Source of the DNA: an uncultured Candidatus Saccharibacteria bacterium
GTDB taxonomy: Bacteria > Patescibacteriota > Minisyncoccia > Minisyncoccales > Staskawiczbacteraceae
Assembly (NCBI GenBank): GCA_964404005.1
Contig: CAYOIH010000001.1
Location: 226 to 64,225, forward strand
DNA: 64,000 nucleotides
Direction of reading: 5' to 3'
Part shown: positions 1 to 64,000 of the stretch, one piece after another
Layout: the number at the start of each line of letters is the position of its first letter
Position numbering within the stretch: the first letter of the stretch is position 1
The notes under the pieces: generated by a model
Seen by the model: only the letters and a program-made list of their open reading frames with translations
What the model was told of the DNA's origin: nothing
The model's database searches: none
Program-made: the position numbers and the translations under genes

Positions 1-4
1 TGGT

Positions 5-358
5 ATGATACAGGCTACGTCTGCACCTCAACCCTCTGCTATTGTGGTTCTCGCAAATCTCACCGAAGAGCAACGAGACTTTTTCTTGGAAAGGATGCAC
101 TGGTGGAAGGGCACTCCTATCGGTCAGCACTTGGACCGTGTGGCAAAGGACTTCAACCTCATCAACTCCAAAAAAGGACTCGAGCTTGACGGAGATCAGG
201 TGAGGATTCTGCTCAGCCAGGCTCGCGAAGCGGCTCGCAATGAGTCCGCCAATGCGGTTCACGAGAAGGGCCCCGAGCTCAACGTGCGACGCAACGGCGA
301 AAACAATAAGCCTCGTTGCAAGAGGCGCAGTTCTCGTCCGCTGCAATCGCGGAGATAG
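5..358 (+). CDS. hypothetical protein, probably 5'-truncated by window edge (frame open to position 2); GC-rich unlike rest of window
   Basis: ORF open to window start; no recognisable motifs; composition looks roughly 50% GC by eye versus about one-third elsewhere. Confidence 0.3.
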   Translation: MIQATSAPQPSAIVVLANLTEEQRDFFLERMHWWKGTPIGQHLDRVAKDFNLINSKKGLELDGDQVRILLSQAREAARNESANAVHEKGPELNVRRNGENNKPRCKRRSSRPLQSRR

Positions 359-375
359 TCTGCCCTTCGCCAAGG

Positions 376-417
376 GCTGTGCGCACACATTTTTGTGCGC
401 ACAGCCCGCTTTTTTTG
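376..417 (+). terminator. Rho-independent terminator
   Basis: perfect stem gctgtgcgcaca / tgtgcgcacagc with loop cattttt followed by ccgcttttttt. Confidence 0.7.
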
Positions 418-491
418 CTATTTTTTAGATATTGCAATCAGTCTAAAAGTGTGCTAAAATATTTAAATTAAAGCAATAAACAGTAAAATTC

Positions 492-1115
492 ATGGAAAAT
501 AAAAACAAAGAGACAGGTATGGAGATTGTAAAAAATAAAGAAGGATTTAAAAAATTTACTTCTTTTATTTTTGAGATTGTTAAAATAGCTGTTATCGCTT
601 TTGTTATTGTAGCTCCCATCAGATATTTTTTGTTCCAGCCGTTTATTGTCAGCGGGGCGTCTATGGATCCAAATTTTGCTACGGGAGATTATTTAATTGT
701 AGATGAAATCTCATACAGATTTTTTGATCCGCAAAGAGGGGATGTCGTAGTTTTTAATGCAGGATTTATAAAAGACCCTTCCGGCCAATATGGTTATGCT
801 GGCCAGCGTTTTATTAAAAGGGTTATAGGCCTTCCAGGAGAAACGGTTGATATAACAAATGGCGAAGTGGAAATTATCAAAGACGGCAAGACAACAATCT
901 TAGACGAAAAATATTTACCGAACGACCTAAAGACAATTGGCGAAATAAACATGACTTTAAAAACCGATGAGTATTTTGTTTTGGGAGATAACAGACAGTA
1001 CTCTTACGACTCAAGGGCGTGGGGAGTTGTTTTAAGAAAAGACATAATTGGCAAAGCATTTCTAAGAATTTTTCCGGTGACAACTTTATCGGAAATTTCC
1101 AGGCCAAGCTATTAA
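492..1115 (+). CDS. lepB: signal peptidase I
   Basis: N-terminal TM helix; SGASMDP (catalytic Ser box), GDNRQYSYDSRAWG (box E) motifs. Confidence 0.85.
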   Translation: MENKNKETGMEIVKNKEGFKKFTSFIFEIVKIAVIAFVIVAPIRYFLFQPFIVSGASMDPNFATGDYLIVDEISYRFFDPQRGDVVVFNAGFIKDPSGQYGYAGQRFIKRVIGLPGETVDITNGEVEIIKDGKTTILDEKYLPNDLKTIGEINMTLKTDEYFVLGDNRQYSYDSRAWGVVLRKDIIGKAFLRIFPVTTLSEISRPSY

Positions 1116-1137
1116 ATACTGACAAAACAGTAATATT

Positions 1138-2445
1138 ATGAGCAAAATTAAATACCAATCTTTAACCGGAATGCACGACATATTGCCAGAAGATCAGGTT
1201 TATTTCAAGCATGTTCAAAAAGTGGTTGAAGCCATTGCCAATTCCTACACTTTTGAAAAAATTGAAACGCCCATTCTGGAATTTACGGAGGTTTTCCAAA
1301 AAGCAGTCGGAGACGATACTGATATTGTGGGCAAAGAAATGTATACCTTTAGGACAAAGGGAGGAGATTTGGTTTCCTTGAGGCCGGAAGGAACTGCTGC
1401 TGTAATGAGAAGTTATTTGGAGCATGGGATGCATAATTTGCCCCAGCCCGTAAAACTTTGGTATGAGGGTCCGTTTTTCAGATATGAAAGGCCTCAGGCA
1501 GGAAGGTTCCGCCAATTCCACCAGTTTGGATTTGAAGTAATGGGAGAAAATAACCCTTCTATAGACAGCCAGATTATCCAGATGAGCTACGATGTTTTAA
1601 AAGAACTGGGATTTAAAAATCTGACAATCGAGGTAAATTCCATCGGAGATTCGGAATGCAGGCCATATTTTAAAAAAATATTAGCCAGTTATTTCAAATC
1701 AAAAAGATCTTCTTTGTGTCCGGATTGCCAGAGAAGGCTGAAAGAAAACCCATTAAGAATTTTAGACTGTAAAGAGGAAAAATGCCAAAGAGTAAAAGCG
1801 GGAGCTCCGCAGATAATAGACCATTTATGCGAAAAATGTCATGCGCACTTTAAAGACGTTTTGGAATTTTTAGACGAGTTGGAACTGCCATACACGTTGA
1901 ACCCATATTTGGTGCGCGGATTGGATTATTACACAAAAACAGTTTTTGAAATAGTTGAAAAAAATATCGCCGGAGATGATCTTGAAAAAGCAGTGGGCAC
2001 ATTGATCGGCGGAGGCAGGTATGATAATTTGGCAAAAATACTTGGGGGCAGAGATGTTCCGGGATGCGGATGCGCAGCCGGCATAGAAAGAATTGTAACT
2101 TTAATGAAAAGCAGGGAGATGAAAACCACCGGCAGACACAACTCTAAAAACGAAGCTCCTCAAATATTTTTAGCCCAATTAGGTCAGTTGGCAAAAAGAA
2201 AAAGCATGAAATTATTTGAAGAGTTCAGATCGGCTAAAATTTCAGTCGCAGAATCATTTTCAAAAGATTCTTTAAAAACCCAGTTAAGAACCGCGAATAA
2301 AATGAATATAAGGTGGGTTTTAATTTTTGGGCAAAAAGAAGCATTAGAAGATTTTATTACTTTAAGGGATATGGATACGGGAACCCAAAAAGAAATAAAA
2401 CTTGACAAGGTCGTAAGCGAAATGAAAGAAAAAATTAAAAAATAA
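1138..2445 (+). CDS. hisS: histidine--tRNA ligase
   Basis: class II aaRS HisRS N-terminus (YQSLTGMHDILPED, RPEGTAAVMRSY, motif 2 FRYERPQAGRFRQFHQ), C-terminal anticodon-binding domain; Cys-rich CxxC x3 insertion. Confidence 0.9.
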   Translation: MSKIKYQSLTGMHDILPEDQVYFKHVQKVVEAIANSYTFEKIETPILEFTEVFQKAVGDDTDIVGKEMYTFRTKGGDLVSLRPEGTAAVMRSYLEHGMHNLPQPVKLWYEGPFFRYERPQAGRFRQFHQFGFEVMGENNPSIDSQIIQMSYDVLKELGFKNLTIEVNSIGDSECRPYFKKILASYFKSKRSSLCPDCQRRLKENPLRILDCKEEKCQRVKAGAPQIIDHLCEKCHAHFKDVLEFLDELELPYTLNPYLVRGLDYYTKTVFEIVEKNIAGDDLEKAVGTLIGGGRYDNLAKILGGRDVPGCGCAAGIERIVTLMKSREMKTTGRHNSKNEAPQIFLAQLGQLAKRKSMKLFEEFRSAKISVAESFSKDSLKTQLRTANKMNIRWVLIFGQKEALEDFITLRDMDTGTQKEIKLDKVVSEMKEKIKK

Positions 2446-2452
2446 ATAAATT

Positions 2453-2671
2453 ATGCCGATACAAGTAACAAAAAAAGACAAAGAAACTTCGCAAAACCTG
2501 GTGCACCGTTTTACAAAAACCGTGCGACAATCGGGAGTTTTGCTTCAGATAAGAAAAGGGCAGTTCCACAAAAGAGCCAAATCAGCTTTGGCTAAAAAAA
2601 GATCTGCTTTAAGAAGAGTTGAGAGAAAAGCAGAAAAAATAAAAGAAGACAAATTAGCAAAACCAAAGTAA
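2453..2671 (+). CDS. rpsU: 30S ribosomal protein S21
   Basis: 72 aa, very basic, MPxxVxxKDxEtxxxLxRFTKxxRQSGVLxxxRKxQFHxKP pattern typical of bS21. Confidence 0.8.
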   Translation: MPIQVTKKDKETSQNLVHRFTKTVRQSGVLLQIRKGQFHKRAKSALAKKRSALRRVERKAEKIKEDKLAKPK

Positions 2672-2705
2672 GGTTGCTCTCGGTAACAAACTTTTTTCGC
2701 TTTAT

Positions 2706-3224
2706 ATGTTAAAACAGCAGATACAAAATTCTACTAAAGAAGCCATGAAAGCTGGAGATCAGTTTTTGGTTGGAACTTTGCGTATGTTGTCGGCTTCTAT
2801 TCTTACAAAGGAAAAAGAAAAGCGATATAAAACTTCCAAAGATCACCCGGATTTTGCAGAAGATAAGTTGCTAAAAGAATCAGAATTAACAGACGAGCAG
2901 ATAATTGAGGTTATATCTTCTGAAATTAAAAAAAGAAAAGACGCCGTTGTTTTATACGAACAGGGCAATAGGCAGGAGCTGGCAGACAAAGAAAAAAAGG
3001 AAATTGAAATTTTAATTAAATATCTGCCCGAGCAATTGTCCGAAGACGAATTAAAAAAAATGGTTGAAGAATCAATTGCAAAAGTTAGGGTCGAAATGAA
3101 GGACCCTTCGACAAGCTCAGGGCAAGTTATGGGGAAAGTAATGGCAGATTTAAATCCAAAGATTAAGGGCAAAGCAGACGGCGGGGAGGTAAGTAAAATT
3201 GTAAAAGAACTATTATCTAAATAA
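2706..3224 (+). CDS. yqeY: GatB/YqeY domain protein
   Basis: YqeY-like N-terminal pattern (LKQQIQNSTKEAMKAGD...LRML), ~150 aa Glu/Lys-rich; contains in-frame family-1 repeat (PSTSSGQ). Confidence 0.65.
   Translation: MLKQQIQNSTKEAMKAGDQFLVGTLRMLSASILTKEKEKRYKTSKDHPDFAEDKLLKESELTDEQIIEVISSEIKKRKDAVVLYEQGNRQELADKEKKEIEILIKYLPEQLSEDELKKMVEESIAKVRVEMKDPSTSSGQVMGKVMADLNPKIKGKADGGEVSKIVKELLSK
3104..3124 (+). repeat. family-1 repeat copy (in yqeY, sense)
   Basis: cccttcgacaagctcagggca. Confidence 0.8.
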
Positions 3225-3227
3225 GAA

Positions 3228-3265
3228 AAACCGGCCGGGTTCCCTTTTAGGGCCCGGTTTTTTGT
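3228..3265 (+). terminator. Rho-independent terminator (imperfect GC stem + T-run)
   Basis: aaaaaccggccgggttcccttttagggcccggttttttg. Confidence 0.55.
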
Positions 3266-3364
3266 TTGGAAACTAAACACTTCAATCCGGTCTGAGGTGT
3301 TTAAAAATTATTAAGGTTGCGACTGCTGGCGGAGATTTGCAGTGGAGTTATTAGTGATTGTTAA

Positions 3365-3396
3365 CCCCGTCCGAGCTTAGCCCGGCGGGGTTTTTG
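3365..3396 (+). terminator. second hairpin + T-run ~100 nt downstream of the first; may end a small RNA
   Basis: ccccgtccgagcttagcccggcggggttttt. Confidence 0.45.
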
Positions 3397-3441
3397 TTTA
3401 TTTGGGGAAATGGTGTAAAATAGATAAACATACGGCTTATC

Positions 3442-3903
3442 ATGGAGATAAATAACCTCACTAATTTTTCTGTGGATAAAAAACTTTTTTCCACAGTTGC
3501 AAAAAAAGTATTAAAAGGCGAAAATAGAGGAACGGAAACAGTATCTCTGGCTTTTGTTGACAAAGGAGAGATAAAAAAGCTTAATAAAAAGTTTCGTGGC
3601 AAAAACAAGCCCACCGACGTTTTGTCTTTCGGGCAAAGTATTGACTACAAACTACCAACTACCAACTCGGAATTAGGCGAGATTGTTATCTGTCCGGAAG
3701 TTGTAAAAGAAAATTCCAAGAAGTACGGAGTTTCCGAAAAAAGCGAAATGTTGAAAGTTTTTATCCACGGGATTCTGCACCTATGCGGGTATGACCATGA
3801 AAAATCACCCGCCAGCAACGCTTCGCGTAGCGATGCGGGCTGGGAGAAGGAAGCAGAAATAATGGAAATAAAACAAGAAAAATATTTATCTAAATTAAGA
3901 TAA
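3442..3903 (+). CDS. ybeY: rRNA maturation endoribonuclease YbeY
   Basis: HGILHLCGYDHE metal-binding motif (HxxxHxxGxxH) characteristic of YbeY/UPF0054. Confidence 0.85.
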   Translation: MEINNLTNFSVDKKLFSTVAKKVLKGENRGTETVSLAFVDKGEIKKLNKKFRGKNKPTDVLSFGQSIDYKLPTTNSELGEIVICPEVVKENSKKYGVSEKSEMLKVFIHGILHLCGYDHEKSPASNASRSDAGWEKEAEIMEIKQEKYLSKLR

Positions 3904-3906
3904 TCT

Positions 3907-5154
3907 ATGGCGCGTGGCAATATTGTAGTTGGCCTAGATATAGGAACGCACAGCATAAAAGCGCTGGTGGTCCAGCGGCCCAAAGGGCACCCTGGGAAAG
4001 ACTGGGAGGTTTTGTCGTACGCAGAAATACCTTCTTTCGGGCTCCGTAAGGGAGCTGTTGTTTCGGTTGAAGAAACCGCAAAAAATGTGCAGATGATAAT
4101 GTCGGGAGTCGAAAAAGATTGCAACAGAAAAATTAGTTCTGTCTTTGTAAATATCGGAGGTAGCCATCTTTATGTTACCCCGTCCGACGGAATTATTTCT
4201 GTTTCAAGGGCTGACCAAAGAATTTCCAAGGAAGATGTTGAAAGAGTTTTGCAGGCGACCAAAGCAATAAATATGTCCAGAAACGACGAAGTTTTAGACG
4301 TTATCCCAAGAGAGTATATTGTCGACGACCAGAAAGGTATAAAACAGCCGGAAGATTTAACAGGCATAAGACTGGAAGCAAAAGTTTTATTATTGTGTGT
4401 TTTTTCCCGTTATTTTATTAATTTAACTCAAGCTGTTTTAAATTCAAAACTGCAGATAAATGATGTGATACCATCTCCGCTGGCTGCCGCAAATGCTGTT
4501 TTAACGCCACAGCAAAAAGAATTGGGAGTTGCTTTAGTTGACATGGGAGCGGCTACAACATCTTTAGCGGTTTTTGAAGAAGGAGAACTGATACACTTGG
4601 CTGTTTTTCCGGTAGGCTCGGCGAATATTACAAACGATATTGCAATAGGCTTAAGAACAGAAGTTGCGATTGCCGAGTCTATTAAAAAACAGCATGGCAC
4701 ATGCATGTTTGCTGTTTCTGTCAAAGACCAGTCAAGAAAAAAAATTGAAATTTTTTCGGCCAAAGGCGGATCCGCCTCGGGCGGAGATAATACGCTTAAT
4801 TTTACAAAGAAAAATTTGGTTGATATTATCGAGCCCAGAGTTTCCGAAATTTTAGACCTGGTTCAAAAAGAGTTGAAAAAAATTAATAGGCAGGAATTAT
4901 TGCCGGGAGGAATTGTTTTGACCGGAGGCGGGGCAAAGATGCCAAAAATAAAAGAACTTACAAAAGAAACATTAAAACTTGCCTGCGAAATAGGAACTCC
5001 TAAGGGCATAATTGGTTTGCAGGATGATCCTGCTTTAGCAACTGTGGCGGGGTTGGTGATGGAGGGGGTTGATTCTGGCGGAGATGGTGGTAGAGTAGAC
5101 ATTGCGGGATTGGGAGCCAAAATAAAAAGGTGGCTCAAAAACTTCATCCCGTAA
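3907..5154 (+). CDS. ftsA: cell division protein FtsA
   Basis: actin-like ATPase: VGLDIGTHSIKALV N-terminal phosphate-1 motif, ~415 aa, immediately upstream of ftsZ. Confidence 0.85.
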   Translation: MARGNIVVGLDIGTHSIKALVVQRPKGHPGKDWEVLSYAEIPSFGLRKGAVVSVEETAKNVQMIMSGVEKDCNRKISSVFVNIGGSHLYVTPSDGIISVSRADQRISKEDVERVLQATKAINMSRNDEVLDVIPREYIVDDQKGIKQPEDLTGIRLEAKVLLLCVFSRYFINLTQAVLNSKLQINDVIPSPLAAANAVLTPQQKELGVALVDMGAATTSLAVFEEGELIHLAVFPVGSANITNDIAIGLRTEVAIAESIKKQHGTCMFAVSVKDQSRKKIEIFSAKGGSASGGDNTLNFTKKNLVDIIEPRVSEILDLVQKELKKINRQELLPGGIVLTGGGAKMPKIKELTKETLKLACEIGTPKGIIGLQDDPALATVAGLVMEGVDSGGDGGRVDIAGLGAKIKRWLKNFIP

Positions 5155-5160
5155 GGTTTT

Positions 5161-6099
5161 ATGAATCCAAAAATTAAAGTTATAGGAGTGGGCGGGTCGG
5201 GTTCCAATACGGTTTCGAGAATGGCTCATCTGCGCAGGCAGACAGACACCAATATACAGGAAGTTGAATTATTGGCAGTGAATACCGATGCGCAAGCTTT
5301 ACATTTTTCCAAAGCAGATAAAAAGATTTTAATAGGAAAAGATATCACCAATGGCCTTGGAACCGGTATGGATGCGGATTTGGGTAGAAAGTCAGCTGAA
5401 GAATCCAAACAGGAAATTTTAGAAAATTTAAACGGAGCAGATATGGTTTTTGTGACTTGTGGACTTGGCGGAGGCACCGGCTCGGGCGCTTCGCCAATTA
5501 TTGCCGAGGCTTCAAAAAGCCTGGGCATTTTAACTATTGGGGTGGTCACAACTCCTTTTTCTTTTGAAGGTTTGGAAAGAAAAAAAGTTGCAGAGTCAGC
5601 TTTAAAAAACTTAAAAGGTTCCGTGGATTCTTTACTGGTAATTTCCAACGACAAGCTTTTAAAAATTATTGACGAAAAAACTACAGTATCAAACGCTTTT
5701 TTAATTTGCGACGATATTTTGCGGGAAGCCGTGCAGTCAATCACTGATTTGATTTTGGTGCAGGGAATTATAAATATTGATTTTGCGTCAGTTTTATCTA
5801 CCATGAAAGATTCGGGGTACGCATTGTTTGGTATGGGAAAAACAATGGGAGAAAATCGCGCAGTCAGGGCGGCTGAAATGGCGATAAACTCTCCATTGTT
5901 AGATTTTTCTATAAAAGGGGCAAAAGGAGTTTTGTTTTCAGTTGCGGGAGATGATGTCAGTTTAAATGAAATTAAAGAGGCCGCAAAAGTTATTACCCAA
6001 AACGTTGATCCCAAGGCGCAAATAATTTTTGGCGCCACAAAGGACAATAATCTTAAAAAGGGAGAAATAAAAATCACCGTAATCGCAACAAAACTCTAA
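5161..6099 (+). CDS. ftsZ: cell division GTPase FtsZ (short form, 312 aa)
   Basis: KVIGVGGSGSNTV, tubulin signature GGGTGSGASP, NTDAQAL motif. Confidence 0.9.
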   Translation: MNPKIKVIGVGGSGSNTVSRMAHLRRQTDTNIQEVELLAVNTDAQALHFSKADKKILIGKDITNGLGTGMDADLGRKSAEESKQEILENLNGADMVFVTCGLGGGTGSGASPIIAEASKSLGILTIGVVTTPFSFEGLERKKVAESALKNLKGSVDSLLVISNDKLLKIIDEKTTVSNAFLICDDILREAVQSITDLILVQGIINIDFASVLSTMKDSGYALFGMGKTMGENRAVRAAEMAINSPLLDFSIKGAKGVLFSVAGDDVSLNEIKEAAKVITQNVDPKAQIIFGATKDNNLKKGEIKITVIATKL

Positions 6100-6168
6100 T
6101 AAATAGAAAAAATATCCACGATCAAGGGTGTTTTTTGTTTTATGGCGTAAAGTGGGGCGCATAAATAG

Positions 6169-6177
6169 TTATCCACA
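6169..6177 (+). promoter_or_regulatory. perfect DnaA-box consensus TTATCCACA (isolated)
   Basis: exact 9-mer; second exact copy at 21693-21701; not clustered so not an origin. Confidence 0.25.
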
Positions 6178-6199
6178 GATTTTATATGTAAAACGGGAT

Positions 6200-6227
6200 T
6201 TGACACGCTTTTTTAATGGAGTAAAAT
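6200..6227 (+). promoter_or_regulatory. sigma70-like promoter upstream of nrdDG
   Basis: TTGACA (6200-6205) - 16 nt - TAAAAT (6222-6227). Confidence 0.45.
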
Positions 6228-6359
6228 GTAGTAATCGACGCTTAAAAATAAAATATTAATTAAGGCATTTTAATAAACTCATTGTTTAGGAATCAGTCCT
6301 AGAATTCTTAAACAATAAGCTTAATTAAAGGCAAATGCCTTTTTTTGTCCCCTAAAACC

Positions 6360-8561
6360 ATGGAAGAAGAAGAAAAAAAAATAGGAAATCATATTGAGAA
6401 GGTCCAAAAAAGAGACGGAAGGGTCGTTACTTTTGAGCAGGAAAAAATTGAAGAGGCAATACATAAAGCGGTTGTTGCAACAAATCAGGGAGATGGCGTA
6501 GTTTCTAAAAAAGTTTCCGACAAAGTTGTAAGCCTACTAAATCGCAGATTTAAAAAAGGAGAGGTGCCGAATATTGAACAGATTCAGGATATTGTTGAAG
6601 AGGCGCTGATGTTGGAAGGATTGGTTGAAACAGCCAAGGCGTACGTTTTATATAGAGAACAAAGAAGAAGCATTCGCGAGGCGGCAAAAGCGGTTGACGA
6701 TTCTTCAGAAAAAATAGACAGCTATCTCAAAGAGATTGACTGGCAGGTAAAGGAAAACGCAAATATGACTTTTTCTTTGCAGGGGCTGAACCAGTATGTC
6801 GGTTCTTATATTTCTAAAAAATATTGGCTGAACAAAATTTATCCTAAAGAAATAAGGGACGCCGCAGCCAGCGAAGATTTTCATATTCACAACTTAGAAC
6901 TTTTGGCTCCTTATTGTGCCGGCTGGGATTTATATGATTTTTTGATAAAAGGTTTTGGCGGAGTTCCGGGTAAAATAGAATGTAAGCCCCCAAAACATCT
7001 TAGAACTGCTATGGGTCAATTGGTAAACGTTTTGTTTACTTTGCAGGGAGAAACTGCCGGTGCCAATGCTGTCTCAAATTTTGATACATTATTAGCGCCG
7101 TTTATCAGATATGACAAGTTAGATTATAAGCAGGTAAAACAAGTTATGCAGGAATTTTTGTACAGTTGCATGGTGCCGACGCGCGTTGGTTTCCAAACAC
7201 CATTTTTAAATGTTTCTTTAGATATTAAACCGCCGTCATTTTTAGCAAAACAGCCCGTGATTATTGGTGGAGAGGTGCAAAATGAAACCTATGGTGATTT
7301 TCAGCCGGAAATGGATATGTTTATCAAGGCCTTTTATGAAGGCTTGATGGAGGGAGATGCATCCGGCAGACCATTTACTTTTCCAATCCCGACAGTTTCG
7401 ATCGGAAAAGATTTCGATTGGGATAACCCGAATTTAATAGCAATGTGGGAGGCAACGGCAAAATACGGCGTTAATTATTTTTCAAACTTTATTCACTCAG
7501 ATATGAGCCCAGACGATGCGAGGTCAATGTGTTGCAGGCTTCGCTTAGATAATAGAGAGCTTTATAAAAGGGGTGGCGGATTATTCGGATCCTCCCCAAA
7601 AACCGGATCAATCGGAGTAGTTACAATCAACTTACCAAGAATTGGCTACACCTCTAAAACAAAAACAGAATTTTTTGAAAAATTAAGCCACTTAATGGAA
7701 CTAGCGAAAGAGAGCTTGGAAATTAAAAGAAAGGCATTGGACGACTTTATGGAGAAAGGACTTTATCCATATTCCAGACATTATTTGGAAGAAATGAAAA
7801 AAATGAGAAATACCTATTTTGGAAATCATTTCTCAACCATTGGAATTATGGGGATGAACGAGGCTTTGATTAATTTTTTGGAAGAAGACATCACAACTCC
7901 AAAAGGCAGAAAATTTGCAATTGAGATTCTTGATTTTATGAGAGATAAAATGATTAAGTTTCAGGAAGAAACGGGCAACCTTTATAATTTAGAGGCAACG
8001 CCGGGAGAAGGCACAAGCTATAGGCAGGCCAGAACAGATAAAGAAAAATATCCTGACATTGTTACAGCCGGCACGAAAGAAGTTCCATACTACACAAATT
8101 CAAGTCAGTTGCCGGTTGGTTTTACAGACGACGTTTTCCAGGCTCTTGATTTGCAAAATGATATTCAGACAAAATATACAGGCGGAACGGTTTTGCACAT
8201 ATTTTTAGGGGAAAAAATTTCAGATCCCAATATGGCAAAAAATTTAATCAAAAAAATATTTGAAAACTATAGTTTGCCGTATATTACCCTAACGCCAACA
8301 TTTTCAATTTGTCCTACGCACGGGTATATTTCCGGCGAACACTTTGAATGTCCCCAGTGTACAATAAAACAACCGTGTGAGGTTTACTCAAGGGTTGTAG
8401 GATATATAAGGCCCGTTCAGCAATGGCACAAAGGTAAGCAGGAAGAATATCGTGAGCGAAAAGAATTTGCCTTGCCCCAGGAAATGGCAAAAGAAGTTTT
8501 GGAAAAAGCATCCTCCTTCGCTGAAGCTACGGCGGACAAGGAAGAAAAAGCCACAGCGTAA
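6360..8561 (+). CDS. nrdD: anaerobic ribonucleoside-triphosphate reductase (class III)
   Basis: N-terminal ATP-cone (VQKRDGRVVTFEQEKIEEAI), C-terminal Zn ribbon CPTHG...CPQC and glycyl-radical motif RVVGY; ATG at 6360 preferred over the TTG at 6345 used by the ORF track. Confidence 0.85.
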   Translation: MEEEEKKIGNHIEKVQKRDGRVVTFEQEKIEEAIHKAVVATNQGDGVVSKKVSDKVVSLLNRRFKKGEVPNIEQIQDIVEEALMLEGLVETAKAYVLYREQRRSIREAAKAVDDSSEKIDSYLKEIDWQVKENANMTFSLQGLNQYVGSYISKKYWLNKIYPKEIRDAAASEDFHIHNLELLAPYCAGWDLYDFLIKGFGGVPGKIECKPPKHLRTAMGQLVNVLFTLQGETAGANAVSNFDTLLAPFIRYDKLDYKQVKQVMQEFLYSCMVPTRVGFQTPFLNVSLDIKPPSFLAKQPVIIGGEVQNETYGDFQPEMDMFIKAFYEGLMEGDASGRPFTFPIPTVSIGKDFDWDNPNLIAMWEATAKYGVNYFSNFIHSDMSPDDARSMCCRLRLDNRELYKRGGGLFGSSPKTGSIGVVTINLPRIGYTSKTKTEFFEKLSHLMELAKESLEIKRKALDDFMEKGLYPYSRHYLEEMKKMRNTYFGNHFSTIGIMGMNEALINFLEEDITTPKGRKFAIEILDFMRDKMIKFQEETGNLYNLEATPGEGTSYRQARTDKEKYPDIVTAGTKEVPYYTNSSQLPVGFTDDVFQALDLQNDIQTKYTGGTVLHIFLGEKISDPNMAKNLIKKIFENYSLPYITLTPTFSICPTHGYISGEHFECPQCTIKQPCEVYSRVVGYIRPVQQWHKGKQEEYRERKEFALPQEMAKEVLEKASSFAEATADKEEKATA

Positions 8562-8615
8562 AACTAAAAATAAAAACCACTTTATTCAGAAGCGGTTTTT
8601 TGTTAATATAAATTC

Positions 8616-9344
8616 ATGATTATTGCCGGACTGCAGAAAACAACTCTAATTGACTATCCAAAAAAAGTTGCCTGTACTGTTTTTTTGACCGGGTGCAATT
8701 TCAGGTGTCCGTGGTGTTATTCTTCGGAGCTGGTTTTGCCCGCAAAAATTGTAAAACAGCCGAGAATTGAAGAGAAAGATTTTTTTGATTTTTTAAGGAC
8801 AAGGCAGGGTTTATTGGACGGAGTTGTAATTTGTGGGGGAGAGCCGACAATAAATAAAGATCTACCCCAGTTTATAGAAAAAATAAAAAAATTAGGTTAT
8901 CTGGTAAAATTGGATACTAACGGCTCAAACCCGAAAATGCTGAAAGATCTGGTAAATACAAAGTTGGTTGATTATGTTGCAATGGATATTAAAACAAAGG
9001 GAGAGAGTCCAGTTTACCAAAATCTTATGACAGAGGGAATTATAATAGATAATATAAAAGAAAGCGTTGAATTTCTAAAGGCCCATTCGACAGGCTCAGG
9101 GCAAACCTGCGGGTTTGATTTTGAATTTCGCACAACAGTTGTAAATACTATTCACGTAAAAGAAGATTTTTTGGAAATCGCGAAATGGATTGGAGGGCCG
9201 GGTGTTAAATATTATTTACAAAATTTCAGAGCTGAAAAAACAATTGACCCGGAATTTGAAAAAGTAGAACCGTTCAAGCAGGCATTTTTAGAGGAAATAG
9301 TAAAAGAAATTTCTCCTTATTTTGAAGAGTGCAAAGCGAGATGA
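8616..9344 (+). CDS. nrdG: anaerobic ribonucleotide reductase activating protein (radical SAM)
   Basis: CNFRCPWC radical-SAM CxxxCxxC cluster; adjacent to nrdD; carries in-frame family-1 repeat (HSTGSGQ). Confidence 0.8.
   Translation: MIIAGLQKTTLIDYPKKVACTVFLTGCNFRCPWCYSSELVLPAKIVKQPRIEEKDFFDFLRTRQGLLDGVVICGGEPTINKDLPQFIEKIKKLGYLVKLDTNGSNPKMLKDLVNTKLVDYVAMDIKTKGESPVYQNLMTEGIIIDNIKESVEFLKAHSTGSGQTCGFDFEFRTTVVNTIHVKEDFLEIAKWIGGPGVKYYLQNFRAEKTIDPEFEKVEPFKQAFLEEIVKEISPYFEECKAR
9082..9103 (+). repeat. family-1 repeat copy (in nrdG, sense; 1-nt insertion)
   Basis: cccattcgacaggctcagggca. Confidence 0.7.
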
Positions 9345-10852
9345 CTTCGTCTAAGATATTATTTTTTCTTTGTATCGCGTTTGTTGTTGGAATATTTTTT
9401 GAGTCTTTGGTAAAAATTCCCCAAATTTTTGTTTGTGGGATTTTATTTATCGGAATTTTGCTAATTTTTTCATCATTCGTAATCCGCGAGAATCCGTTAT
9501 TAAGCCGTGTAAATCTGTTAGTCGCAGGATTCTGTCTTTTATTTTTAATTATAGGAATCCTGCGACTCCAGATTTTTGAATTTAATATCTCAAATGACAA
9601 ATTAAGCCAGTTAAACGGAAAAGGTGAAATTACGATTAGCGGAACAATATGCAAAGAGCCGGATGTAAGGGACACGTCGCAAAAATTAACGGTATGCGCC
9701 CAAGGAAGCGAGGTTTTGGTGACTACGAACAGGTATCCCGAATACAAATATTTAGATGAAATAAAAATTACGGGAAAACTTGAGGAGCCGATGGAGACCG
9801 AAGATTTTAGTTATAAAAATTATTTATTGAAAGATCATATTTATTCTGTGATAGGCTTTCCTAAAATTGAAGTGTCGGGCAAAGCCAGCGAAGACCCGTT
9901 CTCCGCTATTTATTCTGGGATATTATTTTTAAAACAAAAAATAAGGCAAAGCATACAGAATAATTTTTTGCCTCCACAAAGCTCTGTATTGCAGGGGATT
10001 ATTTTGGGAGACAAAAGCGCGGTAGGGCAGAATATCAAGGATAAATTTAAAAACACAGGTCTAAGCCACGTGATTGCGGTTTCCGGCATGCATATTGTCA
10101 TATTAAGTTCTATTGTAATGTCATTTTTGCTGTTTTTGGGTTTATGGAGAAGGCAGGCATTTTATGGAGCAGTAGTTTTTATTTGTATTTATGTTGTTTT
10201 AACCGGTTTGCCTCCGTCCGGATTGAGGGCTGGAATTATGGGCATAATTTATTTATCAGGCCAGGCGCTGGGCAGGCAGACAATGAGCTCAAGAATAATT
10301 ATTTTAGCAGCGGCATTAATGCTTTTATTCAATCCTTTGCTTCTGATTTATGACGTCGGATTTCAGCTTTCGTTTTTAGCTGTTTTGGGCTTAATATATT
10401 TTGAACCGGCCATAAGAAATTTTATAAAATTTTTAGCAGACAGGTTTTTTAAGTTAAAAATCAGCGAAAAATACGAAAGCGTCCTTATGGTGCTTACCGC
10501 CACAATATCTGCCCAAGTTTTTACTTTACCGATTATAATTTACAATTTTGGGAATATTTCTTTCATTTCTCCTGTGACTAATATATTAATCGTGCCGATT
10601 ATTTATTATCTGATGTTTTTTGGGCTTTTATCTTCTGTGGCAGGAATAATTTGGGGGTTTTTGGGTTGGTTGCTGTCTTTGCCGTGCTATTTTTTGATGA
10701 CGTATTTTTTATGGGTGATTAATATTTTTGACAAGCCATGGTCGCATAAAATTATTTCAAATGTTTCCTGGGTTTGGCTTCCGATTTCTTATTTAATTAT
10801 TGGCTTTACTACTTGGATTTTGAACAAGAAGTTTGTTCAGAAAATAGTCTAA
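9329..10852 (+). CDS. comEC: ComEC/Rec2 family DNA internalisation channel protein (competence domain only, no beta-lactamase domain)
   Basis: multi-TM protein with GLSHVIAVSGMHIVIL ComEC signature; overlaps nrdG stop by 16 nt. Confidence 0.8.
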   Translation: MQSEMTSSKILFFLCIAFVVGIFFESLVKIPQIFVCGILFIGILLIFSSFVIRENPLLSRVNLLVAGFCLLFLIIGILRLQIFEFNISNDKLSQLNGKGEITISGTICKEPDVRDTSQKLTVCAQGSEVLVTTNRYPEYKYLDEIKITGKLEEPMETEDFSYKNYLLKDHIYSVIGFPKIEVSGKASEDPFSAIYSGILFLKQKIRQSIQNNFLPPQSSVLQGIILGDKSAVGQNIKDKFKNTGLSHVIAVSGMHIVILSSIVMSFLLFLGLWRRQAFYGAVVFICIYVVLTGLPPSGLRAGIMGIIYLSGQALGRQTMSSRIIILAAALMLLFNPLLLIYDVGFQLSFLAVLGLIYFEPAIRNFIKFLADRFFKLKISEKYESVLMVLTATISAQVFTLPIIIYNFGNISFISPVTNILIVPIIYYLMFFGLLSSVAGIIWGFLGWLLSLPCYFLMTYFLWVINIFDKPWSHKIISNVSWVWLPISYLIIGFTTWILNKKFVQKIV

Positions 10853-10908
10853 GATTATATTATTAGTAGCTCTTTGGGGCTTTAAATATGGCCTATTAAA
10901 ATGTATAA

Positions 10909-12240
10909 TTGTATAATAATATAATAATGGAAAATCAAAAAAATTTATTAAATACCGGCAAGGCCTGGATTGTGGCGGCAGATATGGGCTATGGCCACCA
11001 AAGGACAGCTTACCCTTTAAGGGACATCGCTTTCGGGGGTAAGGTGATTTGCGCCAATAGCTATCGGGGCATTCCCAAAAAAGATAAAAAATTCTGGCAG
11101 AAAACGCGATTTTTATATGAGTTTATTTCGAGATTCAAAAGAATTCCCCTCTTAGGAGATTTTGCTTTTTCAATTTTAGACAAGTTTCAGAAAATTTTAA
11201 TTTATTATCCCAAAAGGGATTTATCCAGGCCGGATATCGCCCTAAGGAATATTTTTTATTTTATCAGAAATGGCTGGGGAAAGGATTTAATTGAAAGATT
11301 TAAAAAAAATTCTATACCGTTAATTTCCACTTTTTTTACACCGGCTTTTATGGCAGAGGCTTTCAATTATCCGAATGATATTTATTGCGTTATATGCGAT
11401 GCTGATGTTTCAAGGGCATGGGCGCCGTTAGACCCCAAAAAGAGCAAGATTAAATATTTTGTTCCCAATACCTGGACGCGCGACAGGCTAAAGCTTTATG
11501 GAGTAAGTCCTGAACACATTTTTTTGACAGGATACCCGTTGCCGAAAGAAAATATCGGAGAAAATCTGGAAATTTTGAAGGAAGATATGAGGCGCCGAAT
11601 TATAAATTTGGACCCCAATAAAAAGTACAGAAAACTATACGAGCCTTTAATTAAAGGTATTTTAGGCAAATTACCGGAAAAATCAGACCATCCTTTAACT
11701 ATAATGTTTTCTATAGGAGGGGCTGGGGCGCAGAAAGAAATCCCACTAAATGCGATAAACAGCCTGAAGAAAAGTATAAAAAATAGAAAATTAAGGTTTA
11801 TTATAGCCGTCGGTGTAAGAGAAGAATTGAGAAAATATTTTGCAGAAAATATAAAGGACTTGAAATTAGACGGCTGGGTTCATATTTTATCCGGCATAAC
11901 AACAGATGAATATTTCAAAACTTTTAATGAGGCCTTGAGAGAGACGGATGTTTTATGGACAAAACCGTCTGAACTTTCTTTTTATGCAGGGTTGGGCATT
12001 CCTATAATTATGGCTCCAACAATCGGTTCGCAGGAGGATTTTAATAAAAAATGGCTGTTGCACGTTGGCGCCGGCGTTGCGCAGGAAAATCCAAAATACG
12101 CCGAGCAATGGTTTTACGATTCGTTAAATTCCGGTGATTTGGCCGAAGTTGCTGTGCAGGGCTTTGTAGAAATAGAAAAAATGGGCGCATATAATATAGA
12201 AAAAATAATAAGATCCAATATGTACCATAACAAAACATAA
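10909..12240 (+). CDS. putative GT-B glycosyltransferase (GT28/MGDG-synthase/MurG-like N-terminus)
   Basis: N-terminal WIVAADMGYGHQRTAYP resembles the G-x-G-H nucleotide-sugar loop of MurG/MGDG synthases; assignment tentative. Confidence 0.35.
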   Translation: MYNNIIMENQKNLLNTGKAWIVAADMGYGHQRTAYPLRDIAFGGKVICANSYRGIPKKDKKFWQKTRFLYEFISRFKRIPLLGDFAFSILDKFQKILIYYPKRDLSRPDIALRNIFYFIRNGWGKDLIERFKKNSIPLISTFFTPAFMAEAFNYPNDIYCVICDADVSRAWAPLDPKKSKIKYFVPNTWTRDRLKLYGVSPEHIFLTGYPLPKENIGENLEILKEDMRRRIINLDPNKKYRKLYEPLIKGILGKLPEKSDHPLTIMFSIGGAGAQKEIPLNAINSLKKSIKNRKLRFIIAVGVREELRKYFAENIKDLKLDGWVHILSGITTDEYFKTFNEALRETDVLWTKPSELSFYAGLGIPIIMAPTIGSQEDFNKKWLLHVGAGVAQENPKYAEQWFYDSLNSGDLAEVAVQGFVEIEKMGAYNIEKIIRSNMYHNKT

Positions 12241-12241
12241 A

Positions 12242-13267
12242 ATGAGAAAAAAAACAAAAATGATTATAATTTTTTTACTAATAATTATAGCCACGCTGGC
12301 AGTTGTTTTTTGCTATTTTTTTGCAGGAAAAGCGCCCGTGTCCCAAAATATCACATGGGGCGTTGATTTTTCCCAGATGCAGGCAGAATCTTTAAAACTG
12401 AACTGGAAAGAAGCCTATTTGTCTATAATTGACGATTTGGGCGCAAAAAATATAAAACTTCACACACAGTGGGATTGGGTTGAAGGCAAGCAAGATAAAT
12501 ATTACTTTAACGATATCGACTGGCAATTAGCCGAGGCAAAAAATAACGGAGTTAAGATTATTTATGTTTTAGGCCTAAAAAGCGGGCGCTGGCCGGAGTG
12601 CCACATCCCGGCATGGGCATCTTCTCTGGCAAAAGACCAACAGCAGGAGAAATTATTAAAATATATAAAAACAGTTGTTTTGAGATATAAAGATAATCCC
12701 GCGATTATCAATTGGCAGGTGGAAAACGAGCCTCTTTTTAAGTTCGGCACTTGCCCGGATTGGTACTACGACGGCGGAAAGTTTTTGGCACAGGAAGTGG
12801 CGTTAGTCAAATTTTTAGATCCGTCAAGGCCGGTTATTATTTCCGACTCCGGCGAGCAGTCTAACTGGTTTGGCGCGGCTAAAATAGCAGATATAGTGGG
12901 CATCACAATGTATAGGGAAGTTTGGGCGCACGTAGCAGACGGCTGGGGGTTTTATTTAAAATCGTTTTTATCTCCGGTGACCTATTGGCGCAAGGCCCTT
13001 CTTATACAAAAATTATTCAACAAAAGCGTAATTTGCATAGAATTGCAGGCAGAGCCATGGGCTTCAAAACCGTTTTATGATGTTCCGCTGTTAGAACAGG
13101 CAAAAACCATGAATCCGGAAATATTCGGAAAGAATGTTGAGTACGCAAAAGAAACAGGATTGGACAAAGTTTATATGTGGGGAGTAGAATGGTGGTACTG
13201 GATGAAAACGACCCAAAACCAGTCACAGATTTGGGATAGTGCAAAAGCTTTATTTAACACTAAGTAA
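12242..13267 (+). CDS. membrane-anchored putative glycoside hydrolase (TIM-barrel, GH5-like)
   Basis: N-terminal TM anchor; INWQVENEPLF (NEP catalytic acid/base-like motif), WPECHIP; weak. Confidence 0.3.
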   Translation: MRKKTKMIIIFLLIIIATLAVVFCYFFAGKAPVSQNITWGVDFSQMQAESLKLNWKEAYLSIIDDLGAKNIKLHTQWDWVEGKQDKYYFNDIDWQLAEAKNNGVKIIYVLGLKSGRWPECHIPAWASSLAKDQQQEKLLKYIKTVVLRYKDNPAIINWQVENEPLFKFGTCPDWYYDGGKFLAQEVALVKFLDPSRPVIISDSGEQSNWFGAAKIADIVGITMYREVWAHVADGWGFYLKSFLSPVTYWRKALLIQKLFNKSVICIELQAEPWASKPFYDVPLLEQAKTMNPEIFGKNVEYAKETGLDKVYMWGVEWWYWMKTTQNQSQIWDSAKALFNTK

Positions 13268-13988
13268 AATGTTGTCTATAATTATTCCATCGTTAAATGA
13301 GGAAAAATATTTGCCACTGCTTTTAGAATCAATAAAAAAGCAGGGATTTTCTGATTATGAAATTATTTTGGCTGATGCCGGATCAACAGATAAAACAGCG
13401 GAGATTGCAAAAAAATATAGCTGTATAATTACGCCCGGAGGATTGCCCGGCAAGGGTAGAAACAATGGGGCTAAAATCGCCAAAGGGGATTTGCTGTTTT
13501 TTATAGATGCAGACACCGTTATGCCGGATAATTCCCTTAAAAAAAGTTTAGCCGAGTTTAACGAAAGAAAACTTGAAATTGCCAGTTTTTGTTTAGTTTC
13601 GCTTCCTAAAAGTAAATTTTCATCCTTTCTTTTAAATATTTTTTACAACCAGCCCATTGTTTTATTGGAGAGCGCATTACCGCATGCTGCCATGGGAATT
13701 TTAATCAAAAAAGATATTTTTGAAAAAATCGGAGGATTTGACGAAGATGTCAAGCTGGCAGAAGACCATTATTTAGCGAGGCGCGCCACAGGGGGATTTA
13801 AAGCAAAATTTGGGATTATAAAATCTACAGAATTATTTGTTTCAGATAGAAGATTTAAAACAGACGGCTGGTTTTCAACCGGTATAAAATTTTTTCTTTG
13901 CGAATTGCACATGATATTTTTAGGTCCGGTGAAATCCGACATTTTTAGATATAAATTCGGCCACTACAAAGAAAAGACCAAAAGTTAA
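13239..13988 (+). CDS. family 2 glycosyltransferase
   Basis: IIIPSLNEE...ILADAGSTDKT...FFIDADT (DxD) GT-A fold motifs. Confidence 0.7.
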   Translation: MQKLYLTLSKMLSIIIPSLNEEKYLPLLLESIKKQGFSDYEIILADAGSTDKTAEIAKKYSCIITPGGLPGKGRNNGAKIAKGDLLFFIDADTVMPDNSLKKSLAEFNERKLEIASFCLVSLPKSKFSSFLLNIFYNQPIVLLESALPHAAMGILIKKDIFEKIGGFDEDVKLAEDHYLARRATGGFKAKFGIIKSTELFVSDRRFKTDGWFSTGIKFFLCELHMIFLGPVKSDIFRYKFGHYKEKTKS

Positions 13989-14014
13989 TTTTTATTTTAT
14001 TAATTTTTTTATTT

Positions 14015-15304
14015 ATGCAGTACAATTTTTCAGCGCCAGACATAAAAGGTATTAAAAATAAAATCGTAAAAGTTATAAAAAACAGAAAACTGTGGGCGGG
14101 AGTGGGCTTGGTTATAATAGGATGCGTGGCAGGTATAGCAGTTTTTCATTATTTCCCGTCTCAAACAGACGCGTTTTTGCAATATTTTCAAATGCCGGCA
14201 ACCCAGATTTCTAAAACTACCGGCCAGCCGACGGCAAACCAGTATGTTTCAAGCGTTTCTTATGAGCAGGCGGTAATTGACGCGGCAAAAAATGTTTCGC
14301 CCTCTGTTGTTAGTATTGTGATTTCAAAAAATGTTCCTGTCTATGAGCAACAATTTGTAAATCCGTTTGGCGAAACATTTCCGGAGTTTAATTTTCAGAT
14401 TCCTCAACAGGTGCAAAACGGAACGAAATACCAGGAAGTCGGAGCCGGCTCAGGTTTTATAGTTTCAGTAGACGGTTTGGTTTTAACAAACAAGCACGTT
14501 GTATCTGACAGTAAAGCAGATTACACCGTTTTTACAAATGACGGACAAAAATATCCGGCAAAAGTTTTGGCGTTAGACCCCGTGCAGGATTTGGCTGTTA
14601 TAAAAATAGAACCGCAAGAAGGAAAAACGTTTCAAGCAGTGACGTTGGGAGATTCTGACGGCGTGCAGATAGGCCAAACGGCAATTGCTATTGGAAACGC
14701 GCTGGGGCAATTTTCCAACACAGTTTCTGTGGGCGTGGTTTCCGGTCTTGAAAGGACAATTTCCGCTTCCGACCAAGTCGGTTCGTTTTTTGAAACATTG
14801 GAAAATATTATTCAGACAGACGCGGCAATTAACGCGGGAAATTCCGGAGGGCCCTTATTAAATCTGAAAGGTGAGGTTATTGGGATTGATACTGCCATGG
14901 CGCAAGGAGCCCAGGATATTGGTTTTGCAATACCGATTAATATGGCAAAAAAAGATATAGAGCAGGTTAAGGCAACAAACAAAATTGTTTACCCGTTTTT
15001 AGGAGTAAGATATGTTCTGGTTGATGACCAAGTAAAACAAAAATATAATTTGTCTGTAGATTACGGGGCTTTGGTTCTAAAAGGAAGCAAGGGAGAGGTG
15101 GCTGTGACTTCGGGGTCTGCGGCAGAAAAAGCCGGCGTAAAAGAAAACGACATTATTTTGGAATTAAACGGGCAAAAGATTACTAAAGACAGTTCTCTTT
15201 CAAACATGCTTTTAAATTATAACCCAGGCGACACGGTTTCCTTAAAAATTTTGCGCGACGGAGAGGAGACGAATATAGACGTTGTGCTGGGCGAGAGGAG
15301 TTAG
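14015..15304 (+). CDS. htrA: HtrA/DegP family serine protease with PDZ domain
   Basis: TNKHVV (His), D, GNSGGPLLN (Ser) catalytic triad motifs; C-terminal PDZ; N-terminal TM. Confidence 0.85.
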   Translation: MQYNFSAPDIKGIKNKIVKVIKNRKLWAGVGLVIIGCVAGIAVFHYFPSQTDAFLQYFQMPATQISKTTGQPTANQYVSSVSYEQAVIDAAKNVSPSVVSIVISKNVPVYEQQFVNPFGETFPEFNFQIPQQVQNGTKYQEVGAGSGFIVSVDGLVLTNKHVVSDSKADYTVFTNDGQKYPAKVLALDPVQDLAVIKIEPQEGKTFQAVTLGDSDGVQIGQTAIAIGNALGQFSNTVSVGVVSGLERTISASDQVGSFFETLENIIQTDAAINAGNSGGPLLNLKGEVIGIDTAMAQGAQDIGFAIPINMAKKDIEQVKATNKIVYPFLGVRYVLVDDQVKQKYNLSVDYGALVLKGSKGEVAVTSGSAAEKAGVKENDIILELNGQKITKDSSLSNMLLNYNPGDTVSLKILRDGEETNIDVVLGERS

Positions 15305-15378
15305 TAAAATTTATATTATAAGCTAAAAAAAGCAGGCTGTTATGATGGTCTGTTTTTTATTTTTGTGGGGACATTGAG

Positions 15379-15405
15379 TTATCACTCTTGACTTGAGAGT
15401 GCTAT
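15379..15405 (+). promoter_or_regulatory. CIRCE-like HrcA operator upstream of clpB
   Basis: TTATCACTC-N9-GAGTGCTAT vs CIRCE consensus TTAGCACTC-N9-GAGTGCTAA (2 mismatches, arms nearly perfectly inverted). Confidence 0.7.
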
Positions 15406-15433
15406 TGATTTATCATAAAGTTTGAGCTAAAAT
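15405..15433 (+). promoter_or_regulatory. sigma70-like promoter abutting CIRCE
   Basis: TTGATT - 17 nt - TAAAAT. Confidence 0.45.
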
Positions 15434-15465
15434 AGAAATATAAAACGTAATAATAATATTGAATC

Positions 15466-15555
15466 ACCCTTCGGCAAGCTCAGGGCGCTTCGACTCCGCA
15501 AATTAAATACTTGCGCTGAGCGGAGCCTGAGTCAGACGAAGGCGGAGTCGAAGCG
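15466..15555 (+). repeat. structured palindromic element in clpB 5' leader built on a family-1 repeat copy; sequesters the SD
   Basis: gcttcgactccgc (15487-15499) is perfectly complementary to gcggagtcgaagc (15542-15554), which overlaps the GGAG SD just before the GTG start at 15555; 5' part ccttcggcaagctcagggc is family-1 consensus. Confidence 0.55.
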
Positions 15556-18281
15556 TGAACGGATCAAATTTTACAAACAAGGCTCAAGATGCGCTGATGC
15601 AAGCCCAACAATTGGCTCAGGAAAAAGGGCAGTCGCAGATTGACGCCTTGCATTTGCTTTATGTGTTGCTTGTGCAAGAAGGCAGTATTATAACTACAAT
15701 TTTACAAAAACTCGGTATAGATGGAGACTCTTTAAATAAAAAAGTTGAGTCTCAAATTGCAAAAATTCCGACAACTTTATCTCCGCAGGCATTCGGGCAG
15801 TTTTATCTTACGCAGGACATGGCAAAAGTTTTAGACCGTGCCAGGCAGGAGGCGATAAAAATGAACGATGAATTTATTTCCGTCGAGCATTTATTTTTAG
15901 CGCTTTTAGATACAAAATCAGGAGCTAAAGATATTTTAGAAAAAATTAACTTTATATCCGGATCTTCCGGAGCAGCGGAAGGAAGCAACCTGAAGAATTC
16001 TAAACTTGATTACGAAGTTGTAATAAAAATTTTGTCGCAGATAAGAGGAGGGCAAAGGATTACAGACCCGGAGCCGGAATCAAAATACCAGGTAATCGAA
16101 AAATATACCAGAAACTTAACCAATTTGGCGTCTGCCGGAAAAATTGATCCGATAATCGGTAGGGATAATGAAATCAGAAGATTGATGCAAATAATTTCCA
16201 GAAGGACAAAAAATAATCCGGTGCTAATTGGAGAAGCCGGAGTCGGAAAAACAGCCATTGTTGAGGGGTTTGCCCAAAGAATTGCCAGGGGGAATGTGCC
16301 CGATTTTTTAAAGAACAAGGAAATAATTTCTTTGGATTTGGGTTCTATAATTGCGGGAACAAAATATCGAGGAGAATTTGAAACAAGAATTAAAGCGTTG
16401 TTAAAAGAGTTGTCACGGGCTGCAGGAAAATATATTTTATTTATTGATGAATTGCATACTTTAGTGGGAGCGGGGGCCGCAGAGGGAGCAATGGACGCTT
16501 CAAATCTTTTAAAGCCCGCATTATCCAGGGGAGAATTAAGAGCAATTGGAGCCACAACCACAAGAGAATATCAAAAATACATTGAACAGGACCCGGCTTT
16601 AGAAAGGAGATTTCAGCCGATTTATGTTCAAGAACCTAATGTGGAAGATGCCACCGCGATTTTGCGTGGAATTAAAGAAAAATATGAAGTCCATCATGGA
16701 GTGAAAATAAAAGATTCTGCTATTAAGGCCGCTGTTGAATTGGCAAGCAGATACATTGCCGACAGATTTTTGCCGGACAAAGCGGTTGATTTGATGGACG
16801 AGGCGGCTTCTGCTTTAAGGTTGGAAATTGAATCTGACCCGCAGGAATTGGAAAAATTTGACGAGGCGATTATGAAGCTTGAAATTGAAAAACAAGCGTT
16901 GCGACCCAGAGGGTACCCCGAGCAAGGCTCTGAAAGAAGGCTAAGAGTAATTGCCAGAGAGCTGGCGGATTTAAATGAAAAAACGAAATCATTGAGATTG
17001 AAATGGGGAGCTGAAAAGGAATTGATAAATAAAATAAAAGATATCAGGGAAAAACTGGACAATCTTTCCTACCAGACGGAAATTGCCCAAAGAGATGCGG
17101 ATTTGGAAAAAGTAGCTGAAATAAAATACGGGAAGATTCCGGAGTTATTGAAAGAACAGGCCGCGACAGAGCAAAAACTGATAAAAATACAAAAAGAGCA
17201 TAGATTTTTGAAGGAAGAAGTTACAGAAGAAGAGGTTGCCAAGGTTGTTTCCCGCTGGACCGGAATTCCGGTAATGCGTTTGATTACAGAAGAAGCGAAA
17301 AAATTAGAGACGATGGAAGACACCCTAAACAGGCGGGTAATCGGCCAGCAGGAAGCAATTTCAGCAATCTCAAGGGCTATCCGCAGGGCGAGAGCAGGAA
17401 TATCAGAGGAAGACAAGCCATTGGGCTCATTCCTGTTTTTGGGTCCCACCGGAGTTGGAAAAACGGAAACAGCTAGAGCCTTGGCGGAGTTTTTATTTGA
17501 TGATGAGAAAGCTATGATAAGGCTGGATATGTCAGAATATATGGAACGCCATACAGTTTCAAAAATTATAGGTTCCCCTCCAGGTTATGTTGGTTATGAA
17601 GAAGCCGGCCAACTGACAGAAAAAGTCAGAAGAAGACCGTATTCTGTTTTGCTGTTGGACGAAGTTGAAAAAGCTCACCCCGATGTTTTTAACATTTTAT
17701 TGCAGATTTTTGAAGACGGAAGATTAACAGACTCAAGGGGAAGAGTGGTGTCATTTAAAAATACAATTATTATAATGACTTCTAACTTGGGTTCAGATTA
17801 CATAAACAAAATGTCGTCTATCGGATTTAACACCAGAGAAGAATTGGTTCAAAGAGAATCAATGCGGGAAAAAATATTTGATTCTCTGCGCGACGCATTC
17901 AGGCCGGAGTTTTTGAACAGAATTGATGAAGTTGTGATATTCAATTATTTGCAGAAAGCGCAAATAAAAACGATCGTTGACTTAGAGTTATCCAAGGTTG
18001 AAAAGCGCTTGGCCTCAAAAGAAATTAAAATTGAGATTTCAGAAAAAGCCAAAGAATTTTTGGTAAAAGAAGGCTTTGATCCTAACTTGGGTGCGCGTCC
18101 CCTAAAAAGAGTAATTCAGCGTTTAATTTTAGATCCATTATCTATAAAAATCGTTACCAACGAAATTACAGAGGGTTCACGAATTTTAATCGACGAGAAA
18201 GACGGCAAGATGGTTTTTGAGGTGCCGCGGCAACTGCCCAGAATGAGGTCGGCGCCAAGATTGGCAAAAATAAAAAAATAA
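15555..18281 (+). CDS. clpB: ATP-dependent chaperone ClpB
   Basis: two AAA+ modules (GEAGVGKTA Walker A; GPTGVGKTE second Walker A), coiled-coil M-domain, ~908 aa; GTG start. Confidence 0.9.
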   Translation: MNGSNFTNKAQDALMQAQQLAQEKGQSQIDALHLLYVLLVQEGSIITTILQKLGIDGDSLNKKVESQIAKIPTTLSPQAFGQFYLTQDMAKVLDRARQEAIKMNDEFISVEHLFLALLDTKSGAKDILEKINFISGSSGAAEGSNLKNSKLDYEVVIKILSQIRGGQRITDPEPESKYQVIEKYTRNLTNLASAGKIDPIIGRDNEIRRLMQIISRRTKNNPVLIGEAGVGKTAIVEGFAQRIARGNVPDFLKNKEIISLDLGSIIAGTKYRGEFETRIKALLKELSRAAGKYILFIDELHTLVGAGAAEGAMDASNLLKPALSRGELRAIGATTTREYQKYIEQDPALERRFQPIYVQEPNVEDATAILRGIKEKYEVHHGVKIKDSAIKAAVELASRYIADRFLPDKAVDLMDEAASALRLEIESDPQELEKFDEAIMKLEIEKQALRPRGYPEQGSERRLRVIARELADLNEKTKSLRLKWGAEKELINKIKDIREKLDNLSYQTEIAQRDADLEKVAEIKYGKIPELLKEQAATEQKLIKIQKEHRFLKEEVTEEEVAKVVSRWTGIPVMRLITEEAKKLETMEDTLNRRVIGQQEAISAISRAIRRARAGISEEDKPLGSFLFLGPTGVGKTETARALAEFLFDDEKAMIRLDMSEYMERHTVSKIIGSPPGYVGYEEAGQLTEKVRRRPYSVLLLDEVEKAHPDVFNILLQIFEDGRLTDSRGRVVSFKNTIIIMTSNLGSDYINKMSSIGFNTREELVQRESMREKIFDSLRDAFRPEFLNRIDEVVIFNYLQKAQIKTIVDLELSKVEKRLASKEIKIEISEKAKEFLVKEGFDPNLGARPLKRVIQRLILDPLSIKIVTNEITEGSRILIDEKDGKMVFEVPRQLPRMRSAPRLAKIKK

Positions 18282-18334
18282 AGTTACACTAAAAAATCGT
18301 CTAAGTAGCGATTTCTGCGCAGAAAGTTGGTGTT

Positions 18335-18571
18335 ATGTCGGACTTAACACCAACTACTTTATGTGGAGCAGTAGACAAAACCGATTTAGACCAATATGGC
18401 AGGTGCTTGTGGTATATATTTATAAATAATACCAATATTGATGTGCAACTGGTAAAAGAAGGCCTGGCGATTGCGCGTTTTTATGAACCGGATGTAAAAT
18501 ACAAAGCAGAAATAACAGCAGCCGAAAAATATGCCCAGCAAAATAGTATTGGCTGTAAATGGGTAAAATAA
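18335..18571 (+). pseudogene. staphylococcal/micrococcal nuclease (SNase) C-terminal remnant
   Basis: YGRCLWYIF...VQLVKEGLAIARFYEPD...AEKYAQQNSIGCW matches SNase C-terminal half; N-terminal catalytic half and signal peptide absent. Confidence 0.5.
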
Positions 18572-18624
18572 GCGGTTTGACTTCAATTTCTAAAAAATTG
18601 TAAGATAAGAAAACTATTGCAATT

Positions 18625-20589
18625 ATGATGAAGCTTTTCCCCGGAAAGCATTTTTTTGTTTTCTTCGCCAGTGTTTTTATTACAGTTTTTGTGGGATTTT
18701 TTGCCTGGAGCGCAGTGATGAGCGTTGGAGGTGATTTTGTTAATAAAATTTTAAGCTACGCAGACAAAATCAGCGCAGAATTTTTTCCGGCTTCTATTTT
18801 GCAAAAAGAGCCTCAAATTGGCGATATAATATCTGACGTCAATCTTGCCTCCTATAATGATGTCGATGAAGCGCCCGCAGAAGAAGTGATACAAAATCCA
18901 CCCATTATTGAAGGAAGCAGGCAGGATTTATTAGACGATATTCAGGAAAAATTAGATATAATCCAAAGCCAGGTCAATGCTTTGCTCGAGGAAAATGGCA
19001 TGAAAGAAGACATCCAGCAGGACGACCAAGACGCAGACAAAGAAGACCAAGATAAGCAGGAAGAGGACAAAATTAAAGAAGCAGTTGTTTGTACCGGGCA
19101 AATAAATATAAATACCGCTTTGGCCGAAGATTTGGAAAAAATAACTGGAGTGGGCCCGGTAACAGCTCAAAAAATAATACAAGCCCGTCCATTTTATTCG
19201 TTTGAAGATTTGTTAAAAGTGAGCGGTATAGGAGAAAAAACTTTGCAAAAAATAATAGAGCAAGGTTGCGCTTATATCGATTCGGGTTTAGTGCCACCGG
19301 GCCCAGGGGGTACCCCGGGTGGCGGAGGTGGCGGCTCTGCGCCGGTTATTTATCCGAAAATTTTAATTTCAGAGGTGCAGATAGCTGGCGGAACCGATGA
19401 AAAACAAGAATTTGTAGAACTATACAATCCAAATAACACAGACGTTAGTCTAACTGATTGGTATCTGCAAAAGCAAACAAGCAGCGGAAATGTTAGTTAT
19501 TTTGGTAAAAAATCTTTATTTTCGGGTCAAAAAATATTTGCCAACGGGTATTTTTTAATTGCCAGGGCAGGTTATTTTTCGGATTTAAATCCTCTTTCAG
19601 TTAGCACCGCCCTTTCAGATAACAGCTCGTTAATTTTTAGAAACCCCAACGATGGTATCTCCGACGAGGTTAGCTGGTCGCAAATTCCAGCAGGTTTGTC
19701 CTGGGGGAGAAAATGGGATTCGACCAATAATACGGAACAAGATTTTGAAATAGACACCCCAACTTCAAAAACACAAAATACAGTTTTTGTACCCCCAGAT
19801 ATAACCGCGCCAATAATCACCCTAAATAGCACCTCTGAAATTACAATTGATGTCGGTGATGTTTATAACGATGCGGGAGCAACGGCCCTAGATGATATAG
19901 ACGGGGATGTCACAGCAAATATAATAGCCGTCAACCCAGTCGATGCCAATACGACAGGAGATTATATAATTACTTACAATGTTTCTGATGCGGCAGGAAA
20001 TGATGCTGTTGAAGTTACGAGGTCTATCCACGTTGTTGCAGTAGTCCCACCGCCCCCATCGCCAACAGATATAACTCCACCAACTGGGACGATAATAATA
20101 AATGATGGAGCATTATATGTGAACAATAAAAACGTAACTCTAAATCTTTCAGCAAGTGACGTTTCGGGAGTTGTGCAAATGCGATTTAGTAATGGAGGCG
20201 CATACAGCGAGTTTGAGCCATACGCTGATACAAAGCAATGGGCGTTGTCATCTTCCGGCGACGGTGATAAGACAGTCAGAGTAAAGTTTACGGATGGCGT
20301 AGGCAACGAAAATAGTCCTGGTATTCCTGCAAAAATAATTTTAGATACTGCGCCTCCGATTATCACCTTAAATGGCGATGACGTAATAAATCTTAACGTT
20401 AGCGATACATATCAAGAACTTGGTGCTGCTATTGCAGACGTAAATTCGGATGTTTTAATAATCGGTGGTGATACTGTAGATACATCTGCGTCCAATACTT
20501 TTTACATAACTTACGATACGGTTGATTTGGCAGGGAATAGTGCTATACAAGTTATAAGAACCGTAATAGTAAATGAAATAGAAAATTAA
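18625..20589 (+). CDS. membrane-anchored multidomain protein: ComEA-like HhH DNA-binding region + Gly linker + lamin-tail domain + two Ig-like (DUF5011-type) repeats
   Basis: N-terminal TM; acidic stretch; INTALAEDLEKITGVGPVTAQKII...LLKVSGIGEKTLQKI (tandem HhH as in ComEA); GGTPGGGGGG linker; ISEVQIAGGTDEKQEFVELYNPNNTDVSLTDWYLQ (LTD); two ~80-aa repeats DITAPIITLN.../DTAPPIITLNG... Confidence 0.6.
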   Translation: MMKLFPGKHFFVFFASVFITVFVGFFAWSAVMSVGGDFVNKILSYADKISAEFFPASILQKEPQIGDIISDVNLASYNDVDEAPAEEVIQNPPIIEGSRQDLLDDIQEKLDIIQSQVNALLEENGMKEDIQQDDQDADKEDQDKQEEDKIKEAVVCTGQININTALAEDLEKITGVGPVTAQKIIQARPFYSFEDLLKVSGIGEKTLQKIIEQGCAYIDSGLVPPGPGGTPGGGGGGSAPVIYPKILISEVQIAGGTDEKQEFVELYNPNNTDVSLTDWYLQKQTSSGNVSYFGKKSLFSGQKIFANGYFLIARAGYFSDLNPLSVSTALSDNSSLIFRNPNDGISDEVSWSQIPAGLSWGRKWDSTNNTEQDFEIDTPTSKTQNTVFVPPDITAPIITLNSTSEITIDVGDVYNDAGATALDDIDGDVTANIIAVNPVDANTTGDYIITYNVSDAAGNDAVEVTRSIHVVAVVPPPPSPTDITPPTGTIIINDGALYVNNKNVTLNLSASDVSGVVQMRFSNGGAYSEFEPYADTKQWALSSSGDGDKTVRVKFTDGVGNENSPGIPAKIILDTAPPIITLNGDDVINLNVSDTYQELGAAIADVNSDVLIIGGDTVDTSASNTFYITYDTVDLAGNSAIQVIRTVIVNEIEN

Positions 20590-21654
20590 ATGGATTTAGG
20601 TAATTTAGAAAAAGTTTTGGAAAATGAGCCGGAGTATCGCTTAAAACAGGCGAGAGAAGCGGTTTATAAAAATTTTATCTCTGATTGGTCAGAGGCAACT
20701 TTTTTTACAAAAGATTTACGAGATAAGTTAAATAAAGAATGTCCGCTAAAAATTGAGGCAGATGTTTTAATTTCAAAAAAAGAAGACAGCGTAAAAGCTA
20801 GGATTACCCTAAAAGACGGATTAAAAATTGAAGCTGTTTTAATGCGTCATAAAGATGGCAGGAATACCGTTTGCGTTTCTTCGCAGGTTGGATGCCCTTT
20901 GGGATGCCTTTTTTGTGCCACAGGAAAAATGGGTTTTAAAAGAAATTTAACTTCTGATGAAATTTTAGAGCAGGTGATATTTTTTAGTCGGTATCTAAAA
21001 AATATCACCCTGAGCGAAGTCGAAGGGTCATCCATGCGTGTGACTAATGTCACTTATATGGGAATGGGAGAGCCGTTTTTGAATTATGAAAATGTTTTAA
21101 AATCTATAAGAATTTTAAATAATAAAGACTTTTTTAATATCGGGGCCCGGTCAATTTCTGTTTCAACAGCTGGGATTATTGAGGGTATAAAAAAGTTTAG
21201 CGAAGAAGGTTTACAGCTAAATCTGGCGATTTCTCTACATGCGTCGAACAACGAACTCAGAAAATCTTTAATGCCAATAAGTAAAAAATATTCATTGGAA
21301 GATGTTTTAAGGGCAGTTGATGAATATATTGAGAAAACTAAAAGAAAAGTGATGTTTGAGTATGTTTTAATTGACGGCGTTAACGACTCTGAAGAACACG
21401 CTCAAGAGCTAGCAAAATTAATGCGCAACCCTTCGACTTCGCTCAGGGCAAGGAAATTATATTTTTTAAACTTAATTCTTTACAACGCAACCCCGCCTTC
21501 TTCGGGGCAAGCAGAAATATTTAAGCCTTCAAAAACAAAAAACGTTGAAAAGTTTAAATCTATTTTAGAAAAAAACAAGGTTAATTTTGTTCAGCGTTAC
21601 AGGTTTGGTGATGACATAAACGCGGCTTGTGGGCAATTTGTCACCAATAAATAA
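20590..21654 (+). CDS. rlmN: 23S rRNA/tRNA adenine-C2 methyltransferase RlmN (radical SAM)
   Basis: VCVSSQVGCPLGCLFCATG radical-SAM cluster, MGMGEPFLNYENV; contains two family-1 repeat copies in opposite orientation. Confidence 0.8.
   Translation: MDLGNLEKVLENEPEYRLKQAREAVYKNFISDWSEATFFTKDLRDKLNKECPLKIEADVLISKKEDSVKARITLKDGLKIEAVLMRHKDGRNTVCVSSQVGCPLGCLFCATGKMGFKRNLTSDEILEQVIFFSRYLKNITLSEVEGSSMRVTNVTYMGMGEPFLNYENVLKSIRILNNKDFFNIGARSISVSTAGIIEGIKKFSEEGLQLNLAISLHASNNELRKSLMPISKKYSLEDVLRAVDEYIEKTKRKVMFEYVLIDGVNDSEEHAQELAKLMRNPSTSLRARKLYFLNLILYNATPPSSGQAEIFKPSKTKNVEKFKSILEKNKVNFVQRYRFGDDINAACGQFVTNK
21006..21027 (-). repeat. family-1 repeat copy (in rlmN, antisense)
   Basis: revcomp = cccttcgacttcgctcagggtg. 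Confidence 0.8.
21429..21453 (+). repeat. family-1 repeat copy (in rlmN, sense)
   Basis: cccttcgacttcgctcagggcaagg. Confidence 0.8.
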
Positions 21655-21688
21655 ACAAAAAACCGAGCCACCGAGCTCGGTTTTTTGT
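21655..21688 (+). terminator. Rho-independent terminator
   Basis: aaaaaaccgagccaccgagctcggttttttg. Confidence 0.75.
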
Positions 21689-21757
21689 TTGGTTATCCAC
21701 AGGTGAAGTATTTCTAAGATTATGATACAATTACAAAACGCATAAAAATGCGCTTTA

Positions 21758-21871
21758 CCCCGTTAGAGATCATTAGGGGTAGGGTTTAGTTATTTTTAAA
21801 TATTGCGAATCAGTTTTGGATCGTAAAGACGTTTTTTAAATTTTTTTGTGGGCAATAAATCTCTAACGGGG
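21758..21871. repeat. family-2 inverted-repeat element (13-nt perfect TIRs, 88-nt spacer)
   Basis: ccccgttagagat (21758-21770) ... atctctaacgggg (21859-21871). Confidence 0.55.
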
Positions 21872-21906
21872 TTTACTTTTATTTTTTTTCTTGTTAGATT
21901 TTAGGA

Positions 21907-22632
21907 ATGCAAGATAAATTTCTAAACCCCGTTAGAAAGGCCGAGTTATCTGGACAAGATAATGTTTTTGGAAATAATGAGAAAGAAATACAACATGGAC
22001 AATCATTTTTAGAAATTTCTAAAAAAGAAATTTCTAAAAACAGGCTTTCTAACGGGGTAAAACTAACAAACACAGTTTATAAAGTGCTTGAGTTTTTTCC
22101 GGAATCAGATCCGTTAAAAAACAGGGCAAAAGATCGGGTGTTATCCATAATGGAGTATCTGACACTGATTGATAAAGGCAGTAATGATTCTGTAATTAAA
22201 ACTCATATTTCAGAAGATATAGATGTGCTTTTGGGCTATCTTTGGATAGGCAAATCGCAGGGTTGGTTAAACTCGTCTAACTGCCTTATAATCTCTAATG
22301 AATATGAAAAAATAACCCTTCAGCTTCGTTCAGGGCAGGAAAAAGAAATAGAACCGGCGATACCCGACAAAAGTCCCGCCGTTGCGGGACAATTTGACGG
22401 GCCCGCCATAATCTCGCCAATGGCGAGTTTGGGCGGGGAGCAGTTAGGCACTCGGCAGAAAAAAATTCTTGAATTTTTAGGTAAAAATGAAAAAGCGCAG
22501 GTTATGGATTTACGGGCGATATTGTCGGATGTCACAAAGAGAACCATAAGAAGGGATTTAGACGAATTACTTGAAGCCGGTAAAATAGTAAGATTGGGGG
22601 AGTTTAATCAAGTTTTTTACAAGACTAAGTGA
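21907..22632 (+). CDS. hypothetical protein with C-terminal winged-helix/DeoR-like HTH; N-terminal ~50 codons overlap a family-2 IR element so true start uncertain
   Basis: C-terminus QKKILEFLGKNEKAQVMDLRAILSDVTKRTIRRDLDELLEAGKIV is DeoR-N/HTH-like; carries family-1 copy (LQLRSGQ). Confidence 0.4.
   Translation: MQDKFLNPVRKAELSGQDNVFGNNEKEIQHGQSFLEISKKEISKNRLSNGVKLTNTVYKVLEFFPESDPLKNRAKDRVLSIMEYLTLIDKGSNDSVIKTHISEDIDVLLGYLWIGKSQGWLNSSNCLIISNEYEKITLQLRSGQEKEIEPAIPDKSPAVAGQFDGPAIISPMASLGGEQLGTRQKKILEFLGKNEKAQVMDLRAILSDVTKRTIRRDLDELLEAGKIVRLGEFNQVFYKTK
21927..22058. repeat. family-2 inverted-repeat element (13-nt perfect TIRs, 106-nt spacer)
   Basis: ccccgttagaaag (21927-21939) ... ctttctaacgggg (22046-22058). 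Confidence 0.55.
22317..22339 (+). repeat. family-1 repeat copy (in HTH ORF)
   Basis: ccttcagcttcgttcagggcagg. Confidence 0.75.
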
Positions 22633-22778
22633 TAGGACAAGGTGGGACAAAGATATATATAGATAGGACATTAAGTTAAATAGGTATGTCCTACCTGCCT
22701 CGCCAGTCAAGGCGGTGGTCTAAAATATGGGTAAAAAGCTTGTGTTTTTATAATATTTGTGCTAATATTTAACCTTAA

Positions 22779-23306
22779 ATGGCAGATAGCCTAAACGAAC
22801 AATTTAGCCAGATTTACGACCAATATATTGATAAAATATATAGGTTTGTTTATTTAAAGGTCAGCTCCCAAGAAATGGCCGAGGATATTGTGTCTAAGGT
22901 GTTTTTAAGGGGTTTTGAGGCCTATAAGGCTCAATATCAAACACCCAACACCCAACACCCAATTCAAAATCCGGGTGCCTTTCTATACCAAATAGCCAGA
23001 AACGCGGTTGTAGACCACTACAGAGACAAGGGGAGGTCAAAGGTTGTATCGGTTGACCTTGGCCCGGAAATAGTTGACCCGGGGACAAATGCCCAGGATA
23101 AGGCTATTTTAAGCGCTGATATTACTAATATTAGAAAGGCCATACAAAAGCTTAAAAAAGAGCACCAGGACATAATTATATGGCATTATTTAGAGGATAT
23201 GCCAATTACTGATATCGCCGAGCTATTGGGCAAGCCGGCTGGGACAGTGAGGGTGGCACTGCATAGGGGGCTAAAAGAGCTTAAAGATATAATCCAAGAG
23301 TCATAA
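22779..23306 (+). CDS. ECF-subfamily RNA polymerase sigma-70 factor
   Basis: region 2 (FLYQIARNAVVDHYRDKGR) and region 4 HTH (ITDIAELLGKPAGTVRVALHRGLKELK). Confidence 0.8.
   Translation: MADSLNEQFSQIYDQYIDKIYRFVYLKVSSQEMAEDIVSKVFLRGFEAYKAQYQTPNTQHPIQNPGAFLYQIARNAVVDHYRDKGRSKVVSVDLGPEIVDPGTNAQDKAILSADITNIRKAIQKLKKEHQDIIIWHYLEDMPITDIAELLGKPAGTVRVALHRGLKELKDIIQES
22941..22962 (+). repeat. 7-nt tandem repeat (cacccaa x3) inside ECF sigma coding sequence
   Basis: a|cacccaa|cacccaa|cacccaa; gain/loss of one unit would frameshift. Confidence 0.7.
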
Positions 23307-23342
23307 TCTACAGATTCCCGGAGTCTGTAATTGCTCAAGGCT

Positions 23343-23353
23343 TCTAACGGGGT
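23343..23353. repeat. solo half-site of family-2 element
   Basis: ttctaacgggg without partner within 300 nt. Confidence 0.35.
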
Positions 23354-23397
23354 GTAACAAAACAGCCATCTCAAGCGTCATACTTATAAAGCACACA

Positions 23398-24159
23398 ATG
23401 ACAAAAATAACACAAAAAAAACTTATAGAGTCGTTGTCGCAACTCAAAGAAATAAAACCCAGGAAAGAATGGGCTGTTTTGCTTAAGTCGCAAATCTTGG
23501 CTTCGCCCGCCGAAGCTTTAGCGCAGGAGGGCAGAAAAGCATTGGTTCAAAAAACCAGTATTTTAGATATTTTCTCTTCGGTGTTCTTCCCCTTCGGCGG
23601 GCTCAGGGCAGGCAGAAAATTGGCATATGCTTTTTCAGTCATTCTTTTGTTTGTTGTAGGGGTTTTTGGGTTTGCTGAATATACAGTTCCCGGGGACATG
23701 CTATTCCCGATGAAAAAAATTGCCGAGCAGTCGCAGGCAGCTTTGACAGGACAAACCAAATTAAATCAAGACGTCGCAACGCTAAATAGCAGAATAAACG
23801 ATTTGGCCCAAGTTGCAAAAGCAGGGAGAAAAGACAACATTCCTTCGGCAATAAGTGAGGTTTCAGCAAACGCATCACAGTTGGCAAAAAGCTTAAAAGA
23901 TAATCCTGTAAACGACCCGCAGACACTTAAAGAAATTGCGATTAGTTTAAAAACATTAGCCGACGTACAGGGAACTGACTTAACCGCTACGCCTGGCATA
24001 AGCGACCTTTATCAGACATTAGACCAAAACGAGATTAACGATTACCAAAAAACAACTTTAACAGAAGACCAGCAGAATATATTGGCTGAAGCAGAAGATT
24101 TATACAGTCAGGGGAAATATTATGAAGCGTTCGAAAAAATATTAACAATAGGTAATTAA
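23398..24159 (+). CDS. putative membrane-anchored anti-sigma factor (by position downstream of ECF sigma)
   Basis: single TM (YAFSVILLFVVGVFGFA) after a short cytoplasmic N-domain; carries family-1 copy (FPFGGLRAG). Confidence 0.35.
   Translation: MTKITQKKLIESLSQLKEIKPRKEWAVLLKSQILASPAEALAQEGRKALVQKTSILDIFSSVFFPFGGLRAGRKLAYAFSVILLFVVGVFGFAEYTVPGDMLFPMKKIAEQSQAALTGQTKLNQDVATLNSRINDLAQVAKAGRKDNIPSAISEVSANASQLAKSLKDNPVNDPQTLKEIAISLKTLADVQGTDLTATPGISDLYQTLDQNEINDYQKTTLTEDQQNILAEAEDLYSQGKYYEAFEKILTIGN
23591..23613 (+). repeat. family-1 repeat copy (in putative anti-sigma gene)
   Basis: ccttcggcgggctcagggcaggc. Confidence 0.8.
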
Positions 24160-24217
24160 AATTATAACTGACTCGGCAAGAAACTCGTACTTTTTTGCCG
24201 ATTATTAAAAAAATAAC

Positions 24218-24357
24218 ATTTGACGAGTCGTTTGTTCGTGATTAGTACGCTCGCCCCGTTAGAAATCTGCGGTAAAAACCGCGAATTTCTAACGGGGTAA
24301 ATCGCGAGCTATAGATAAATTAAATATTTGACGAGTCGTTTGTTCGTGATTAGTACG
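24218..24357 (+). repeat. 32-nt perfect direct repeat (24218-24249 / 24326-24357) flanking a family-2 IR element (24254-24296)
   Basis: atttgacgagtcgtttgttcgtgattagtacg x2; between them ccccgttagaaat-ctgcggtaaaaaccgcga-atttctaacgggg. Confidence 0.65.
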
Positions 24358-24474
24358 TAAAATCATGAACGATATAAGGTCGACCGACGAGAAATAAAAA
24401 ACTTAATCAATAATTTCTTATTTACTTAAATATTTATATTTAAATAAACAAGAAAAAAAATAAATAACACAAAA

Positions 24475-26424
24475 ATGAGTATTAAAAGAACAATTATAAC
24501 AACCATATTGGCATTGGCCTTGGTTGCAACAGTTGCTCCTGCAACAACTCAAGCTACAACAATTGACGATTTGTTAGTTCAAATCGCTTCACTTCAAGCT
24601 CAGTTGGTAGCCCTACAAGGAGGCAGCAGCACACCAGTTCCAACTGGAATAGTTGCTTGCTCAGGAGTTACATTCACAAGAGATTTAACAGTTGGCGCAA
24701 CAGGATCAGATGTAAAATGCTTACAGGTCCTTTTAAACACCAACGGCTATACACTTGCAACAGCAGGAGCAGGATCACCTGGGATGGAAACATCTTACTT
24801 TGGTCCAATAACCTTGTCGGCTGTTAGAGCATTCCAGGCAGCAAAAGGATGGACACCTGCAAATCAGGTTGGCCCATTAACAAGAGCAGCATTAAATACA
24901 CTTATCGGTACAACACCGACAACACCAGTTACCCCAACAGCAGGATGCCCGGCAGGAGCAGTTTATAACTCCGTAACCGGAGCATTATGCACAGTAGCAA
25001 CACCTGGAGCAACAGGATTTATTGATGCAGGTACATTGTCTCCTTCGCCAGCAGATAACGCAAATGTTATAACAACATCAAACGTTCCTGTGTTAGGATT
25101 AAATGTTAAAGCAATCGGCTCTAACATGACAGTTACCAGCGCAAAGGTTCAGTTAGCAATAAGTACTGGAGAGCATCCAGCCAACGTAGTGCAAAACCTT
25201 TATGTCTATGACGGAAGCACATTATTGGGTTCATACCCGGTTAATACAAGCACCGTTGTCAAGACCACAACCACTTACTATTTAATCTTGTCAGGATTCA
25301 ACTTTATGGTTCCTGTCAACACTACAAAAGTATTGACTGTTACAGCTGACTTCAATCCATCATTAGAAACAAGCAGAACCCTAACAGTTAACTTGGTTGA
25401 TACGTCTTCATTAAGAGCAGTTGACGGAGCCGGAGTATATACAACCGGTGGCGTAGCTACAGCCAGAACCTACGTAATAGCATACGCAACTGTTGGAACC
25501 TCAACACTGGCAGTTACCACTAACGTTTCTACTCTTGATTCAACTTCGGTTAATGTAAACCACACCAGCGGCAGAACAGATGTTCCAATGTTTATTTTCA
25601 GCGCAAAATCGTCAACAGGAGCTTCTACAATAACAGACTTAGTCCTTACAGCTCAGGGAGATGCCACAGGAATTGCATCAATGTCAGCTGTAAAATTGTA
25701 TGACGGTTCAACATTATTGGGTTCGGTTGCATTAAGCAGCGCAGTATCTGGAGCAACAGCTACATTTACTGACCTTTCAATCCCTGTAGCAAAAGATGCT
25801 ACAAAAACATTTACTGTAAAGGCAGACTTTTCAGCAGCTGTAACTCAAAGCACTTTGGGTGTAAACTTGTCTATATTAATTCCGGCTCACGACGTTACTT
25901 TCGACGAACCGAATTTGACATCAGCACATCCTACAGCATCTGCAGCAGTCTCCGGAAACGCTATGTATTTGTATGACGGTGTAGCAACAACATTTACACT
26001 TGTTAGCGCATCATCTTTATATGAATACAACTCCACAGTGCCGTCAACGTCTTGGACAACAGGTACAATTACCTTGAAGGTTCACTCAGACGGTGGAACT
26101 ACAGTAATGCCACTTTCTGCGCACTTCACAGTTAATGCCTACAGAAACGGTAGCTCAATGGGAGCAGCAGTCACACAGTCTATTACAGTAACACCAGAGT
26201 CTACTATTTCTGATGGCAGTGACGCAGTAGTAGTTATCAATCTTTCAGAGCCAGTAGGATCTGTGGCAGCCGGCGTGGTAGACTCTTTCTCTGGCACTGG
26301 TGCTATTGATTTCAGAGTAGACAGCATTTCATGGCAGTGTTCAGATGGTACACTTACATCCACAGAAGCAAGTCAGGATTGGGGAATATCTACCTTCAAG
26401 ACACCTACAGCAAACGCTCAGTAA
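24475..26424 (+). CDS. secreted Thr/Ser/Ala-rich surface protein with N-terminal peptidoglycan-binding domain (PG_binding_1) and three ~150-aa beta-rich repeats
   Basis: signal peptide; GATGSDVKCLQVLLNTNGY...FGPITLSAVRAFQAAKGW (PGBD); repeated YVYDGSTLLGS / KLYDGSTLLGS / YLYDGVATT modules. Confidence 0.55.
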   Translation: MSIKRTIITTILALALVATVAPATTQATTIDDLLVQIASLQAQLVALQGGSSTPVPTGIVACSGVTFTRDLTVGATGSDVKCLQVLLNTNGYTLATAGAGSPGMETSYFGPITLSAVRAFQAAKGWTPANQVGPLTRAALNTLIGTTPTTPVTPTAGCPAGAVYNSVTGALCTVATPGATGFIDAGTLSPSPADNANVITTSNVPVLGLNVKAIGSNMTVTSAKVQLAISTGEHPANVVQNLYVYDGSTLLGSYPVNTSTVVKTTTTYYLILSGFNFMVPVNTTKVLTVTADFNPSLETSRTLTVNLVDTSSLRAVDGAGVYTTGGVATARTYVIAYATVGTSTLAVTTNVSTLDSTSVNVNHTSGRTDVPMFIFSAKSSTGASTITDLVLTAQGDATGIASMSAVKLYDGSTLLGSVALSSAVSGATATFTDLSIPVAKDATKTFTVKADFSAAVTQSTLGVNLSILIPAHDVTFDEPNLTSAHPTASAAVSGNAMYLYDGVATTFTLVSASSLYEYNSTVPSTSWTTGTITLKVHSDGGTTVMPLSAHFTVNAYRNGSSMGAAVTQSITVTPESTISDGSDAVVVINLSEPVGSVAAGVVDSFSGTGAIDFRVDSISWQCSDGTLTSTEASQDWGISTFKTPTANAQ

Positions 26425-26467
26425 TTATTGCTAATATGCCTTCTTGTGAAAGGTGTATAGCATAACC

Positions 26468-26494
26468 AAAAAGCCACCTTCGGGTGGCTTTTTG
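26468..26494. terminator. bidirectional Rho-independent terminator between convergent genes
   Basis: aaaaagccaccttcgggtggctttttgg. Confidence 0.8.
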
Positions 26495-26570
26495 GTTCAC
26501 GGATTATACTGATAATAGCTGATTTATACTGATAAATTAAACTATCCGCATAAATCAGTCGAAATCTGCA

Positions 26571-26990
26571 TTAATCAGCGTTATTTAATGTCTTAATAGT
26601 ATGTATATATCTTTTAATTATTATTTTCTGTGGGCTGAAATTTATTAGAAATCCTAATTGGTATTTTGACCCTTTCAAGTACCCCCAGAATTGCTTTTCA
26701 TCTTCTTTGGTTGTAAATGACTTAGATTTTAATTCTACTATAATTTTGTTTTCCACAATTATATCCGGAATGTATACGCCAATTTTTTCGTTATTATAGT
26801 AGATATCAATTCTTTTTTCTTTTTCTATTGCCAAGTCGGAAGAAGTTAATTCATTGCATAACGCTCGCTGTATAATTTTTTCTTTAATTCCTCCGCCCAG
26901 AGCATTGTAAACTTTAAAACAAGCCCCTCTGATTTTATAGGATTCTTTTTCATATAATAAATTATCTGTATAAATCTGTTTAATCGGCAT
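26571..26990 (-). CDS. GxxExxY-family small protein (PD-(D/E)xK-like fold)
   Basis: SYKIRGACFKVYNALGGGIKEKIIQRAL ... YIPDIIVENKIIVELK pattern; flanked by 13-nt direct repeat c(c/g)gcataaatcag at 26546-26558 and 26985-26997. Confidence 0.45.
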   Translation of the reverse strand: MPIKQIYTDNLLYEKESYKIRGACFKVYNALGGGIKEKIIQRALCNELTSSDLAIEKEKRIDIYYNNEKIGVYIPDIIVENKIIVELKSKSFTTKEDEKQFWGYLKGSKYQLGFLINFSPQKIIIKRYIHTIKTLNNAD

Positions 26991-29307
26991 AAATCAGTGT
27001 AGATAGAAAGCTATCTATCTGGTCTTCCAGCTCAGGATTTGATTTAATAACTTCCGAAGCAATTTGTCTGGCCATGTTATAATTTCCTAATTCTTTGTAA
27101 ATAAGCATTATAGAAGTTTTGTATTGTATTTGTGAGCCGTTTATTACAAATAGTTTTTGATACAGGGGAAGCATTTCTTTATAGTTTTTGGTTTCCAAAT
27201 AAGCAGCCACCAGTTGCCTTAAAGAAATTTCATTTTCAACAGAATATCCGTCTTCTTTTGCTTTTTCTACAAATTCTTTTCCCGTTTTAACATCTCCCAA
27301 ATAAATATTAATTAATCCGGACATCCATAGGCAATCGCGGATTTTTGGGAATGTTTTTAAACAATAAACAGATTTTTCCTTTGCTCCCTTTAAATCTCCA
27401 AAAGAGACGTCAGCCATAAAAAAACTAAAAAGAATTGAGGGGTCTCTGGGGCTTAGTTCCATAGCCCTCTTAAAAGCTTCGTCGGACTTTTTTATAATTT
27501 CCGGGTCTTTGTTTTCTTTTGCGATTGTTGCCAGAGATTCTCCCAAGCGTAACCAATTTCTGTAGTCATATGGTTGTAATATTGTATTCTCTCCGGAAAT
27601 TTCTTTAACTTTTTGTGAAACAGAGCTATTTTCTTCGGGATGCGCAATAATCCTGTCTATTAGCAAATTTAAATAAACAGAATTGGCATAGGGGAGGAAA
27701 AAGGTGTTTATTTTGGACTGTTCATCCATAATTTTTATAGTATCTTTCCAGTTTTTCGATGATTCTGCCCGCGCAATAACAATTTGTTTATTCATTTGTA
27801 GAGGAATAAGATTATATTGCCATAAGAATATTATTAATATCAAAAATAAAATGACTATTATTATTGGTTTCCACCAGGTACTGTTTTTAGGTTCAGCGTT
27901 TTTCAGCGCCGTTATCAGCGTAGCATCAGCATTATTCAATGAAATTAAATGCAGTGAATAAGCAGATAAAAAGAAAAAAATAAGCATAATAGCAGCGCCG
28001 TCAATGGACGCCAAGCCAGCTATAAAAAAAGCTATGAATCCCGCTTGTAGTCCATGGGCAACCGGGTATTTTTTCTTGATTTTTTGGAGGCCCCATAATA
28101 ATGAAAGGAAAAAAACAAGGTAAAAAATTAAAGCAAAAATTCCGGAATCAACCAAAATTTGTATTAAATAATTATGCGCCCTGTCAAAATCTTTTATGTC
28201 TTCCATTGCAGGCAAATTGGGGTCATAGTGTTTGTTGAAAGCAACGTAAAAGTTTTCCGGCCCATATCCAAAATATGGCTTTTCAAAAAAAGCCGATATC
28301 GATATTTTCCAGGCAGATATTCTTGACGGGTCAACTGCAGCGCCTGTTGTCAGCGATGCTGTCCGGCCGACAGTGTCTTTTATTAAGTTGGGCATCCCTG
28401 CATAAATTTGAGGGTTGGCACTTAAAAAGAAAAGAAAAAAAATAAATACCATTGGTAAAACTACGGCACTTATTTTTAACCACTTAAATTTTTTAGGACT
28501 CGCCCCGTTAGAGATTACATTATCTCTAGCGGGGTAAAAAATTAAAAAACAAAAAAGTCCAACCAACATGCCTAAAATAGCAGCTCTTGTTTGGGTTATA
28601 AAAATAATTACAAAAGAATAAAAAATAACAAGGAACAAATAAGAGTATTTTTTTACTTTATTTGCTTCTGATATAAAAAATGATAAAGAAAGAAAAAGAA
28701 GCGGTAAAAGGTAAAGAGCAAGAATTATTGGATTTCCCAATGTTGAGCTTGGCCTGTAAGTTGTTACGGCCAGAAATGATGCAAAAAATCCAAATTGCTG
28801 AAGGACAGCTATTAACCCTACCAAAAATCCGATAATCAATGAAAAATCAAGCAGTTTTTTCCAGCTTGCCTCGCCCGTTGGCGGGTCTTCTTTTTTTATA
28901 ATTGAAAAACAGAAGATGCAGAAAAGGATAAAAAACGAAAAATTAATAAATCCGGCGCCTCTTTCTGGGGTTCCCCATAAACTACGGGAAACATCCAGGG
29001 AAAATAATGTTGAAATAAAAACCGCGAAGAAATATGCCAAAAGCGAAATTAACGGAAGAAAGGTTTTCGTGTGCGGATTAAAAACTTCTTTAAAATTTAC
29101 CTGCCCTGAGCCGTGCCGAAGGGTTTTTTCTTTAACCAAATAAATAAAACCCAAAACCGCCAATAGCGACCTAAAAACAATGGCCTGTGTGTATGCCGAG
29201 GGAGTAAACCATGGCGGAACATTTAAAGCCGGCAAGGCTAATATTATAAAGAACCCAGCTATATATAACCAGTAAAAATTGTTACTTTTTTCGTTGATTT
29301 TAGCCAT
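26980..29307 (-). CDS. Wzy_C/O-antigen-ligase-family membrane protein with C-terminal TPR repeats (possible protein O-oligosaccharyltransferase)
   Basis: ~12 TM helices, ITQTRAAILGMLVGL Wzy_C motif, C-terminal TPR-like helical repeats; contains in-frame family-1 (TLRHGSGQ) and family-2 (PARDNVISNG) repeats. Confidence 0.6.
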   Translation of the reverse strand: MAKINEKSNNFYWLYIAGFFIILALPALNVPPWFTPSAYTQAIVFRSLLAVLGFIYLVKEKTLRHGSGQVNFKEVFNPHTKTFLPLISLLAYFFAVFISTLFSLDVSRSLWGTPERGAGFINFSFFILFCIFCFSIIKKEDPPTGEASWKKLLDFSLIIGFLVGLIAVLQQFGFFASFLAVTTYRPSSTLGNPIILALYLLPLLFLSLSFFISEANKVKKYSYLFLVIFYSFVIIFITQTRAAILGMLVGLFCFLIFYPARDNVISNGASPKKFKWLKISAVVLPMVFIFFLFFLSANPQIYAGMPNLIKDTVGRTASLTTGAAVDPSRISAWKISISAFFEKPYFGYGPENFYVAFNKHYDPNLPAMEDIKDFDRAHNYLIQILVDSGIFALIFYLVFFLSLLWGLQKIKKKYPVAHGLQAGFIAFFIAGLASIDGAAIMLIFFFLSAYSLHLISLNNADATLITALKNAEPKNSTWWKPIIIVILFLILIIFLWQYNLIPLQMNKQIVIARAESSKNWKDTIKIMDEQSKINTFFLPYANSVYLNLLIDRIIAHPEENSSVSQKVKEISGENTILQPYDYRNWLRLGESLATIAKENKDPEIIKKSDEAFKRAMELSPRDPSILFSFFMADVSFGDLKGAKEKSVYCLKTFPKIRDCLWMSGLINIYLGDVKTGKEFVEKAKEDGYSVENEISLRQLVAAYLETKNYKEMLPLYQKLFVINGSQIQYKTSIMLIYKELGNYNMARQIASEVIKSNPELEDQIDSFLSTLIYAD
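28503..28534. repeat. family-2 inverted-repeat element, 6-nt spacer, in-frame inside Wzy_C gene
   Basis: ccccgttagagat tacatt atctctagcgggg (1 mismatch). Confidence 0.55.
29101..29122 (-). repeat. family-1 repeat copy (in Wzy_C gene, sense to that minus-strand gene)
   Basis: revcomp = ccttcggcacggctcagggcag. Confidence 0.8.
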
Positions 29308-29357
29308 GGTTTGTGATACAAATATAAAATAAAGATTATTCTCTGATAATACAAATT

Positions 29358-29804
29358 ATGAAGCAAAAAAGCAACAGAAAAGTTGTAATAACCTCCGGAT
29401 ACTACAACCCCTTACATATTGGTCATGTAAATTTAATTAGAGAAGCTAAAAACTTGGGAGATTTTTTAGTTGTTATAGTAAACAATGATAAGCAGGTGGA
29501 AGCAAAAGGTTCAGTTCCTTTTATGCCGGAAGGAGAGCGGGTAGAGATAATTAAAGCCGTAAAAGATGTAGATGAAGTATTTTTATCTATAGATGAAGAC
29601 AGAACGGTTATTAAAAGTTTGGAGAGGGTTTTTCAAAAACATAAAGGAAAAGAATTATTGTTTGCCAAGGGCGGAGACAGTACGAGTGAAAATGTCCCGG
29701 AAATGGAGGTTTGTGAGAAATTTGGAGCAAAGATTATTTTTGACGTTGGCGGCGGAAAAGTTCAAAGCTCTTCTTGGCTTATAGAAAAATCAATCAAGAG
29801 GTGA
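29358..29804 (+). CDS. cytidylyltransferase-like nucleotidyltransferase (TagD/RfaE-domain-II-like)
   Basis: VVITSGYYNPLHIGHVNLIREAK (HxGH motif), ~148 aa. Confidence 0.55.
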   Translation: MKQKSNRKVVITSGYYNPLHIGHVNLIREAKNLGDFLVVIVNNDKQVEAKGSVPFMPEGERVEIIKAVKDVDEVFLSIDEDRTVIKSLERVFQKHKGKELLFAKGGDSTSENVPEMEVCEKFGAKIIFDVGGGKVQSSSWLIEKSIKR

Positions 29805-29848
29805 GCGTTATTAAATGACACTTTTTGACCCCTATTGACACCGAGTTA

Positions 29849-30118
29849 ATGGGGGTTTATTATTCATTAATGGAAGAAGAAATACAACCTCGTAAAATAT
29901 ATACCCCGAAAGAGGCCAGGGACTTTCTGAAGGTTTCGGAAAGCACCATGAAAAGAATGCTAAAAAGTGGAATTATCAAGGCTTATAAAGTAAGTGGCCA
30001 GTATAGAATTTGGGGAAGCGAGATATTAATTCTTGTGTCGCCCAAATTGGAATCTAAGGTATATAAAGTTTATAAAAAAATAAGAGAAAATACTCAAAAA
30101 ACCATTGAAAAATGGTAA
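29849..30118 (+). CDS. excisionase-family HTH DNA-binding protein
   Basis: PKEARDFLKVSESTMKRMLKSGIIKAYKVSGQYRI matches MerR-like excisionase-family HTH (xis/AlpA type). Confidence 0.5.
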   Translation: MGVYYSLMEEEIQPRKIYTPKEARDFLKVSESTMKRMLKSGIIKAYKVSGQYRIWGSEILILVSPKLESKVYKVYKKIRENTQKTIEKW

Positions 30119-30127
30119 CTAAAAAAT

Positions 30128-30871
30128 ATGCAATCAAATAAAAAAGTGGGAATTTTGGGATATGGTGAAATCGGCCAGGCAATTGCCAAGTTTTACAAAA
30201 ACCCGAAGATTAAAGATTTAAAAAGGGATGAAGGCCTTGAAGGTATCGAAATTTTGCATATTTGTATCCCCTGGTCAGATAAATTTGTAGAAATTGTAAA
30301 AAAACAGATAAAAGAAACAAATCCAAGGCTTACAATCATCCATTCTACCGTGGCCCCCGGAACCACAAGGAAGATTATCAATGGCTTGCCCCGAGCTTGT
30401 CGAGGGGTTGTCCATAGTCCTGTAAGGGGCATACACCCGAAGTTATATGAGGGAATAAAAACGTTTGTAAAATATATCGGCGCCGATGACAAAAAAGCCG
30501 GGCAAATGGCAAAAAAACATTTTAAAAGTTTAGGGATAAAAACAAAAACTTTTTATCCGACAACCACCACAGAATTAGGAAAAATTTTAGATACTACCTA
30601 TTACGGTGTTTGTATCGCCTGGCACGGCGAAATGAAAGAGATATGCGATAAGTTCGGCGTTGATTTTGAAAGTGCAGTGACAGATTTTAATAAAACTTAT
30701 AATGAGGGGTACACAAAGCTTGGGAAAAAGAATGTTGTAAGGCCAGTTTTATATCCGCCTCAAAATGGTAAACCAAAACACTGCATCATCCCAAACGCTG
30801 AAATTCTCAGCCGATACTACAAAACGCCGATTTTCGAATTATTATTGAAGAAGTATAAAAACAAACTTTAA
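30128..30871 (+). CDS. Rossmann-fold NAD(P)-binding dehydrogenase-like protein (nucleotide-sugar dehydrogenase N-domain-like)
   Basis: VGILGYGEIGQAIA dinucleotide fold; HSTVAPGTT resembles UDP-sugar dehydrogenase N-domain; only 247 aa. Confidence 0.3.
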   Translation: MQSNKKVGILGYGEIGQAIAKFYKNPKIKDLKRDEGLEGIEILHICIPWSDKFVEIVKKQIKETNPRLTIIHSTVAPGTTRKIINGLPRACRGVVHSPVRGIHPKLYEGIKTFVKYIGADDKKAGQMAKKHFKSLGIKTKTFYPTTTTELGKILDTTYYGVCIAWHGEMKEICDKFGVDFESAVTDFNKTYNEGYTKLGKKNVVRPVLYPPQNGKPKHCIIPNAEILSRYYKTPIFELLLKKYKNKL

Positions 30872-30875
30872 AAAT

Positions 30876-31056
30876 ATGAAAAAAGCGCTAATAACCGGAA
30901 TTTGCGGCCAAGACGGGTTTTATTTATTGGAGTTTTTGCTGTCCAGACACCCAAAGAGCAGAAAAAGAGTTTGGTTTTAAGACAAAGATAAAATTAGAAG
31001 ACGGCATAAAAAAACTATTCAATGGTATGAATCAACAAGAGAATAAAAAATATTAA
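30876..31056 (+). pseudogene. remnant: GDP-mannose 4,6-dehydratase N-terminus (34 aa, then stop) fused to an epimerase C-terminal tail
   Basis: [22 protein letters not shown] matches Gmd N-terminus (intact gmd at 44170 starts [22 protein letters not shown]); followed out of frame by FGFKTKIKLEDGIKKLF C-terminal epimerase-like tail. Confidence 0.55.
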
Positions 31057-31077
31057 TTAAATTAACAAATTAAAAGT

Positions 31078-32223
31078 ATGCCAGGATGGGAATTATTAGG
31101 TAAAGAAGAAAAAGAAGCCGTTGATGAAATATTTGATAAAAGCAACGGCGTTTTATGCCGTTATGGCTTAGACCAACGAAGGAACAATATTTTCAGAGTT
31201 AAAGAATTTGAAAAAACCTTGGCGCAAAAATTAGGCGTCAAACATTGTCTTTTTGTCTGCAATGGCACAGCCGCATTAAAAATCGCGCTTGTTGCTATGG
31301 GGGTTAAGGCGGGAGATGAAGTAATTACCCAAAGTTTTACTTTTGTCGCAACAGCCGAAGTGGTTTTGGAATTGGGGGCAAAACTTGTTATAACCGAAGT
31401 TGACGAATCTTTGAATATGGATCCGCAAGATTTAAAACAAAAAATTACTTACAAAACAAAAGTTATAATCCCGGTCCATATGTCGGGAGTTGCGGCAAAA
31501 ATGGACGAAATATTGGAAATTGCGAAAGAAAAAAATATTCATGTTTTGGAAGACAGTTGCCAGGCACTGGGTGGAAAATATAAAGGGAAATATCTGGGTA
31601 CAATTGGAGATGCCGGCGTTTATAGCTTGGATATTGGAAAAATAATTACAACGGGCGAAGGCGGAGTTCTAGTCACAAACGACGACAGCCTTTATTTACA
31701 AGCAAAAGAATATTCAGATCATGGCCATCAGGACAAGATGGGCGTTCCAAGAGGCGAGGATACTCATTCGAGTTGGGGCTTTAATTACAAAGTTACTGAA
31801 CTCCAGGGGGCAGTAGGTTTGGCTCAGTTAAAAAAGATAGATTATATTTTGCAAGCGCAGAAAAAGAATAAAAAAATTATCAAGGAAGCTTTGCAGAATA
31901 TTAACGGAATAGAATTTCGTCAGCTTCCGGACTCAGAGGGTGATGCCGGGGACACGCTTATATTTTTTGTCGAGAATAAAGAAAAAGCATCAGAATTCGC
32001 TAAAAAATTTAAAGAAAAAGGTTTTGGCACTAAAAATTTACCGGATGCTCTTAATTGGCATTTTGCCGGAGACTGGAGCCATATTTTTCCACGGGTTGAT
32101 ATTTGGCCAAAATCAGAAGAAATTTTGAGGAAAGCTATAGCTATTCCTGTAATGGTTAATATGAATGACGAACAAATAAATAATATTATTAAAGCCATAA
32201 AAGAGGCAGCAGAAAAAATATGA
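31078..32223 (+). CDS. DegT/DnrJ/EryC1/StrS-family PLP-dependent sugar aminotransferase
   Basis: CNGTAALKIAL, active-site Lys region IGKIITTGEGG, ~380 aa. Confidence 0.8.
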   Translation: MPGWELLGKEEKEAVDEIFDKSNGVLCRYGLDQRRNNIFRVKEFEKTLAQKLGVKHCLFVCNGTAALKIALVAMGVKAGDEVITQSFTFVATAEVVLELGAKLVITEVDESLNMDPQDLKQKITYKTKVIIPVHMSGVAAKMDEILEIAKEKNIHVLEDSCQALGGKYKGKYLGTIGDAGVYSLDIGKIITTGEGGVLVTNDDSLYLQAKEYSDHGHQDKMGVPRGEDTHSSWGFNYKVTELQGAVGLAQLKKIDYILQAQKKNKKIIKEALQNINGIEFRQLPDSEGDAGDTLIFFVENKEKASEFAKKFKEKGFGTKNLPDALNWHFAGDWSHIFPRVDIWPKSEEILRKAIAIPVMVNMNDEQINNIIKAIKEAAEKI

Positions 32224-32855
32224 TATTAGGCGTGACTCCAGCAAGAGGGGGAAGCAAAGGCGTTCCCAAAAAAAATATAAAAGATATGTTGGGCAAGCCA
32301 CTTCTTGCTTGGACAATAGAATCAGCAAAGAAATCAAATCTTTTGGACAGATATATTGTCTCGACTGAAAACAGGGAGATAATGGCGGTCGCCAAAAAAT
32401 ACGGCGCAGATTTTTTAATAAGGCCCAAAAATCTTGCGACAGATAGCGCAACAACATTGTCTGTTTTAAAGCATGTTCTCGCGAAGATAGATGCTGACAT
32501 TGTGGTTATTTTGCAATGCACTTCCTCGGTGAGAGATGACGGCTTGATAGACAAATGTATTAAGAATTTTAAAGACAAGAGAGCCGATTCCTTGGCAACA
32601 GGATTTATGTGTAATTTTTTTGAATGGGGCAGTTACGATGGCAGGCGCCAGGACCTGAAAAACTTTTTCCACGACGACGGAAATATATACATCCTAAAGG
32701 CTGATTTAATAAAAAAAGCGAGCCATTTGAAGGACGCCTGGGGTAAAAAGCAGGAAAGAGTTGTCGTCAGTAAGGATCAGAATTTTGAAATAGATGATGA
32801 ATTTGATTTTTGGTTAAACGAACAGATATTATTAAAAAGAAAAAATAAATGCTGA
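32220..32855 (+). CDS. CMP-nonulosonic acid synthetase (acylneuraminate cytidylyltransferase family, NeuA/PseF/LegF-like)
   Basis: ILGVTPARGGSKGVPKKNIKDMLGKPLLAWTI N-terminal motif of the CMP-NeuAc synthetase family. Confidence 0.75.
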   Translation: MILGVTPARGGSKGVPKKNIKDMLGKPLLAWTIESAKKSNLLDRYIVSTENREIMAVAKKYGADFLIRPKNLATDSATTLSVLKHVLAKIDADIVVILQCTSSVRDDGLIDKCIKNFKDKRADSLATGFMCNFFEWGSYDGRRQDLKNFFHDDGNIYILKADLIKKASHLKDAWGKKQERVVVSKDQNFEIDDEFDFWLNEQILLKRKNKC

Positions 32856-32856
32856 T

Positions 32857-35544
32857 ATGAAAGTACTTTTTGTAATGCCTAATAAAGATGTTTTTGGCTA
32901 TAAGCCTATTGCACTAGCCCTTTTGTCGGCACTTTCTAAAAGACTAGGATGGGAAACAAAATTGTTTGATACAACAGGGATTGATTTTGGGTTTTCTGAA
33001 AGCAAAACCCTTTTCCAAGCTGCAAAAATATTCAAGCCCGTGGACTTTACGAAATACGACATGGCTAAGAAGAAAGTTGATTTAAAGGAAGAGTTCACAA
33101 ATGTATTTAAGGATTATAATCCTGATATTCTAGCTTTTTCTGTTTTAAGCGATCAGTTTATAATATCAAAGGAAATTTCGGAAACAGCAAAAAGGCTCAA
33201 TCCTAATATCGTAGTTATTTGGGGCGGAGCCCATGCAACATTGGACCCGGAGAATGTCCTGAAAAATTATGGGGCGGATTTCGTTTGTTTGGGGGAGGGG
33301 CTTGAAGCATTCCCTGAATTTTTGAGCGCATTTAAGGACGGGAAAGATCTATATAATATTAAAAATATTTGGGGTATTAGAAACGGGGAGATTATAAAAA
33401 ACGACTTAAGGCCGCTAAAACAGAACTTAGACGATTTGCCCTATCTTGATTGGGATATCTTTGATAAAAGGCATTTCTATAAACCATTTTCCGGAAAAGT
33501 ATATATAGGAGGAGACCATATGCTTAACTGGGGATGCGTAAATAATTGCACATATTGCATTAATAATTTTTATCACAATCTTTACGCAGGCAAAAAATGT
33601 GCTTTTCTTAGGCGTTATTCGCCCAAAAGAATCGTTGAAGAATTGAAATATTTGGAAGAAAAGTATGGAATAGAGTTTTTTAAATTTTTTGATGAAGATT
33701 TTCTGCTAAGACCATTGGACTCGCTTAAAGAATTAAGTGAGTTGTATAAAAAAGAGGTTAATGTCCCTTTTTCAATCGAAACTAATCCAAAATTTGTTGA
33801 CCGTGAGCGAGTAGCACTTTTAAAAAATATGAATTGCGTCAATGCTTCGCTAGGGGTTGAAACAGGCGACCTTAAGGCCCGAAAAGAAATATTGGGCAGA
33901 ATAGATTCCGAAGAAGATATTGTAAGGGCCTTTACTTTGTTGAGAGAGGCCGGGATAAAAACATCTTCTTTTAATATGCTCGGGCTGCCTTTTGAATCTA
34001 GGGAAGCTTATAAAAAAACAATCGAAATAAACAGGAAGGCGAATCCTCAATACCCGCAGTGCGGTTTTTTCTATCCTTTTAAAGGAACAAAACTTAGGGA
34101 TATTTCAATTAGTCTTGGTTTGTTTGACGATAAAAATAAGGATACGGCGATATGGCTATATGACAAGCCAGCTCTTCATTTTAAACACTTGACGGAGGAT
34201 GAGCTAGTGGAGATGAGAAATGTTTTTGTCTTTTACATAAAGCTACCCAGAGAATATGAGCCGTTCATAAGAAGGTCGGAAAAAAGAGATGAAATAGGCA
34301 CGAAACTGAGAAATAAAATTTCTGAAATATATGATAAAACTGTGTGGGCGAATGACGGCTGGTATGCAGACGATGGCTTTAAGGAAAATTATTTGGCGGA
34401 GTTAAAACAGATAACGGACAATATAGGCAGTATTGATTTTAGTGGCTTTTCGGGGTCGGCGAAAAAAAATGAAAATGGTTTTAAAAACTATAAAAATGTT
34501 CCTTATTATTTTTTTGGTAAAGGATCTGTCTCTGAGCTGAAAAATGTATTGTCGAGAAAAAGAGTACAAGGGCTTCCGACAGTTTTTTTAGTTGATGAAT
34601 TTTTTACCGATAAAAATGTGCAGAATATCCTGTCGCTGGAGCCGGCAGACATTTTGATTTTTGTTTCTACAAAACAAGAACCCAAAGCAGAGTATATTGA
34701 TGAAATAACTGATGGGATAAAATCAAAATTTCAAAAAGGCCTACCTTCGGCAATAATAGGAATGGGCGGAGGAACGGTAATGGATATTTCAAAATGTGTT
34801 TCTATTTTATTGACAAATCCAGGCAAAGCAGAAGATTACCAGGGCTGGAATTTAGTTAAAAATCCGGGTGTTTATAAAATTGGCATACCGACAATTTCAG
34901 GCACGGGAGCAGAAACGTCAAGAACAGGCGTGTTTACAAGCAAAAAAGTAAAATTGGGTATGAATAGCGAATATTCCATGTTTGACCAAATTATTTTAGA
35001 TCCAGAATTTTTAAAAACAGTGCCGAAAGAGAAATTCATTTATACCGCAATGGATTGTTACGCTCATGATGTTGAATTATTGAAAGGCAACGACAGCCAA
35101 CTGACTAAAGTTTTTGCCGCTAGTTCGTTAAATCTATTGCGAGGGGCGCTAAAAAATCCCCAGAAAATTGATTATGAAAAGTTGATGCTTTCTTCTTATC
35201 TTGGCGGAATCGCAATGGGAACGGCTTCGGGTGGGCACGTATGCCATCCGACCTCTTACGGCCTTAGTTTTGTTTTAGGATTAAGACACGGGATATCGGT
35301 GTGCATGGCATTTAATGCTTTGGAAGAATATTATGGAGATTTTTTGCCTGAGTTCAGGGATATTTTCTTCAGATTCAACGTGAATTTGCCCAAAGGTGTT
35401 ACAAAAGACGCCACAGAGCAGCAGATAGAAGAAATGGCGCAAGCAACGCTTAAAAATGAAAAACCGCTGGAGAGCGCTTTCGGAAAAAATTGGAGAGAGG
35501 TATTTACAAAAGAAAAAGTAAAAGAGATTTTAAGAAGAATATAA
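32857..35544 (+). CDS. fusion protein: B12-binding radical-SAM domain (N-terminal) + iron-containing alcohol dehydrogenase/DHQS-like domain (C-terminal)
   Basis: N-terminal B12-binding-like Rossmann domain, CVNNCTYC radical-SAM cluster; C-terminal GMGGGTVMD (GGGS motif) and His-rich metal site HVCHPTSYGL of the Fe-ADH/DHQS superfamily. Confidence 0.6.
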   Translation: MKVLFVMPNKDVFGYKPIALALLSALSKRLGWETKLFDTTGIDFGFSESKTLFQAAKIFKPVDFTKYDMAKKKVDLKEEFTNVFKDYNPDILAFSVLSDQFIISKEISETAKRLNPNIVVIWGGAHATLDPENVLKNYGADFVCLGEGLEAFPEFLSAFKDGKDLYNIKNIWGIRNGEIIKNDLRPLKQNLDDLPYLDWDIFDKRHFYKPFSGKVYIGGDHMLNWGCVNNCTYCINNFYHNLYAGKKCAFLRRYSPKRIVEELKYLEEKYGIEFFKFFDEDFLLRPLDSLKELSELYKKEVNVPFSIETNPKFVDRERVALLKNMNCVNASLGVETGDLKARKEILGRIDSEEDIVRAFTLLREAGIKTSSFNMLGLPFESREAYKKTIEINRKANPQYPQCGFFYPFKGTKLRDISISLGLFDDKNKDTAIWLYDKPALHFKHLTEDELVEMRNVFVFYIKLPREYEPFIRRSEKRDEIGTKLRNKISEIYDKTVWANDGWYADDGFKENYLAELKQITDNIGSIDFSGFSGSAKKNENGFKNYKNVPYYFFGKGSVSELKNVLSRKRVQGLPTVFLVDEFFTDKNVQNILSLEPADILIFVSTKQEPKAEYIDEITDGIKSKFQKGLPSAIIGMGGGTVMDISKCVSILLTNPGKAEDYQGWNLVKNPGVYKIGIPTISGTGAETSRTGVFTSKKVKLGMNSEYSMFDQIILDPEFLKTVPKEKFIYTAMDCYAHDVELLKGNDSQLTKVFAASSLNLLRGALKNPQKIDYEKLMLSSYLGGIAMGTASGGHVCHPTSYGLSFVLGLRHGISVCMAFNALEEYYGDFLPEFRDIFFRFNVNLPKGVTKDATEQQIEEMAQATLKNEKPLESAFGKNWREVFTKEKVKEILRRI

Positions 35545-35547
35545 AAA

Positions 35548-36603
35548 ATGGCAGCAGATAAAAATAATAAGAAAAATTCCATCAGTATCCATGGAAGAAA
35601 AATAGGTGAAGAATACGAACCTTTTATTATAGCTGAAATCGGCATAAACCACGAAGGAAGTTTAAAAAAAGCGAAGAAAATGGTAGATGATGCCCAAAAA
35701 TGCGGGGCAGAGTGCGTAAAATTTCAATCGCACGTAATTGAAGACGAAATGATAGAAAATAATGTTATCCCCGGAAACGCCAAAGAATCAATCTGGGATA
35801 TAATGAAACGTTGCGCCCTTACAGAAAAAGAGGAAAAAGAACTTAAAAAATATGTTGAAGACGCGGGCATGGTTTATTTATGCACGCCATTTTCTCGCGC
35901 CGCCGCAGACAGGTTGCAGAAAATGGGAGTGGTCGCTTTTAAAATAGGCTCAGGAGAGTGCAATAATTATCCTTTAATAGAACACATCGCTTCATTTGGA
36001 AAACCAACTATTTTGAGCACAGGCATGAATGACATAAAAAGTATCAGAAAAAGCGTTAATATTTTAGAAAAGGCAAAAGTGAATTATGCTTTGTTACATT
36101 GTACCTCTATGTATCCAACGCCGTACGATAAAGTAAGATTAAATGCCATAGCTGAACTTAGGAGAGAATTTAAAAATGCAGTCATAGGTCTAAGTGACCA
36201 TTCAATCGGCAATTATACATCTTTTGCGTCGATTCCCCTCGGCGCCTGTATAATAGAAAAACATTTTACTTCTGACAGAACTTGGCCGGGTCCCGACGTT
36301 CCTATTTCGATAATCCCATCAGAATTGGAAGATTTAATCAAGGGGACTAAAGCCATACACCAAGCCCTTGGCGGCAAAAAAAATATATTAAAAGAAGAAG
36401 CGCCGACCATAAAATTTGCTTATGCTTCGGTGGTCACAATAAATGATATAAAGAAAGGAGAAATTTTTACAAAAGAAAACCTGTGGGTTAAAAGGCCGGG
36501 AACAGGGGAAATAAAAACGGAACATTATTCAGAAATATTGGGAAAAAAATCGAAAAAAGATATTAAAAAAAATTCGCAATTAAAATGGGGCATGGTCGGC
36601 TAA
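35548..36603 (+). CDS. neuB: N-acylneuraminate-9-phosphate/nonulosonic acid synthase (NeuB/PseI/LegI family)
   Basis: IAEIGINHEGSLKKAKKMVDDAQKCGAECVKFQSH; C-terminal SAF/antifreeze-like domain. Confidence 0.85.
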   Translation: MAADKNNKKNSISIHGRKIGEEYEPFIIAEIGINHEGSLKKAKKMVDDAQKCGAECVKFQSHVIEDEMIENNVIPGNAKESIWDIMKRCALTEKEEKELKKYVEDAGMVYLCTPFSRAAADRLQKMGVVAFKIGSGECNNYPLIEHIASFGKPTILSTGMNDIKSIRKSVNILEKAKVNYALLHCTSMYPTPYDKVRLNAIAELRREFKNAVIGLSDHSIGNYTSFASIPLGACIIEKHFTSDRTWPGPDVPISIIPSELEDLIKGTKAIHQALGGKKNILKEEAPTIKFAYASVVTINDIKKGEIFTKENLWVKRPGTGEIKTEHYSEILGKKSKKDIKKNSQLKWGMVG

Positions 36604-36613
36604 ATTTTTTAAC

Positions 36614-37759
36614 ATGAAGGGAAAGAACAAAAAAAATAAAAAAATGGTTTTTTTAACTGCGACAAGGGCCGATTTTGGGAAGTTAAAACCATTAATAAAT
36701 ATGGTTGAAAAATCCGATTTTTTTGAATGTTTTGTTTTTGTGACGGGCATGCACACATTGCCAAAATACGGCTTAACTCTTAGAGAAGTTGAAAAGCAGG
36801 GCTACAAAAACATTTTCACCTATAAAAATCAGAAAGACGCCACCAACATGGATATTATTTTAGCCAACACGATAAAAGGATTCAGCTCTTTTGTAAAAAA
36901 AATAAGACCGGACATAATTGTGCTACATGGAGACAGGGTTGAGCCATTGGCTGGGGCGATTACCGGTTCTTTGAATAATATTTTGGTTGCCCATGTAGAG
37001 GGCGGGGAGATTTCTGGCACTGTTGACGAATTGATACGCCACGCAATTTCCAAGCTTTCTCATCTGCATTTTGTTGCCAATAAAGAGGCCAAAACAAGAT
37101 TGATACAAATGGGAGAATCAAGCGGCAATATTTTTACCATAGGTTCTCCGGACATTGATATTATGAAGTCGGATAATTTACCGAAAATTGAAGGAGCCAG
37201 GAAAAGATATAATATCCCCTTCAAAAAATATTCAATTTTTATTTATCATCCGGTTGTAGGAGAAATTAGATCGCTCAAAAAAGACATAAAAAAAATTGTT
37301 GAAGTGGCTATAGAATCTAAGAAAAATTACGTTGTAATATATCCCAACAACGATATGGGCGCAGATATTATCTTGAATGAATACAAAAAATTCCGGGGTA
37401 AAAAAGAATTTAAAATTTTTCCGTCGCTGCGGTTCGAATATTTTTTAACACTGATGAAAAATGCAGAATTTATAATGGGAAATTCAAGCAGCGGGATCAG
37501 GGAGGCCGAGGTGTATGGCATTCCTTCAATAAACATCGGGACAAGACAAAAAAACAGGACGAGGAACAAAGACATTATAAACGTCCTCGTCGATAAAAAG
37601 GAAATACTTAAGGCAATTGATATGGCGGGTAAAAAGAAATTGCAAGCGATTAATAATTTTGGCAGTGGCAATAGCGCCGAAAAATTTTACAAAATTATTT
37701 TGGACAAAGGTTTTTGGAATACAGATATCCAGAAACAGTTTTTGGATTTTAAAAAGTAA
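36614..37759 (+). CDS. neuC: UDP-N-acetylglucosamine 2-epimerase (hydrolysing), NeuC/LegG-like
   Basis: FLTATRADFGKLKPL...VTGMHT...HVEGGE motifs of hydrolysing 2-epimerase family. Confidence 0.8.
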   Translation: MKGKNKKNKKMVFLTATRADFGKLKPLINMVEKSDFFECFVFVTGMHTLPKYGLTLREVEKQGYKNIFTYKNQKDATNMDIILANTIKGFSSFVKKIRPDIIVLHGDRVEPLAGAITGSLNNILVAHVEGGEISGTVDELIRHAISKLSHLHFVANKEAKTRLIQMGESSGNIFTIGSPDIDIMKSDNLPKIEGARKRYNIPFKKYSIFIYHPVVGEIRSLKKDIKKIVEVAIESKKNYVVIYPNNDMGADIILNEYKKFRGKKEFKIFPSLRFEYFLTLMKNAEFIMGNSSSGIREAEVYGIPSINIGTRQKNRTRNKDIINVLVDKKEILKAIDMAGKKKLQAINNFGSGNSAEKFYKIILDKGFWNTDIQKQFLDFKK

Positions 37760-37773
37760 AGTGAATAATTAAC

Positions 37774-39213
37774 TTGGAAAAAAGTCTTATAAAAAATACC
37801 GGAATTTACTTTATAGTTAATTTGCTTTCGCAATTTGCTGTTTTTGTTTTGTGGATCATTATAGCAGGGGTGCTTTCTCCTTTGGAGGTTGGCGTATACG
37901 CTCTGGCTATTTTCATAGTTGATTTCTTTGGGGCATTCGCTATTTTTGGGTTGAACTCCGCTATCACCAGATTTTATTATTCTGAAGAGTCGGTTCAGGA
38001 GGTGTTTTTCAATTCACTGATAATTCTTATTGCTTCTATTATTATATCTGTAGCCGCGCTGTTTCTATCTGCGGGTTTTATCTCTTGGTTTATCCCAGGT
38101 ATTTCTGGTATTCTCAACGGCAATATTTTTTTATTTAACTCGCTGATTTTAACCTCTTCCATTTATAATTTTGCGCTCTCTCACTACTCCGCCTTAAAAA
38201 GGACCCTTCTGTATGCTAAAGTTAGTTTATCGCAAACAATTTTATTTTTTCTTTTTGCTTTACTGTTCTTATATATTAAACTCGGAATTTTGGGAATTTT
38301 TTATGCGTTGTTTATTTCCTACTCAATTCCGGCATTGTTGTTTATTTTTCAGGAAATAAAATCCCTCTCCTTCCGATTTTTTTCCATAAAAATTATAAAA
38401 TCACTACTACATTATAGCATCCCTATGATGCTATATTCAATATTGGGGACTATTGTGATGTATGCCGGAAGAATTTTTCTAGACAAATACGCAAGCATTT
38501 CAACTTTGGGAGTTTACGGATTTTTTTTGATAGTGATGTTGCAGATCAATGCCATTTGGTCAACTTTCAACAAGGCGTGGACTCCGGAAATATTCTCTCA
38601 ACTAAAAGAAAATAAAAAAAGGGCGCTGGAAAACGTAAAAAGCATGGCATTCATTTCCAGCTTTGTTTATTCGATATTTTTTATTATGCTTATAATTTTT
38701 AAACAGGTCGGACTTTTAGGATTATTTATAAAACCCATATACCTGTCAAATATTTATATTCTGTACATCCTTTTGTTGGCGCCCTTGTTTACCGGCATTT
38801 ACACATCAGCATATCCTCTTTTTTATTATAAAAAAAAGACAGGAATGATTTTAATGATATCCATTGCTCTTAATTTTTTGTCTATAGCATTAACATTTTT
38901 TATGGTAAAATCATTCAGTCAGATGGGTGCCGCATTAAGCTATTTTATTTCATCCGCCCTGTCTGTATTCGTTTTTTTGTTCGCCTTCAAAAAAGATATG
39001 GGTATTTCCTCAAGCATTATAAAATGGGCTTTATTTGTGTTTTCCGCGGCCGTCCTAGGAATTTACATCTTCCTGGAAACATCGTCAAGTATACTGCTCC
39101 TCTTTATTTTCGTTGCAATCGCGCTTCTGGCTTATAAGTTTGGGTCGTTATCCAAAAAACAATATTTATTAGTATCTCTTTGGAAGGATATTGGGTTTAA
39201 ATTTAAGGTTTAA
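37774..39213 (+). CDS. wzx: oligosaccharide flippase (Wzx/MOP superfamily)
   Basis: ~14 predicted TM helices, 479 aa, polysaccharide-biosynthesis-protein-like profile. Confidence 0.6.
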   Translation: MEKSLIKNTGIYFIVNLLSQFAVFVLWIIIAGVLSPLEVGVYALAIFIVDFFGAFAIFGLNSAITRFYYSEESVQEVFFNSLIILIASIIISVAALFLSAGFISWFIPGISGILNGNIFLFNSLILTSSIYNFALSHYSALKRTLLYAKVSLSQTILFFLFALLFLYIKLGILGIFYALFISYSIPALLFIFQEIKSLSFRFFSIKIIKSLLHYSIPMMLYSILGTIVMYAGRIFLDKYASISTLGVYGFFLIVMLQINAIWSTFNKAWTPEIFSQLKENKKRALENVKSMAFISSFVYSIFFIMLIIFKQVGLLGLFIKPIYLSNIYILYILLLAPLFTGIYTSAYPLFYYKKKTGMILMISIALNFLSIALTFFMVKSFSQMGAALSYFISSALSVFVFLFAFKKDMGISSSIIKWALFVFSAAVLGIYIFLETSSSILLLFIFVAIALLAYKFGSLSKKQYLLVSLWKDIGFKFKV

Positions 39214-39301
39214 TTTAGCAATGAAAAAAAATAGAACCAAAACGCATATCCAAAAATTTCTGATTAGGATGGATTTACATTAATAGAAGAGTTTATTTAT
39301 T

Positions 39302-40654
39302 ATGAATAATAAAAATTCAAACATCAAAGTTCTTTTTTATACCTTTACCGCAAGGGCTTTTAGGACAACCTTGGTCGGTCATTTGTATGAAATATGCCGG
39401 GCTTGGCCTACGGTTTTAATTTCTGAGAAATTGGATCAAGATTCAGAGGATGCTTTGAAAAATAAAGATTTTCCCCACAAATTAGGAAAAATAATACAGA
39501 TTCGTCAGTTCAGCGGGGTAGAAAAAAATAACATATTTGCTCAAAATAAGTATCTTTATAGCTTAGCGAAAAAATTTATTGAAGAAGAAAAGCCCGATAT
39601 AGTTGTTACTGCCAGCGACATGCATTCGTTGTTTGAGATGTATCTGTTGAGGTTGGCAAAAAAGAATAATTCATTGAATTTGTGTTTGCAACCCTCAAAT
39701 ACAGGTGGCATTAAAGTCGTTGAAAAGTGGGTTGATCATATTAACGCTTATTTAAGGTTCCCTATATTTTTACCTTTGTGGTTGAGGATTTTTTTAGTAA
39801 AATGCAGAAAATATTCTGGCCACCTTTTTTATTATTGGATTTTACCGGTAACAGCGGGCCAGATGCCATTTTTTGGGAAATCAAGCCATATACTGGTAAG
39901 AGGCAATTCGGGGATGAGAGATTCGGACTATCAAATAGTTTTTTCTCATAGAGATTACAATTTTTTTATTAAAGATGGAGTGCCAGCTGAAAAATTAAGA
40001 ATTTTGTCACATCCTTTAGCTAGAAAAAAGACAAGGGAATTTTTTGAAAAAATATATTTTAAGAATTATAAGAAAAACAAGGGCAAAAAAACTGTTGTAT
40101 TAATGATTCCTACGGGAATAGAAATCGGATTTTTTAAAAAAGATTTTTCCTTGATTCCTCAAAAAGGAAGGGAGGAGAAATGGGTTGAAACGATAAGATT
40201 AATCAGCAGGATCCTTCCAGGCTGGGACATATTCATAAAACCGCATCCCGATACTAATACTAAAAACTTTGATGATATAAAAAACATGATAGAATCAATT
40301 TCGGAAAATATAAAAATCGCCGACCCCGGAGAGCCAGCGGACAAATATATTGAATTGGCTGATATTATTATAGGTTTGCCACCGTCAACAAGCACGACAA
40401 TTTTCACGGCTTCATTGCAGTGTCCGGAAAAACCGATAATCTCTCTGGATTTTTATCAGGAGGTTTTGGGAGATTTTTACAAGGAATTCGAGGGTATTGA
40501 ATATATCGACAACGAAAAAAGATTTATTGAGATATTGAAAGATATTCGGGATAAAAAATATCAAAAGAAACAAAGATTAAAAAAAGAAGAATTTTCAAAC
40601 ATAGTCGAATTAATAAATAATTTAATCAGCGCAAAAAATGAAAAAAGAAATTAA
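39302..40654 (+). CDS. putative TagF/KpsC-like transferase (candidate nonulosonic-acid or glycerophosphate transferase)
   Basis: IKPHPDTN motif resembling the KxHP motif of CDP-glycerol glycerophosphotransferase / capsule-synthesis families; otherwise no strong match. Confidence 0.3.
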   Translation: MNNKNSNIKVLFYTFTARAFRTTLVGHLYEICRAWPTVLISEKLDQDSEDALKNKDFPHKLGKIIQIRQFSGVEKNNIFAQNKYLYSLAKKFIEEEKPDIVVTASDMHSLFEMYLLRLAKKNNSLNLCLQPSNTGGIKVVEKWVDHINAYLRFPIFLPLWLRIFLVKCRKYSGHLFYYWILPVTAGQMPFFGKSSHILVRGNSGMRDSDYQIVFSHRDYNFFIKDGVPAEKLRILSHPLARKKTREFFEKIYFKNYKKNKGKKTVVLMIPTGIEIGFFKKDFSLIPQKGREEKWVETIRLISRILPGWDIFIKPHPDTNTKNFDDIKNMIESISENIKIADPGEPADKYIELADIIIGLPPSTSTTIFTASLQCPEKPIISLDFYQEVLGDFYKEFEGIEYIDNEKRFIEILKDIRDKKYQKKQRLKKEEFSNIVELINNLISAKNEKRN

Positions 40655-41177
40655 AATTTTTTTAAATCTGTTAATTTATATTTTTGTTGGATTGTTTGAC
40701 TTAATTATTCGCCCTTTCAAAAGATATGTATTTTTTGTGATTCAAAGTGTAAGAATGGCAAAGTGGAAAACAAAATTAGGTAGTTTAGGGGATAATGTAG
40801 AAATATATCCCGATGTAATAATGCATTTTTCCAAGAACATAAAAATTGGAAATAACGTATCAATAACTGAGTTTGTTCATATGTGGGGCGCCGGCGGGAT
40901 AGAGATTGGCGATGACACCGTTATCGCCGCGCACTCAATTATTACTTCACAAACGCATGATGCCAACGCCGATTCTTACAGGTCGACGCAAGTTTTTAAA
41001 CCCGTGAAAATCGGCAAAAATGTTTGGATTGGTTCGGGAGCGATAATACTGCCAGGTATAACGGTGGGAGATAATGCTATCGTAGGTGCAGGTAGTGTAG
41101 TTACACATGATGTTGAGCCGAATATAACGGTTGTGGGGATTCCCGCAAGAATACTGCAACGTATAGAAAGAAAATAA
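40638..41177 (+). CDS. hexapeptide-repeat (LbH) acetyltransferase
   Basis: IGNNVSITEFVHMWGAGGIEIGDDTVIAAHSII... hexapeptide repeats, WbbJ/NeuD-like. Confidence 0.7.
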   Translation: MKKEIKIFLNLLIYIFVGLFDLIIRPFKRYVFFVIQSVRMAKWKTKLGSLGDNVEIYPDVIMHFSKNIKIGNNVSITEFVHMWGAGGIEIGDDTVIAAHSIITSQTHDANADSYRSTQVFKPVKIGKNVWIGSGAIILPGITVGDNAIVGAGSVVTHDVEPNITVVGIPARILQRIERK

Positions 41178-41264
41178 AATTATGGTTAATTCCCGCCCTT
41201 CTTGTAAAAATGATAATATAAGTTATATTGGTGCTGTTCCCGCAGAAGGAACTATAAATGTTTT

Positions 41265-42008
41265 ATGCAAGCCAGATTAAGATTTAAAATGAAAATAATA
41301 AAAAATATAGTAGTTAATTTAATCCATTGGTCGGGGTACGACATTTATAAGATACCTAAAACAGATTTTTCTGGTTTGGATAAATTAAACATTAAAACTA
41401 TTATAGACATAGGCGCTAATCGTGGACAGTTTGCCAGGAGGGTTTTTTTAATCTTTCCAGAAGCAAAAATTTTCTGTTTTGAGCCGGTCGAAGAAGCCTT
41501 TGACGGTTTAAAAAAATGGGCAGAATCTTCAGGTCAGGGAAGGGTTTTCGTTTTTAATGTGGCACTTGGAGATAAGGAGGAAGAAAAAGAAATGTTTTTA
41601 CATTTAAATCACACCGATTCATCCTCAATGCTCCAAACAACCAAAAGCTTCGAAAATGATTTTCATTTAGCCCAGAATCAGAAAAAAATAAAAGTGAATC
41701 AATATACTTTGGATACGGCCTTGGAAAAATTGGTAAAGAAAGAATTAGAAAAAGAAGTATTGGTAAAAATGGATGTTCAGGGATATGAAGGTTTGGTTAT
41801 TAGTGGCGCAAAAAAAATATTGCTAAAATCTAAAGCCTGTATTATTGAAATCGTTAACGATGAATTTTACAAAGGCCAGCCGGATTTCAAGAAAATATTT
41901 TTTTTGATGGACAATTTTGGATTTAAGTATTATGGAAACTTAGAACAAGTTATAGACCATAGAGATGGGCATATTACTTATTACGATGCGATTTTTATAA
42001 AAAAATAA
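41265..42008 (+). CDS. FkbM-family SAM-dependent methyltransferase
   Basis: IIDIGANRGQFA...FCFEPVEEAF motif typical of FkbM family. Confidence 0.7.
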   Translation: MQARLRFKMKIIKNIVVNLIHWSGYDIYKIPKTDFSGLDKLNIKTIIDIGANRGQFARRVFLIFPEAKIFCFEPVEEAFDGLKKWAESSGQGRVFVFNVALGDKEEEKEMFLHLNHTDSSSMLQTTKSFENDFHLAQNQKKIKVNQYTLDTALEKLVKKELEKEVLVKMDVQGYEGLVISGAKKILLKSKACIIEIVNDEFYKGQPDFKKIFFLMDNFGFKYYGNLEQVIDHRDGHITYYDAIFIKK

Positions 42009-42009
42009 C

Positions 42010-42939
42010 ATGAAAAGAGAATACAAAAAAATATTAGTTGCCGGCGGGAGCGGATTTTTGGGAAAGAGCGTGATTCAAAAACTAAAAGAGAGGAATCTCA
42101 ATTTCGTTTCTTTAGATTTAGCAACCGGCCACGATTTCCGTGACTTCGAAAAAAATAAAAAAGTTTTTGATGAAGAAAAATTTGATGCCGTAATACATTG
42201 CGCTGCTTTTGTTGGAGGAATTCAATTTGGATATGAGCATCCTGCCGAACTATTTTACAACAATATTTTAATGACTACCTACCTTATGGAGACCGCCAGA
42301 TTGGCCGGAGTCAAAAGATTTATTAATCCAATCTCAAACTGTGTTTACCCTGGGTCCGCATCCCTTTTTAAAGAAGAAGAATTATGGGACGGACCTATGC
42401 ACGAATCTGTTGCGAGCTATGGACTTACTAAAAAGGCGGGCTTGGTCCAAGGACAGAGTTATTATAAACAATATGGCTTTGACTCAGTTCATTTAATTTT
42501 GCCGAACATGTATGGCCCCGGAGACCATTTTGAAGAAGTAAAGTCGCACGCGTTGGGGGCCCTGATAATGAAATTTGAGGAAGCTAGGAGGAAAAATATT
42601 TCAGAGGTTGCCGTATGGGGAAGCGGAAAACCAATTAGAGAGTGGCTTTATGTCGAGGACGGAGCAGAAGCTTTGGTGAGAGCTTTGTTTATTGATTCAT
42701 ATAACGAACCCGTAAATATAGGAATTGGCAAAGGGATTTCAATTGCAGAATTGGCAATCTTAATAAGGGGGGCAGTTGGGTATAATGGCAAAATAGTTTT
42801 TGATCCATCTAAGCCCGATGGAGCCCCGACAAAAACAATGGAAGTAAGCAAAATGAGAAAAATATTTGACTGGGAACCCAAAATCCAGCTTGAAGATGGA
42901 ATTAGAAAAACAGTAGAATATTATAAAAATAATTTTTAA
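42010..42939 (+). CDS. fcl: GDP-L-fucose synthase (GDP-4-keto-6-deoxymannose 3,5-epimerase/4-reductase)
   Basis: KKILVAGGSGFLG, YNNILMTTYLMETA, catalytic YxxxK (YGLTK) region; 309 aa. Confidence 0.75.
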   Translation: MKREYKKILVAGGSGFLGKSVIQKLKERNLNFVSLDLATGHDFRDFEKNKKVFDEEKFDAVIHCAAFVGGIQFGYEHPAELFYNNILMTTYLMETARLAGVKRFINPISNCVYPGSASLFKEEELWDGPMHESVASYGLTKKAGLVQGQSYYKQYGFDSVHLILPNMYGPGDHFEEVKSHALGALIMKFEEARRKNISEVAVWGSGKPIREWLYVEDGAEALVRALFIDSYNEPVNIGIGKGISIAELAILIRGAVGYNGKIVFDPSKPDGAPTKTMEVSKMRKIFDWEPKIQLEDGIRKTVEYYKNNF

Positions 42940-42950
42940 AACCGCATATT

Positions 42951-44168
42951 ATGTTCAGAAAACTATGCTTAGCATGTAGCTCACAGAATCTTACAAAAAT
43001 TATTGATTTGGGAATGCATCCATTTGCTGACACCTTTATTCCTGAATCGCGACTCAGTGAATCTGAGCCGGTTTATCCGTTGTCGTGTGATTTGTGCAAA
43101 GACTGTGGTCACATCCAGACTTCATGTATAACTAATCCGATGGACCGCTATGCTTCCTATGATTATTCGTATACTTCGGCAAATTCCACATTTTCAAAAA
43201 ACCACTGGCAGAATTATGCAGTGGAAGTTCCTACAAGAATAAATTTAGAAAAAGGAGCCAGTATTATTGATGTTGGTTCAAACGACGGCTTTTTGCCGGA
43301 ACATTTTCAGAAGAACGGATATAGGGTTTTAGGGGTGGACCCATCTCAGTTTATGGTAGATCTGGCAAAAAAAAACAATGTAGAAACCTTCATTGGACTT
43401 TTTAATTTAGAAACCGCAGCAAAAATTTTAGAAGATTTTGGAAAGGTAAATCTAATCACTGCAAATAACGTTTTTAACCATTCAGACGCGCCACAAGATT
43501 TTGTAAAAGCAGTTGAGTTGATTTTGGCTAAAGATGGTGTGTTTGTTTTTGAATCGCCTTATTGGATGTCCACCTTCAAAACAAAAAAATTTGATCAAAT
43601 TTATCACGAGCATGTAAGTTATTTTACGGTTAAGTCCGCTAGAAAAGTTTTGGAAGCGGCGGATTTAGTGATCACAGACGTACAAATGGTAAATTATCAC
43701 GGTGGATCTCTCCGCGTATTTTCAAAAAGAAAAAATGATGCTAAAAATGAAGCCTCAATAGTAAAAGAATTAATTGAAAAAGAAGAAGCGTTAGAACTTT
43801 TTAATCAGGAAAGTTATGTAAAGTTTATGCAAAATATCTTAGACCAGCGCAATGTATTTCTTAAAAAAGTTTATGAAATAAAATCCAACGGTGAACCAAT
43901 TATTGCAGTTGGAGCTGCGGCTAAAGGGAACACCTTTCTTAATTTTTATAATTTAAATCATACTGTAATTGATTATGTGACAGATTCGTCTCCTTATAAA
44001 TGCGGGAAGCACACTCCTTTATCAAGAATTCCAATTAAAAATGATGATATTTTTTCTCAATACAAAGACGTTTATGCTTTGATTCTTTCCTGGAATATTG
44101 CAGACCAGCTTAAAGATAATTTAGGTAAAATAAATAAAAAAATAAAATTTATTTCTCCGGAAAAATAA
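42951..44168 (+). CDS. NDP-sugar C-methyltransferase (TylC3-like; N-terminal Zn-ribbon + class I SAM MTase)
   Basis: CLACSSQN...[11 protein letters not shown] zinc-binding N-domain, [15 protein letters not shown] motif, C-terminal C-methyltransferase-like domain. Confidence 0.6.
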
Positions 44169-44169
44169 T

Positions 44170-45225
44170 ATGAAAAAAGCTTTAATCACGGGGGTTACGG
44201 GGCAGGACGGTTCTTATCTGGCCGAATTCCTAATCCATAAAGGATACGAAGTTCATGCAATAATTCGTAGGTCCAGTACTTTTAATACATCAAGAATAAG
44301 CCACATAATAGTTGATGAACACAATCCTTCTGGAGCAAAATTTTTCTTTTACTACGGGGATATGACAGACAGCACATGTTTAATTTCTTTGATACAAAAA
44401 ATCCAGCCGGACGAGATTTATAATTTAGCTGCCCAGAGTCACGTAATGGTTTCCTTTGAGACTCCGGAATATACAGCCAATTCTGATGCTATGGGAACAT
44501 TGAGAATGTTGGAAGCAATAAGACTTCTGGGGTTAGCCGATAAAACGAAATTTTATCAAGCGTCTTCGAGCGAGATGTTCGGCAAAATACAAGAAACTCC
44601 GCAAACAGAGAAGACTCCTTTTTATCCAAGATCCCCGTATGGGGTAGCTAAGTTATATGCACACTGGATAACCATAAATTATAGAGAGGCTTATAACATG
44701 TTTGCAGTAAATGGTATCTTATTTAATCACGAAAGCCCGAGGCGTGGAGAAACTTTTGTCACCAGAAAAATTACTCGCGCCATAGCGAATATTTTAGCAG
44801 GCAGGGAGGAGAAAATATATTTGGGGAACTTAGATGCAAAAAGAGATTGGGGTTTTGCCCCAGAATATGTTGAAGCAATGTGGCTGATGTTACAGCAAAA
44901 GAATTCGGAAGACTTTGTAATAGGAACAGGGGAAACCCATTCGGTGAAAGAGTTTATTGATGAAGCTTTTAATTACGCCGGATTAGACATTAAAAAACAC
45001 CTCGAAATTGATACAAGATATATGCGTCCGACAGAGGTTGATCTTCTGATTTCTAATCCTTCAAAGGCGAAAAAAGTTTTAAATTGGGAGCCCAAAATAA
45101 AATTTAAGGATTTAGTTAAAATTATGGTCGATGCAGATATGCGAGCCGTTGGTTTAACTCCGCCAGGGGAAGGAGACAAAATTTTAAAAGAAAAATTCCC
45201 AGATAAATGGTGGCAAAAAGATTAA
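44170..45225 (+). CDS. gmd: GDP-mannose 4,6-dehydratase
   Basis: [44 protein letters not shown] (YxxxK) motifs. Confidence 0.9.
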
Positions 45226-45248
45226 ATAAACAAAATAATTTTTTAAAG

Positions 45249-46349
45249 ATGAAAAGAAAAATTATACCTCAGATAGAACCCTTCATAGGCAAAGAAGAGT
45301 TAAAAGAAGTTTCCGAAACCATAAAAAACAAATGGATTTCCGGTGGTTTTAAGTTGAAAGATTTTCAAGGGAAGATTGCTAAATTATGCGGAGTAAAACA
45401 TGCTATAGGAGTATGTAACGGCACACAGGCTCTTTACGTGGGGTTGAAAATCTTAGGAATCGGGCCGGGCGACGAAGTGATTGTGCCGGATTTTACCTTT
45501 ATAGCTTCTGCTAACTCTGTTTTTTGGACGGGAGCTACGCCGGTTTTTGTTGATATTGATAAAAAAACTTTTAATATTGACCCCGTGAAGATTGAAGAAG
45601 CAATTACTCAAAAAACAAAAGCAATAATGCCGGTTCATATTTATGGGCAGTCAGCTGATATGGGAAAAATAATGGAGATTGCGAAAAAACATAAATTATT
45701 TGTTATTGAAGATGCTGCTCAGGGAATTAAGGTAAATTTTAAAGGAAAGCCGGTGGGCGGGTTTGGTGATGTTGGTTGTATGTCTTTTTATGCAGATAAG
45801 GTTATAACAACCGGAGAAGGCGGGATGGTTCTAACTAATGATGATGAATTAGCTAAAAAAGCAGTTATTCTTTTAAACCAAGGTAGGTCAGGAAGGGGAT
45901 GGTATATTCATGATTACATGGGTTATAATTTTCGCCTTACCGACCTTCAGGCAGCTGTGGGGGTAGCCCAAATAAAGAAACTACCGTTGATTATTAAAAA
46001 AAGAAAAAAGATCGAAAAACTTTATAAAAATTATTTGGCCGGGGTAAAAGGAGTTGAGTTCCCATTTGTTGACCCTCGTGGCGATAAAATTCCTTATAGG
46101 ATTACAATTTTAGTTGAGAAGCCACAAGAGTTATTGGATTTTTTGGACAAAGGGGGCATTAAGGCCTCTAGAAGTTTCTATCCGCTACATCTTCAGCCCT
46201 GTTATAATATTAAAGGGAATTTTCCTAATTCGGTTTTTGCATATGAAAGGATTTTACGTTTACCCTCGGGGACGGGCTTAACCGAAAAAGAAATTTGTTA
46301 TGTTTGTGATAAAATTAAATTATTTTTTAAAAATTATGACAGAAAATAA
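45249..46349 (+). CDS. DegT-family aminotransferase, GDP-perosamine synthase-like
   Basis: DegT/DnrJ fold (CNGTQALYVGL, GFGDVGCMSFYADKVITTGEGG); sits directly after gmd. Confidence 0.7.
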   Translation: MKRKIIPQIEPFIGKEELKEVSETIKNKWISGGFKLKDFQGKIAKLCGVKHAIGVCNGTQALYVGLKILGIGPGDEVIVPDFTFIASANSVFWTGATPVFVDIDKKTFNIDPVKIEEAITQKTKAIMPVHIYGQSADMGKIMEIAKKHKLFVIEDAAQGIKVNFKGKPVGGFGDVGCMSFYADKVITTGEGGMVLTNDDELAKKAVILLNQGRSGRGWYIHDYMGYNFRLTDLQAAVGVAQIKKLPLIIKKRKKIEKLYKNYLAGVKGVEFPFVDPRGDKIPYRITILVEKPQELLDFLDKGGIKASRSFYPLHLQPCYNIKGNFPNSVFAYERILRLPSGTGLTEKEICYVCDKIKLFFKNYDRK

Positions 46350-46905
46350 AATAAATAAAAAAAAAGCTGAAGAGATAAAGTTACATTTAGGCTGTGGGAC
46401 AAGATATATCCCCGGATTCATTCATATTGATATTAGAAAACTACCCCATGTGGATTATGCAACTTCAGCTGATAAATTAAAGATGTTTAAAGATAATTCG
46501 GTAGATTTGATTTACGCTTGTCATATTCTTGATCATTTTAAGAGGGACCAGATAGGGGGTGTTTTAAAAGAATGGCACCGGGTCTTAAAACCCGGAGGGA
46601 TATTAAGATTAGCGGTCTCTGATTTTGAGCAGATAGTCAAAGTTTACCTTAAATATAAAGATTTAAAATTGGTTGTAGGACCCCTGATGGGCAGACAAGA
46701 TTATCCCGCGAACACTCATGGCATGAGTTTCGACTTTAGTTATTTGTCCGAATTTTTAAAGAAAGCCGGATTTAAAAAAATCAGGAGATATAATTGGGAA
46801 GAGACAATTCATAAAGATTATGACGACTTATCCCAGGCCTATATTCCTCATATGGATAAAAAGAGCGGTATTTTAATAAGCCTCAATGTAGAAGCTGAAA
46901 AATAA
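46336..46905 (+). CDS. class I SAM-dependent methyltransferase
   Basis: LHLGCGTRYIPGFIHID...DLIYACHILDHF...LKPGGILRL (Methyltransf_11-like). Confidence 0.6.
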   Translation: MTENKINKKKAEEIKLHLGCGTRYIPGFIHIDIRKLPHVDYATSADKLKMFKDNSVDLIYACHILDHFKRDQIGGVLKEWHRVLKPGGILRLAVSDFEQIVKVYLKYKDLKLVVGPLMGRQDYPANTHGMSFDFSYLSEFLKKAGFKKIRRYNWEETIHKDYDDLSQAYIPHMDKKSGILISLNVEAEK

Positions 46906-46907
46906 CT

Positions 46908-47822
46908 ATGAGGAATAAAATTCCAGAAGAAGAAATAAAAGATTTTATATTGAAGCCGAATTTTGACGAGGTAGTTTTACTGAATAAAAACTCTGATTTT
47001 CCAAAAATTTCTGTTGTCATTCCATCTTTCAATGCGGTTCAATTTTTAGAAAAAACCATTCTCAGTGCGCTAAATCAGAATTATCCTAACCTGGAGTTAA
47101 TTGTAATTGATGGCGGCTCCACCGACGGCACGCTTGAAATAATCAAAAAATATGAGAAGTTTATTTATTATTGGAAAAGCGAAAAAGACCGGGGAGAGGC
47201 TGACGCCATAAATAAGGGATTTCCGATAGCGACCGGAGAATTAGTTAACGAAATGAACGCCGACGATATTTTTTTGCCGGGCGCGCTAATGACCGTAGGA
47301 AAGTTTTTTAGAGAAAACAAAAACACGGACGTTATTTTTGGGAACATGCTCAATATAGATGAAAATGACAAAATTGTCGGAGAGTGCGTGTACACTAAAT
47401 TCTCGAGGACAGTTTACCAATATGAAGGAGTCTCGCTAGGGTCTCAAAGTGCTTTCTGGAAAAGAAGCTTATTTAAGAAGATTGGCGCACATGATGCAAA
47501 CTTAAAATTATCGCCAGATTACGACTTTTTTTTACGATTAGGAATTGCGGGAGCCAAATTTAAATATCTTCCTTATTTTTTTAGCGCCATGAGAAGACAT
47601 AAGGGCTCTTTAACCGAAAACTTTGCTTACACTCCAAAGTATTTTGAAGAGATGGCAATTATCGATAACCGCTATGGGAAAAAAAAATGGGCGGAGCCAT
47701 TTTTAAAAGTGTATTCTATTGGATACAGGGTTTTAAACTATTTTTTACAGGGTGACGGAGATTATGTTATTAACGGGTTTATAAGGAGAATTAAAAACAA
47801 AAGCATTTTTAGCGGGAAGTAA
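46908..47822 (+). CDS. family 2 glycosyltransferase
   Basis: ISVVIPSFNAVQFLEKTILSALNQNYPNLELIVIDGGSTDGT, DAD motif. Confidence 0.75.
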   Translation: MRNKIPEEEIKDFILKPNFDEVVLLNKNSDFPKISVVIPSFNAVQFLEKTILSALNQNYPNLELIVIDGGSTDGTLEIIKKYEKFIYYWKSEKDRGEADAINKGFPIATGELVNEMNADDIFLPGALMTVGKFFRENKNTDVIFGNMLNIDENDKIVGECVYTKFSRTVYQYEGVSLGSQSAFWKRSLFKKIGAHDANLKLSPDYDFFLRLGIAGAKFKYLPYFFSAMRRHKGSLTENFAYTPKYFEEMAIIDNRYGKKKWAEPFLKVYSIGYRVLNYFLQGDGDYVINGFIRRIKNKSIFSGK

Positions 47823-47823
47823 C

Positions 47824-48735
47824 ATGGATTTAGAAAATAAAAAGATTTTAGTAACCGGCGGGTTGGGTTTTATCGGAAGCCACACAGTTTTAGCTTTATT
47901 AGAAAGAGGAGCTTGTATTGTTGTAGTAGATAATTTACCGTCAGCAGATATAAAAAGTATTGATGCCAGAATAAAATTTTATGATTTGGATATAGCAAGC
48001 GCATCTCTAGGGAAAGTTTTTAAAAGAGAAATCCCGGAAATTGTTTATCATTTTGCTTTTGATATTTCATTACATAAATCTTTAGGTGAGGACATCGGAC
48101 GGGAAAGTGTAAAAGCCATTTCTAATTTGTTAGAGAATTGTAATAAATACGGAGTTAAAAAATTTATATTAGCTTCTTCGGGCGCAGTTTATGGTAATCC
48201 GGAAAATTTTCCAATTAATGAAGGGGATCCGATGAAGCCAGTCGCCCCTTACGGCGTCATAAAAATTCTTGTAGAGGATTGCGTAAAGAAGTTGCACGGA
48301 TTAAATTATGTAATTTTAAGATATGCGACAGTTTACGGTCCTGGTCAGCGGGGAGGAGCGATGTCTGATTATATCCGCAAATTATCTTCTGGCGAGCAAG
48401 CAGATGTATGGGGGGATGGAAGCAAGACAAGAGATTATGTATATATAAATGACGTTGTTAGGGCCAATCTTCTGGCCCTTCAGGTGCCGGACGATTTCGA
48501 AGATCCAGTTTTTAATGTTAGTACGGGAGTGGAGACAACATTAAATGACCTCTATTATAAAGTAGCAGAACTCTTGAGTAAAAAAGCTGATCCCAGATAT
48601 TTGCCAGACAGGCCGGGAGAGCTAATGAGATATCAGTTAGATTATTCAAAAATAAAAAGAGTTTTAGGGTGGGAGCCAGAATATAGTTTGGAGAAGGGAT
48701 TAAAAAAAAGATTACACGAAGAAAATTTAATTTAA
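47824..48735 (+). CDS. NAD-dependent epimerase/dehydratase (UDP-hexose 4-epimerase-like SDR)
   Basis: KILVTGGLGFIGSHTV, YGVIKILVE (YxxxK). Confidence 0.75.
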   Translation: MDLENKKILVTGGLGFIGSHTVLALLERGACIVVVDNLPSADIKSIDARIKFYDLDIASASLGKVFKREIPEIVYHFAFDISLHKSLGEDIGRESVKAISNLLENCNKYGVKKFILASSGAVYGNPENFPINEGDPMKPVAPYGVIKILVEDCVKKLHGLNYVILRYATVYGPGQRGGAMSDYIRKLSSGEQADVWGDGSKTRDYVYINDVVRANLLALQVPDDFEDPVFNVSTGVETTLNDLYYKVAELLSKKADPRYLPDRPGELMRYQLDYSKIKRVLGWEPEYSLEKGLKKRLHEENLI

Positions 48736-48736
48736 T

Positions 48737-49600
48737 ATGCTTACTTTATTTTCAACGCCACGACCATTCAAGGGTTCTTTTAACAGGATTCAAAGGAATT
48801 CTATAGAAAGCTGGAAAGCAGTATGCCCCGACTGTCAAATTATTTTGTTTGAAGACGAAGACGGGACGACTTCTAAGATTGCGGAAGAATTACGGGTTGA
48901 GTGTGTAAAGAACCGTGAGTCTAGTAAATTTGGCACACCGCTGTTGAGTAGTTTATTCGATATCGCAAAAGAAAAATCCAAACATGAAATTATAGTTCAA
49001 ATAAGCACAGATATTATCTTAACTAATGATTTTTTGCCGTCAGTAAAAAAGGTAGTAGAAGCCATGGGCGATAAGCCGTTTTTAATGGCGGGGAGAAGGC
49101 GGGATTTAAATTTTGAAGAAAAAATTGACTTTACCCAAAAGGATTGGCAAATTAAAATAATAAATTTGGCCGAGAAGAAGGGAAGACTTCACGCTCCGTC
49201 TGCAATGGATTATTGGGTTTTGCCTCGCAATATGCCTTTGGAATTTCCCAAATTTATTATTGGGCGCCCCGGTACCGATAGCTGGCTGGTATATGAATTA
49301 AGAAAAAGGAAGATTTCTGTTATCAATTCAACCGAAGCCATTAGCGCCATTCACCAGAATCACAATTATCCGCAAAAAGGTAAGCCGTTTTTTGCAGTTG
49401 AAAAAGCCTATAATCTAAAGTTGGCAGGCGGATTTATGAATTTATTAACGTTGCGAGAAGCAGATTGGATTTTAACGAAAAATGGCTTAGAAAAGCCAAA
49501 ATTTCCCCAGCGTATTTTTTCCGAATTAGCTCTTTATTACCCATGGAGGCTTTTAATACTAATCAAACGAAAGATTGATATCTTATTAAACAGATGGTGA
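48737..49600 (+). CDS. hypothetical protein (possible nucleotide-diphospho-sugar transferase)
   Basis: no motif I recognise with confidence; conserved position inside glycan locus. Confidence 0.25.
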   Translation: MLTLFSTPRPFKGSFNRIQRNSIESWKAVCPDCQIILFEDEDGTTSKIAEELRVECVKNRESSKFGTPLLSSLFDIAKEKSKHEIIVQISTDIILTNDFLPSVKKVVEAMGDKPFLMAGRRRDLNFEEKIDFTQKDWQIKIINLAEKKGRLHAPSAMDYWVLPRNMPLEFPKFIIGRPGTDSWLVYELRKRKISVINSTEAISAIHQNHNYPQKGKPFFAVEKAYNLKLAGGFMNLLTLREADWILTKNGLEKPKFPQRIFSELALYYPWRLLILIKRKIDILLNRW

Positions 49601-50850
49601 ACAAAAAGATTGTTTATTTATTTTTAGTATTGCTTGTCGCGGCGATATCTTTGTCGCCCAGGCTTTCTTTGGGGCTTATACCAAACACCGGAAGAAGCGT
49701 TGACATAAGAGCAGAAGATATGGTCCTTTGCTTCAGTTTAATCTTGGGGATATTTCATATTTTGGCATCGGGCAGATGTAGATTTAAACGGCCACCACTG
49801 TTTTGGCCTATTTTGGCGTGGATTCTATTTGGTCTTTTCAGCGTGTTGGTAAATTTATTATTTAGGGATGTTAATTTAAAAATAACAATCTTTTATTTTT
49901 TAAAGGAGGTAGAATTTTTCCTTGTTTATTTCTTCGTCTTTTACTGCGCCAGGAGTATTGATCCTGGAAAGCGACTGATAAAATATTGGATATTTTTTTC
50001 TTTGGTAAATATTTTTTGGCTGGTTTATGTTTTTATTTTTAATATCCAGTGGTCTATACAGCCATATGGTCCGAATGCATTTATTGAACCAGGCGGTCCG
50101 TTTCCAAGCGGCGGATTTTTTTTGTTGCTTTTTATATTCTTTTTAAATCTTTTTATTTTTTATTACAGTAAATTAAATACTTCTAAAATCAAAAAAATGC
50201 TCCTTTTTGTTGTTTGCATTTTACCGGCGATAGGCGTGATGTGGTCCGGATCAATGGCGGCTACCATAGGGTTGTTTGTTTCCATAATTGTTTCTTTGTT
50301 TATATTATTTAAGGATCGGCTGGATTTTGCAGGGACAATTAAAATAATAATTTTAATAGCGGTAATTTTGGGAATTGTTATAGCTGCGATACGTGTATTG
50401 CCCGTGCCACAAAAAATAATTTCGTTTAAAAAAATAATTTTTGAATATGATTCAAATTCGCCGGTATCCAGGGGAGGAATTTTTGAGAGGAACTTAACTA
50501 CACTGGCAGAGCATCCGACATATTTAGTTTTTGGAGCGGGCGTTTTAGGCGAAGCCCATAGTCAGTATATGAGAGTGCTTTTAGAAAGAGGCATCATCGG
50601 ACTATTTTTATTTTTTTGGCTGATGTGGTCCATATTGAAAATCTCATATAATAGTTTTAAAGAAAAAGATGATTTATTCAAAAAAGGTCTAAGCGCCGGG
50701 CTATTTGTTGCTACTGTTTCCATGCTAATAATGGCTATTCCAAACGACGTTTTTATGGTGGTGAAGCCCGATGAAGTCTATTGGTTTTTTGCTGCAATGA
50801 CAATGGCGCTAATATCTATGCCTTCAGAAATAAAACAAACAGCCAATTAA
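49594..50850 (+). CDS. multi-TM membrane protein, putative O-antigen/glycan polymerase (Wzy-like)
   Basis: ~10-12 TM helices with one large loop; location between GTs. Confidence 0.4.
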   Translation: MVNKKIVYLFLVLLVAAISLSPRLSLGLIPNTGRSVDIRAEDMVLCFSLILGIFHILASGRCRFKRPPLFWPILAWILFGLFSVLVNLLFRDVNLKITIFYFLKEVEFFLVYFFVFYCARSIDPGKRLIKYWIFFSLVNIFWLVYVFIFNIQWSIQPYGPNAFIEPGGPFPSGGFFLLLFIFFLNLFIFYYSKLNTSKIKKMLLFVVCILPAIGVMWSGSMAATIGLFVSIIVSLFILFKDRLDFAGTIKIIILIAVILGIVIAAIRVLPVPQKIISFKKIIFEYDSNSPVSRGGIFERNLTTLAEHPTYLVFGAGVLGEAHSQYMRVLLERGIIGLFLFFWLMWSILKISYNSFKEKDDLFKKGLSAGLFVATVSMLIMAIPNDVFMVVKPDEVYWFFAAMTMALISMPSEIKQTAN

Positions 50851-50862
50851 TCCATTAATTCT

Positions 50863-51888
50863 ATGGCAGATCAATCATCAATATCTATAATTATTCCGTG
50901 CAGAAATGAGGAAAAATTTATTTCCAAATGCTTGGATTCGATTTTAAACAACGATTATCTCCGCCTTCATCAAGATTTCGGCGGACAGGCAAAAGATAAA
51001 ATGGAAATTTTTGTCGTCGACGGCATGAGCCGGGACAAGACCGCGGAAATAGTAAAAAAATATATAGAAAAATATCCATTTATAAAATTGCTGGATAATC
51101 CAAAATTTATTGCATCGGCGGCTTTAAATATAGGGATTAAGGCATCTAAGGGAGGTATTATTATAAGGATGGATGCGCATGCAATATATGATAAATGTTA
51201 TATTTCAAAATGCGTGAATTATTTAAAAATGAATGGCGCTGACAATGTTGGGGGAGTAATATCTATAATTCCCAGGACAAATACTCCGATTGGCAGGGGA
51301 ATAGCCAGGGCAACCTCTTCATTTTTAGGAACCGGGGGAGCCCGATATAAAACCGGTACTGAAAAATTTGAGGAAGTTGATACGGTTCCATTTGGATGTT
51401 TCAGAAGGGACGTGTTTGATAGAATTGGTTTTTTCAACGAAAATTTAAAGAGGAGTCAGGATATGGAATTTAATATAAGATTGAAAAAATCCGGAGGAAA
51501 AATTTATTTATTTACAGACATAGTTAGTCATTATTATGTAAGGTCAGAATTGAAAGATTTTTTTGTGCATAACTTTAAAGATGGAATTTGGGCGATTTAT
51601 CCTTTTAAATTTACTAAAAGACTTTTTAAACTAAGGCACTACATACCGCTAGTTTTTGTTTCCGGATTAATTATTACTTTTTTTCTGGGCATGCTTATAA
51701 AACCATTTTATTATATTTTCTTAGCTGAAATTTTGTTTTATATTTTGGTTATATTATATGCGGCGGTTGAAGTTTCTTTGAAAGAAAAAGATGCAACATG
51801 TCTATTTTCCCTGCCCATCGCATTAGCTACTCGGCATTTTGCCTACGGTTTTGGTTCAGTTTTTGGTATAATAAAATTGCTAATATGA
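50863..51888 (+). CDS. family 2 glycosyltransferase with C-terminal TM helices (polyprenol-phosphate glycosyltransferase-like)
   Basis: ISIIIPCRNEE...VVDGMSRDKTAEIV..RMDAHA; C-terminal 2 TM helices as in GtrB/ArnC-type enzymes. Confidence 0.7.
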   Translation: MADQSSISIIIPCRNEEKFISKCLDSILNNDYLRLHQDFGGQAKDKMEIFVVDGMSRDKTAEIVKKYIEKYPFIKLLDNPKFIASAALNIGIKASKGGIIIRMDAHAIYDKCYISKCVNYLKMNGADNVGGVISIIPRTNTPIGRGIARATSSFLGTGGARYKTGTEKFEEVDTVPFGCFRRDVFDRIGFFNENLKRSQDMEFNIRLKKSGGKIYLFTDIVSHYYVRSELKDFFVHNFKDGIWAIYPFKFTKRLFKLRHYIPLVFVSGLIITFFLGMLIKPFYYIFLAEILFYILVILYAAVEVSLKEKDATCLFSLPIALATRHFAYGFGSVFGIIKLLI

Positions 51889-52664
51889 TAGAAGAAAGAA
51901 AAAAAACAGAAATTAATCATTATGACAGAAAAGCATCGGAATGGTTAAAAAAAGAACAAAGAGGAGATTTTGAGGGATTCAACCCTTTTTTATTATCCGG
52001 TTATAAATTTTTGCAAGAATATTTAAGAGATAAATGTAAGGGCAAAAAAATATTAGATTACGGCTGTGGCAATGGAGTACATTATCCCTGGTTAGTAAAA
52101 TTTGGCGGAGAAGTTGTGGGCGTAGATTTGTCTGAAAAATCTTTAGAGGTAGCCAAAAAAATAGCAGAAAAAGGGGGGATAAGCGATAAGGCCAAATTTT
52201 TAATTGCAGATTGTGAAAGATTGGAATTTTCCGATAGTTCATTCGATATAATATTTGATGGCGGTACCTTCTCTTCTTTAGACCTAAATAAGGCATACCC
52301 AGAATTAGCTAGAGTTTTAAAGCCGGGAGGGTTTTTGATCGGTATAGAAACTTTTGGACATAATCCGTTCACAAATTTAAAAAGGCAGATTAATAAAATT
52401 GTAGGCAGAAGAACCGGCTGGGCAGCGTCTCATATATTCAGAAATGATGATATAAAAAAAGCAGATACTTTTTTCGGAAAGAAGCAAATATTTTATTTTC
52501 ACCTTATTTCTTGGGCCGCATTCCCTTTATTAAAAATCACAGGAGGTGTTTATCTTTTGAAAATATTGGAGGTTTTTGACAGGATTTTATTAAAAATTTC
52601 ATTCTTTAAAAAATATTCTTTTAAAGTAGTGTTTATATTTTCTGATCCCAAAAAACAATTATGA
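51885..52664 (+). CDS. class I SAM-dependent methyltransferase
   Basis: ILDYGCGNGVHYPWLVKFGGEVVGVDLSEKSLEVAKK, LKPGGFL; ATG at 51885 overlaps the previous stop (ATGA). Confidence 0.6.
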   Translation: MIEERKKTEINHYDRKASEWLKKEQRGDFEGFNPFLLSGYKFLQEYLRDKCKGKKILDYGCGNGVHYPWLVKFGGEVVGVDLSEKSLEVAKKIAEKGGISDKAKFLIADCERLEFSDSSFDIIFDGGTFSSLDLNKAYPELARVLKPGGFLIGIETFGHNPFTNLKRQINKIVGRRTGWAASHIFRNDDIKKADTFFGKKQIFYFHLISWAAFPLLKITGGVYLLKILEVFDRILLKISFFKKYSFKVVFIFSDPKKQL

Positions 52665-52668
52665 TAAA

Positions 52669-52745
52669 CCCCGTTAGAAATTTTACTAAATGGGGATAAT
52701 AAAATAAAGATAATTAGTATGAAAAAACCTGCTATTTCTAACGGG
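52669..52745. repeat. family-2 inverted-repeat element spanning the RBS and start codon of the PglC-like gene
   Basis: ccccgttagaaat (52669-52681) ... atttctaacgggg (52733-52745); the second arm encodes ISNG of the protein N-terminus. Confidence 0.55.
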
Positions 52746-53336
52746 GTAAAAAGATTGTTTGATATAATTTTTTCTGCGATAGGGTTGGTAATTACTTTTC
52801 CAATATTTTTATATGTGGTTTTTTTGATTAAAAGGGAATCGCCCGGGCCGATTTTTTATCGAGCACAAAGGATTGGTAAAAATAGAAAAGCTTTTGTAAT
52901 GTATAAATTTAGGACAATGGTTGTTGGCGCCGATAAAATTGGGGGACCATCAACCGCCGCCGACGACCCCAGGCTTACAAAAATCGGCTTATTTCTAAAG
53001 AAGTACCAACTTGATGAATTGCCCCAACTTATAAACGTTTTTAAAGGCGATATGAGTTTTGTGGGACCAAGGCCAGAAGTGAAGATATACGTTGATATGA
53101 TGACAGAAGAGGAAAAAAATGTTATCTTATCGGTACGTCCCGGTATTACAGACTTGGCATCATTATGGAACTTTCACGAGGCAGAAATATTAAAAGGAAG
53201 CACAGACCCGGAGAAAACATATATGGAGGAAATAAGACCCGAAAAGTTAAGACTCCAGCAAGAATATGTAAAAAAATCTTCTATTTGGCTGGACATTAAA
53301 ATAATTTGGCAGACGGTTTTAAAGGTATTTAAATAA
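52719..53336 (+). CDS. small initiating phosphoglycosyltransferase (bacterial sugar transferase, PglC/WbaP-C-terminal type)
   Basis: KRLFDIIFSAIGLV (re-entrant helix), PGPIFYRAQRIGKNRKAFVMYKFRTM, DELPQLINVFKGDMSFVGPRP. Confidence 0.8.
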   Translation: MKKPAISNGVKRLFDIIFSAIGLVITFPIFLYVVFLIKRESPGPIFYRAQRIGKNRKAFVMYKFRTMVVGADKIGGPSTAADDPRLTKIGLFLKKYQLDELPQLINVFKGDMSFVGPRPEVKIYVDMMTEEEKNVILSVRPGITDLASLWNFHEAEILKGSTDPEKTYMEEIRPEKLRLQQEYVKKSSIWLDIKIIWQTVLKVFK

Positions 53337-54133
53337 TGGAAAAAGGCTACAAACAATTAGCTAATAATGCTCGCAAAAAAGTTTTGGAAATGATTTGGAA
53401 AGCTCAATCCGGCCACATCGGCTCTAATTTTTCGGCAATAGATATACTGACCGTTTTATATAACATTGCCAATATAGATAAAAATATGGAGGAGGGCAGG
53501 GACAGAATAGTCGTTTCCAAGGGCTGGGTCGCAGCTTCAGTTTATTATTTTTTAGCGGAAAAGGGCATAATCCCTCAAAAGGATTTAGAAACTTATTGTC
53601 AAAAAGACAGCAAATATATCGGCCTAGCAGAGCCCAATATAAGGGGGATAGAAGCGGCCGGCGGATCGATGGGTTTTGGCCTGCCCTTTGGAGTCGGGTT
53701 TGCTTTAGCAAAAAAAATAAAAAAAGAGAAAGGTAAAGTTTTTGTTTTAATGTCTGACGGAGAGATAGGAGTAGGAACCACATGGGAGTCGGCCCTAATT
53801 GCCGTTCAACATAAGCTTGATAATTTAACTGTGATTATTGATGCAAATGGATTGCAGGCAATGGGAAAGGTAAAAGATATTTTAAATATTGAACCGCTAA
53901 AAGATAAATGGCTAGCGTTCGGTTGGGATGTTTATGAAATAGACGGTCATGATTTTGGACAAATAGAGGAGACAATTTTGGGTGCAGATAAAATAAAAGG
54001 AAAGCCCAGTGTTATAATTGCCAGAACAACAAAAGGCAAAGGAGTGAGTTTCATGGAGGGAAATAATATTTATCATTACAAAGCCCCATCTGACAAAGAA
54101 TATCAGGCGGCGCTAAAAGAATTATCAAAATAA
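53336..54133 (+). CDS. transketolase, N-terminal (ThDP-binding) subunit
   Basis: SGHIGSNFSAIDILTVLY, GSMGFGLP ThDP motif region. Confidence 0.75.
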   Translation: MEKGYKQLANNARKKVLEMIWKAQSGHIGSNFSAIDILTVLYNIANIDKNMEEGRDRIVVSKGWVAASVYYFLAEKGIIPQKDLETYCQKDSKYIGLAEPNIRGIEAAGGSMGFGLPFGVGFALAKKIKKEKGKVFVLMSDGEIGVGTTWESALIAVQHKLDNLTVIIDANGLQAMGKVKDILNIEPLKDKWLAFGWDVYEIDGHDFGQIEETILGADKIKGKPSVIIARTTKGKGVSFMEGNNIYHYKAPSDKEYQAALKELSK

Positions 54134-54136
54134 AAA

Positions 54137-54643
54137 ATGGCTGAAATAATAAAAAAACAAGATACAAGGCGCGAGTTTGCAAGCACTCTTATGGAATTAG
54201 CCCGAAAGGACAATAAGATTGTTTTAATTATTCCGGACGTTGGTTTTAACTATCTCGAGGAATTCCAGAAAAGTTTTCCTGACAGATTTTTTAATTTTGG
54301 CGTAACAGAGCAATCTGCCATGATAATTGCCGCGGGTTTGGCGCTGTCAGGATTTAAGCCGTATATATATAGTATGATTAATTTTGTTGTCTTCAGGCCA
54401 TATGAAATGGTCAGAAATGCTGTTTGCATGCACAACGCCAACGTAAAAATTATTGGAGTAAAAGGAAGCGAAAAATATAAATTTTTGGGTTTTAGTCACA
54501 ATCTGATTTCTGAAGACGAAGATATTAGGGCTGTAGAAAACCTTCCAAATTTTAAATCTTTTATTATTACAGACCCGAAAGAAGTCAGAAAAATCATTTT
54601 AGAAACATATCAAAATAATTCGCCTTGCTATATAAGAATTTAA
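54137..54643 (+). CDS. transketolase C-terminal-section-like subunit (pyrimidine-binding domain only, short)
   Basis: FFNFGVTEQSAMIIAAGLALSGFKPYIYSM; only 168 aa (typical C-terminal subunit ~310 aa). Confidence 0.6.
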   Translation: MAEIIKKQDTRREFASTLMELARKDNKIVLIIPDVGFNYLEEFQKSFPDRFFNFGVTEQSAMIIAAGLALSGFKPYIYSMINFVVFRPYEMVRNAVCMHNANVKIIGVKGSEKYKFLGFSHNLISEDEDIRAVENLPNFKSFIITDPKEVRKIILETYQNNSPCYIRI

Positions 54644-54651
54644 AACATTAG

Positions 54652-55590
54652 ATGAAAAAAAATTTTGAACAATTAAATAGCCCGGAATTTGGGGAAGCTG
54701 ATGAAGCAATAGAGAAGGAAAAAGTAGCTTATAGAGAAATTATTGGGTTACCCGAGGGTGAGGACCCCGATTTAATTCTTGTATTGGATGCTGGCATCGC
54801 CGAAAGGAAAGTTTTTGGCGAATCACGATACGTTCCCACTTCATATGAAGACGAGACCGGAAATTTTTCAGAGCAAGCCGTGGCCGATAAATCAAAATAT
54901 AACTTGCGCAAAACTGATCAAGGAAATTTTTTAGTTGGCGCAGGGGGCGGTAAGGCGCGGGTATTGGCTGTAAGGAATTTATCGGAGGTTTTTACCAATG
55001 TGGGTATAATTACAGATAGCCGATATCCTGTTGGCGAAAGCGATCAGCCGGATTTTCCCGAAGTTCATTCTCAAATATATAAAAGATATTTAGAGAGAGC
55101 AGGCATTCCTTCTGATAGAATAGAAGAAGAAAATGAATCAACGACAACTTTTGAAGGATTGATAAATTTTTTATTGATTGCTGTGAATGAAAAGAGAAAT
55201 CATCTTGTTGTTGTGACAAACGATTATCATTTACCAAGAACAGAAAAAATAATGGATCTTCTTATGGATAAGGAAAAGGCGCAGAAGCTAAGATATATAT
55301 TTGCAAGGATGCCCGAGGAATACCGAAGGAAGATAGGGGCAAAAATTGAGCACCATGATGACGGAGGGGTTGATTTGTCTTTTGATGACGAAGCATTTTT
55401 TGAAAAGCTGAAGGGTGTTTCCGTAATCGTCGTGTCCGCCGAGGATATCTTGGCCTATGATAATCCGCATTATAAAAATCTGTTTGATAAGGTTAGAAAT
55501 ACCGTCGCATATAAAAAGAGAGTAAATGCTGAGCAGAAAGGCATACGCCAGCTTGAAGATGGGGTATATGGTAAAATAAGAAAAGAATAA
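54652..55590 (+). CDS. DUF218 (YdcF/SanA/ElyC-like) domain protein
   Basis: HLVVVTNDYHLPRTEKIM resembles the VTSxYHMxRA core of DUF218. Confidence 0.4.
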   Translation: MKKNFEQLNSPEFGEADEAIEKEKVAYREIIGLPEGEDPDLILVLDAGIAERKVFGESRYVPTSYEDETGNFSEQAVADKSKYNLRKTDQGNFLVGAGGGKARVLAVRNLSEVFTNVGIITDSRYPVGESDQPDFPEVHSQIYKRYLERAGIPSDRIEEENESTTTFEGLINFLLIAVNEKRNHLVVVTNDYHLPRTEKIMDLLMDKEKAQKLRYIFARMPEEYRRKIGAKIEHHDDGGVDLSFDDEAFFEKLKGVSVIVVSAEDILAYDNPHYKNLFDKVRNTVAYKKRVNAEQKGIRQLEDGVYGKIRKE

Positions 55591-55603
55591 TTTAAAAAAT
55601 ATT

Positions 55604-56704
55604 ATGAGTAAAGTTCCATTTGTTGGATATAGAACCCAATATCAAAATTTAAAGCAAGAAATTGATTTTGCAATGCAGGATGTTTTGGCTAGAGGGGACT
55701 TGATTATGCGGAAAGATAACGATGAGTTTGAAAAGAAGCTAGCGGAATTTGTTGGTACAAAATATGCTATTGGATTGAATAGTGGAACAGACGCCTTATT
55801 TTTATCTTTGCTTGCCTTGAATATTGGGAAAGGAGACGAGGTAATAACGGTTTCCCACACGTTTGTTGCTTCAATAGCTGTTATAGTACAAACAGGAGCC
55901 GTGCCAGTACTGATTGAAGTTGGTGAAGATTTTGAAATGGACGCAGATAAAATTGAAGCTGCAATAACCAAAAATACAAAAGCAATTATTCCAGTCCATT
56001 ATAATGGCAGGATGGCCGATATGGATAGAATAATGGAAATTGCAAAAAAGCATAATCTTTATGTTATTGAAGATGCGGCTCAAGGGTTGGGGGCAAGTTT
56101 AAATGGGAAAAAAGCTGGCTCCATAGGCAATACCGGATGTTTTAGTTTTTATCCTGCAAAAATATTAGGATGCTTTGGAGATGGCGGAGCACTGACTACA
56201 AATGATGAAAAAATAATCGAGAAAATAAAATTATTAAGAGATCACGGCCAGAAAACAAAAACAGAATTGGTTTGTTTTGGCTGGAATTCAAGATTGGATA
56301 ATTTGCAAGCAGCTGTTTTAAATGTAAAAATGAATTATTTACCGCAGTGGCTGGAAAGAAGGCGTGATATAGCAAAAACTTATAATGCCGGGTTGGCTGA
56401 TGTAAAACAAGTAAAAACTCCTTTTGGGTTTGAATCGGAGGATAGATACGATGTTTTTCAAAATTATGTTTTGAGAGCAGAAAAAAGAGATGAATTGTAC
56501 GGCTTCTTAAAAGAAAAAGAAGTAGAAACACTGATAAAAGATCCTGTGGCAAATCACCTGCAGGAAGGTTTAAATCTTTCTTATTTCAGTCTTCCTTTCA
56601 CGGAACTGCTTTCCAAAGAAGTTATTTCTTTGCCGATGTATCCGGAATTAATAGATGAACAAATAAAATACGTCGTAGGGTGCATTAAAGATTTTTATAA
56701 GTAG
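55604..56704 (+). CDS. DegT-family aminotransferase (PglE/ArnB-like)
   Basis: GLNSGTDALFLSL, SFYPAKILGCFGDGG lysine region. Confidence 0.8.
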   Translation: MSKVPFVGYRTQYQNLKQEIDFAMQDVLARGDLIMRKDNDEFEKKLAEFVGTKYAIGLNSGTDALFLSLLALNIGKGDEVITVSHTFVASIAVIVQTGAVPVLIEVGEDFEMDADKIEAAITKNTKAIIPVHYNGRMADMDRIMEIAKKHNLYVIEDAAQGLGASLNGKKAGSIGNTGCFSFYPAKILGCFGDGGALTTNDEKIIEKIKLLRDHGQKTKTELVCFGWNSRLDNLQAAVLNVKMNYLPQWLERRRDIAKTYNAGLADVKQVKTPFGFESEDRYDVFQNYVLRAEKRDELYGFLKEKEVETLIKDPVANHLQEGLNLSYFSLPFTELLSKEVISLPMYPELIDEQIKYVVGCIKDFYK

Positions 56705-56710
56705 AAATTT

Positions 56711-58573
56711 ATGGGAGTATTCTTTTTAAAAAGGACGACAACGACAAGATTATTGTTTTTTTTATTTTTTGACATACTGTTGATTTCGGCTTCGATTTAT
56801 TTGTCCTTTCTTTTAAGATTTGATGGGACAATACCGACGGAATATTTGGACGGGCAAGAAATACAAAAAATCATAATTTGGACACTATTTTTTTGTTTAC
56901 CAATTTTTTATCTCTTCGGGCTATACTCTTTTTCCTGGTCGTACGTAAGCACCCAGGAATTAGTATCTCTTTTTAAGGCTACAACGCTCGGTTTTTTATT
57001 TTTGGGAATCACGATATTTCTTTCAAGAGAATTTCCTTTATTTGTGGGATTTCCCAGGTCGGTCTTTATCATAAGTTATTTTCTGATTTTTATATTTTGC
57101 GGCGGCTTGCGCTTGTCAAAAAAAATCTATCTGATAGTTGTTGGGCGTGGTAAGAAATCGGATAAAGAGAGGACTCTGATTGTGGGTGCGGGGGATGCGG
57201 GCGAGCAGATTTTAAGGAGCATAATTTCTTCAGATAAAAGTCCGTATCACCCCATTGGGCTGGTGGATGACAATCCTATAAAAAAAGGGGTACTAATTCA
57301 TAATTTAAAGGTTTTGGGGAAAATTTGCGATATTCCCGGAATTGTCAAAAGTTTTCAGGTAAAACAGCTGATAATCGCTTTGCCCTCAGTAGACGGGAAA
57401 AAAATAAAAGAAGCGGTTGAGCTTGGAAAAAAAGCAGGCGTATGGAAAATAAAAATTGCTCCGCCCCTGTCTGAAATAATTAAGGGGCAAGTGTCTTTTA
57501 AAAATCTTAAAGACGTAGAAGTTGAAGATTTGTTGGGGCGAGAAGAGGTTGTTTTAGATAAAAAACAGATAGATGAATTTATAAAAAATAAAAAGGTTCT
57601 TGTAACGGGAGCGGCAGGATCAATAGGGTCGGAATTGTGCAGGCAGATTGCAAAATTTAATCCTGAGCTCTTAATATTGCTTGATCAGGATGAAACGGGA
57701 ATTTTTCATATTTCCAGAGAATTGAAAAGCATTTTTTCACAATTGAAAATTGAGCCATTGGTGTGTGACATCGCAGATAAAAATAAAATAAGTAAAGTTT
57801 TTGAGAAGTTTGAGCCGGAAATCGTTTTCCACGCAGCTGCCTACAAACACGTTCCTTTAATGGAGGAAAACTGCGACGAAGCGATAAAAAATAATATTTT
57901 TGGAACAAAAGTAGTGGCTGAAGCGGGATTGGTTTTTGGCGCTGAAAAGTTTATTTTTATTTCAACCGATAAGGCGGTTAATCCCACCTCTGTAATGGGG
58001 GCCACAAAAAGAGCCGGCGAAATGCTTTGCCAGTTGTTGAATGAGAAAGGTAAAACCAAGTTTGTTTCCGTAAGATTCGGGAATGTGTTAAACAGCAGAG
58101 GAAGCGTTATTCCAATTTTCAGAGAGCAAATAAAAAAGGGCGGACCCGTTGAAGTTACGCACCCCGAAATGAAAAGATATTTTATGCTGACTTCGGAAGC
58201 TTGCCTTTTAGTTATGCAAGCTGGAGCCATGGGGCAAGGGGGAGAAGTTTTTGTTTTGGACATGGGAAAACCAATAAAGATAGTTGATTTGGCAAAGGAG
58301 ATGATAAAGCTATCCGGGCTTCAGCTCGATAAGGATATCACGATTGTTTTTATAGGAAAAAGGCCGGGAGAAAAATTATTTGAGGAAATTTTGACAGCAG
58401 AAGAGGGGATACTTGCTACTAAAAACCAAAAAATATTTACGGCTAAACTTTTCTCTGTTAATTTAGAAAAGTTTGAAGAGGATTTGAAAATTTTAGAATC
58501 TATCATTGCCAAAGATGATAAAGATAGTGTGGTGGATTTTCTAAAAAGTTTAGTTCCTTTTTACGAAATATAA
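56711..58573 (+). CDS. membrane-anchored UDP-sugar 4,6-dehydratase (CapD/PglF/WbpM family)
   Basis: 4 N-terminal TM helices; VLVTGAAGSIGSELCRQI; Polysacc_synt_2-type SDR. Confidence 0.8.
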   Translation: MGVFFLKRTTTTRLLFFLFFDILLISASIYLSFLLRFDGTIPTEYLDGQEIQKIIIWTLFFCLPIFYLFGLYSFSWSYVSTQELVSLFKATTLGFLFLGITIFLSREFPLFVGFPRSVFIISYFLIFIFCGGLRLSKKIYLIVVGRGKKSDKERTLIVGAGDAGEQILRSIISSDKSPYHPIGLVDDNPIKKGVLIHNLKVLGKICDIPGIVKSFQVKQLIIALPSVDGKKIKEAVELGKKAGVWKIKIAPPLSEIIKGQVSFKNLKDVEVEDLLGREEVVLDKKQIDEFIKNKKVLVTGAAGSIGSELCRQIAKFNPELLILLDQDETGIFHISRELKSIFSQLKIEPLVCDIADKNKISKVFEKFEPEIVFHAAAYKHVPLMEENCDEAIKNNIFGTKVVAEAGLVFGAEKFIFISTDKAVNPTSVMGATKRAGEMLCQLLNEKGKTKFVSVRFGNVLNSRGSVIPIFREQIKKGGPVEVTHPEMKRYFMLTSEACLLVMQAGAMGQGGEVFVLDMGKPIKIVDLAKEMIKLSGLQLDKDITIVFIGKRPGEKLFEEILTAEEGILATKNQKIFTAKLFSVNLEKFEEDLKILESIIAKDDKDSVVDFLKSLVPFYEI

Positions 58574-58588
58574 TTAAATAAATTTAAA

Positions 58589-59332
58589 ATGGAAAATTAT
58601 AATGGTTACGAAGAGGTTGATTTGATGAATCTTGTAAAAATTACAGCGAGGGGTAAAAAAATAATACTAGTTTGTTTTGTAATAGGATTATTGGTTATCG
58701 CTGGTATGCTCGTTCTTAAAAACATTGGCATAATCCCGAGTACATACGAGGCGGTCTCAGTAATCGAAGTTGGCTATGTTGACTGGGGGGGCGTAGATGG
58801 AACCGTTAATCGGGCGGCAATAGAGGCGCCCGATGAATTAGTTGGAAAGATAAACTATGGAGTATTTAATAAGGGCACAAATTTAAATCCCGGTGATATC
58901 GTGTCTGCCAGCATCGTACTCGATACAAGAATGATAGAAATAAAAGTTAGCTCTAAAAGTCAAGAGAGGGCCAAGGGTTATTCGTCAGATCTCGTTTCAG
59001 CCGTTTTGTTAGAACAGGATGATTTATTGGAATCTTATAAAAACCAAATTAATCAAAAGATAGCAAGAGCAGAACAAACCATGGTAAAATTCACAGCGAT
59101 GGGGCAGCAAGTGTCGGGTATCCAATTAAGGGATTTTGATTTGCATAATCAATTAGATAGTATAGTTCTTTCTAGTTTAGTGGACGGTCCTAATGTCTCA
59201 CATAATAAACAGAATATTATATCTATGCTAGTCATAGGAGCAGTCTTGGGGATTTTTATAGGATTTGTGGTTATTTTTATAAAAGAATGGTGGAACAAAA
59301 ATAAGAGCAGAGCAAAAGAAGCTAGAATTTAA
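58589..59332 (+). CDS. Wzz-like chain-length-determinant-topology protein (TM - periplasmic domain - TM)
   Basis: TM near N-term (IILVCFVIGLLVIAGMLVL) and near C-term (ISMLVIGAVLGIFIGFVVIFI). Confidence 0.35.
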   Translation: MENYNGYEEVDLMNLVKITARGKKIILVCFVIGLLVIAGMLVLKNIGIIPSTYEAVSVIEVGYVDWGGVDGTVNRAAIEAPDELVGKINYGVFNKGTNLNPGDIVSASIVLDTRMIEIKVSSKSQERAKGYSSDLVSAVLLEQDDLLESYKNQINQKIARAEQTMVKFTAMGQQVSGIQLRDFDLHNQLDSIVLSSLVDGPNVSHNKQNIISMLVIGAVLGIFIGFVVIFIKEWWNKNKSRAKEARI

Positions 59333-59376
59333 TTTTTGGGCAGTTTATGATTTTATGATAGAATAAAAAAACAATT

Positions 59377-61101
59377 ATGGAATTTTTCAGCTACAAAAAA
59401 ATAATTTTTTTGGCCGGGGTTTTATTGTTTTTGGCTGTTGGCAATGCTAGAGCCGCTAATGTAGGAGAGGTCGTTAATTTTAATGTAGATAAAAGTTTTG
59501 ATATTAACAGCAGAACAAAACTGTCGGCCACTTTGATAAAAACAAGCGATAAACTGTATTTTTATGTAGATAAATCGTGGTGGGAACAGCAGACGCAGGC
59601 AAAACAAACAGAAGCTTTAACCGGCTTAGATAATTTATCTAATGAGTTTAATAATAATATTTATCCGACCATGACCTCTGTTTTTGGCTCGGAGTGGAAA
59701 CCGGGCATAGACAACGACCCCAGAATTACAGTTTTATTTGAACCAATAAACAGCTCAGAGGGAGGATATTTTAGAGAGGCAGACGAATATGAAAAACTCC
59801 AAGTGCCAACCTCCAATGAAAGGGAAATGCTTTATTTGTCTGTTTCGAGCATTAATGACCCAAATGCAAAAATAGTTTTAGGCCACGAGTTCACCCATTT
59901 AATAACTTTTAACCAAAAAAATAAAATTTATGGAGCAGAAGAAGATACGTGGTTAAATGAGGCAAGGGCAGACTATTCTTCAACTATTTTAGGATACGAC
60001 GATGTTTATAACGGCAGTAATTTGCAACAGAGGGTTAAAGATTTTACAGAAAATCCTTCCGACTCCATAACCGATTGGACCGGTACAAAATATGATTACG
60101 CCAGCGTAAGCCTATTTATGCACTATTTGGTTGATCGGTATAGCGTGAATATTTTATCTAATTCTTTAAGGTCTCAATCAGTTGGCATAGAAAGTATAAG
60201 CCAGACCCTGGCGAAGCCGGCGTCTAAAGAAAATTTTTCACAAATTTTTACTAATTGGACAATAGCTTTGGCAATTAATGACTGTTCTCAAAATTTAAAA
60301 TATTGCTACTCTAATCAAAATCTTAAAGACCTGAGAATAAACCCAACGCTTATTTTTATGCCGTTAACGGGCAGTAGTTCTTTGTCTACAACAAACATAA
60401 CTAAAAATTGGGCAGGTAATTGGCAAAAAATTATTGGGGGAAGCGGAAATTTAAAATTAGATTTTTCCGGTTTGACCGGGCTTGATTTTCAATTACCGTA
60501 TATACTTTACGACAAAGACAATAATTATTCGGTAAAATTTTTAACGCTTGACCAGGAAGAGAAAGGAGAAATCAGTGTTCAAAACTTCGGAACAGATTAT
60601 AAATCCCTGATTATTATCCCTTCTTTACAGACAAAGCTTTCCGAGTTTGATGGCTTAGACCTTACTTACCCATACAGTTTTACGGTTTCTGTCGCGGAAA
60701 AAGATTTGGGAACAGACGACACATTAATACAAAAACTTTTGGCTCAGATAGCCTCTCTAAAAAAGCAAATAGCAGATCTTATCGCCAAAAACCCTTCGGC
60801 AGGCTCAGGGCAGGCAAGTCAAAACAATAGCTGTTCGCAACTAACAACTAATCTTTATTTTGGACTAATTAATAGTAGCCAGGTGACGTGTCTGCAACAA
60901 TTTTTGAAAAATCAAGGGACAAACATTTATCCCGAGGGTTTGGTAACCGGATATTTTGGAAATTTAACAAAGTCTGCCGTGATAAAATTTCAGGAGAAAT
61001 ACGCATCTGAAATTTTAACACCTATAGGGCTTTCGCAGGGAACCGGTTATGTGGGAGCACAAACAAGAGCGAAAATTAACCAAATAATGAGCGGTGTTTA
61101 A
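59377..61101 (+). CDS. secreted protein with HExxH (putative zinc metallopeptidase) and C-terminal peptidoglycan-binding-like domain
   Basis: signal peptide; VLGHEFTHL ... NEARADY (gluzincin-like spacing); C-terminal LQQFLKNQG...GYFGNLTKSAVIKFQEKY; carries family-1 copy (PSAGSGQ). Confidence 0.35.
   Translation: MEFFSYKKIIFLAGVLLFLAVGNARAANVGEVVNFNVDKSFDINSRTKLSATLIKTSDKLYFYVDKSWWEQQTQAKQTEALTGLDNLSNEFNNNIYPTMTSVFGSEWKPGIDNDPRITVLFEPINSSEGGYFREADEYEKLQVPTSNEREMLYLSVSSINDPNAKIVLGHEFTHLITFNQKNKIYGAEEDTWLNEARADYSSTILGYDDVYNGSNLQQRVKDFTENPSDSITDWTGTKYDYASVSLFMHYLVDRYSVNILSNSLRSQSVGIESISQTLAKPASKENFSQIFTNWTIALAINDCSQNLKYCYSNQNLKDLRINPTLIFMPLTGSSSLSTTNITKNWAGNWQKIIGGSGNLKLDFSGLTGLDFQLPYILYDKDNNYSVKFLTLDQEEKGEISVQNFGTDYKSLIIIPSLQTKLSEFDGLDLTYPYSFTVSVAEKDLGTDDTLIQKLLAQIASLKKQIADLIAKNPSAGSGQASQNNSCSQLTTNLYFGLINSSQVTCLQQFLKNQGTNIYPEGLVTGYFGNLTKSAVIKFQEKYASEILTPIGLSQGTGYVGAQTRAKINQIMSGV
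60793..60815 (+). repeat. family-1 repeat copy (in HExxH protein gene)
   Basis: ccttcggcaggctcagggcaggc. Confidence 0.8.
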
Positions 61102-61164
61102 TATAGCCAAAATCGTGAAAACGTAGTAATTTTACTTATTTTTCACGTTTATATTGACAAAATC

Positions 61165-62136
61165 GTGAAAGAAACTATTTTAGAAAAATTAACAGGGGTG
61201 CAGGGAAATATATTGCTGAAAAATTTTACTACTTATAAAATTGGCGGTCCGGCCAAATATTTTTTTGTTGCCAAGACAGAGAAAGATTTAATGCTTGCAC
61301 TCAAAGTTGCAAAAGATTTAAAGTTGTCGGTTTTTATTTTGGGTGGAGGAAGCAACCTTCTGGTGTCTAAAAAAGGATTTAACGGTTTGGTGATAAAAAT
61401 TAGTATTTCAGATGTGGTGCTTGATGGCGAAAGAGCCACTGTGGGGGCCGGTGCAGATTTAACAAAATTATCTTATTTTTTTGCCGACAGTGGACTTTCG
61501 GGATTAGAATGGGCGGCTGGAATTCCATCTGCAACTATTGGTGGGGCGATTTATGGCCACGCTCAGGCCTTTGGTGAAAAAATTTCTGATGTGGTTGAGA
61601 GTGTTGAAGCAATAAATTTAAAAACCTTAAAGCCGCAGACCTTCAGTAAAAAGCAATGCCAATTTTCATTGAAAAATAGTTTTTTCAAAAAAAGTAAAAA
61701 ATTTGTTATTTTTTCCGTAGTCTTAAGGCTTCAAAAAAAGGAAACAAAGGAGGCAAGAGGAAAAATAAAAGAGTTTTTGGAATACAGAAAAAATAATCAC
61801 CCGGTTGATTTTCCGTCAGCGGGCTCAACATTTGTTAATCCGGAAGTGAAAATTAAGGATAAAAAGTTACTGGTAAAATTTCCGGAATTAAATGAATATA
61901 ATAGAAGGGGAACTATTTCTGCCGGATATTTAGTGGCGAGAGCCGGTTTGGCCGGTAAAAAAATAGGTAATGCTCAGATTTCAGAAAGGCATTCTAATTT
62001 TATAATTAATTTGGGAGGTGCTAAGTCGGGCGACGTGGTAAAATTAATAAAACTGGCAAAAAAAGAAGTTAAAAAAAAATTCGGCATAGAATTAGAGCCG
62101 GAGGTGCAACTGATTGGCTTTAAACAAGTGTTTTAA
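61165..62136 (+). CDS. murB: UDP-N-acetylenolpyruvoylglucosamine reductase
   Basis: FAD-binding N-domain (TTYKIGGPAKYF, ILGGGSNLL), C-terminal MurB domain. Confidence 0.8.
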   Translation: MKETILEKLTGVQGNILLKNFTTYKIGGPAKYFFVAKTEKDLMLALKVAKDLKLSVFILGGGSNLLVSKKGFNGLVIKISISDVVLDGERATVGAGADLTKLSYFFADSGLSGLEWAAGIPSATIGGAIYGHAQAFGEKISDVVESVEAINLKTLKPQTFSKKQCQFSLKNSFFKKSKKFVIFSVVLRLQKKETKEARGKIKEFLEYRKNNHPVDFPSAGSTFVNPEVKIKDKKLLVKFPELNEYNRRGTISAGYLVARAGLAGKKIGNAQISERHSNFIINLGGAKSGDVVKLIKLAKKEVKKKFGIELEPEVQLIGFKQVF

Positions 62137-62160
62137 TATTAATTGTGTAATATACAAACC

Positions 62161-62535
62161 ATGAGAATAATTATAAAAACAAAAAATTTGGAATTAACAA
62201 AAGATTTAAAAATTTCCGCTGAAGAAAAAATTGGGTCGCTTAAGAAATTTATAGACATTTTAAAGGAAAATACTCCCGACGGCGAAAAGACATTGGCCGA
62301 AGTTTTTGTTGAATTAGAAAAAGAAACCACTCACCACAAAAAAGGCAATATTTTTTTAGCAACGGTTCAAGTTAATTTGCCGGGGAAAAGCCTAAGAGCT
62401 CAATCAAGAGAAGAGGATCCTATGAGGGCAATTGTAGAGGTTAGGGAAGAATTAAAGAAAGAGGTAGAAAAATATAAAGCCAAAAATACCGAAAAGCGCA
62501 GGAGGGAACAGAGAAAAACAAAATTAGGTTTATAA
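62161..62535 (+). CDS. hpf: ribosome hibernation promoting factor (RaiA/HPF, S30AE family)
   Basis: MRIIIKTKNLELTKDLK...beta-alpha-beta-beta-beta-alpha pattern of S30AE. Confidence 0.7.
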   Translation: MRIIIKTKNLELTKDLKISAEEKIGSLKKFIDILKENTPDGEKTLAEVFVELEKETTHHKKGNIFLATVQVNLPGKSLRAQSREEDPMRAIVEVREELKKEVEKYKAKNTEKRRREQRKTKLGL

Positions 62536-62551
62536 AATTTTTTAAATTATT

Positions 62552-63097
62552 ATGACACCAACAAAAATGTTCTTTACAAAGGGCGTGGGCGTTGCAAAAC
62601 AACAACTAATGTCTTTTGAGATGGCTTTAAGAAATGCGGGGATAGAAAAATTTAACTTAGTTACGGTATCTAGTATCATGCCACCCAGATGCCAGAGAGT
62701 CACAAAAGAAAAGGGTTTGGAGGCGCTTAAACCCGGCGAAGTTGTTTTTTGCGTTATGGCAAGAAATAACACTAACGAGCCGAACAGATTAATTGCAGCA
62801 TCCATAGGTTGCGCCGTGCCGGTTGACCGCGATCAGCAATACGGATATTTATCTGAACATCATCCTTACGGTGAAACAGATGAAAAAACAGCAGATTGCG
62901 CCGAAGATTTGGCGGCCACCATGCTGGCAACAACTTTGGGCGTTGATTTTAACCCTGATACCGCATGGGATGAGAGGGAAAAAGTTTACAAGCTTTCCGG
63001 AAAAATTGTCACAACAACAAATATCACCCAATCAGCGCAAGGAAACAAAGACGGCCTATGGACAACAGTTCTCGCCGCGGCCATCTTTGTGCCATAG
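62552..63097 (+). CDS. pdaD: pyruvoyl-dependent arginine decarboxylase
   Basis: [39 protein letters not shown] (self-cleavage Ser-Ser site). Confidence 0.8.
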
Positions 63098-63117
63098 TTT
63101 TAGTATTAAGCATAACT

Positions 63118-63146
63118 GAAACGCATTGAATAAATGCGTTTTTTCG
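63118..63146 (+). terminator. Rho-independent terminator
   Basis: gaaacgcattgaataaatgcgttttttcg. Confidence 0.8.
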
Positions 63147-63168
63147 TATAGTATAATAGAATAACATT

Positions 63169-64000
63169 ATGTCAATTTTATCTAAGATTTTTGGGGACCC
63201 TAATGAAAAGTTTATAAAGGGGCTCCATCCCATTATTGAGAAAATAAATTCTTTTGAGTCGGAATTTGAAAAATTTTCTGCGGAGCAGTTAAAAGAAAAA
63301 ACCCTTCAACTTCGTTCAGGGCTGGCAAAAGGTAAAACGCTTGACGATATTATGCCTGAGGCTTTTGCGTTGGTGCGCGAAGTGTCAAAAAGAACTTTGA
63401 ATCAACGCCATTTTGATGTGCAGTTGATCGGCGGAATTGTTTTACACCAGGGCAAAATTGCTGAAATGAAAACAGGAGAAGGAAAAACTTTGGCGGCTAC
63501 GCTTCCTGCCTACCTGAACGCGTTGGAAGGAAAAGGAGTGCACATTGTTACAGTGAACGATTATCTGGCAAAAAGGGATATGGTTTGGATGGGGCAGATT
63601 TACGATGCTTTAGGATTATCTACGGGTTGCATTGTAAACGAATCCGGCTACGTTTACGACAGGGAATATAAAAATACTGAGGAGGATAAGGCTCGCGATA
63701 CAGTGGGCAGTTTTAAGGTAATCCAGGATTATTTGAAACCGGTTTCAAGAAAAGAGGCGTATGCCGCGGACATTACTTATGGAACTAACAATGAATTCGG
63801 TTTTGATTATTTAAGGGACAATATGGTTTTTGACTTGTCCCAGCAAGTCCAGCGGGGACACAATTTTGTTGTTGTTGATGAAGTAGACTCAATTTTAATT
63901 GATGAGGCGCGGGTTCCTTTAATAATTTCCGGCGAAGTGCAGGAAACAACGGAAAAATATTATACTTTTGCAAAAGTTGCAGCCCAGTTGGAAAATGGCC
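63169..64000 (+). CDS. secA: preprotein translocase ATPase SecA (5' part, runs off window)
   Basis: [67 protein letters not shown]; carries family-1 copy (LQLRSGLA). Confidence 0.9.
63303..63326 (+). repeat. family-1 repeat copy (in secA)
   Basis: ccttcaacttcgttcagggctggc. Confidence 0.75.

Follow-up and report, generated by a model that had tools for sequence, protein, structure and literature searches.

The control region of clpB in the 64-kb stretch of DNA analysed here (the window) probably has two origins: a conserved CIRCE heat-shock module on the promoter and a repeat that was inserted later at the start codon and does not sense temperature. CIRCE-type transcriptional control of clpB is supported by the comparison of related promoters, and sequence comparison likewise supports the view that the 89-nt hairpin block of the leader is a copy of a widespread modular palindromic repeat and not a dedicated RNA thermometer. 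The features of the region are listed in Table 1.

Table 1. Features of the clpB control region (positions in the window).
Feature	Position	Strand	Evidence or remark
Terminator-like hairpin and T-run after the htrA-like gene	15327..15358	+	14-pair stem, T tail
CIRCE-like operator TTATCACTC-N9-GAGTGCTAT, presumed HrcA binding site	15379..15405	.	Unique in the window; conserved
Candidate promoter P1: TTGACT, 17 nt, TATCAT	15388..15416	+	10/12 matches
Candidate promoter P2: TTGATT, 17 nt, TAAAAT	15405..15433	+	9/12 matches
AT-rich 5' leader (ATAAAACGTAATA...)	15440..15458	+	Conserved; ancestral short leader common to relatives
Relic of the ancestral start region (TTGAAT), opening a uORF	15459..15506	+	Relic also in L036
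Module A (CCCTTCGGCAAGCTCAGGGC, "family-1" module) of the inserted repeat	15467..15486	+	Matches to the family
Arm B (CGCTTCGACTCCGC), 5' strand of the 14-bp perfect stem	15486..15499	+	Inverted-repeat search, folding
Loop region with small internal hairpin	15500..15525	+	Inverted-repeat search
Module A' (CCTGAGTCAGACGAAGG), inverted copy of module A	15526..15542	+	Inverted-repeat search
Arm B' (GCGGAGTCGAAGCG), 3' strand of the stem	15542..15555	+	Holds GGAG and the first start-codon base
clpB	15555..18281	+	908 codons; GTG start at the junction with the repeat element

The clpB product shows the Pfam domains Clp_N, AAA, AAA_lid_9, AAA_2 and ClpB_D2-small. Upstream lies an htrA-like protease gene (14015-15304; Pfam Trypsin_2 and PDZ), and the terminator-like hairpin between the two separates their transcription. 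In an alignment of N-termini, the ATG that opens the gene in relatives (MNG.NFTNKAQ) lines up with the GTG of the window. Codons 2-14 of the window show four synonymous changes and one replacement when compared with L036, a close relative carrying the insert as well, which indicates that these codons are translated; the purifying selection on the first 14 codons indicates in turn that ClpB is still made. Public gene calls miss the GTG and start clpB from Met15 (P0001), which explains why an exact look-up of the window ClpB, with either V or M as first residue, gave no match, and this mis-start matters for annotation. N-terminally truncated ClpB gene calls were also tried as a marker of leader inserts and were rejected, the loci L174-L177 having ordinary short leaders.

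The operator, TTATCACTCTTGACTTGAGAGTGCTAT, had been placed by a preliminary description of this DNA at two mismatches from the consensus TTAGCACTC-N9-GAGTGCTAA, and this is borne out: in a scan of the 64 kb allowing up to three mismatches it is the sole match, with none expected by chance and none in 100 shuffles. Of 79 related loci, 13 carry this inverted repeat 5' of clpB, joined to a TTGAT -35 box; it has zero to three mismatches there and matches the consensus perfectly in L019, and within the 79 loci the element is found at clpB and nowhere else. In an alignment of the clpB promoters (alignment A1) the two arms and the TTGAT are invariant, the spacer varies between loci, and the flanks are unconserved and unalignable. 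Many sister lineages have lost the operator and kept the promoter. The site thus has the characteristics of a CIRCE element, namely an inverted repeat with few mismatches, on the promoter of a chaperone gene, conserved in 13 orthologous promoters. The HrcA-type, transcriptional half of the dual control proposed earlier is therefore supported by this footprint of inverted repeat and -35 box, and it has a precedent in Mollicutes, where HrcA-CIRCE controls clpB and CIRCE sites are found at clpB, lon and dnaK (PMC5138195). We infer that HrcA is the binding protein and that its binding to the operator would repress clpB.

No hrcA gene was found in about 84 kb of the genome (the window and 10 kb beyond each end, including the genes called in those flanks), and a Pfam scan of 30 window ORFs revealed no HrcA. 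The genes groESL and dnaK likewise lie outside both the window and the related loci. Searches by tblastn and phmmer with an approximate B. subtilis HrcA query gave no match in the window, the related loci or their ORFs, and a consensus N-terminal HrcA query against a protein database returned short fragments only, of which the few named ones pointed to Firmicutes or unclassified bacteria. A literature search found no paper linking HrcA or CIRCE with CPR/Patescibacteria or Staskawiczbacteria. Such results would fit a repeat that is not an HrcA operator and acts instead as a terminator or attenuator hairpin or as the site of another CPR-specific regulator, and a scan indeed marks CACTCTTGACTTGAGAGTG together with CTATTGATTT as terminator-like. 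However, the T-run in question is the -35 box, the role of terminator is already filled by a proper one 20 nt further upstream, and the spacer, which would form part of any terminator stem, varies whereas the arms do not; moreover, the conserved letters are exactly those of the CIRCE consensus, so that this reading appears very improbable.

The operator appears to be interlocked with two overlapping sigma-70-like promoters. The -35 box of P1 (TTGACT, 15388-15393) lies in the CIRCE spacer and its -10 box (TATCAT) at 15411-15416, so that the right CIRCE arm falls within the promoter spacer; a TTGACT with a TAnnnT box 17 nt downstream is also present in L002, L004, L005, L027, L028, L038 and L174. 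The promoter TTGATT-17-TAAAAT (P2), described earlier as abutting the CIRCE site, is confirmed and in fact shares one base with it, the first T of its -35 box (15405-15410) being the last base of the operator; its -10 box is at 15428-15433 and implies a predicted transcription start near 15440. The P2 pattern TTGATTT...CTAAAAT is kept in relatives without CIRCE (L006, L008-L014, L171, L176 and L177). P1 was absent from the preliminary description and outscores P2. The promoter scan yielded no plus-strand candidate for a promoter within the element or for a leaderless transcript. In the proposed mechanism, a dimeric HrcA-type repressor at the operator would block RNA polymerase, and its inactivation upon heat shock would allow transcription of clpB from about 15423-15440.

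The second component is a GC-rich inserted block of 89 nt (15467-15555) with the order A-B-loop-A'-B'. Arms B and B' form a perfect inverted repeat that includes the G of the GTG, whereas shuffling the dinucleotides of the region 300 times produced inverted repeats of at most 12 nt; the perfect stem over the GGAG noticed at first is therefore present and not due to chance, although its length is 14 nt and not 13. The GGAG is located at 15544-15547, 7 nt 5' of the GTG at 15555. Within the loop lie an inverted A module in truncated form (GCGCTGAGC) and another GCGGAG (15520-15525), for which the CTCCGC of arm B is a possible partner, and the pairing of A with A' competes with B:B' or would be knotted with it. 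An alternative pairing between ccttcg (15468-15473) and cgaagg, also suggested earlier, is real, with the second word one base away from where it had been placed (15537-15542, not 15536-15541); it sits in an imperfect repeat (15461-15484 and 15526-15549) that is 71% complementary. The relic TTGAAT opens a hypothetical uORF of 15 codons (TTG...TAA) that spans arms A and B. According to our proposal, the repeat would have landed precisely on the start codon of clpB, with the G of the new GTG and an accidental GGAG both coming from its last arm, and the ancestral start would persist upstream as TTGAAT.

Conservation of the stem in the clpB leaders of close relatives had been set beforehand as a test of translational control, and of about 40 loci whose ClpB identity reaches 80% or more, L036 alone was found to have the insert. 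The others have AT-rich leaders of 19-55 nt and an ATG start, and in relatives at 85-92% ClpB identity the conserved ATAAAACGTAATA leader runs directly to the ATG. L036 carries the block and the TTGAAT relic as the window does, and a TGAAY flanks the element on both sides in these two loci and not in L052, L091, L132, L146 or L159. Inheritance of the insert from a common ancestor of the window and L036 was examined: the ClpB identities are star-like, and the ClpB of L036 is closer to those of L004, L006 and L171, all without the block.

The preliminary description had also recognised a dispersed repeat in the leader, which is right and understated, since the palindrome belongs to the family in its entirety, as a single unit, and not just in its first 19 nt. 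The "family-1" repeat CCTTCGGCAAGCTCAGGGC has six copies with up to three mismatches in the window (none expected) besides variants, and at least nine A-type modules were counted there. In L132, another CPR contig, a complete A-B-loop-A'-B' unit occupies the GTG start of an mreC-like gene, and this copy is 91% identical to that of L036, more than the window copy is (82%). The A'B' (3') half was found in 88 metagenome stretches of 35-73% GC, several copies abutting the 3' ends of tRNA or tmRNA genes. Modules A of 20 nt also occur in frame within window ORFs: in YqeY the module coincides with an insertion of seven residues with respect to PDB 1ng6, and other copies translate as P-S-T/A-S/G-S-G-Q. 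The family therefore behaves as a dispersed repeat, with copies at unrelated loci, variable presence at orthologous sites and in-frame insertion in genes; the arm order is A-B-A'-B' and not that of terminal inverted repeats, and target duplication is not consistent across copies. A literature search on the repeat DNA words and the typical translated peptides gave unrelated matches only. The clpB start codon has received inserts from two unrelated element families in different lineages, with a GTG start made each time, which raises the possibility of a target preference of such elements.

The thermometer or riboswitch-like control of translation proposed at first is not supported. The start region is indeed sequestered, the GGAG and the G of the GTG lying inside the 14-bp stem of a leader hairpin. 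However, folding predicts a closed stem over the whole range of 10-80 °C, the probability of an unpaired GGAG being at most 0.11, and thus no opening at physiological temperatures; the predicted temperature slope of the opening energy is that of leaders without the insert. The structure is also missing from most relatives, the only close ones with it being the window and L036. An SD-like word, even a 4-mer, precedes just 6 of the 52 window genes, and in a genome with so few SD sequences, their sequestration carries little weight as an argument; the GGAG belongs to the repeat consensus, GGAGTCGAA being the most frequent variant of the family, and the motif has been lost in L036, the sole close relative sharing the insert. 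Rfam gave no relevant match, either for the whole window at gathering score or for 15300-15650 with E up to 10. Covariation of B:B' and A:A' amounts to one double change in 23 pairs, as in shuffled controls, with 94% of the cells paired; the power of the comparison is low, since the 3' half is fixed by the search pattern.

Could the repeat nevertheless have been domesticated as a translational switch of clpB, in which B:B' masks the start and heat, a helicase, a ligand or A:A' pairing unmasks it, on top of HrcA control? Besides the position of the start codon and GGAG within the stem, the alternative fold without B:B' is predicted to be only about 6 kcal/mol less stable. Three ClpB clades (window/L036, L052/L091 and L146/L159) have elements at the start of clpB, the sisters L146 and L159 (82% ClpB identity) both retain theirs, and a metagenome scan placed four of five distinct low-GC composite copies at clpB. 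The element is also 80% conserved between the window and L036 despite saturated synonymous sites (44% identity at 4-fold degenerate sites of clpB), and B:B' remains intact in L036 through one exchange of G-C for A-U and a matched deletion of one pair. This recurrence at the clpB start and the conservation in L036 could mean that the element has a selected function at the site and is not a neutral insertion. Against a switch stand, in addition to the absence of the element from most close relatives, the predicted failure to melt, the shuffle-level covariation and the near absence of SD sequences, the deletion of the B arm in L052 and its decay in L146, the further insert that separates the element of L091 from the real start, and the mreC-linked copy, which is no less similar than the clpB-linked copies. 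A switch is on balance improbable.

Under the preferred reading of an inserted repeat, B:B' would bury the initiation region and raise the predicted opening cost by about 5-10 kcal/mol over that of relatives (at 37 °C, 10.7 kcal/mol in the window and 8.3 in L036 compared with 1.0-5.3 in relatives without the insert). The insert therefore probably lowers ClpB translation constitutively, to judge from the folding model, and it may affect mRNA stability too. Since clpB is intact and conserved, so strong a stem across its start codon would have to be opened in some way; initiation might proceed through co-transcriptional folding into the A:A' alternative or, less securely, through ribosomes loading at the relic TTG and unwinding arm B. 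Carried further, this second route would have ribosomes load at 15459, translate the uORF over A and B and melt the stem, with initiation or re-initiation at the GTG. The TTGAAT relic and the AT-rich leader persist in the window as in L036, the window uORF covers both A and B, the relic TTG of L036 opens a frame of 33 codons through the element that ends in GTGTGA over the clpB GTG, and genes of this genome normally initiate without an SD. This ribosome-driven unmasking is nonetheless quite improbable: TTG is a weak start codon, the length and stop position of the uORF differ between the window and L036, a comparable uORF is absent in L052, L091 and L132, those of L146 and L159 begin within the GC-rich part, and the scheme is purely inferential. 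A conserved leader peptide or uORF coupling was considered and rejected, no such feature being conserved over the seven composite leaders.

A broader conjecture, which we consider rather unlikely, is that the composite unit belongs to a family of palindromic modules, mobile and structured, that spans several phyla. Such modules would insert or survive preferentially at CPR translation starts (clpB in three clades and the mreC-like gene), donating GTG and GGAG and gating initiation, and in other phyla would lie where tRNA and tmRNA genes end. The clpB leader would then be one case of a general, undescribed rewriting of gene 5' ends by selfish repeats, and a gated initiation region in SD-less CPR bacteria would need ribosome- or helicase-driven opening. 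To our knowledge, gene regulation in CPR/Patescibacteria is almost wholly uncharacterised. The conserved clpB CIRCE suggests that Staskawiczbacteria use the classical HrcA heat-shock circuit and that clpB belongs to it, as in the similarly reduced Mollicutes. Caution is called for with GC-rich leader hairpins in these genomes, which are likelier to be copies of abundant small repeats than dedicated riboregulators.

The paradigm of HrcA-CIRCE control is the dnaK/groE system of Bacillus subtilis, in which the operator lies at or after the transcription start. The window shares with this regulon the 9-bp inverted repeat, the 9-nt spacer, the position on a chaperone-gene promoter and the conservation in orthologues; unlike in Bacillus, the operator overlaps or precedes the -35 box of P2, the host lineage is CPR (Staskawiczbacteria) and HrcA is presumed. 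Functional mycoplasma CIRCE sites reportedly have no more than two mismatches (PMC5138195), and the window site falls within this limit. As for the leader, its hairpin resembles RNA thermometers in that both an SD-like GGAG and the start codon of a heat-shock gene are buried in it. Known thermometers such as ROSE and fourU have short imperfect stems that melt at about 30-42 °C and are conserved in orthologues, whereas the window has a perfect, GC-rich stem of 14 pairs, which according to prediction does not open up to 80 °C, is rare in relatives and belongs to an SD-poor genome. Small dispersed palindromic repeats in or near genes are known as RPE in Rickettsia, ERIC/IRU in enterobacteria, Correia elements in Neisseria and REP. 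Like them, the window family consists of short GC-rich palindromes in many copies that vary at orthologous sites, are co-transcribed with their neighbours and are able to alter mRNA structure, and, like RPE, it has in-frame copies in protein-coding genes (here YqeY). It differs from all of them in its A-B-A'-B' arrangement, which is neither a simple hairpin nor a pair of terminal inverted repeats, in the lack of a consistent target duplication, in the spread of its 3' half over contigs of 35-73% GC, and in composites that sit precisely on start codons and donate the GTG (clpB and the mreC-like gene).

The clpB gene of the window encodes a protein with Clp_N, two AAA modules and ClpB_D2-small that is 75–92% identical to ClpB of Candidatus Staskawiczbacteria MAGs (Parcubacteria, CPR). 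The same sequence as the window occurs in L169 (identical) and in JGI metagenome contig Ga0268278_1000096. The preliminary description had proposed a CIRCE-like operator, bound by the heat-shock repressor HrcA, and an adjoining promoter upstream of this gene, and both were recovered, together with a higher-scoring second promoter candidate (see table). The operator is the sole match to the CIRCE consensus (TTAGCACTC-N9-GAGTGCTAA) at ≤3 mismatches in 64 kb, and shuffled sequences gave no match. Comparison was made with 80 clpB loci from species-representative genomes, plus loci reached via close ClpB proteins (L numbers denote these and the metagenome loci). A CIRCE (≤3 mismatches) lies 73–282 nt upstream of the clpB start, and nowhere else, in 13 of the 79 loci with sufficient upstream sequence, the consensus being perfect in L019. 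When these 13 promoters are aligned, little or no variation is seen in the arms TTA(T/G)CACTC and GAGTGCTA or in the TTGAT that comes next; the spacer is variable and the sequence upstream of CIRCE is unalignable. The conserved arms and TTGAT thus read as the phylogenetic footprint of a putative site of protein binding that interlocks with the promoter. Even relatives without the inverted repeat retain the TTGATTT...CTAAAAT promoter and a leader box (ATAAAACGTA). In the subclade of L015, L021 and L024 a variant operator (TTAGCAC-N13-CTGCTAA, ~85–97 nt upstream of clpB) keeps the outer CIRCE halves but not the right arm's inner GAG, which is replaced, and overlaps a TTGCAC -35 element and its spacer.

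On this evidence the operator of CIRCE type and its promoter are genuine and conserved and most likely have a function, and the proposed transcriptional control module is supported, with HrcA as the presumed repressor. hrcA was absent among the 30 window ORFs scanned, was not found in the DNA of the window and compared loci with an approximate B. subtilis HrcA query, and was not found within 10 kb beyond either window end; no paper tying HrcA to CPR names appeared in the literature searched.

Coordinates (window positions) of features around clpB and of repeat copies
Feature	Position	Strand	Remark
HtrA-like protease gene	14015-15304		upstream of clpB
Terminator-like hairpin	15327-15358		ends HtrA-like protease gene
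CIRCE-like inverted repeat TTATCACTC-N9-GAGTGCTAT	15379-15405		upstream of clpB
Promoter candidate TTGACT-17 nt-TATCAT	15388-15416		-35 within CIRCE spacer; scores above TTGATT candidate
Promoter candidate TTGATT-17 nt-TAAAAT	15405-15433		one base common with CIRCE repeat
Block A-B-loop-A'-B'	15467-15555		at clpB start
Module A: CCCTTCGGCAAGCTCAGGGC			first
Module B: CGCTTCGACTCCGC			second
Loop			small hairpin and truncated inverted A, between B and A'
Module A': CCTGAGTCAGACGAAGG			after loop
Module B': GCGGAGTCGAAGCG			last
Perfect palindrome (B:B')	15486-15499 with 15542-15555		spans GGAG (15544-15547) and G of GTG
clpB ORF	15555-18281		
A module CCCTTCGRCARGCTCAGGGC / variant CCCTTCRNCTTCGYTCAGGGC	3104-3123, 9083-9102, 23590-23609, 60792-60811	+	
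A module CCCTTCGRCARGCTCAGGGC / variant CCCTTCRNCTTCGYTCAGGGC	29122 region, 30388-30406	-	
A-module variants	21420-21458, 22307-22345, 63293-63331		
CCCCGTTAGAA...TTCTAACGGGG element	21758-21871, 21927-22057, 23342-23353, 24254-24297, 28503-28540, 52669-52747		also in loci L007, L016, L048, L076, L171-L173

In most close relatives the conserved leader, 19–55 AT-rich bases long, leads straight into ATGAAYGG; the window carries an 89-nt GC-rich block between the conserved leader and the coding sequence, and its start codon is GTG. Among close relatives the block, and with it the stem, is found only in L036 (ClpB ~91% identical). The flank ATTGAAT, by its appearance the original start in a displaced position, is shared as well. 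The ClpB of L036 is nearer to those of the block-free L004, L006 and L171 than to that of the window. Different inserts occupy this position in further relatives. An element with termini CCCCGTTAGAAGTC...GACTTCTAACGGGG sits on the clpB start codon of L007, L016, L048 and L171–L173, with a GTG start in all of these except L048, which keeps ATG. In L004 (about 2510–2603) and L091 (5167–5365) clpB has its first ~24 nt in duplicate: one copy follows the promoter or repeat element, and after an insert of ~80–180 nt comes a second, intact ATG start. Leaders of unrelated sequence exceeding 100 nt occur in L001, L003, L008, L029, L037 and L054. The clpB start is therefore a recurrent landing or tolerance site. 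For the palindrome, the best explanation is that a copy of a dispersed, modular repeat was inserted on the start codon.

The sequence description given previously was correct apart from one-base slips: the perfect stem over GGAG is real and measures 14 nt rather than 13 and includes the G of GTG (300 shuffles gave inverted repeats of at most 12 nt), and the alternative ccttcg/cgaagg pairing is part of a longer imperfect repeat (15461–15484 with 15526–15549). Because the modules follow in the order A-B-A'-B' without spacers, the A:A' and B:B' pairings are mutually exclusive or knotted. The 19-nt "family-1" word of module A has six copies in the window, and a metagenome scan for the A'B' half returned 88 stretches on contigs of 35–73% GC. 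On CPR-like contigs of low GC, the complete unit again borders the GTG of clpB in L091, L135 (identical to L052), L146 and L159, and in L132 that of an mreC-like gene with a membrane protein gene after it; in other organisms it stands directly after tmRNA (L083) or tRNA genes (L082, L096, L145). The copy in L036 shares 91% identity with the mreC-linked one but just 82% with that of the window, so that sequence conservation is a property of the family and not of the clpB site. GGAGTCGAA is the most frequent family variant, which indicates that GGAG arrived with the repeat; L036 has GCGAGTCGAA, without GGAG. The 3' half follows the pattern CCYGAG-N4-ACGARGG-N1-2-GAGTCGAA among L081–L168, on contigs (35–73% GC) evidently of different phyla, and several copies (L083 268–294, L082 1097–1123, L096 3570–3595, L145 3443–3468) start right after a tmRNA or tRNA 3' end; neither Rfam nor the literature searched supplied a name for the family. 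In L120, a metagenome contig of 38% GC, a group I intron (1099–1311; Rfam, 67 bits) lies ~90 nt upstream of a repeat copy.

The part of the preliminary description that saw a dispersed repeat in the clpB leader is thus borne out; its co-option as a translational thermometer or riboswitch-like control fails the tests that were run. When the presumed transcript is folded, the minimum free energy structure (z = -2.9 vs shuffles) is built around B:B', and the predicted probability that GGAG is unpaired stays ≤0.11 from 10 to 80 °C. Opening the region around the start (-12 to +15, 37 °C) is predicted to cost 10.7 kcal/mol for the window, 8.3 for L036 and 1.0–5.3 for four insert-free relatives, a cost that declines with temperature at an equal rate in all of them. 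With arm B blocked, the predicted alternative fold is only 6 kcal/mol less stable, so kinetic alternatives exist. In seven composite leaders, 94% of the cells in both helices pair, with a double change in only one pair, which is the level of the shuffled control; the B arm is absent in L052 and weakened in L146, and L091 has a further insert between the element and the true ATG. A 4-mer SD-like word precedes only six of 52 genes (22 nt upstream of start codons, whole window), upstream regions are AT-rich, and no SD-like word was found in the relatives' clpB leaders. This scarcity suggests SD-independent initiation, so that SD sequestration would not be a meaningful control point in this organism. 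Rfam gave no family match for the clpB leader. From the modelled energies, the block probably depresses ClpB translation constitutively.

Several observations argue for a function of the element at the clpB start: the window and L036 copies are 80% identical, as against 44% at 4-fold degenerate clpB sites; three ClpB clades have it at clpB, the sisters L146 and L159 among them; and of the five distinct composite copies of CPR type that the metagenome scan gave, four sit at clpB. Additionally, within codons 2–14 the window and L036 differ by four synonymous changes and a single replacement, which indicates that translation starts at or before GTG despite the stem. Loading of ribosomes at the relic TTG (15459) might offer a route to translation: a 15-codon frame from this TTG crosses A and B, and in L036 the corresponding frame ends at GTGTGA on the clpB start, but this arrangement is not conserved in other clades. 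Public gene calls place the ClpB start at Met15 (15597 vs 15555) in the window and several relatives (proteins P0001, P0048 and others with 98% coverage), skipping the GTG and in some relatives even a plain ATG; the deposited proteins are thus 14 residues short.

A second abundant small palindromic element, with ends CCCCGTTAGAA...TTCTAACGGGG and a variable interior, lies on the clpB start codon in relatives, at two slightly different positions, and some window copies overlap gene starts (21907, 52719). In one intergenic region, a CCCCGTTAGAA hairpin is bracketed by a 35-nt direct repeat (24215–24249 and 24323–24357; 97% identical).

HrcA-bound CIRCE at clpB is documented in Mollicutes (PMC5138195), and the operator described here would extend this known kind of regulation into a CPR lineage. 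On its own, the 20-nt A module has at least nine copies in the window, of which nearly all lie within ORFs and are in frame (read, for example, as P-S-T-S-S-G-Q); in YqeY (2706–3224) it coincides with an insertion of 7 residues by comparison with the B. subtilis protein structure (PDB 1ng6). In being read in frame inside ORFs, these modules resemble the Rickettsia palindromic elements.

Follow-up and report, generated by a model that had tools for sequence, protein, structure and literature searches.

How does an rRNA methyltransferase gene come to contain a perfect inverted repeat, and does the pairing of its arms serve a purpose? In the 64-kb window (the whole stretch of DNA analyzed, 64,000 nt, from the genome of a Candidatus Staskawiczbacteria member, a CPR bacterium of small genome size), the plus-strand sequence CCCTGAGCGAAGTCGAAGGG at 21008-21027 is the exact reverse complement of CCCTTCGACTTCGCTCAGGG at 21429-21448. 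The arms lie 401 nt apart, both within rlmN, and no 20-mer match with up to three mismatches was found in 100 dinucleotide-preserving shuffles of the window. A first-pass annotation had described the arms as two copies of one repeat family (here family-1) in opposite orientation, which pattern and structure scans confirmed, and its interpretation of the inverted repeat as a whole was partly supported. The inverted repeat probably exists because two copies of a very small interspersed repeat, each inherited on its own, came to lie near one another by chance, and the pairing of the arms seems incidental and not a device.

The rlmN gene and its three variable sites

Homologues of the host open reading frame in Candidatus Staskawiczbacteria are annotated as RlmN, 23S rRNA (adenine2503-C2)-methyltransferase, and its product aligned over the full length with solved RlmN and Cfr chains. 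The length of RlmN orthologues varies between 329 and 386 aa, with indels concentrated at three hot spots, and the protein encoded here displayed three short extra loop segments (sites 1 to 3; Table 1) compared to the shortest orthologues (331 aa). Sequences of the solved RlmN and Cfr structures are gapped at the site 1 and site 2 segments, the gap at site 1 spanning 12 residues in the Cfr structure sequence. The placement of both arms in the radical-SAM core held for site 1 (approximately residues 138-149), which lies within the Pfam Radical_SAM envelope (residues 97-272), but not for site 2 (residues 279-286), which is located just C-terminal to the envelope and still in the catalytic domain aligning to the Cfr and RlmN structures. 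Both inserted peptides mapped to loops of the predicted RlmN structure.

At site 1, the family-1 copy is translated as T-LSEVEG-S and lacks the 3' CARG tail. In the AlphaFold model, the site 1 loop is positioned between helix 122-142 and strand 153-159 with pLDDT <50 at residues 144-146, and it is nine codons longer than the baseline PENQR-type loop. The 27-nt block is common to the window and the closest relative (L001) and is missing in approximately 45 orthologues with a five-residue loop; other lineages carry unrelated perfect palindromes in this loop, reaching 50 nt in L130 and also found in L132, L134, L126, and the relative L003, with the CTGACAGRYCTCGG motif common to L130 and L132. 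The site 2 block holds a sense family-1 copy at 21429-21448 (to 21452 with the CAAG tail) that is translated as NPSTSLRA. The site 3 insertion is a degenerate relative of family-1 with a CCCCG...CGGGG stem and a CAAGC tail, and canonical family-1 copies occupy this site in many orthologues (HSTGSGQAG and similar).

Table 1. Coordinates of rlmN, its variable sites, and the family-1 copies in the 64-kb window.
Feature	Position	Strand	Remarks
rlmN, host gene, 354 aa	20590..21654	+	Homologue names and structure alignment
Family-1 copy at site 1 (element strand CCCTTCGACTTCGCTCAGGG)	21008..21027	-	Antisense to rlmN; pattern scan
Site 1 variable loop-coding stretch KNITLSEVEGSSMR, residues 137-150	20998..21039	+	Orthologue comparison and predicted structure
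Site 2 24-nt insertion block CAACCCTTCGACTTCGCTCAGGGC	21426..21449	+	In window and L003, missing in closest relative L001
Site 3 21-nt insertion CCGCCTTCTTCGGGGCAAGCA, peptide PPSSGQA	21493..21513	+	In window only, compared to L001 and L003
Family-1 copy in YqeY-like gene (2706-3224)	3104..3126	+	Sense; peptide DPSTSSG
Family-1 copy CCATTCGACAGGCTCAGGGCAAA in radical-SAM gene (8616-9344)	9083..9105	+	Sense
Intergenic inverted doublet upstream of clpB	15467..15543		Copy 15467-15485 (+) and stem-variant GCCTTCGTCTGACTCAGGC 15525-15543 (-)
Family-1 copy in DeoR-HTH gene (21907-22632)	22316..22339	+	A7-T14 compensatory pair
Family-1 copy in DUF5667 gene (23398-24159)	23590..23612	+	
Family-1 copy in Wzy_C O-antigen-ligase-like gene (26980-29307, minus strand)	29100..29123	-	Sense to gene
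Family-1 copy CCCCTCGACAAGCTCGGGGCAAG in hypothetical gene (30128-30871)	30385..30407	-	Antisense to gene
Family-1 copy in PG_binding_1 protein gene (59377-61101)	60792..60814	+	Sense
Family-1 copy in secA (63160 to past window end)	63302..63325	+	Sense; A7-T14 compensatory pair

The family-1 unit and its distribution

Family-1 follows the pattern CCCTTCGRC-N3-4-GCTCAGGG(CARG), with the consensus 5'-CCCTTCGRCTYCGCTCAGGGCARG(C)-3' and a unit of 24-25 nt. On the complementary strand, the C[CT]TG foot is joined to a hairpin whose 4-bp GC-rich stem (CCCT/AGGG) leads through a GA/GA internal loop to a single G-C pair and a short loop; three of the four stem pairs are G-C, and the additional inner pair joins positions 7 and 14. 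The stem covaried in 31 double-change cells compared to 5.1 ± 1.9 in shuffles, a value reached in none of 500, and compensatory double changes were seen at all five pairs, such as the change of T4-A17 to C-G in the copy at 30385..30407. This covarying stem encloses an invariant 12-nt interior, and T5, C6, T15, and C16 are each more than 95% invariant. The folding energy of a single unit as DNA or RNA under nearest-neighbour rules did not differ from shuffles (z ~0), and the structure is therefore claimed from covariation only; the wobble-pair asymmetry that could indicate the folding strand (13 versus 8) was not significant. The foot, equivalent to the 3' CARG on the CCCTTCG strand, was present in eight of 11 window copies and conserved at approximately 75% per position among 117 copies from other phyla. 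The latter displayed a sharp 5' edge, 3' conservation fading after position 25, and unrelated flanks, while tandem copies had a 24-nt period. No larger parent element was found around the copies, which have only A-rich flanks in common (family D5). Conservation of orthologous family-1 copies was 86-100% and 79-96% compared to 56-70% for synonymous sites, such that the unit evolves slower than synonymous sites.

The window contains 12 family-1 copies (11-12 by pattern and structure scans) compared to 0.05 expected. Ten of the 12 are situated in called or Pfam-supported genes, the window being 94% coding, and occur in several frames and both orientations with eight of the ten in sense. The genic insertions all have lengths divisible by three and keep the frame open, and the genic copies presumably appear in the proteins as short loop peptides. 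None of the genic copies belongs to a doublet, the only one being the intergenic pair upstream of clpB. The first-pass view that such sequences are unusual inside a housekeeping gene was contradicted by the copies in SecA, YqeY, a second radical-SAM gene, and others.

Outside this genome, the near-unchanged 24-25-mer was found in many bacterial phyla and in viral contigs. Positions left free by the search were strongly biased (T10 85%, C12 74%, and A22/G24/C25 approximately 75-80%), and most matches are therefore regarded as true family members rather than chance. Density was 11 copies per 64 kb here, whereas most other Parcubacteria loci had approximately 0-1 per 10-20 kb. A 32-mer BLAST against plasmids and phages gave mostly chance-level matches (E ~3) and one good match on a Trichlorobacter lovleyi plasmid, with copies within an IS91-like transposase gene and not at its ends. 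Rfam gave no match to the window at the gathering threshold and no overlapping match in seven copy-rich loci at E ≤ 1, and derivation from a universal RNA was rejected in the absence of such a match. A full-text literature search with family-1 peptides and DNA strings returned nothing relevant, and broader keywords only general REP, RPE, and MITE papers.

Occupancy among relatives and competing explanations

Syntenic relatives displayed clean family-1 presence/absence indels of 21, 24, or 27 nt. Comparison of the window with L001 and L003 gave clean indels of 24, 21, 24, and 21 nt at 21426, ~21490, 22316, and 23591, respectively; the 22316 copy is present in the window and L001 and missing in L003, and the 23590 copy is present in the window and missing in L003. 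No target duplication was consistent across these four empty/filled site pairs. Among 120 RlmN orthologues, approximately 25-30 carried site 1, 11 carried site 2, and three had both compared to 2.75 expected; occupancy of the two sites is statistically independent and was scattered in patches over the orthologue tree. L001, the closest relative, has site 1 only and L003 site 2 only. Two other both-site genes (L209 and L210) were compared at the DNA level; in each, three of 20 positions are mismatched between the arms, and site 2 of L210 (TCCT...AGGA) compensates in its own hairpin and not with the other arm. Position, orientation, and frame of the site 2 and site 3 copies were constant across orthologues, for which one old insertion followed by many exact losses fits at least as well as repeated mobility. 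No fresh insertions or losses were detected at strain level, where the copies were identical in three contigs (L206-L208) read of the 21 that encode an identical RlmN, and family-1 therefore gives no sign of current activity.

These patterns bear on whether the arms are maintained as a pair. A 20-bp mRNA helix was indeed feasible as first proposed, since the minimum-free-energy and centroid folds of naked RNA 20980-21475 contain it (a 21-bp long-range helix in the minimum-free-energy fold; z = -4.9). However, independent occupancy, single-site relatives, and arm mismatches lacking inter-arm compensation in L209 and L210 all argue against its retention for regulation of rlmN translation or stability, and translating ribosomes would be expected to disrupt a helix that is wholly coding; such a role is very unlikely. 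The same low probability is given to the pair as a substrate for inversion or deletion by recombination, which the first-pass annotation also put forward, in a programmed or accidental form that switches rlmN off. Perfect 20-bp inverted repeats can in principle recombine, but 20 bp is at or below the usual minimum for RecA-dependent exchange, flipping of the internal 401-nt segment would destroy the reading-frame context, and the Pfam lists showed no recombinase gene next to rlmN. Furthermore, L206-L208 keep both copies at the same positions and orientations, and L207 is collinear with the window across rlmN at 99% identity.

Other explanations concern the insertions themselves. De novo insertion, in which template switching or hairpin-mediated repair at a fragile site gives rise to each palindrome locally, would suit the unrelated perfect palindromes found at site 1 in other lineages, but local templating cannot yield family-1 because the specific 24-nt sequence recurs with unrelated flanks at unrelated loci and in different phyla; this origin is very unlikely. 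That the peptides are simply conserved RlmN sequence, or that the repeat arose in sequencing or assembly, is scarcely credible: recurrence of the LSE[AV]EG and NPSTSLRA peptides in some orthologues is all that speaks for it, and it is refuted by orthologue lengths, occupancy, indels, and 21 independent contigs with the identical sequence. Each segment is missing in many orthologues, the shortest of which are 329-331 aa, both positions are gaps in the solved structures, and the DNA unit is also found in unrelated genes and other frames. The first-pass annotation had named universal presence of the peptides as a sign of ordinary conserved sequence, and occupancy instead varied by lineage; it had also considered sequence error at either site, against which stands the identical protein on 21 contigs from different samples. 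Greater weight, though still low, attaches to family-1 as a host-useful, selected DNA or RNA hairpin bound by protein (for mRNA stabilization, chromosome organization, or DNA uptake) and tolerated in coding loops. The conservation of orthologous copies far above that of synonymous sites could reflect host-level selection rather than selfish spread, and the covarying stem around an invariant 12-nt interior as in protein-recognized hairpins, the near-identical sequence across phyla, and the sense orientation of eight of ten genic copies point the same way. Against it, copies arrive by insertion and not by substitution as uptake sequences do, density differs greatly from one related CPR lineage to another, genes conserve copies in both orientations (antisense at site 1), no Rfam family matched, and one shared factor across so many phyla seems unlikely; no candidate binding factor is known. 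A CRISPR origin was rejected as no array was present, a KOPS/Chi-like polar motif was rejected with a unit that is too long and an orientation ratio (8:3) that is not significant, and a tyrosine-recombinase core site was rejected on account of arms that are too short.

Chance juxtaposition of separately inherited copies is thus preferred. Family-1 would be REP-like and non-autonomous, with copying and insertion provided in trans, and would persist wherever a surface loop tolerates 7-9 extra residues. Its insertions would leave genes unbroken because their length is a multiple of three and five of the six frames of the unit are free of stop codons. The long-range duplex in the mRNA and the capacity of the pair for recombination would then be physical side effects and not the cause of the presence of the sequences.

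Relation to known repeat systems

REP elements are 20-40 nt in length and form two superfamilies with a GTAG or CGTC tag. Family-1 resembles them in its small size, many dispersed copies, and short conserved foot adjoining a GC-rich hairpin, the latter being a short imperfect palindrome with a GC-rich basal stem and covariation as in a recognized hairpin. In contrast to REPs, it lacks a GT[AG]G or CGTC tag and has C[CT]TG as its foot, it lies mostly within genes (10 of 12 copies) and not outside them, and its copies in the window appear mostly single, one intergenic doublet aside, instead of the closely spaced doublets of REPs and REPINs. Nearly the same family-1 sequence is also found in many phyla, whereas REPs are described as species-specific (PMC6006769). 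No associated RAYT gene was identified in the 64 kb of this genome covered here. REPs are nevertheless reported within ORFs in Opitutus terrae, Rickettsia conorii, and Xanthomonas recB, in some cases as two copies in one ORF and at matching sites in related species (PMC3733652), and as in-frame insertions in tnpA-REP genes (PMC6006769). REP-like hairpins flank a TnpA-Y1 gene of subclass 2.6 in Planctomyces limnophilus (ADG68653.1; Quentin et al., 2018; PMC6006769, Table S1). The P. limnophilus hairpin, GTGGCACG(T)CCCTGAGGTCTTCCGAAGGGCGTGGT, is similar to family-1 in having a CCCT/AGGG stem, a GA/GA internal loop, G-C pairs further in, and a small loop; CCCTGAG and CGAAGGG are common to both, giving 14 shared letters as the basis of a putative homology. 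It differs in an extra basal stem (CACG/CGTG), a GTGG foot, and an apical GG-TCTT-CC.

The most speculative step is that an HUH tyrosine transposase of the RAYT/TnpA-Y1 type mobilizes family-1 in the form of a single-stranded DNA hairpin, suggested here only as a possibility that is rather unlikely to be correct. Such enzymes recognize a hairpin with a short foot and insert without duplicating the target. The search for a transposase, REPtron, or other enzyme linked to family-1 found none. A tblastn search using two Y1 queries (IS200 and RAYT), which is a weak test, gave no match in the window and two matches in 1.8 Mb (L063 and L152); at least one CPR contig among the relatives (L152) encodes a RAYT-like protein, and the RAYT-like genes of both contigs are flanked by repeats other than family-1.

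RPEs are palindromic repeats inserted in-frame in protein-coding genes, including housekeeping genes, and translated at tolerated positions; RPE-1 is approximately 100-150 bp and confined to Rickettsia and relatives. Family-1 is comparable in its open, in-frame insertions of 21, 24, or 27 nt at loop positions of the RlmN model, and is set apart by its length of 24-25 nt and its range across many phyla. RPEs receive mention in PMC3733652, and intragenic REPs and RPEs are precedents for family-1. Family-1 can also be compared to the GC clusters of yeast mitochondrial DNA. These are short GC-rich palindromic mobile units of an AT-rich genome that can sit in coding regions, and from them derive translational-bypass elements, which the ribosome skips and whose length need not be a multiple of three; they are organellar and eukaryotic, whereas the genic family-1 insertions are all multiples of three and presumably translated. 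MITEs have terminal inverted repeats of 15-30 bp, a length of 70-300 bp, and a target-site duplication, and were ruled out because family-1 is sharp-edged, only 24-25 nt long, and shows no consistent duplication at the four site pairs. DNA uptake sequences (DUS/USS) are short motifs that accumulate by substitution with gene length unchanged and in one lineage; these were ruled out as family-1 copies change gene length and occur in many phyla.

Tentatively, family-1 may represent an undescribed class of mobile or self-maintaining DNA. This would be a 24-25-nt hairpin with an invariant interior, a length in multiples of three, and five of six frames open, properties that let it live inside genes, and its sequence would be nearly identical in many phyla and viral contigs. 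Together with sister palindrome families, it would be a main source of loop insertions in the housekeeping proteins of some CPR lineages and would depend on a widespread trans-acting enzyme or on a correction process that holds copies at consensus. For rlmN, a tempting RNA-switch or inversion-switch story is removed as unsupported. Many tiny repeats can reside in the essential genes of reduced CPR genomes and be translated into additional loop residues, and in-gene repeats matter for annotation and for the reading of indels in CPR proteins. The presence of a 24-nt unit in distant phyla and viral contigs, kept at consensus more tightly than synonymous sites, points to some mechanism of spreading or correction.

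Inverted repeat pair and family-1 copies in the window

The inverted repeat in rlmN was exact, with CCCTGAGCGAAGTCGAAGGG at 21008-21027 and its perfect 20-nt reverse complement at 21429-21448 separated by 401 nt in the window as reported in the first-pass annotation, and the 20-mer had zero matches at ≤3 mismatches in 100 dinucleotide-preserving shuffles. Both arms were contained in ORF 20590-21654, whose homologues carry the name RlmN in Candidatus Staskawiczbacteria (Parcubacteria/CPR lineage) and which aligned along its entire length with RlmN and Cfr chains of known structure. The placement of both arms in the radical-SAM core held for site 1, which is within the Pfam Radical_SAM envelope (residues 97-272), but not for site 2 that lies just past it. 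An assembly error was excluded because 21 contigs from different samples encode an identical RlmN protein and the three examined retained both arms unchanged.

The arms were two oppositely oriented copies of the dispersed family-1 repeat, as had also been proposed. A relaxed pattern (CCCTTCGRC-N3-4-GCTCAGGG) had 11 matches across the 64-kb window, and a sequence-free structural pattern (any GC-rich 4-bp stem, TC, a G/C or A/T pair around 5-6 nt, and TC) found 11 copies vs. 0.05 expected and gained one stem variant, giving 12 copies in total. Ten of the 12 were intragenic: two in the RlmN gene and one each in a radical-SAM gene and in genes for YqeY, SecA, DUF5667, and DeoR-HTH, Wzy_C, PG_binding_1, and hypothetical proteins. 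As 94% of the window is coding, family-1 shows no gene avoidance. The genic copies used three sense and two antisense reading frames, and direct reading of the sequence found the sole stop-containing frame (TGA, antisense) unused.

Folding of the naked RNA 20980-21475 predicted a long-range helix, such that the suggested mRNA duplex is physically possible. An antisense site 1 copy together with a site 2 copy occurred in three orthologues (P0001, P0007, and P0024) vs. 2.75 expected under independence, and the nearest relatives have one site apiece (site 1 or site 2). In two other rlmN genes with both sites (L209 and L210), 3 of the 20 positions in each gene were mismatched between the arms at the DNA level, and the L210 site 2 change (TCCT...AGGA) keeps pairing within the copy and not between copies. 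These comparisons do not support an evolved role for the helix, and the duplex or recombination device specific to the pair, as framed in the first-pass annotation, is largely explained away. The perfect match in the window arises because both copies equal the family consensus.

Insertions in RlmN and neighboring sequence

Alignment of window 14000-24300 with the syntenic relatives L001 (79% nucleotide identity) and L003 (76%) revealed presence/absence blocks with clean edges, all with lengths that are multiples of three (21, 24, and 27 nt) and with no consistent target-site duplication. At many places in this alignment the window also differed from its relatives by GC-rich in-frame indels (12-57 nt) of other sequence families, such as CCCAGAGGGTAC in clpB, a 57-nt block in L001, and CCGTAGCCCTACGGGC in L003.

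Coordinates of repeats, insertions, and associated features (window unless a contig is named)
Feature	Position	Length	Remarks
rlmN site 1		27 nt	Window and L001; L003 has unrelated palindrome GCACCTATGTATAGGTGC
rlmN site 2	21426	24 nt	Window and L003; absent in L001
rlmN site 3	about 21490	21 nt	Window only; absent in L001 and L003
Insertion	22316	24 nt	Window and L001; absent in L003
Insertion	23591	21 nt	Window; absent in L003; outside L001 coverage
CCCAGAGGGTAC indel	16905-16916		clpB
Family-1	15467(+)		Intergenic, upstream of clpB
Family-1 stem variant	15525(-)		Intergenic, upstream of clpB
TCTAACGGGG / CCCCGTTAGA	21758-21767(-), 21862-21871(+), 21927(-), 22048(+), 23343(+), 24254(-), 24288(+), 28503(-), 52669(-), 52737(+)		Exact copies
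Direct repeat	24215-24249, 24323-24357	35 nt	Intergenic, before gene 24475-26424
GC-rich 20-mer cluster	208-388		Around 3' end of ORF 5-358
Terminator-like hairpin	375-407		After ORF 5-358
IS91-like transposase gene	L205 3917-5284		Trichlorobacter lovleyi plasmid pIAE1; peptides TSTSLSAG, ALSVVEG
Second identical family-1 copy context	L205 7268
Intergenic composite	L076 4630-4730, 6450-6550		Kiritimatiellae
RAYT/IS200-like gene	L152 about 6650-7250		Parcubacteria

The presence of the copies varied in L001, L003, and among the 120 closest RlmN proteins, a sister-genome comparison raised in the first-pass annotation. These proteins were 329 to 386 aa long and differed mainly at three hot spots. 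Site 1 was a 5-residue PENQR-like loop in about 45 of the 120, antisense family-1 (LSE[AV]EG, some decayed) in about 25-30, sense-frame family-1 in a few (KENPSTSLR, PEPFGSAQG), and unrelated perfect palindromes in others (e.g., 50 nt in L130), which suggests competition among several palindrome families for this one permissive loop. Site 2 (NPSTSLRA-like) was occupied in 11 of 120 orthologues, canonical family-1 (HSTGSGQAG) was frequent at site 3, and occupied and empty states were intermixed on a neighbor-joining tree from 330 well-aligned RlmN columns. The AlphaFold model (mean pLDDT 80.6, with low confidence at sites 1 and 3) placed insert segments 143-152, 279-284, and 301-310 between secondary-structure elements, a structural check proposed earlier, and the Cfr structure sequence lacked 12 residues at site 1 and 3 residues at each of sites 2 and 3. 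In-frame palindromes unrelated to family-1 were present at site 1 in L130, L132, L134, L126, and L003; that of L130 reads GCAACAGACCCCCGAGGTCTGTCAG|CTGACAGACCTCGGGGGTCTGTTGC, and CTGACAGRYCTCGG was common to L130 and L132.

Other features of the window included TCTAACGGGG / CCCCGTTAGA (10 exact occurrences; 12 including one-mismatch copies vs. 2.1 expected), mostly intergenic inverted pairs 20-120 nt apart near gene starts, which could represent either another small repeat family or an operator or promoter motif. The intergenic cluster at 15467-15560 comprised an inverted doublet of family-1 and its stem variant plus a 14-nt inverted repeat (CGCTTCGACTCCGC / GCGGAGTCGAAGCG) ending at the clpB start, and the direct repeat copies were 97% identical and 108 nt apart. 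Window 1-360 may be foreign DNA; the 3' end of ORF 5-358, which had no Pfam match, had a visibly higher GC content than the window as a whole (37% on average). Two contigs encoding the identical RlmN (L207 and L208) were 99-100% identical to the window up to about 24.5-25.4 kb and diverged sharply beyond about 25370 in the cell-surface / O-antigen region (PG_binding_1 and Wzy_C genes), a hypervariable locus.

Anatomy, conservation, and distribution of the unit

Information content, measured over 117 copies in other phyla, began abruptly at position 1 and faded past position 25 (CAGGC tail) with unrelated flanks, while tandem copies had a period of 24 nt. Alignment of 75 distinct copies not forced by the search pattern showed compensatory changes at pairs 1-20, 2-19, 3-18, 4-17, and 7-14, with 31 double-change cells vs. 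5.1 ± 1.9 in shuffles (0 of 500 as high), and the signal was lost on sliding partner positions. Positions 5, 6, 15, and 16 were >95% invariant (TC/TC; GA/GA on the opposite strand). Nearest-neighbor folding energies of family-1 were unremarkable and wobble-pair asymmetry did not reveal its folding strand. Orthologous rlmN genes were 73-84% identical overall and 56-70% at synonymous third positions, with nucleotide identities of 86-100% for the site 1 element and 79-96% for the site 2 element, and hypervariable adjoining codons. Something holds the copies near consensus; the data do not separate the candidate causes, which are selection on the DNA or RNA, re-insertion, and correction from other copies.

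A pattern scan of 185,579 species-representative genomes (596 Gb) returned at least 120 matches, with a chance expectation estimated on the order of 70-300. Most matches are nevertheless true members because pattern-free positions were strongly biased among the matches listed (T10 85%, C12 74%, and A22/G24/C25 about 75-80%). The matches listed included isolates and covered Acidobacteriota, Chloroflexota, Cyanobacteria, Planctomycetota, Verrucomicrobiota, Bacteroidota, Proteobacteria, Spirochaetes, Nitrospira, and CPR groups, and viral contigs gave the same picture. Density within the Parcubacteria was very uneven, with 11 copies per 64 kb in the window, similar values in L001 and L003, and almost none at most of the 80 further rlmN loci. 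The intragenic habit is not confined to CPR, as the T. lovleyi IS91-like transposase gene contains a pair of oppositely oriented family-1 copies, both in frame. This gene adjoins a sul1/qacEdelta1 segment. The larger L076 composite (GTCATTCCGAGCG...GAGGAATC...family-1...CTCTTCACTGCGTTCAGGATGAC) had flanking units resembling diverged 24-nt relatives of family-1.

Mobility and relation to known repeats

The evidence shows family-1 to be an interspersed repeat of 24-25 nt, a self-contained unit able to form a hairpin, which is inserted in frame into genes and survives there in permissive loops. It is REP-like by architecture, including a short foot, a short GC-rich hairpin, and many copies. Intragenic REPs are documented, in some cases as a pair within one ORF and at a site shared by related species (PMC3733652). 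In Planctomyces limnophilus, a subclass 2.6 TnpA-Y1 gene is flanked by REP-like hairpins that have a CCCTGAG...CGAAGGG core in common with family-1 (PMC6006769 Table S1). From these two lines, mobilization of family-1 in trans as single-stranded DNA by a HUH/Y1-type enzyme is tentatively proposed, a somewhat doubtful step that would account for the absent target duplication and against which count the lack of an enzyme linked to family-1 and of GTAG and CGTC tags in it. The enzyme class does occur in CPR bacteria, as L152 encodes a RAYT/IS200-like Y1 protein (HTH-type HuH motif, YSELNP) whose gene is flanked by inverted GGTGTCAACTCTGG repeats. The constant position and frame of the site 2 and site 3 copies across RlmN orthologues also count against the mobilization step, being equally well matched by one old insertion at these sites followed by exact losses, and a host-useful motif is still a serious rival to a mobile repeat because of the family-1 conservation.

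Known precedents for family-1 are REPs, including intragenic ones, and RPEs, while mitochondrial GC clusters are a further precedent. Family-1 differs from these in its very small unit, of a length divisible by three, in being located predominantly within genes, and in a new foot sequence. In addition, REPs are described as species-specific (PMC6006769) whereas family-1 is near-identical across phyla and in viral contigs. No Rfam family was found for family-1 and the literature search identified no paper containing its sequence or typical peptides. These peptides are presumably familiar from spurious hypothetical proteins.

What the first reader, a model, noticed from the sequence alone, without database searches (positions are those of the whole stretch)
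21758..52745. Family-2 elements: 13-nt perfect terminal inverted repeats CCCCGTTAGAAAT/ATTTCTAACGGGG with variable spacers, also in-frame in proteins
Five complete pairs have spacers of 88, 106, 17, 6 and 51 nt. They lie at 21758-21871, 21927-22058, 24254-24296, 28503-28534 and 52669-52745, plus a solo arm at 23343-23353. The right arms are typically followed by TAAA. Two pairs sit in or upstream of the HTH ORF at 21907. One lies between the anti-sigma and surface-protein genes and has an internal hairpin. One is in-frame inside the Wzy_C gene (PARDNVISNG). One brackets the RBS and start codon of the PglC-like gene, where the right arm encodes ISNG. The arm is translated as (I/L)SNG in three genes. 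The variable internal length with constant termini looks like a MITE-like family, or alternatively a regulator operator pair with looping.
Basis: seen in the sequence. Interest (0 to 1): 0.65.

Follow-up and report, generated by a model that had tools for sequence, protein, structure and literature searches.

The report
Tiny palindromic mobile insertions in genes
The repeated inverted 13-mers are the two ends of very small hairpin-shaped DNA insertions, each flanked by a 4-base target duplication, that have landed in and beside cell-surface genes of this uncultured bacterium; insertions with the same ends turn up in many other uncultured bacteria and a few archaea, and I could find no published description of them.

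Summary
The window holds five inverted pairs and one solo arm of CCCCGTTAGA(A/G)A(T/G), against about 2 expected by chance.

They are insertions, not operators:
- Three pairs are flanked by exact 4-nt direct duplications (TTTA or TAAA).
- Syntenic relatives carry clean empty sites with a single copy of that tetranucleotide.
- The HTH, Wzy and PglC-like proteins have homologues that lack exactly the inserted residues.

These span Patescibacteria, Omnitrophota, Planctomycetota, Nitrospirota, Desulfobacterota and archaea.
- 72 of 130 short copies have an exact 4-nt flank duplication of Y-N-N-R type (shifted control 1 of 130).
- The modal size is 29 nt, so element plus duplication adds 11 codons.
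- Copies sit in frame in IF-2, UvrA, SMC, PheT, ClpB-type and RelA genes.
- Nested copies occur.

Best reading: a family I could not find described, of ultra-short MITE-like elements comparable to Rickettsia palindromic elements. I infer mobilisation in trans by a transposase that cuts with a 4-nt stagger.

No autonomous copy was found. The arms are unexpectedly invariant at orthologous sites, and one gene position is occupied patchily across lineages. Both remain unexplained.

The parts
21754..21875 (.). Element 1 (114 nt, 21758-21871) with TTTA duplicated on both sides. It lies between the promoter-like -10 (TATGATACAAT) and the start codon of the HTH_DeoR-type gene, so probably in its 5' UTR.
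   Evidence: Coordinates. The orthologous empty site in L128 has a single TTTA (..AAGTAC TTTA CTTTTGTTG..). The same site is filled in L165, L179, L191 and L185. Predicted 14-bp closing stem, -33 kcal/mol, z -3.7.
21923..22061 (+). Element 2 (131 nt, 21927-22057) with TAAA duplicated. Together they form a 135-nt (45-codon) in-frame insertion after codon 6 of the HTH_DeoR-type gene (21907-22632): ..KFL[NPVRK...LSNGV]KLTN..
   Evidence: Alignment A1: most homologues read M.DKFL|KLTNTVYK, and a subset carries NPVR..SNGV inserts of 11 to about 65 residues at the same point. DNA of 9 filled and 12 empty orthologues was compared. Fold -46 kcal/mol, z -8.0.
23339..23352 (-). Solo right-type arm GGCTTCTAACGGGG, abutting the conserved ECF-type promoter TGTAAC-N17-CGTCATA of the anti-sigma (DUF5667) gene. 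The left arm is missing or decayed. It closes a stretch of about 45 nt that is absent from L128.
   Evidence: The same half-element at the same place is present in L185.
24250..24301 (.). Element 3 (44 nt, 24254-24297), a 20-bp stem hairpin with flanks CTCG and TAAA (no duplication). It is inserted at GTACG|TAAA of a conserved leader upstream of the PG_binding surface-protein gene.
   Evidence: The uninterrupted leader is seen in L128 and L130. Fold -37 kcal/mol, z -7.5.
24215..24357 (+). Tandem duplication of the leader (35-nt copies at 24215-24249 and 24323-24357, 34/35 identical). Copy 1 is interrupted by element 3 and copy 2 is intact.
28495..28538 (-). Element 4 (32 nt, 28503-28534; one arm mismatch). 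It forms a 36-nt in-frame insertion (residues 260-271, ARDNVISNGASP) in the Wzy_C/TPR gene (26980-29307, minus strand). Flanks are CTCG and TAAA.
   Evidence: L128 reads FFFFYP|KKFKTLKI and L130 reads YPIR--IKQIK at this point. The divergent allele in L002 (69% amino-acid identity) keeps the arms but has a different 6-nt loop.
52665..52750 (+). Element 5 (78 nt, 52669-52746) with TAAA duplicated. It is inserted two codons after the original start codon (ATG at 52661, overlapping the upstream TGA stop) of the PglC-like Bac_transf gene. The present start codon (52719) lies inside the element.
   Evidence: Removing the element and one TAAA restores ATGATAAAAAGATTGTTTGAT = MIKRLFD. Most of the 120 closest homologues start M[ILVT]KRLFD, and a minority start M..K..ISNGVKRLFD.

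Best explanation
The pairs are copies of a family of very short, non-coding, palindromic insertion elements (MITE-like).

Anatomy. Each copy is a hairpin-forming sequence whose outer 10-11 bp are (R)CCCCGTTAGA...TCTAACGGGG(Y). The inner stem and loop vary between copies. The typical size is 24-53 nt, with a mode of 29 nt. Longer copies, such as those in this window, have unrelated and sometimes nested interiors.

Shown here:
- Insertion duplicates 4 nt of target of the type Y-N-N-R, mostly TTTA/TAAA, often in an R|YNNR|Y context.
- Related genomes hold the uninterrupted target.
- Copies occur in many phyla.
- Copies that survive inside genes have element plus duplication equal to a multiple of three, lie in one of the two stop-free frames (xPVR..SNGV or TPLE..LTG), and add a short peptide.

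Inferred:
- The elements are, or were, moved in trans by a transposase acting as a symmetric dimer that makes 4-nt staggered cuts (DDE-type cut-and-paste).
- Excision is possibly seamless, as in piggyBac. This would explain the clean empty sites scattered among close relatives.

In this window the insertions have done four things:
1. Added a structured segment to the 5' UTR and 45 residues to the N-terminus of an HTH regulator.
2. Split one of two leader copies upstream of a surface-protein gene.
3. Added 12 residues to a Wzy-type polymerase or ligase.
4. Displaced the start codon of the PglC-like initiating transferase, which now starts inside the element.
For: Target-site duplications and empty sites in the window:
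- Exact 4-nt direct duplications flank pairs 1, 2 and 5.
- DNA-level empty sites with one copy of the tetranucleotide are present in syntenic relatives.
- Protein-level empty sites exist for HTH, Wzy and PglC. The PglC N-terminus MIKRLFD was predicted from the sequence before the homologues were inspected.

Family-wide evidence:
- At least 120 loci in one-genome-per-species contigs. My arithmetic gives about 17-35 expected by chance.
- Composition-matched control patterns in viral contigs gave 4 and 3 loci, against 21 for the real pattern.
- 72 of 130 distinct short copies have an exact 4-nt duplication, against 1 of 130 in a shifted control. Extending the comparison to 5 nt leaves 1 of 130, so the duplication is 4 nt long.
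- Duplications are seen in Patescibacteria 17/32, Omnitrophota 20/29, Planctomycetota 13/21, Desulfobacterota 7/10, Nitrospirota 4/10 and archaea 1/5 (plus 3 with 3 of 4 positions matching).
- Flank composition is Y at +1, R at +4, R at -5 and Y at +5, a dyad-symmetric target.
- Nested copies (L-L-R-R) occur.
- Subfamilies with shared loops occur across phyla.

Genic copies:
- 27 of 28 copies inside long ORFs keep the frame.
- Copies are depleted in coding sequence relative to random positions, and out-of-frame copies are essentially intergenic.
- Host genes include IF-2, UvrA, UvrD, SMC, PheT, a Clp-type AAA ATPase (ClpB D2 domain), ArsA and RelA/SpoT in this same genome.

The hairpins are strongly predicted to form (z -3.7 to -8.0).
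Against: - No ORF-bearing copy and no recurrent transposase gene was found in about 1.3 Mb of flanking DNA. The trans-acting enzyme is therefore purely inferred.
- Pairs 3 and 4 lack a duplication (CTCG / TAAA), as do 40 of the 130 short copies in other genomes, which fall short of even a 3-of-4 flank match (a further 18 match at 3 of 4 positions).
- No insertion polymorphism is seen among near-identical strains (L001-L007, L154-156), so there is no sign of current mobility in this species.
- The arms are invariant across orthologues that are only 47-55% identical in protein: 0 of 8 arm codons vary against 14 of 20 neighbouring conserved codons, p = 0.002. A dead, neutral transposon relic would not do that.
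- Part of the cross-phylum signal rests on MAG binning.
- Some exact-pattern hits are unrelated terminator-like hairpins: 11 of 21 viral hits, and the Bacteroidales and Rhizobium hits.
Confidence: 0.75

Rival explanations
1. The arms are operators for a local transcription factor (the HTH_DeoR-type protein at 21907 or the HTH_17 protein at 29825). Paired sites would be bridged by looping, forming a regulon of surface and glycan genes.
For: - Four arms crowd the HTH gene's own 5' region and the others lie near surface-related genes.
- The arms are conserved at orthologous positions while interiors diverge.
- The solo arm directly abuts a conserved ECF-type promoter in two lineages.
Against: - The same ends occur in Omnitrophota, Planctomycetota, Nitrospirota, Desulfobacterota and archaea, inside unrelated housekeeping genes.
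- They are flanked by target duplications and have empty sites.
- The syntenic relative L128 has the whole HTH-sigma-antisigma-surface-Wzy block with no arm at all.
- Centre-to-centre distances of 19, 31, 65, 101 and 118 bp share no helical phase (my arithmetic).
Confidence: 0.06
2. They are REP-type elements: short extragenic or intragenic palindromes mobilised as single-stranded hairpins by a RAYT/IS200-IS605-type HUH tyrosine transposase.
For: - The size (20-50 nt) and hairpin shape fit.
- REPs are known inside uvrA, uvrB and other repair genes, and some REP super-families (CGTC) have no known transposase (PMC3733652).
- The inner stem covaries within each copy.
Against: - REPs are asymmetric, with an unpaired GTAG or CGTC tag at one end and a tail at the other. 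These elements are symmetric and have no such tag.
- From established knowledge, HUH single-strand transposition of IS200/IS605 makes no target duplication. Here an exact 4-nt duplication is the rule.
- No RAYT-like gene was seen next to any copy.
Confidence: 0.07
3. The hairpin is a functional module selected in the host, for example an RNA stability or translation-control stem or a binding site for a widely conserved protein. On this reading its spread owes more to selection and recombination than to transposition.
For: - DNA-level invariance of the arms at old orthologous sites, including a non-coding 5' UTR site.
- Repeated occupancy of the same nucleotide position in the HTH gene and the PglC gene in scattered lineages.
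- Position around start codons and leaders in this window.
Against: - Most copies elsewhere are in arbitrary places, including the middle of housekeeping proteins.
- Close relatives do well without them.
- Target duplications and nested copies point to insertion events.
- There is no Rfam family match.
Confidence: 0.1
4. The inverted repeats are recombination sites for a site-specific invertase (phase-variable invertons or a shufflon acting on surface genes).
For: - Inverted orientation, location in a strain-variable surface and glycan region, and in-frame reading of the repeats as in shufflons.
Against: - Spacers of 6 and 18 nt are far too short to invert.
- No inverted variant of any spacer or inter-element segment is seen in more than 10 independent assemblies.
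- No recombinase gene is present in the neighbourhood.
- Breakpoints between strain variants (window 24545 and 26453) do not coincide with the elements.
Confidence: 0.02

Closest known systems
Rickettsia palindromic elements (RPE; Ogata et al. 2000, 2002, as summarised in PMC10969869)
   Same: They are palindromic, non-coding repeats that insert in frame into unrelated housekeeping genes and are translated as extra peptide segments. No transposase is known for them.
   Different: - RPEs are about 100-150 bp and confined to Rickettsia and relatives.
- The elements here are mostly 24-53 nt, with a defined 10-bp terminus and a 4-nt target duplication.
- They are spread over many phyla and a few archaea.
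- Sequence relatedness to RPE consensus sequences was not tested.
REP / REPIN elements with RAYT transposases (GTAG and CGTC super-families, PMC3733652)
   Same: They are 20-40 bp hairpins, sometimes intragenic (uvrA, uvrB), with covarying stems and a wide phyletic spread.
   Different: REPs carry an unpaired GTAG or CGTC tag and a tail, are asymmetric, and are not reported in that survey with target duplications (the word does not occur in its text). The elements here are symmetric, untagged, and flanked by 4-nt duplications.
Classical bacterial MITEs such as the Neisseria Correia element (knowledge of the family; review PMC10969869)
   Same: They have terminal inverted repeats, a short target duplication, no ORF, many copies, and effects on neighbouring gene expression and on coding sequences.
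   Different: Classical MITEs are 50-500 bp, have a conserved interior derived from a known IS, and are genus-restricted. Here only the termini are shared, the interior is minimal or unrelated, and no parent IS is known.
piggyBac superfamily and its prokaryotic outgroup IS1380 (e.g. ISEcp1)
   Same: - The ends start with CC(C) followed by TAGA: piggyBac TTAA|CCCTAGAAAGATAG, ISEcp1 CCTAGATTCTACG, this family CCCCGTTAGAAAG/T.
- piggyBac makes a 4-nt duplication at a T-N-N-A type target and excises seamlessly. That would fit the clean empty sites seen here.
   Different: - TTAA itself accounts for only 1 of the 72 duplications here.
- ISEcp1 makes 5-bp duplications (from memory).
- No PF13701-type or piggyBac-type transposase was found near any copy.
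- The resemblance of the ends is short and could be chance.

Membership tests
MITE (generic definition) | Terminal inverted repeats | tested here: met
   There are 10-15 bp perfectly complementary termini in 4 of 5 window copies and 12/13 in the fifth. The same 10-mer termini occur in 130 copies elsewhere.
MITE (generic definition) | Target-site duplication | tested here: met
   An exact 4-nt direct duplication flanks 3 of 5 window copies and 72 of 130 others, against 1 of 130 in a shifted control. Empty sites hold a single copy.
MITE (generic definition) | Small, no coding capacity of its own, multiple copies per genome | tested here: met
   Sizes are 24-210 nt. There are 5 copies plus 1 half copy in 64 kb, and one more in the next 10 kb of the same genome. 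Several copies per 8 kb occur in many other genomes.
MITE (generic definition) | Presence/absence polymorphism at orthologous sites | tested here: met
   L128 lacks all copies in 20 kb of synteny and L130 has one. At the HTH site there are 9 filled orthologues against about 35 empty ones.
MITE (generic definition) | A full-length IS with the same termini encoding the transposase | tested here: inconclusive
   No arm pair encloses a transposase ORF, and no recurrent transposase is present in about 1.3 Mb of fetched flanks. Whole genomes could not be searched.
REP / RAYT | Unpaired GTAG or CGTC tag at one end of the hairpin (PMC3733652) | tested here: not met
   The elements are symmetric. Their flanks are variable Y-N-N-R duplications with no GTAG or CGTC.
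REP / RAYT | Associated Y1 (RAYT) transposase gene flanked by the repeats | tested here: inconclusive
   None was seen in the sampled flanks. Genomes were not searched in full.
piggyBac / IS1380-derived element | TTAA-specific 4-bp duplication (piggyBac) | tested here: not met
   The duplication is 4 nt, but TTAA is 1 of 72. TTTA/TAAA dominate, and CGAG, TTCA, TCAA and others occur.
piggyBac / IS1380-derived element | Termini beginning CC(C) | tested here: met
   This family has CCCCGTTAGA. piggyBac has CCCTAGAAAG and ISEcp1 has CCTAGATTC.
piggyBac / IS1380-derived element | Cognate DDE transposase (PF13701 or piggyBac type) with matching ends | tested here: inconclusive
   A tblastn of the ISEcp1 transposase against all fetched loci found nothing. 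The database search returned only ISEcp1-like proteins.
Rickettsia palindromic elements | Sequence similarity to an RPE consensus | not tested
Only the behaviour (in-frame genic insertion) is shared.
Invertible-promoter / shufflon sites | Both orientations of the bounded segment in a population, with a nearby recombinase | tested here: not met
   All assemblies show one orientation. No recombinase is present in the region. Spacers of 6 and 18 nt cannot invert.
Rfam RNA families | Match to a curated covariance model | tested here: not met
   There were 0 hits at gathering thresholds in the whole window. Only chance-level miRNA and sRNA hits appeared at E <= 5 in 21700-24400.

The most novel reading that the evidence does not exclude
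The hairpins are the substrate of an unrecognised, horizontally spreading prokaryotic cut-and-paste system with seamless excision (piggyBac-like in behaviour). This system repeatedly occupies and vacates the same hot spots, typically the first codons or leaders of genes. Its 10-bp ends are kept intact either by rapid turnover or by host-level selection, because the insertion acts as a reversible expression or protein-variant switch. It would operate across bacterial phyla and into archaea.
Probability: 0.15. Interest if true: 0.85.

Novelty: new variant of a known kind. Interest (0 to 1): 0.62.

Why it matters
If confirmed, this would be among the smallest transposable-element families I know of. 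The modal copy is 29 nt, essentially two 10-13-bp ends and a loop. I know of few families whose ends are shared across so many bacterial phyla and a few archaea.

It shows that the phenomenon of selfish DNA inside protein-coding genes, known from Rickettsia, is widespread in uncultured groundwater and sediment lineages. Copies there sit inside essential genes such as IF-2, PheRS beta, UvrA, SMC and RelA.

Practical consequences:
- The elements create spurious N-terminal extensions, shifted start codons and short inserts that confuse gene calling and protein-family alignments in candidate-phyla genomes.
- Their target duplications and empty sites give a clean marker for tracing lineage history.
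- The invariant ends at ancient sites, and the repeated use of single nucleotide positions, pose a concrete and testable question: what enzyme recognises CCCCGTTAGA, and is excision seamless?

Tried and rejected
- ECF-sigma promoter idea: the sequences downstream of all 11 arms share no -10 element at fixed spacing (my inspection). The true conserved ECF-type promoter (TGTAAC-N17-CGTCATA) merely abuts the solo arm.
- DNA-uptake-sequence idea: the motif is clustered rather than evenly spread, and it carries target duplications.
- Programmed bypass or RNA-level excision: out-of-frame copies do not sit inside otherwise intact ORFs (9 of 52, against 72% for random positions).
- Recombination breakpoints: the strain-variant boundaries at window positions 24545 and 26453 are not at elements.
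- Link to the neighbouring PD-(D/E)XK (PF13366) cassette: no homologue lies near any other copy.
- Link to the rve_3 (IS481-like) gene just outside the window: its own inverted repeat, ACTGTAAAGTAT, is unrelated.
- Search for an autonomous copy, by four routes, all without a candidate:
  - arm pairs up to 6 kb apart with matching duplications;
  - all-against-all clustering of 2071 flanking ORFs;
  - a Pfam scan of 83 ORFs from the 17 most element-dense loci;
  - a tblastn with the ISEcp1 transposase.
- The third protein search, seeded with ISEcp1, returned only close ISEcp1 relatives and was of no use.
- Literature searches by sequence, by encoded peptide and by concept found no description. 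The one sequence hit, a P. gingivalis oligonucleotide, is a designed bulge substrate.
- There is no match in PLSDB plasmids, INPHARED phages or E. coli genomes.
- Viral contigs: 21 hits, but only about 6 look like family members. The rest are three phage lineages with terminator-like hairpins.

Full report

The 13-mer occurs 11 times at <=2 mismatches, against 2.24 +/- 1.37 in dinucleotide-preserving shuffles; none of 100 shuffles reached 11. The exact 9-mer CCCCGTTAG occurs five times on each strand and nowhere else in the window.

Exact coordinates and spacers:
- 21758-21871, spacer 88
- 21927-22057, spacer 105
- 24254-24297, spacer 18
- 28503-28534, spacer 6, with one arm mismatch
- 52669-52746, spacer 52
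- half-site GGCTTCTAACGGGG at 23339-23352

The literal CCCCGTTAGAAAT is present only in pairs 3 and 5; the invariant part is (A/G)CCCCGTTAGA. The reported in-frame readings are correct. A relaxed arm search and an unbiased search for GC-containing hairpins flanked by 4-nt direct repeats find no other member in the window.

**2. Context**

The window is essentially JGI contig Ga0268278_1000096, 66 kb. HTH homologues are named Candidatus Staskawiczbacteria, within Patescibacteria.

The genes around the sites are, in order:
- a radical-SAM gene
- a 241-aa protein with a C-terminal HTH_DeoR domain (21907)
- an ECF-type sigma factor
- a DUF5667 anti-sigma-like protein
- a PG_binding surface protein
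- a PD-(D/E)XK cassette
- a Wzy_C/TPR protein on the minus strand
- a long glycan-synthesis cluster that includes the PglC-like Bac_transf gene at 52719

Strain variants of the same species are identical upstream and diverge downstream of 24545 or 26453. They keep all the arms they can be compared for.

**3. The pairs are insertions**

*HTH gene.* Aligning the HTH protein with 22 homologues shows a conserved N-terminus M.DKFL|KLTNTVYKVLEFFPE. The window protein and a subset of homologues carry an insert exactly at the bar. It begins NPVRK (= AAC CCC GTT AGA AAG, the left arm) and ends (I/L/F)SNGV (= TCT AAC GGG GTA, the right arm). Its internal length ranges from 0 to about 55 residues.

*Target duplications.* At the DNA level the element (131 nt) is flanked by TAAA on both sides. 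Pair 1 is flanked by TTTA/TTTA and pair 5 by TAAA/TAAA.

*Syntenic relatives.* L128 (HTH 67% identical) has the whole gene block and not a single arm in 20 kb. L130-132 have only the HTH-gene copy. The empty sites are textbook:
- L128 reads ..AAGTAC TTTA CTTTTGTTG.. where the window has GCGC TTTA[114 nt]TTTA CTTTTATT.
- L128 reads AAATTTC TAGA ATTAACG where the window has the 135-nt insert.
- The L128 Wzy protein reads FFFFYP|KKFKTLKI where the window has YP[ARDNVISNGASP]KKFKW.

*PglC-like gene.* I predicted from the sequence that deleting the element and one TAAA restores ATGATAAAAAGATTGTTTGAT = MIKRLFD, with the ATG overlapping the upstream gene's TGA. The homologue search then showed that most of the 120 closest homologues (197 aa) start M[ILVT]KRLFD. 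A minority (204-215 aa) start M..K..ISNGVKRLFD. In the window gene the original start now runs into a stop after 12 codons, and the annotated start lies inside the element.

**4. The family is large and widespread**

My arithmetic gives roughly 17-35 expected by chance. As an empirical control, composition-matched palindromic and direct-repeat patterns in viral contigs gave 4 and 3 loci, against 21 for the real pattern.

*Flank duplications.* Of 130 distinct short copies, 72 have an exact 4-nt direct flank repeat, against 1 of 130 in a shifted control. Requiring a fifth matching base leaves 1 of 130, so the duplication is 4 nt long. The repeat has the form Y-N-N-R:
- TTTA 19 and TAAA 16
- then CGAG, TTCA, TTTG, TCAA, TGAA and others

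The base outside is R on the left and Y on the right, giving a dyad-symmetric target that is often GTNNAC-like.

*Phyletic spread of duplications*:

| Group | Copies with exact duplication |
|---|---|
| Patescibacteria | 17/32 |
| Omnitrophota | 20/29 |
| Planctomycetota | 13/21 |
| Desulfobacterota | 7/10 |
| Nitrospirota | 4/10 |
| Archaea | 1/5, plus 3 near-exact |

Duplications also occur in single MAG contigs of several other groups.

*Other family features.*
- Nested copies occur.
- Subfamilies with shared loops recur across phyla, for example AGATAGYAARCATCT of 29 nt in Ignavibacteria, Nitrospinota, an Aenigmatarchaeota MAG and viral contigs.
- The modal length is 29 nt.
- (Length + 4) is a multiple of three in 60% of copies.

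*Copies inside genes.* Of 28 copies inside long ORFs, 27 keep the frame, using either xPVR..SNG(V/A) or (T/A)PLE..LTG; the third frame has stops in both arms. Relative to random positions the elements are depleted in coding sequence, and out-of-frame copies are essentially intergenic. This pattern is what purifying selection on random insertion would produce, and it gives no hint of bypass or splicing.

Interrupted genes include IF-2, UvrA, UvrD, SMC, PheT, a Clp-type AAA ATPase (ClpB D2 domain), ArsA, another Wzy and planctomycete prepilins. In the source genome, just outside the window, RelA/SpoT is also interrupted (..FDWV[NPVRSRGGLEIIQKKQTSNGV]KDIPEFW).

*Caveats.* Taxon labels are MAG bin labels. 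Some exact-pattern hits are unrelated terminator-like hairpins with inverted rather than direct flanks: 11 of the 21 viral hits, from three phage lineages, and the Bacteroidales and Rhizobium hits.

**5. What the long copies are**

The window copies of 78-131 nt and other copies of 55-210 nt share nothing but the ends. Their interiors are unique or contain nested copies. Within each copy the stem extends beyond the 10-mer with bases that differ between copies but pair within the copy. The canonical unit therefore looks like a short hairpin whose loop region can grow.

Pair 2's interior contains two AGAAATTTCT palindromes, which are the inner halves of the arms fused together.

**6. Mechanism**

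Shown by the data: insertion with a 4-nt duplication of a symmetric target, precise empty sites, multiplicity, nesting, and selection for frame.

Inferred: a dimeric transposase making 4-nt staggered cuts and acting in trans.

The ends resemble those of piggyBac (TTAA|CCCTAGAAAGATAG) and of its prokaryotic outgroup IS1380 (ISEcp1 CCTAGATTCTACG). piggyBac's 4-nt T..A duplication and seamless excision would also fit. Against that, TTAA is only 1 of the 72 duplications, and no matching transposase was found. This remains a lead, not a classification.

No ORF-bearing copy or recurrent transposase appeared in about 1.3 Mb of flanks.

The REP/RAYT alternative fails its defining feature, the unpaired GTAG or CGTC tag, and from established knowledge HUH single-strand transposition makes no target duplication.

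**7. Two things this account does not explain**

I fetched 80 more loci of the HTH gene.

*Patchy occupancy of one position.* Nine orthologues carry an element at the identical nucleotide (TTTCTAAA|CCCC...GGGG|TAAAAYTAAC). Their lengths are 29, 29, 32, 65, 68, 77, 92, 131 and 137 nt. About 35 orthologues have the clean site TTTCTAAAAYTAAC. On a neighbour-joining tree of the conserved part of the protein, the filled alleles are scattered, each beside an empty one. Either one hot spot was hit many times or the element was lost seamlessly many times. The 5' UTR site and the solo arm are likewise shared with scattered distant relatives, and the PglC site is occupied in a minority of homologues.

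*Invariant arms.* In five orthologues that are only 47-55% identical in protein, the arms show no substitution: 0 of 8 arm codons vary against 14 of 20 neighbouring conserved codons, p = 0.002. The interiors, by contrast, are barely alignable. Neutral relics would not behave this way. Possible explanations are rapid turnover at hot spots or selection on the hairpin (predicted stems -19 to -46 kcal/mol, z -3.7 to -8). I could not discriminate between them.

**8. Effects in this window (inference from position)**

- Element 1 adds a 14-bp-stem structure to the HTH gene's leader.
- Element 2 adds 45 residues after codon 6.
- Arms 2 and 3 are also mutually complementary and bracket the start codon.
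- Element 3 splits one copy of a conserved leader upstream of the surface-protein gene. A second, intact tandem copy follows.
- Element 4 adds 12 residues within the Wzy_C domain. It is retained, with a different loop, in a 69%-identical allele.
- Element 5 forces the PglC-like gene to start inside the element.

There is no polymorphism for any copy among near-identical strains, so these insertions are old and fixed in this species.

**9. Prior knowledge and verdict**

I found no description of this family:
- Rfam has no match.
- Searches of the paper library by sequence, encoded peptide and concept found nothing.
- PLSDB plasmids, cultured phages and E. coli genomes have no copy.

The closest described things are Rickettsia palindromic elements and intragenic REPs. 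I therefore class it as a new variant of a known kind: an ultra-short, cross-phylum, MITE-like palindromic insertion element. The mobilising enzyme and the cause of arm conservation remain open.

Noticed in passing
window 26454-27013 (gene 26571-26990, minus strand): A PD-(D/E)XK_3 (PF13366, GxxExxY-type) gene is present in this strain but absent from the 97%-identical strain L002, where 88 bp replace about 560 bp. It is bordered by GCATAAATCAGT-like direct repeats and overlaps the Wzy stop by 11 nt, so it looks like a small mobile cassette.
   Followed up: partly
window 23353-23385; L128 11230-11265; L130; L185 4366-4400: A conserved ECF-type promoter-like motif, TGTAAC-N16/17-CGTC(A/G)TA, lies directly upstream of the DUF5667 anti-sigma gene in four lineages. 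This suggests that the sigma factor drives the anti-sigma gene from an internal promoter.
   Followed up: partly
window 24323-24400; L128 12045-12130; L130 12200-12300: A conserved roughly 80-nt leader (ATATTGGATGAGTCG..TTCGTGATTAGTACGTAAA..AAGGTCGACCGATGAGAAATAAAA) lies upstream of the large PG_binding surface-protein gene in several Staskawiczbacteria. It could be a promoter or a structured RNA. It has no Rfam match.
   Followed up: no
L002 16130-16160 (Wzy allele): A second, different small palindrome (CCTGCC-TGCCGGTA-GGCAGG) forms a 21-nt in-frame insert (PLPTGRQ) right next to the element in the divergent Wzy allele. L130 has other hairpin inserts in the sigma/anti-sigma spacer, and a CCCAGTTATTTAATTGGG+TAAA mini-palindrome in the leader. 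These genomes may host several families of such elements.
   Followed up: no
window 24545-52000 versus L002 and L003: The surface-protein gene (649, 663 or 1142 aa), the Wzy gene and the downstream glycan cluster are swapped between strains that are 97-100% identical upstream. This is a strain-variable surface and glycan island.
   Followed up: partly
L248 7347-8648 (about 1.3-2.7 kb upstream of the window start): A 433-aa HTH + rve_3 (IS481-like) transposase gene has its own 12-nt inverted repeat, ACTGTAAAGTAT. It is unrelated to the hairpin family.
   Followed up: partly
L165 3750-4423: Two small GIY-YIG ORFs are inserted between the HTH gene and the sigma gene in one relative. These may be a homing-endonuclease-type insertion.
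   Followed up: no
viral loci L133, L135, L138, L140, L148; L142, L143, L153; L137, L144, L149: Three phage lineages carry terminator-like hairpins that contain the same 10-mer arms but have inverted (not direct) flanks and T-runs. They are probably unrelated chance matches and inflate exact-pattern counts.
   Followed up: partly
window 374-407 (= L248 9237-9270): A perfect 14-bp inverted repeat, GGGCTGTGCGCACA/TGTGCGCACAGCCC with a 6-nt spacer, lies upstream of the signal-peptidase gene.
   Followed up: no
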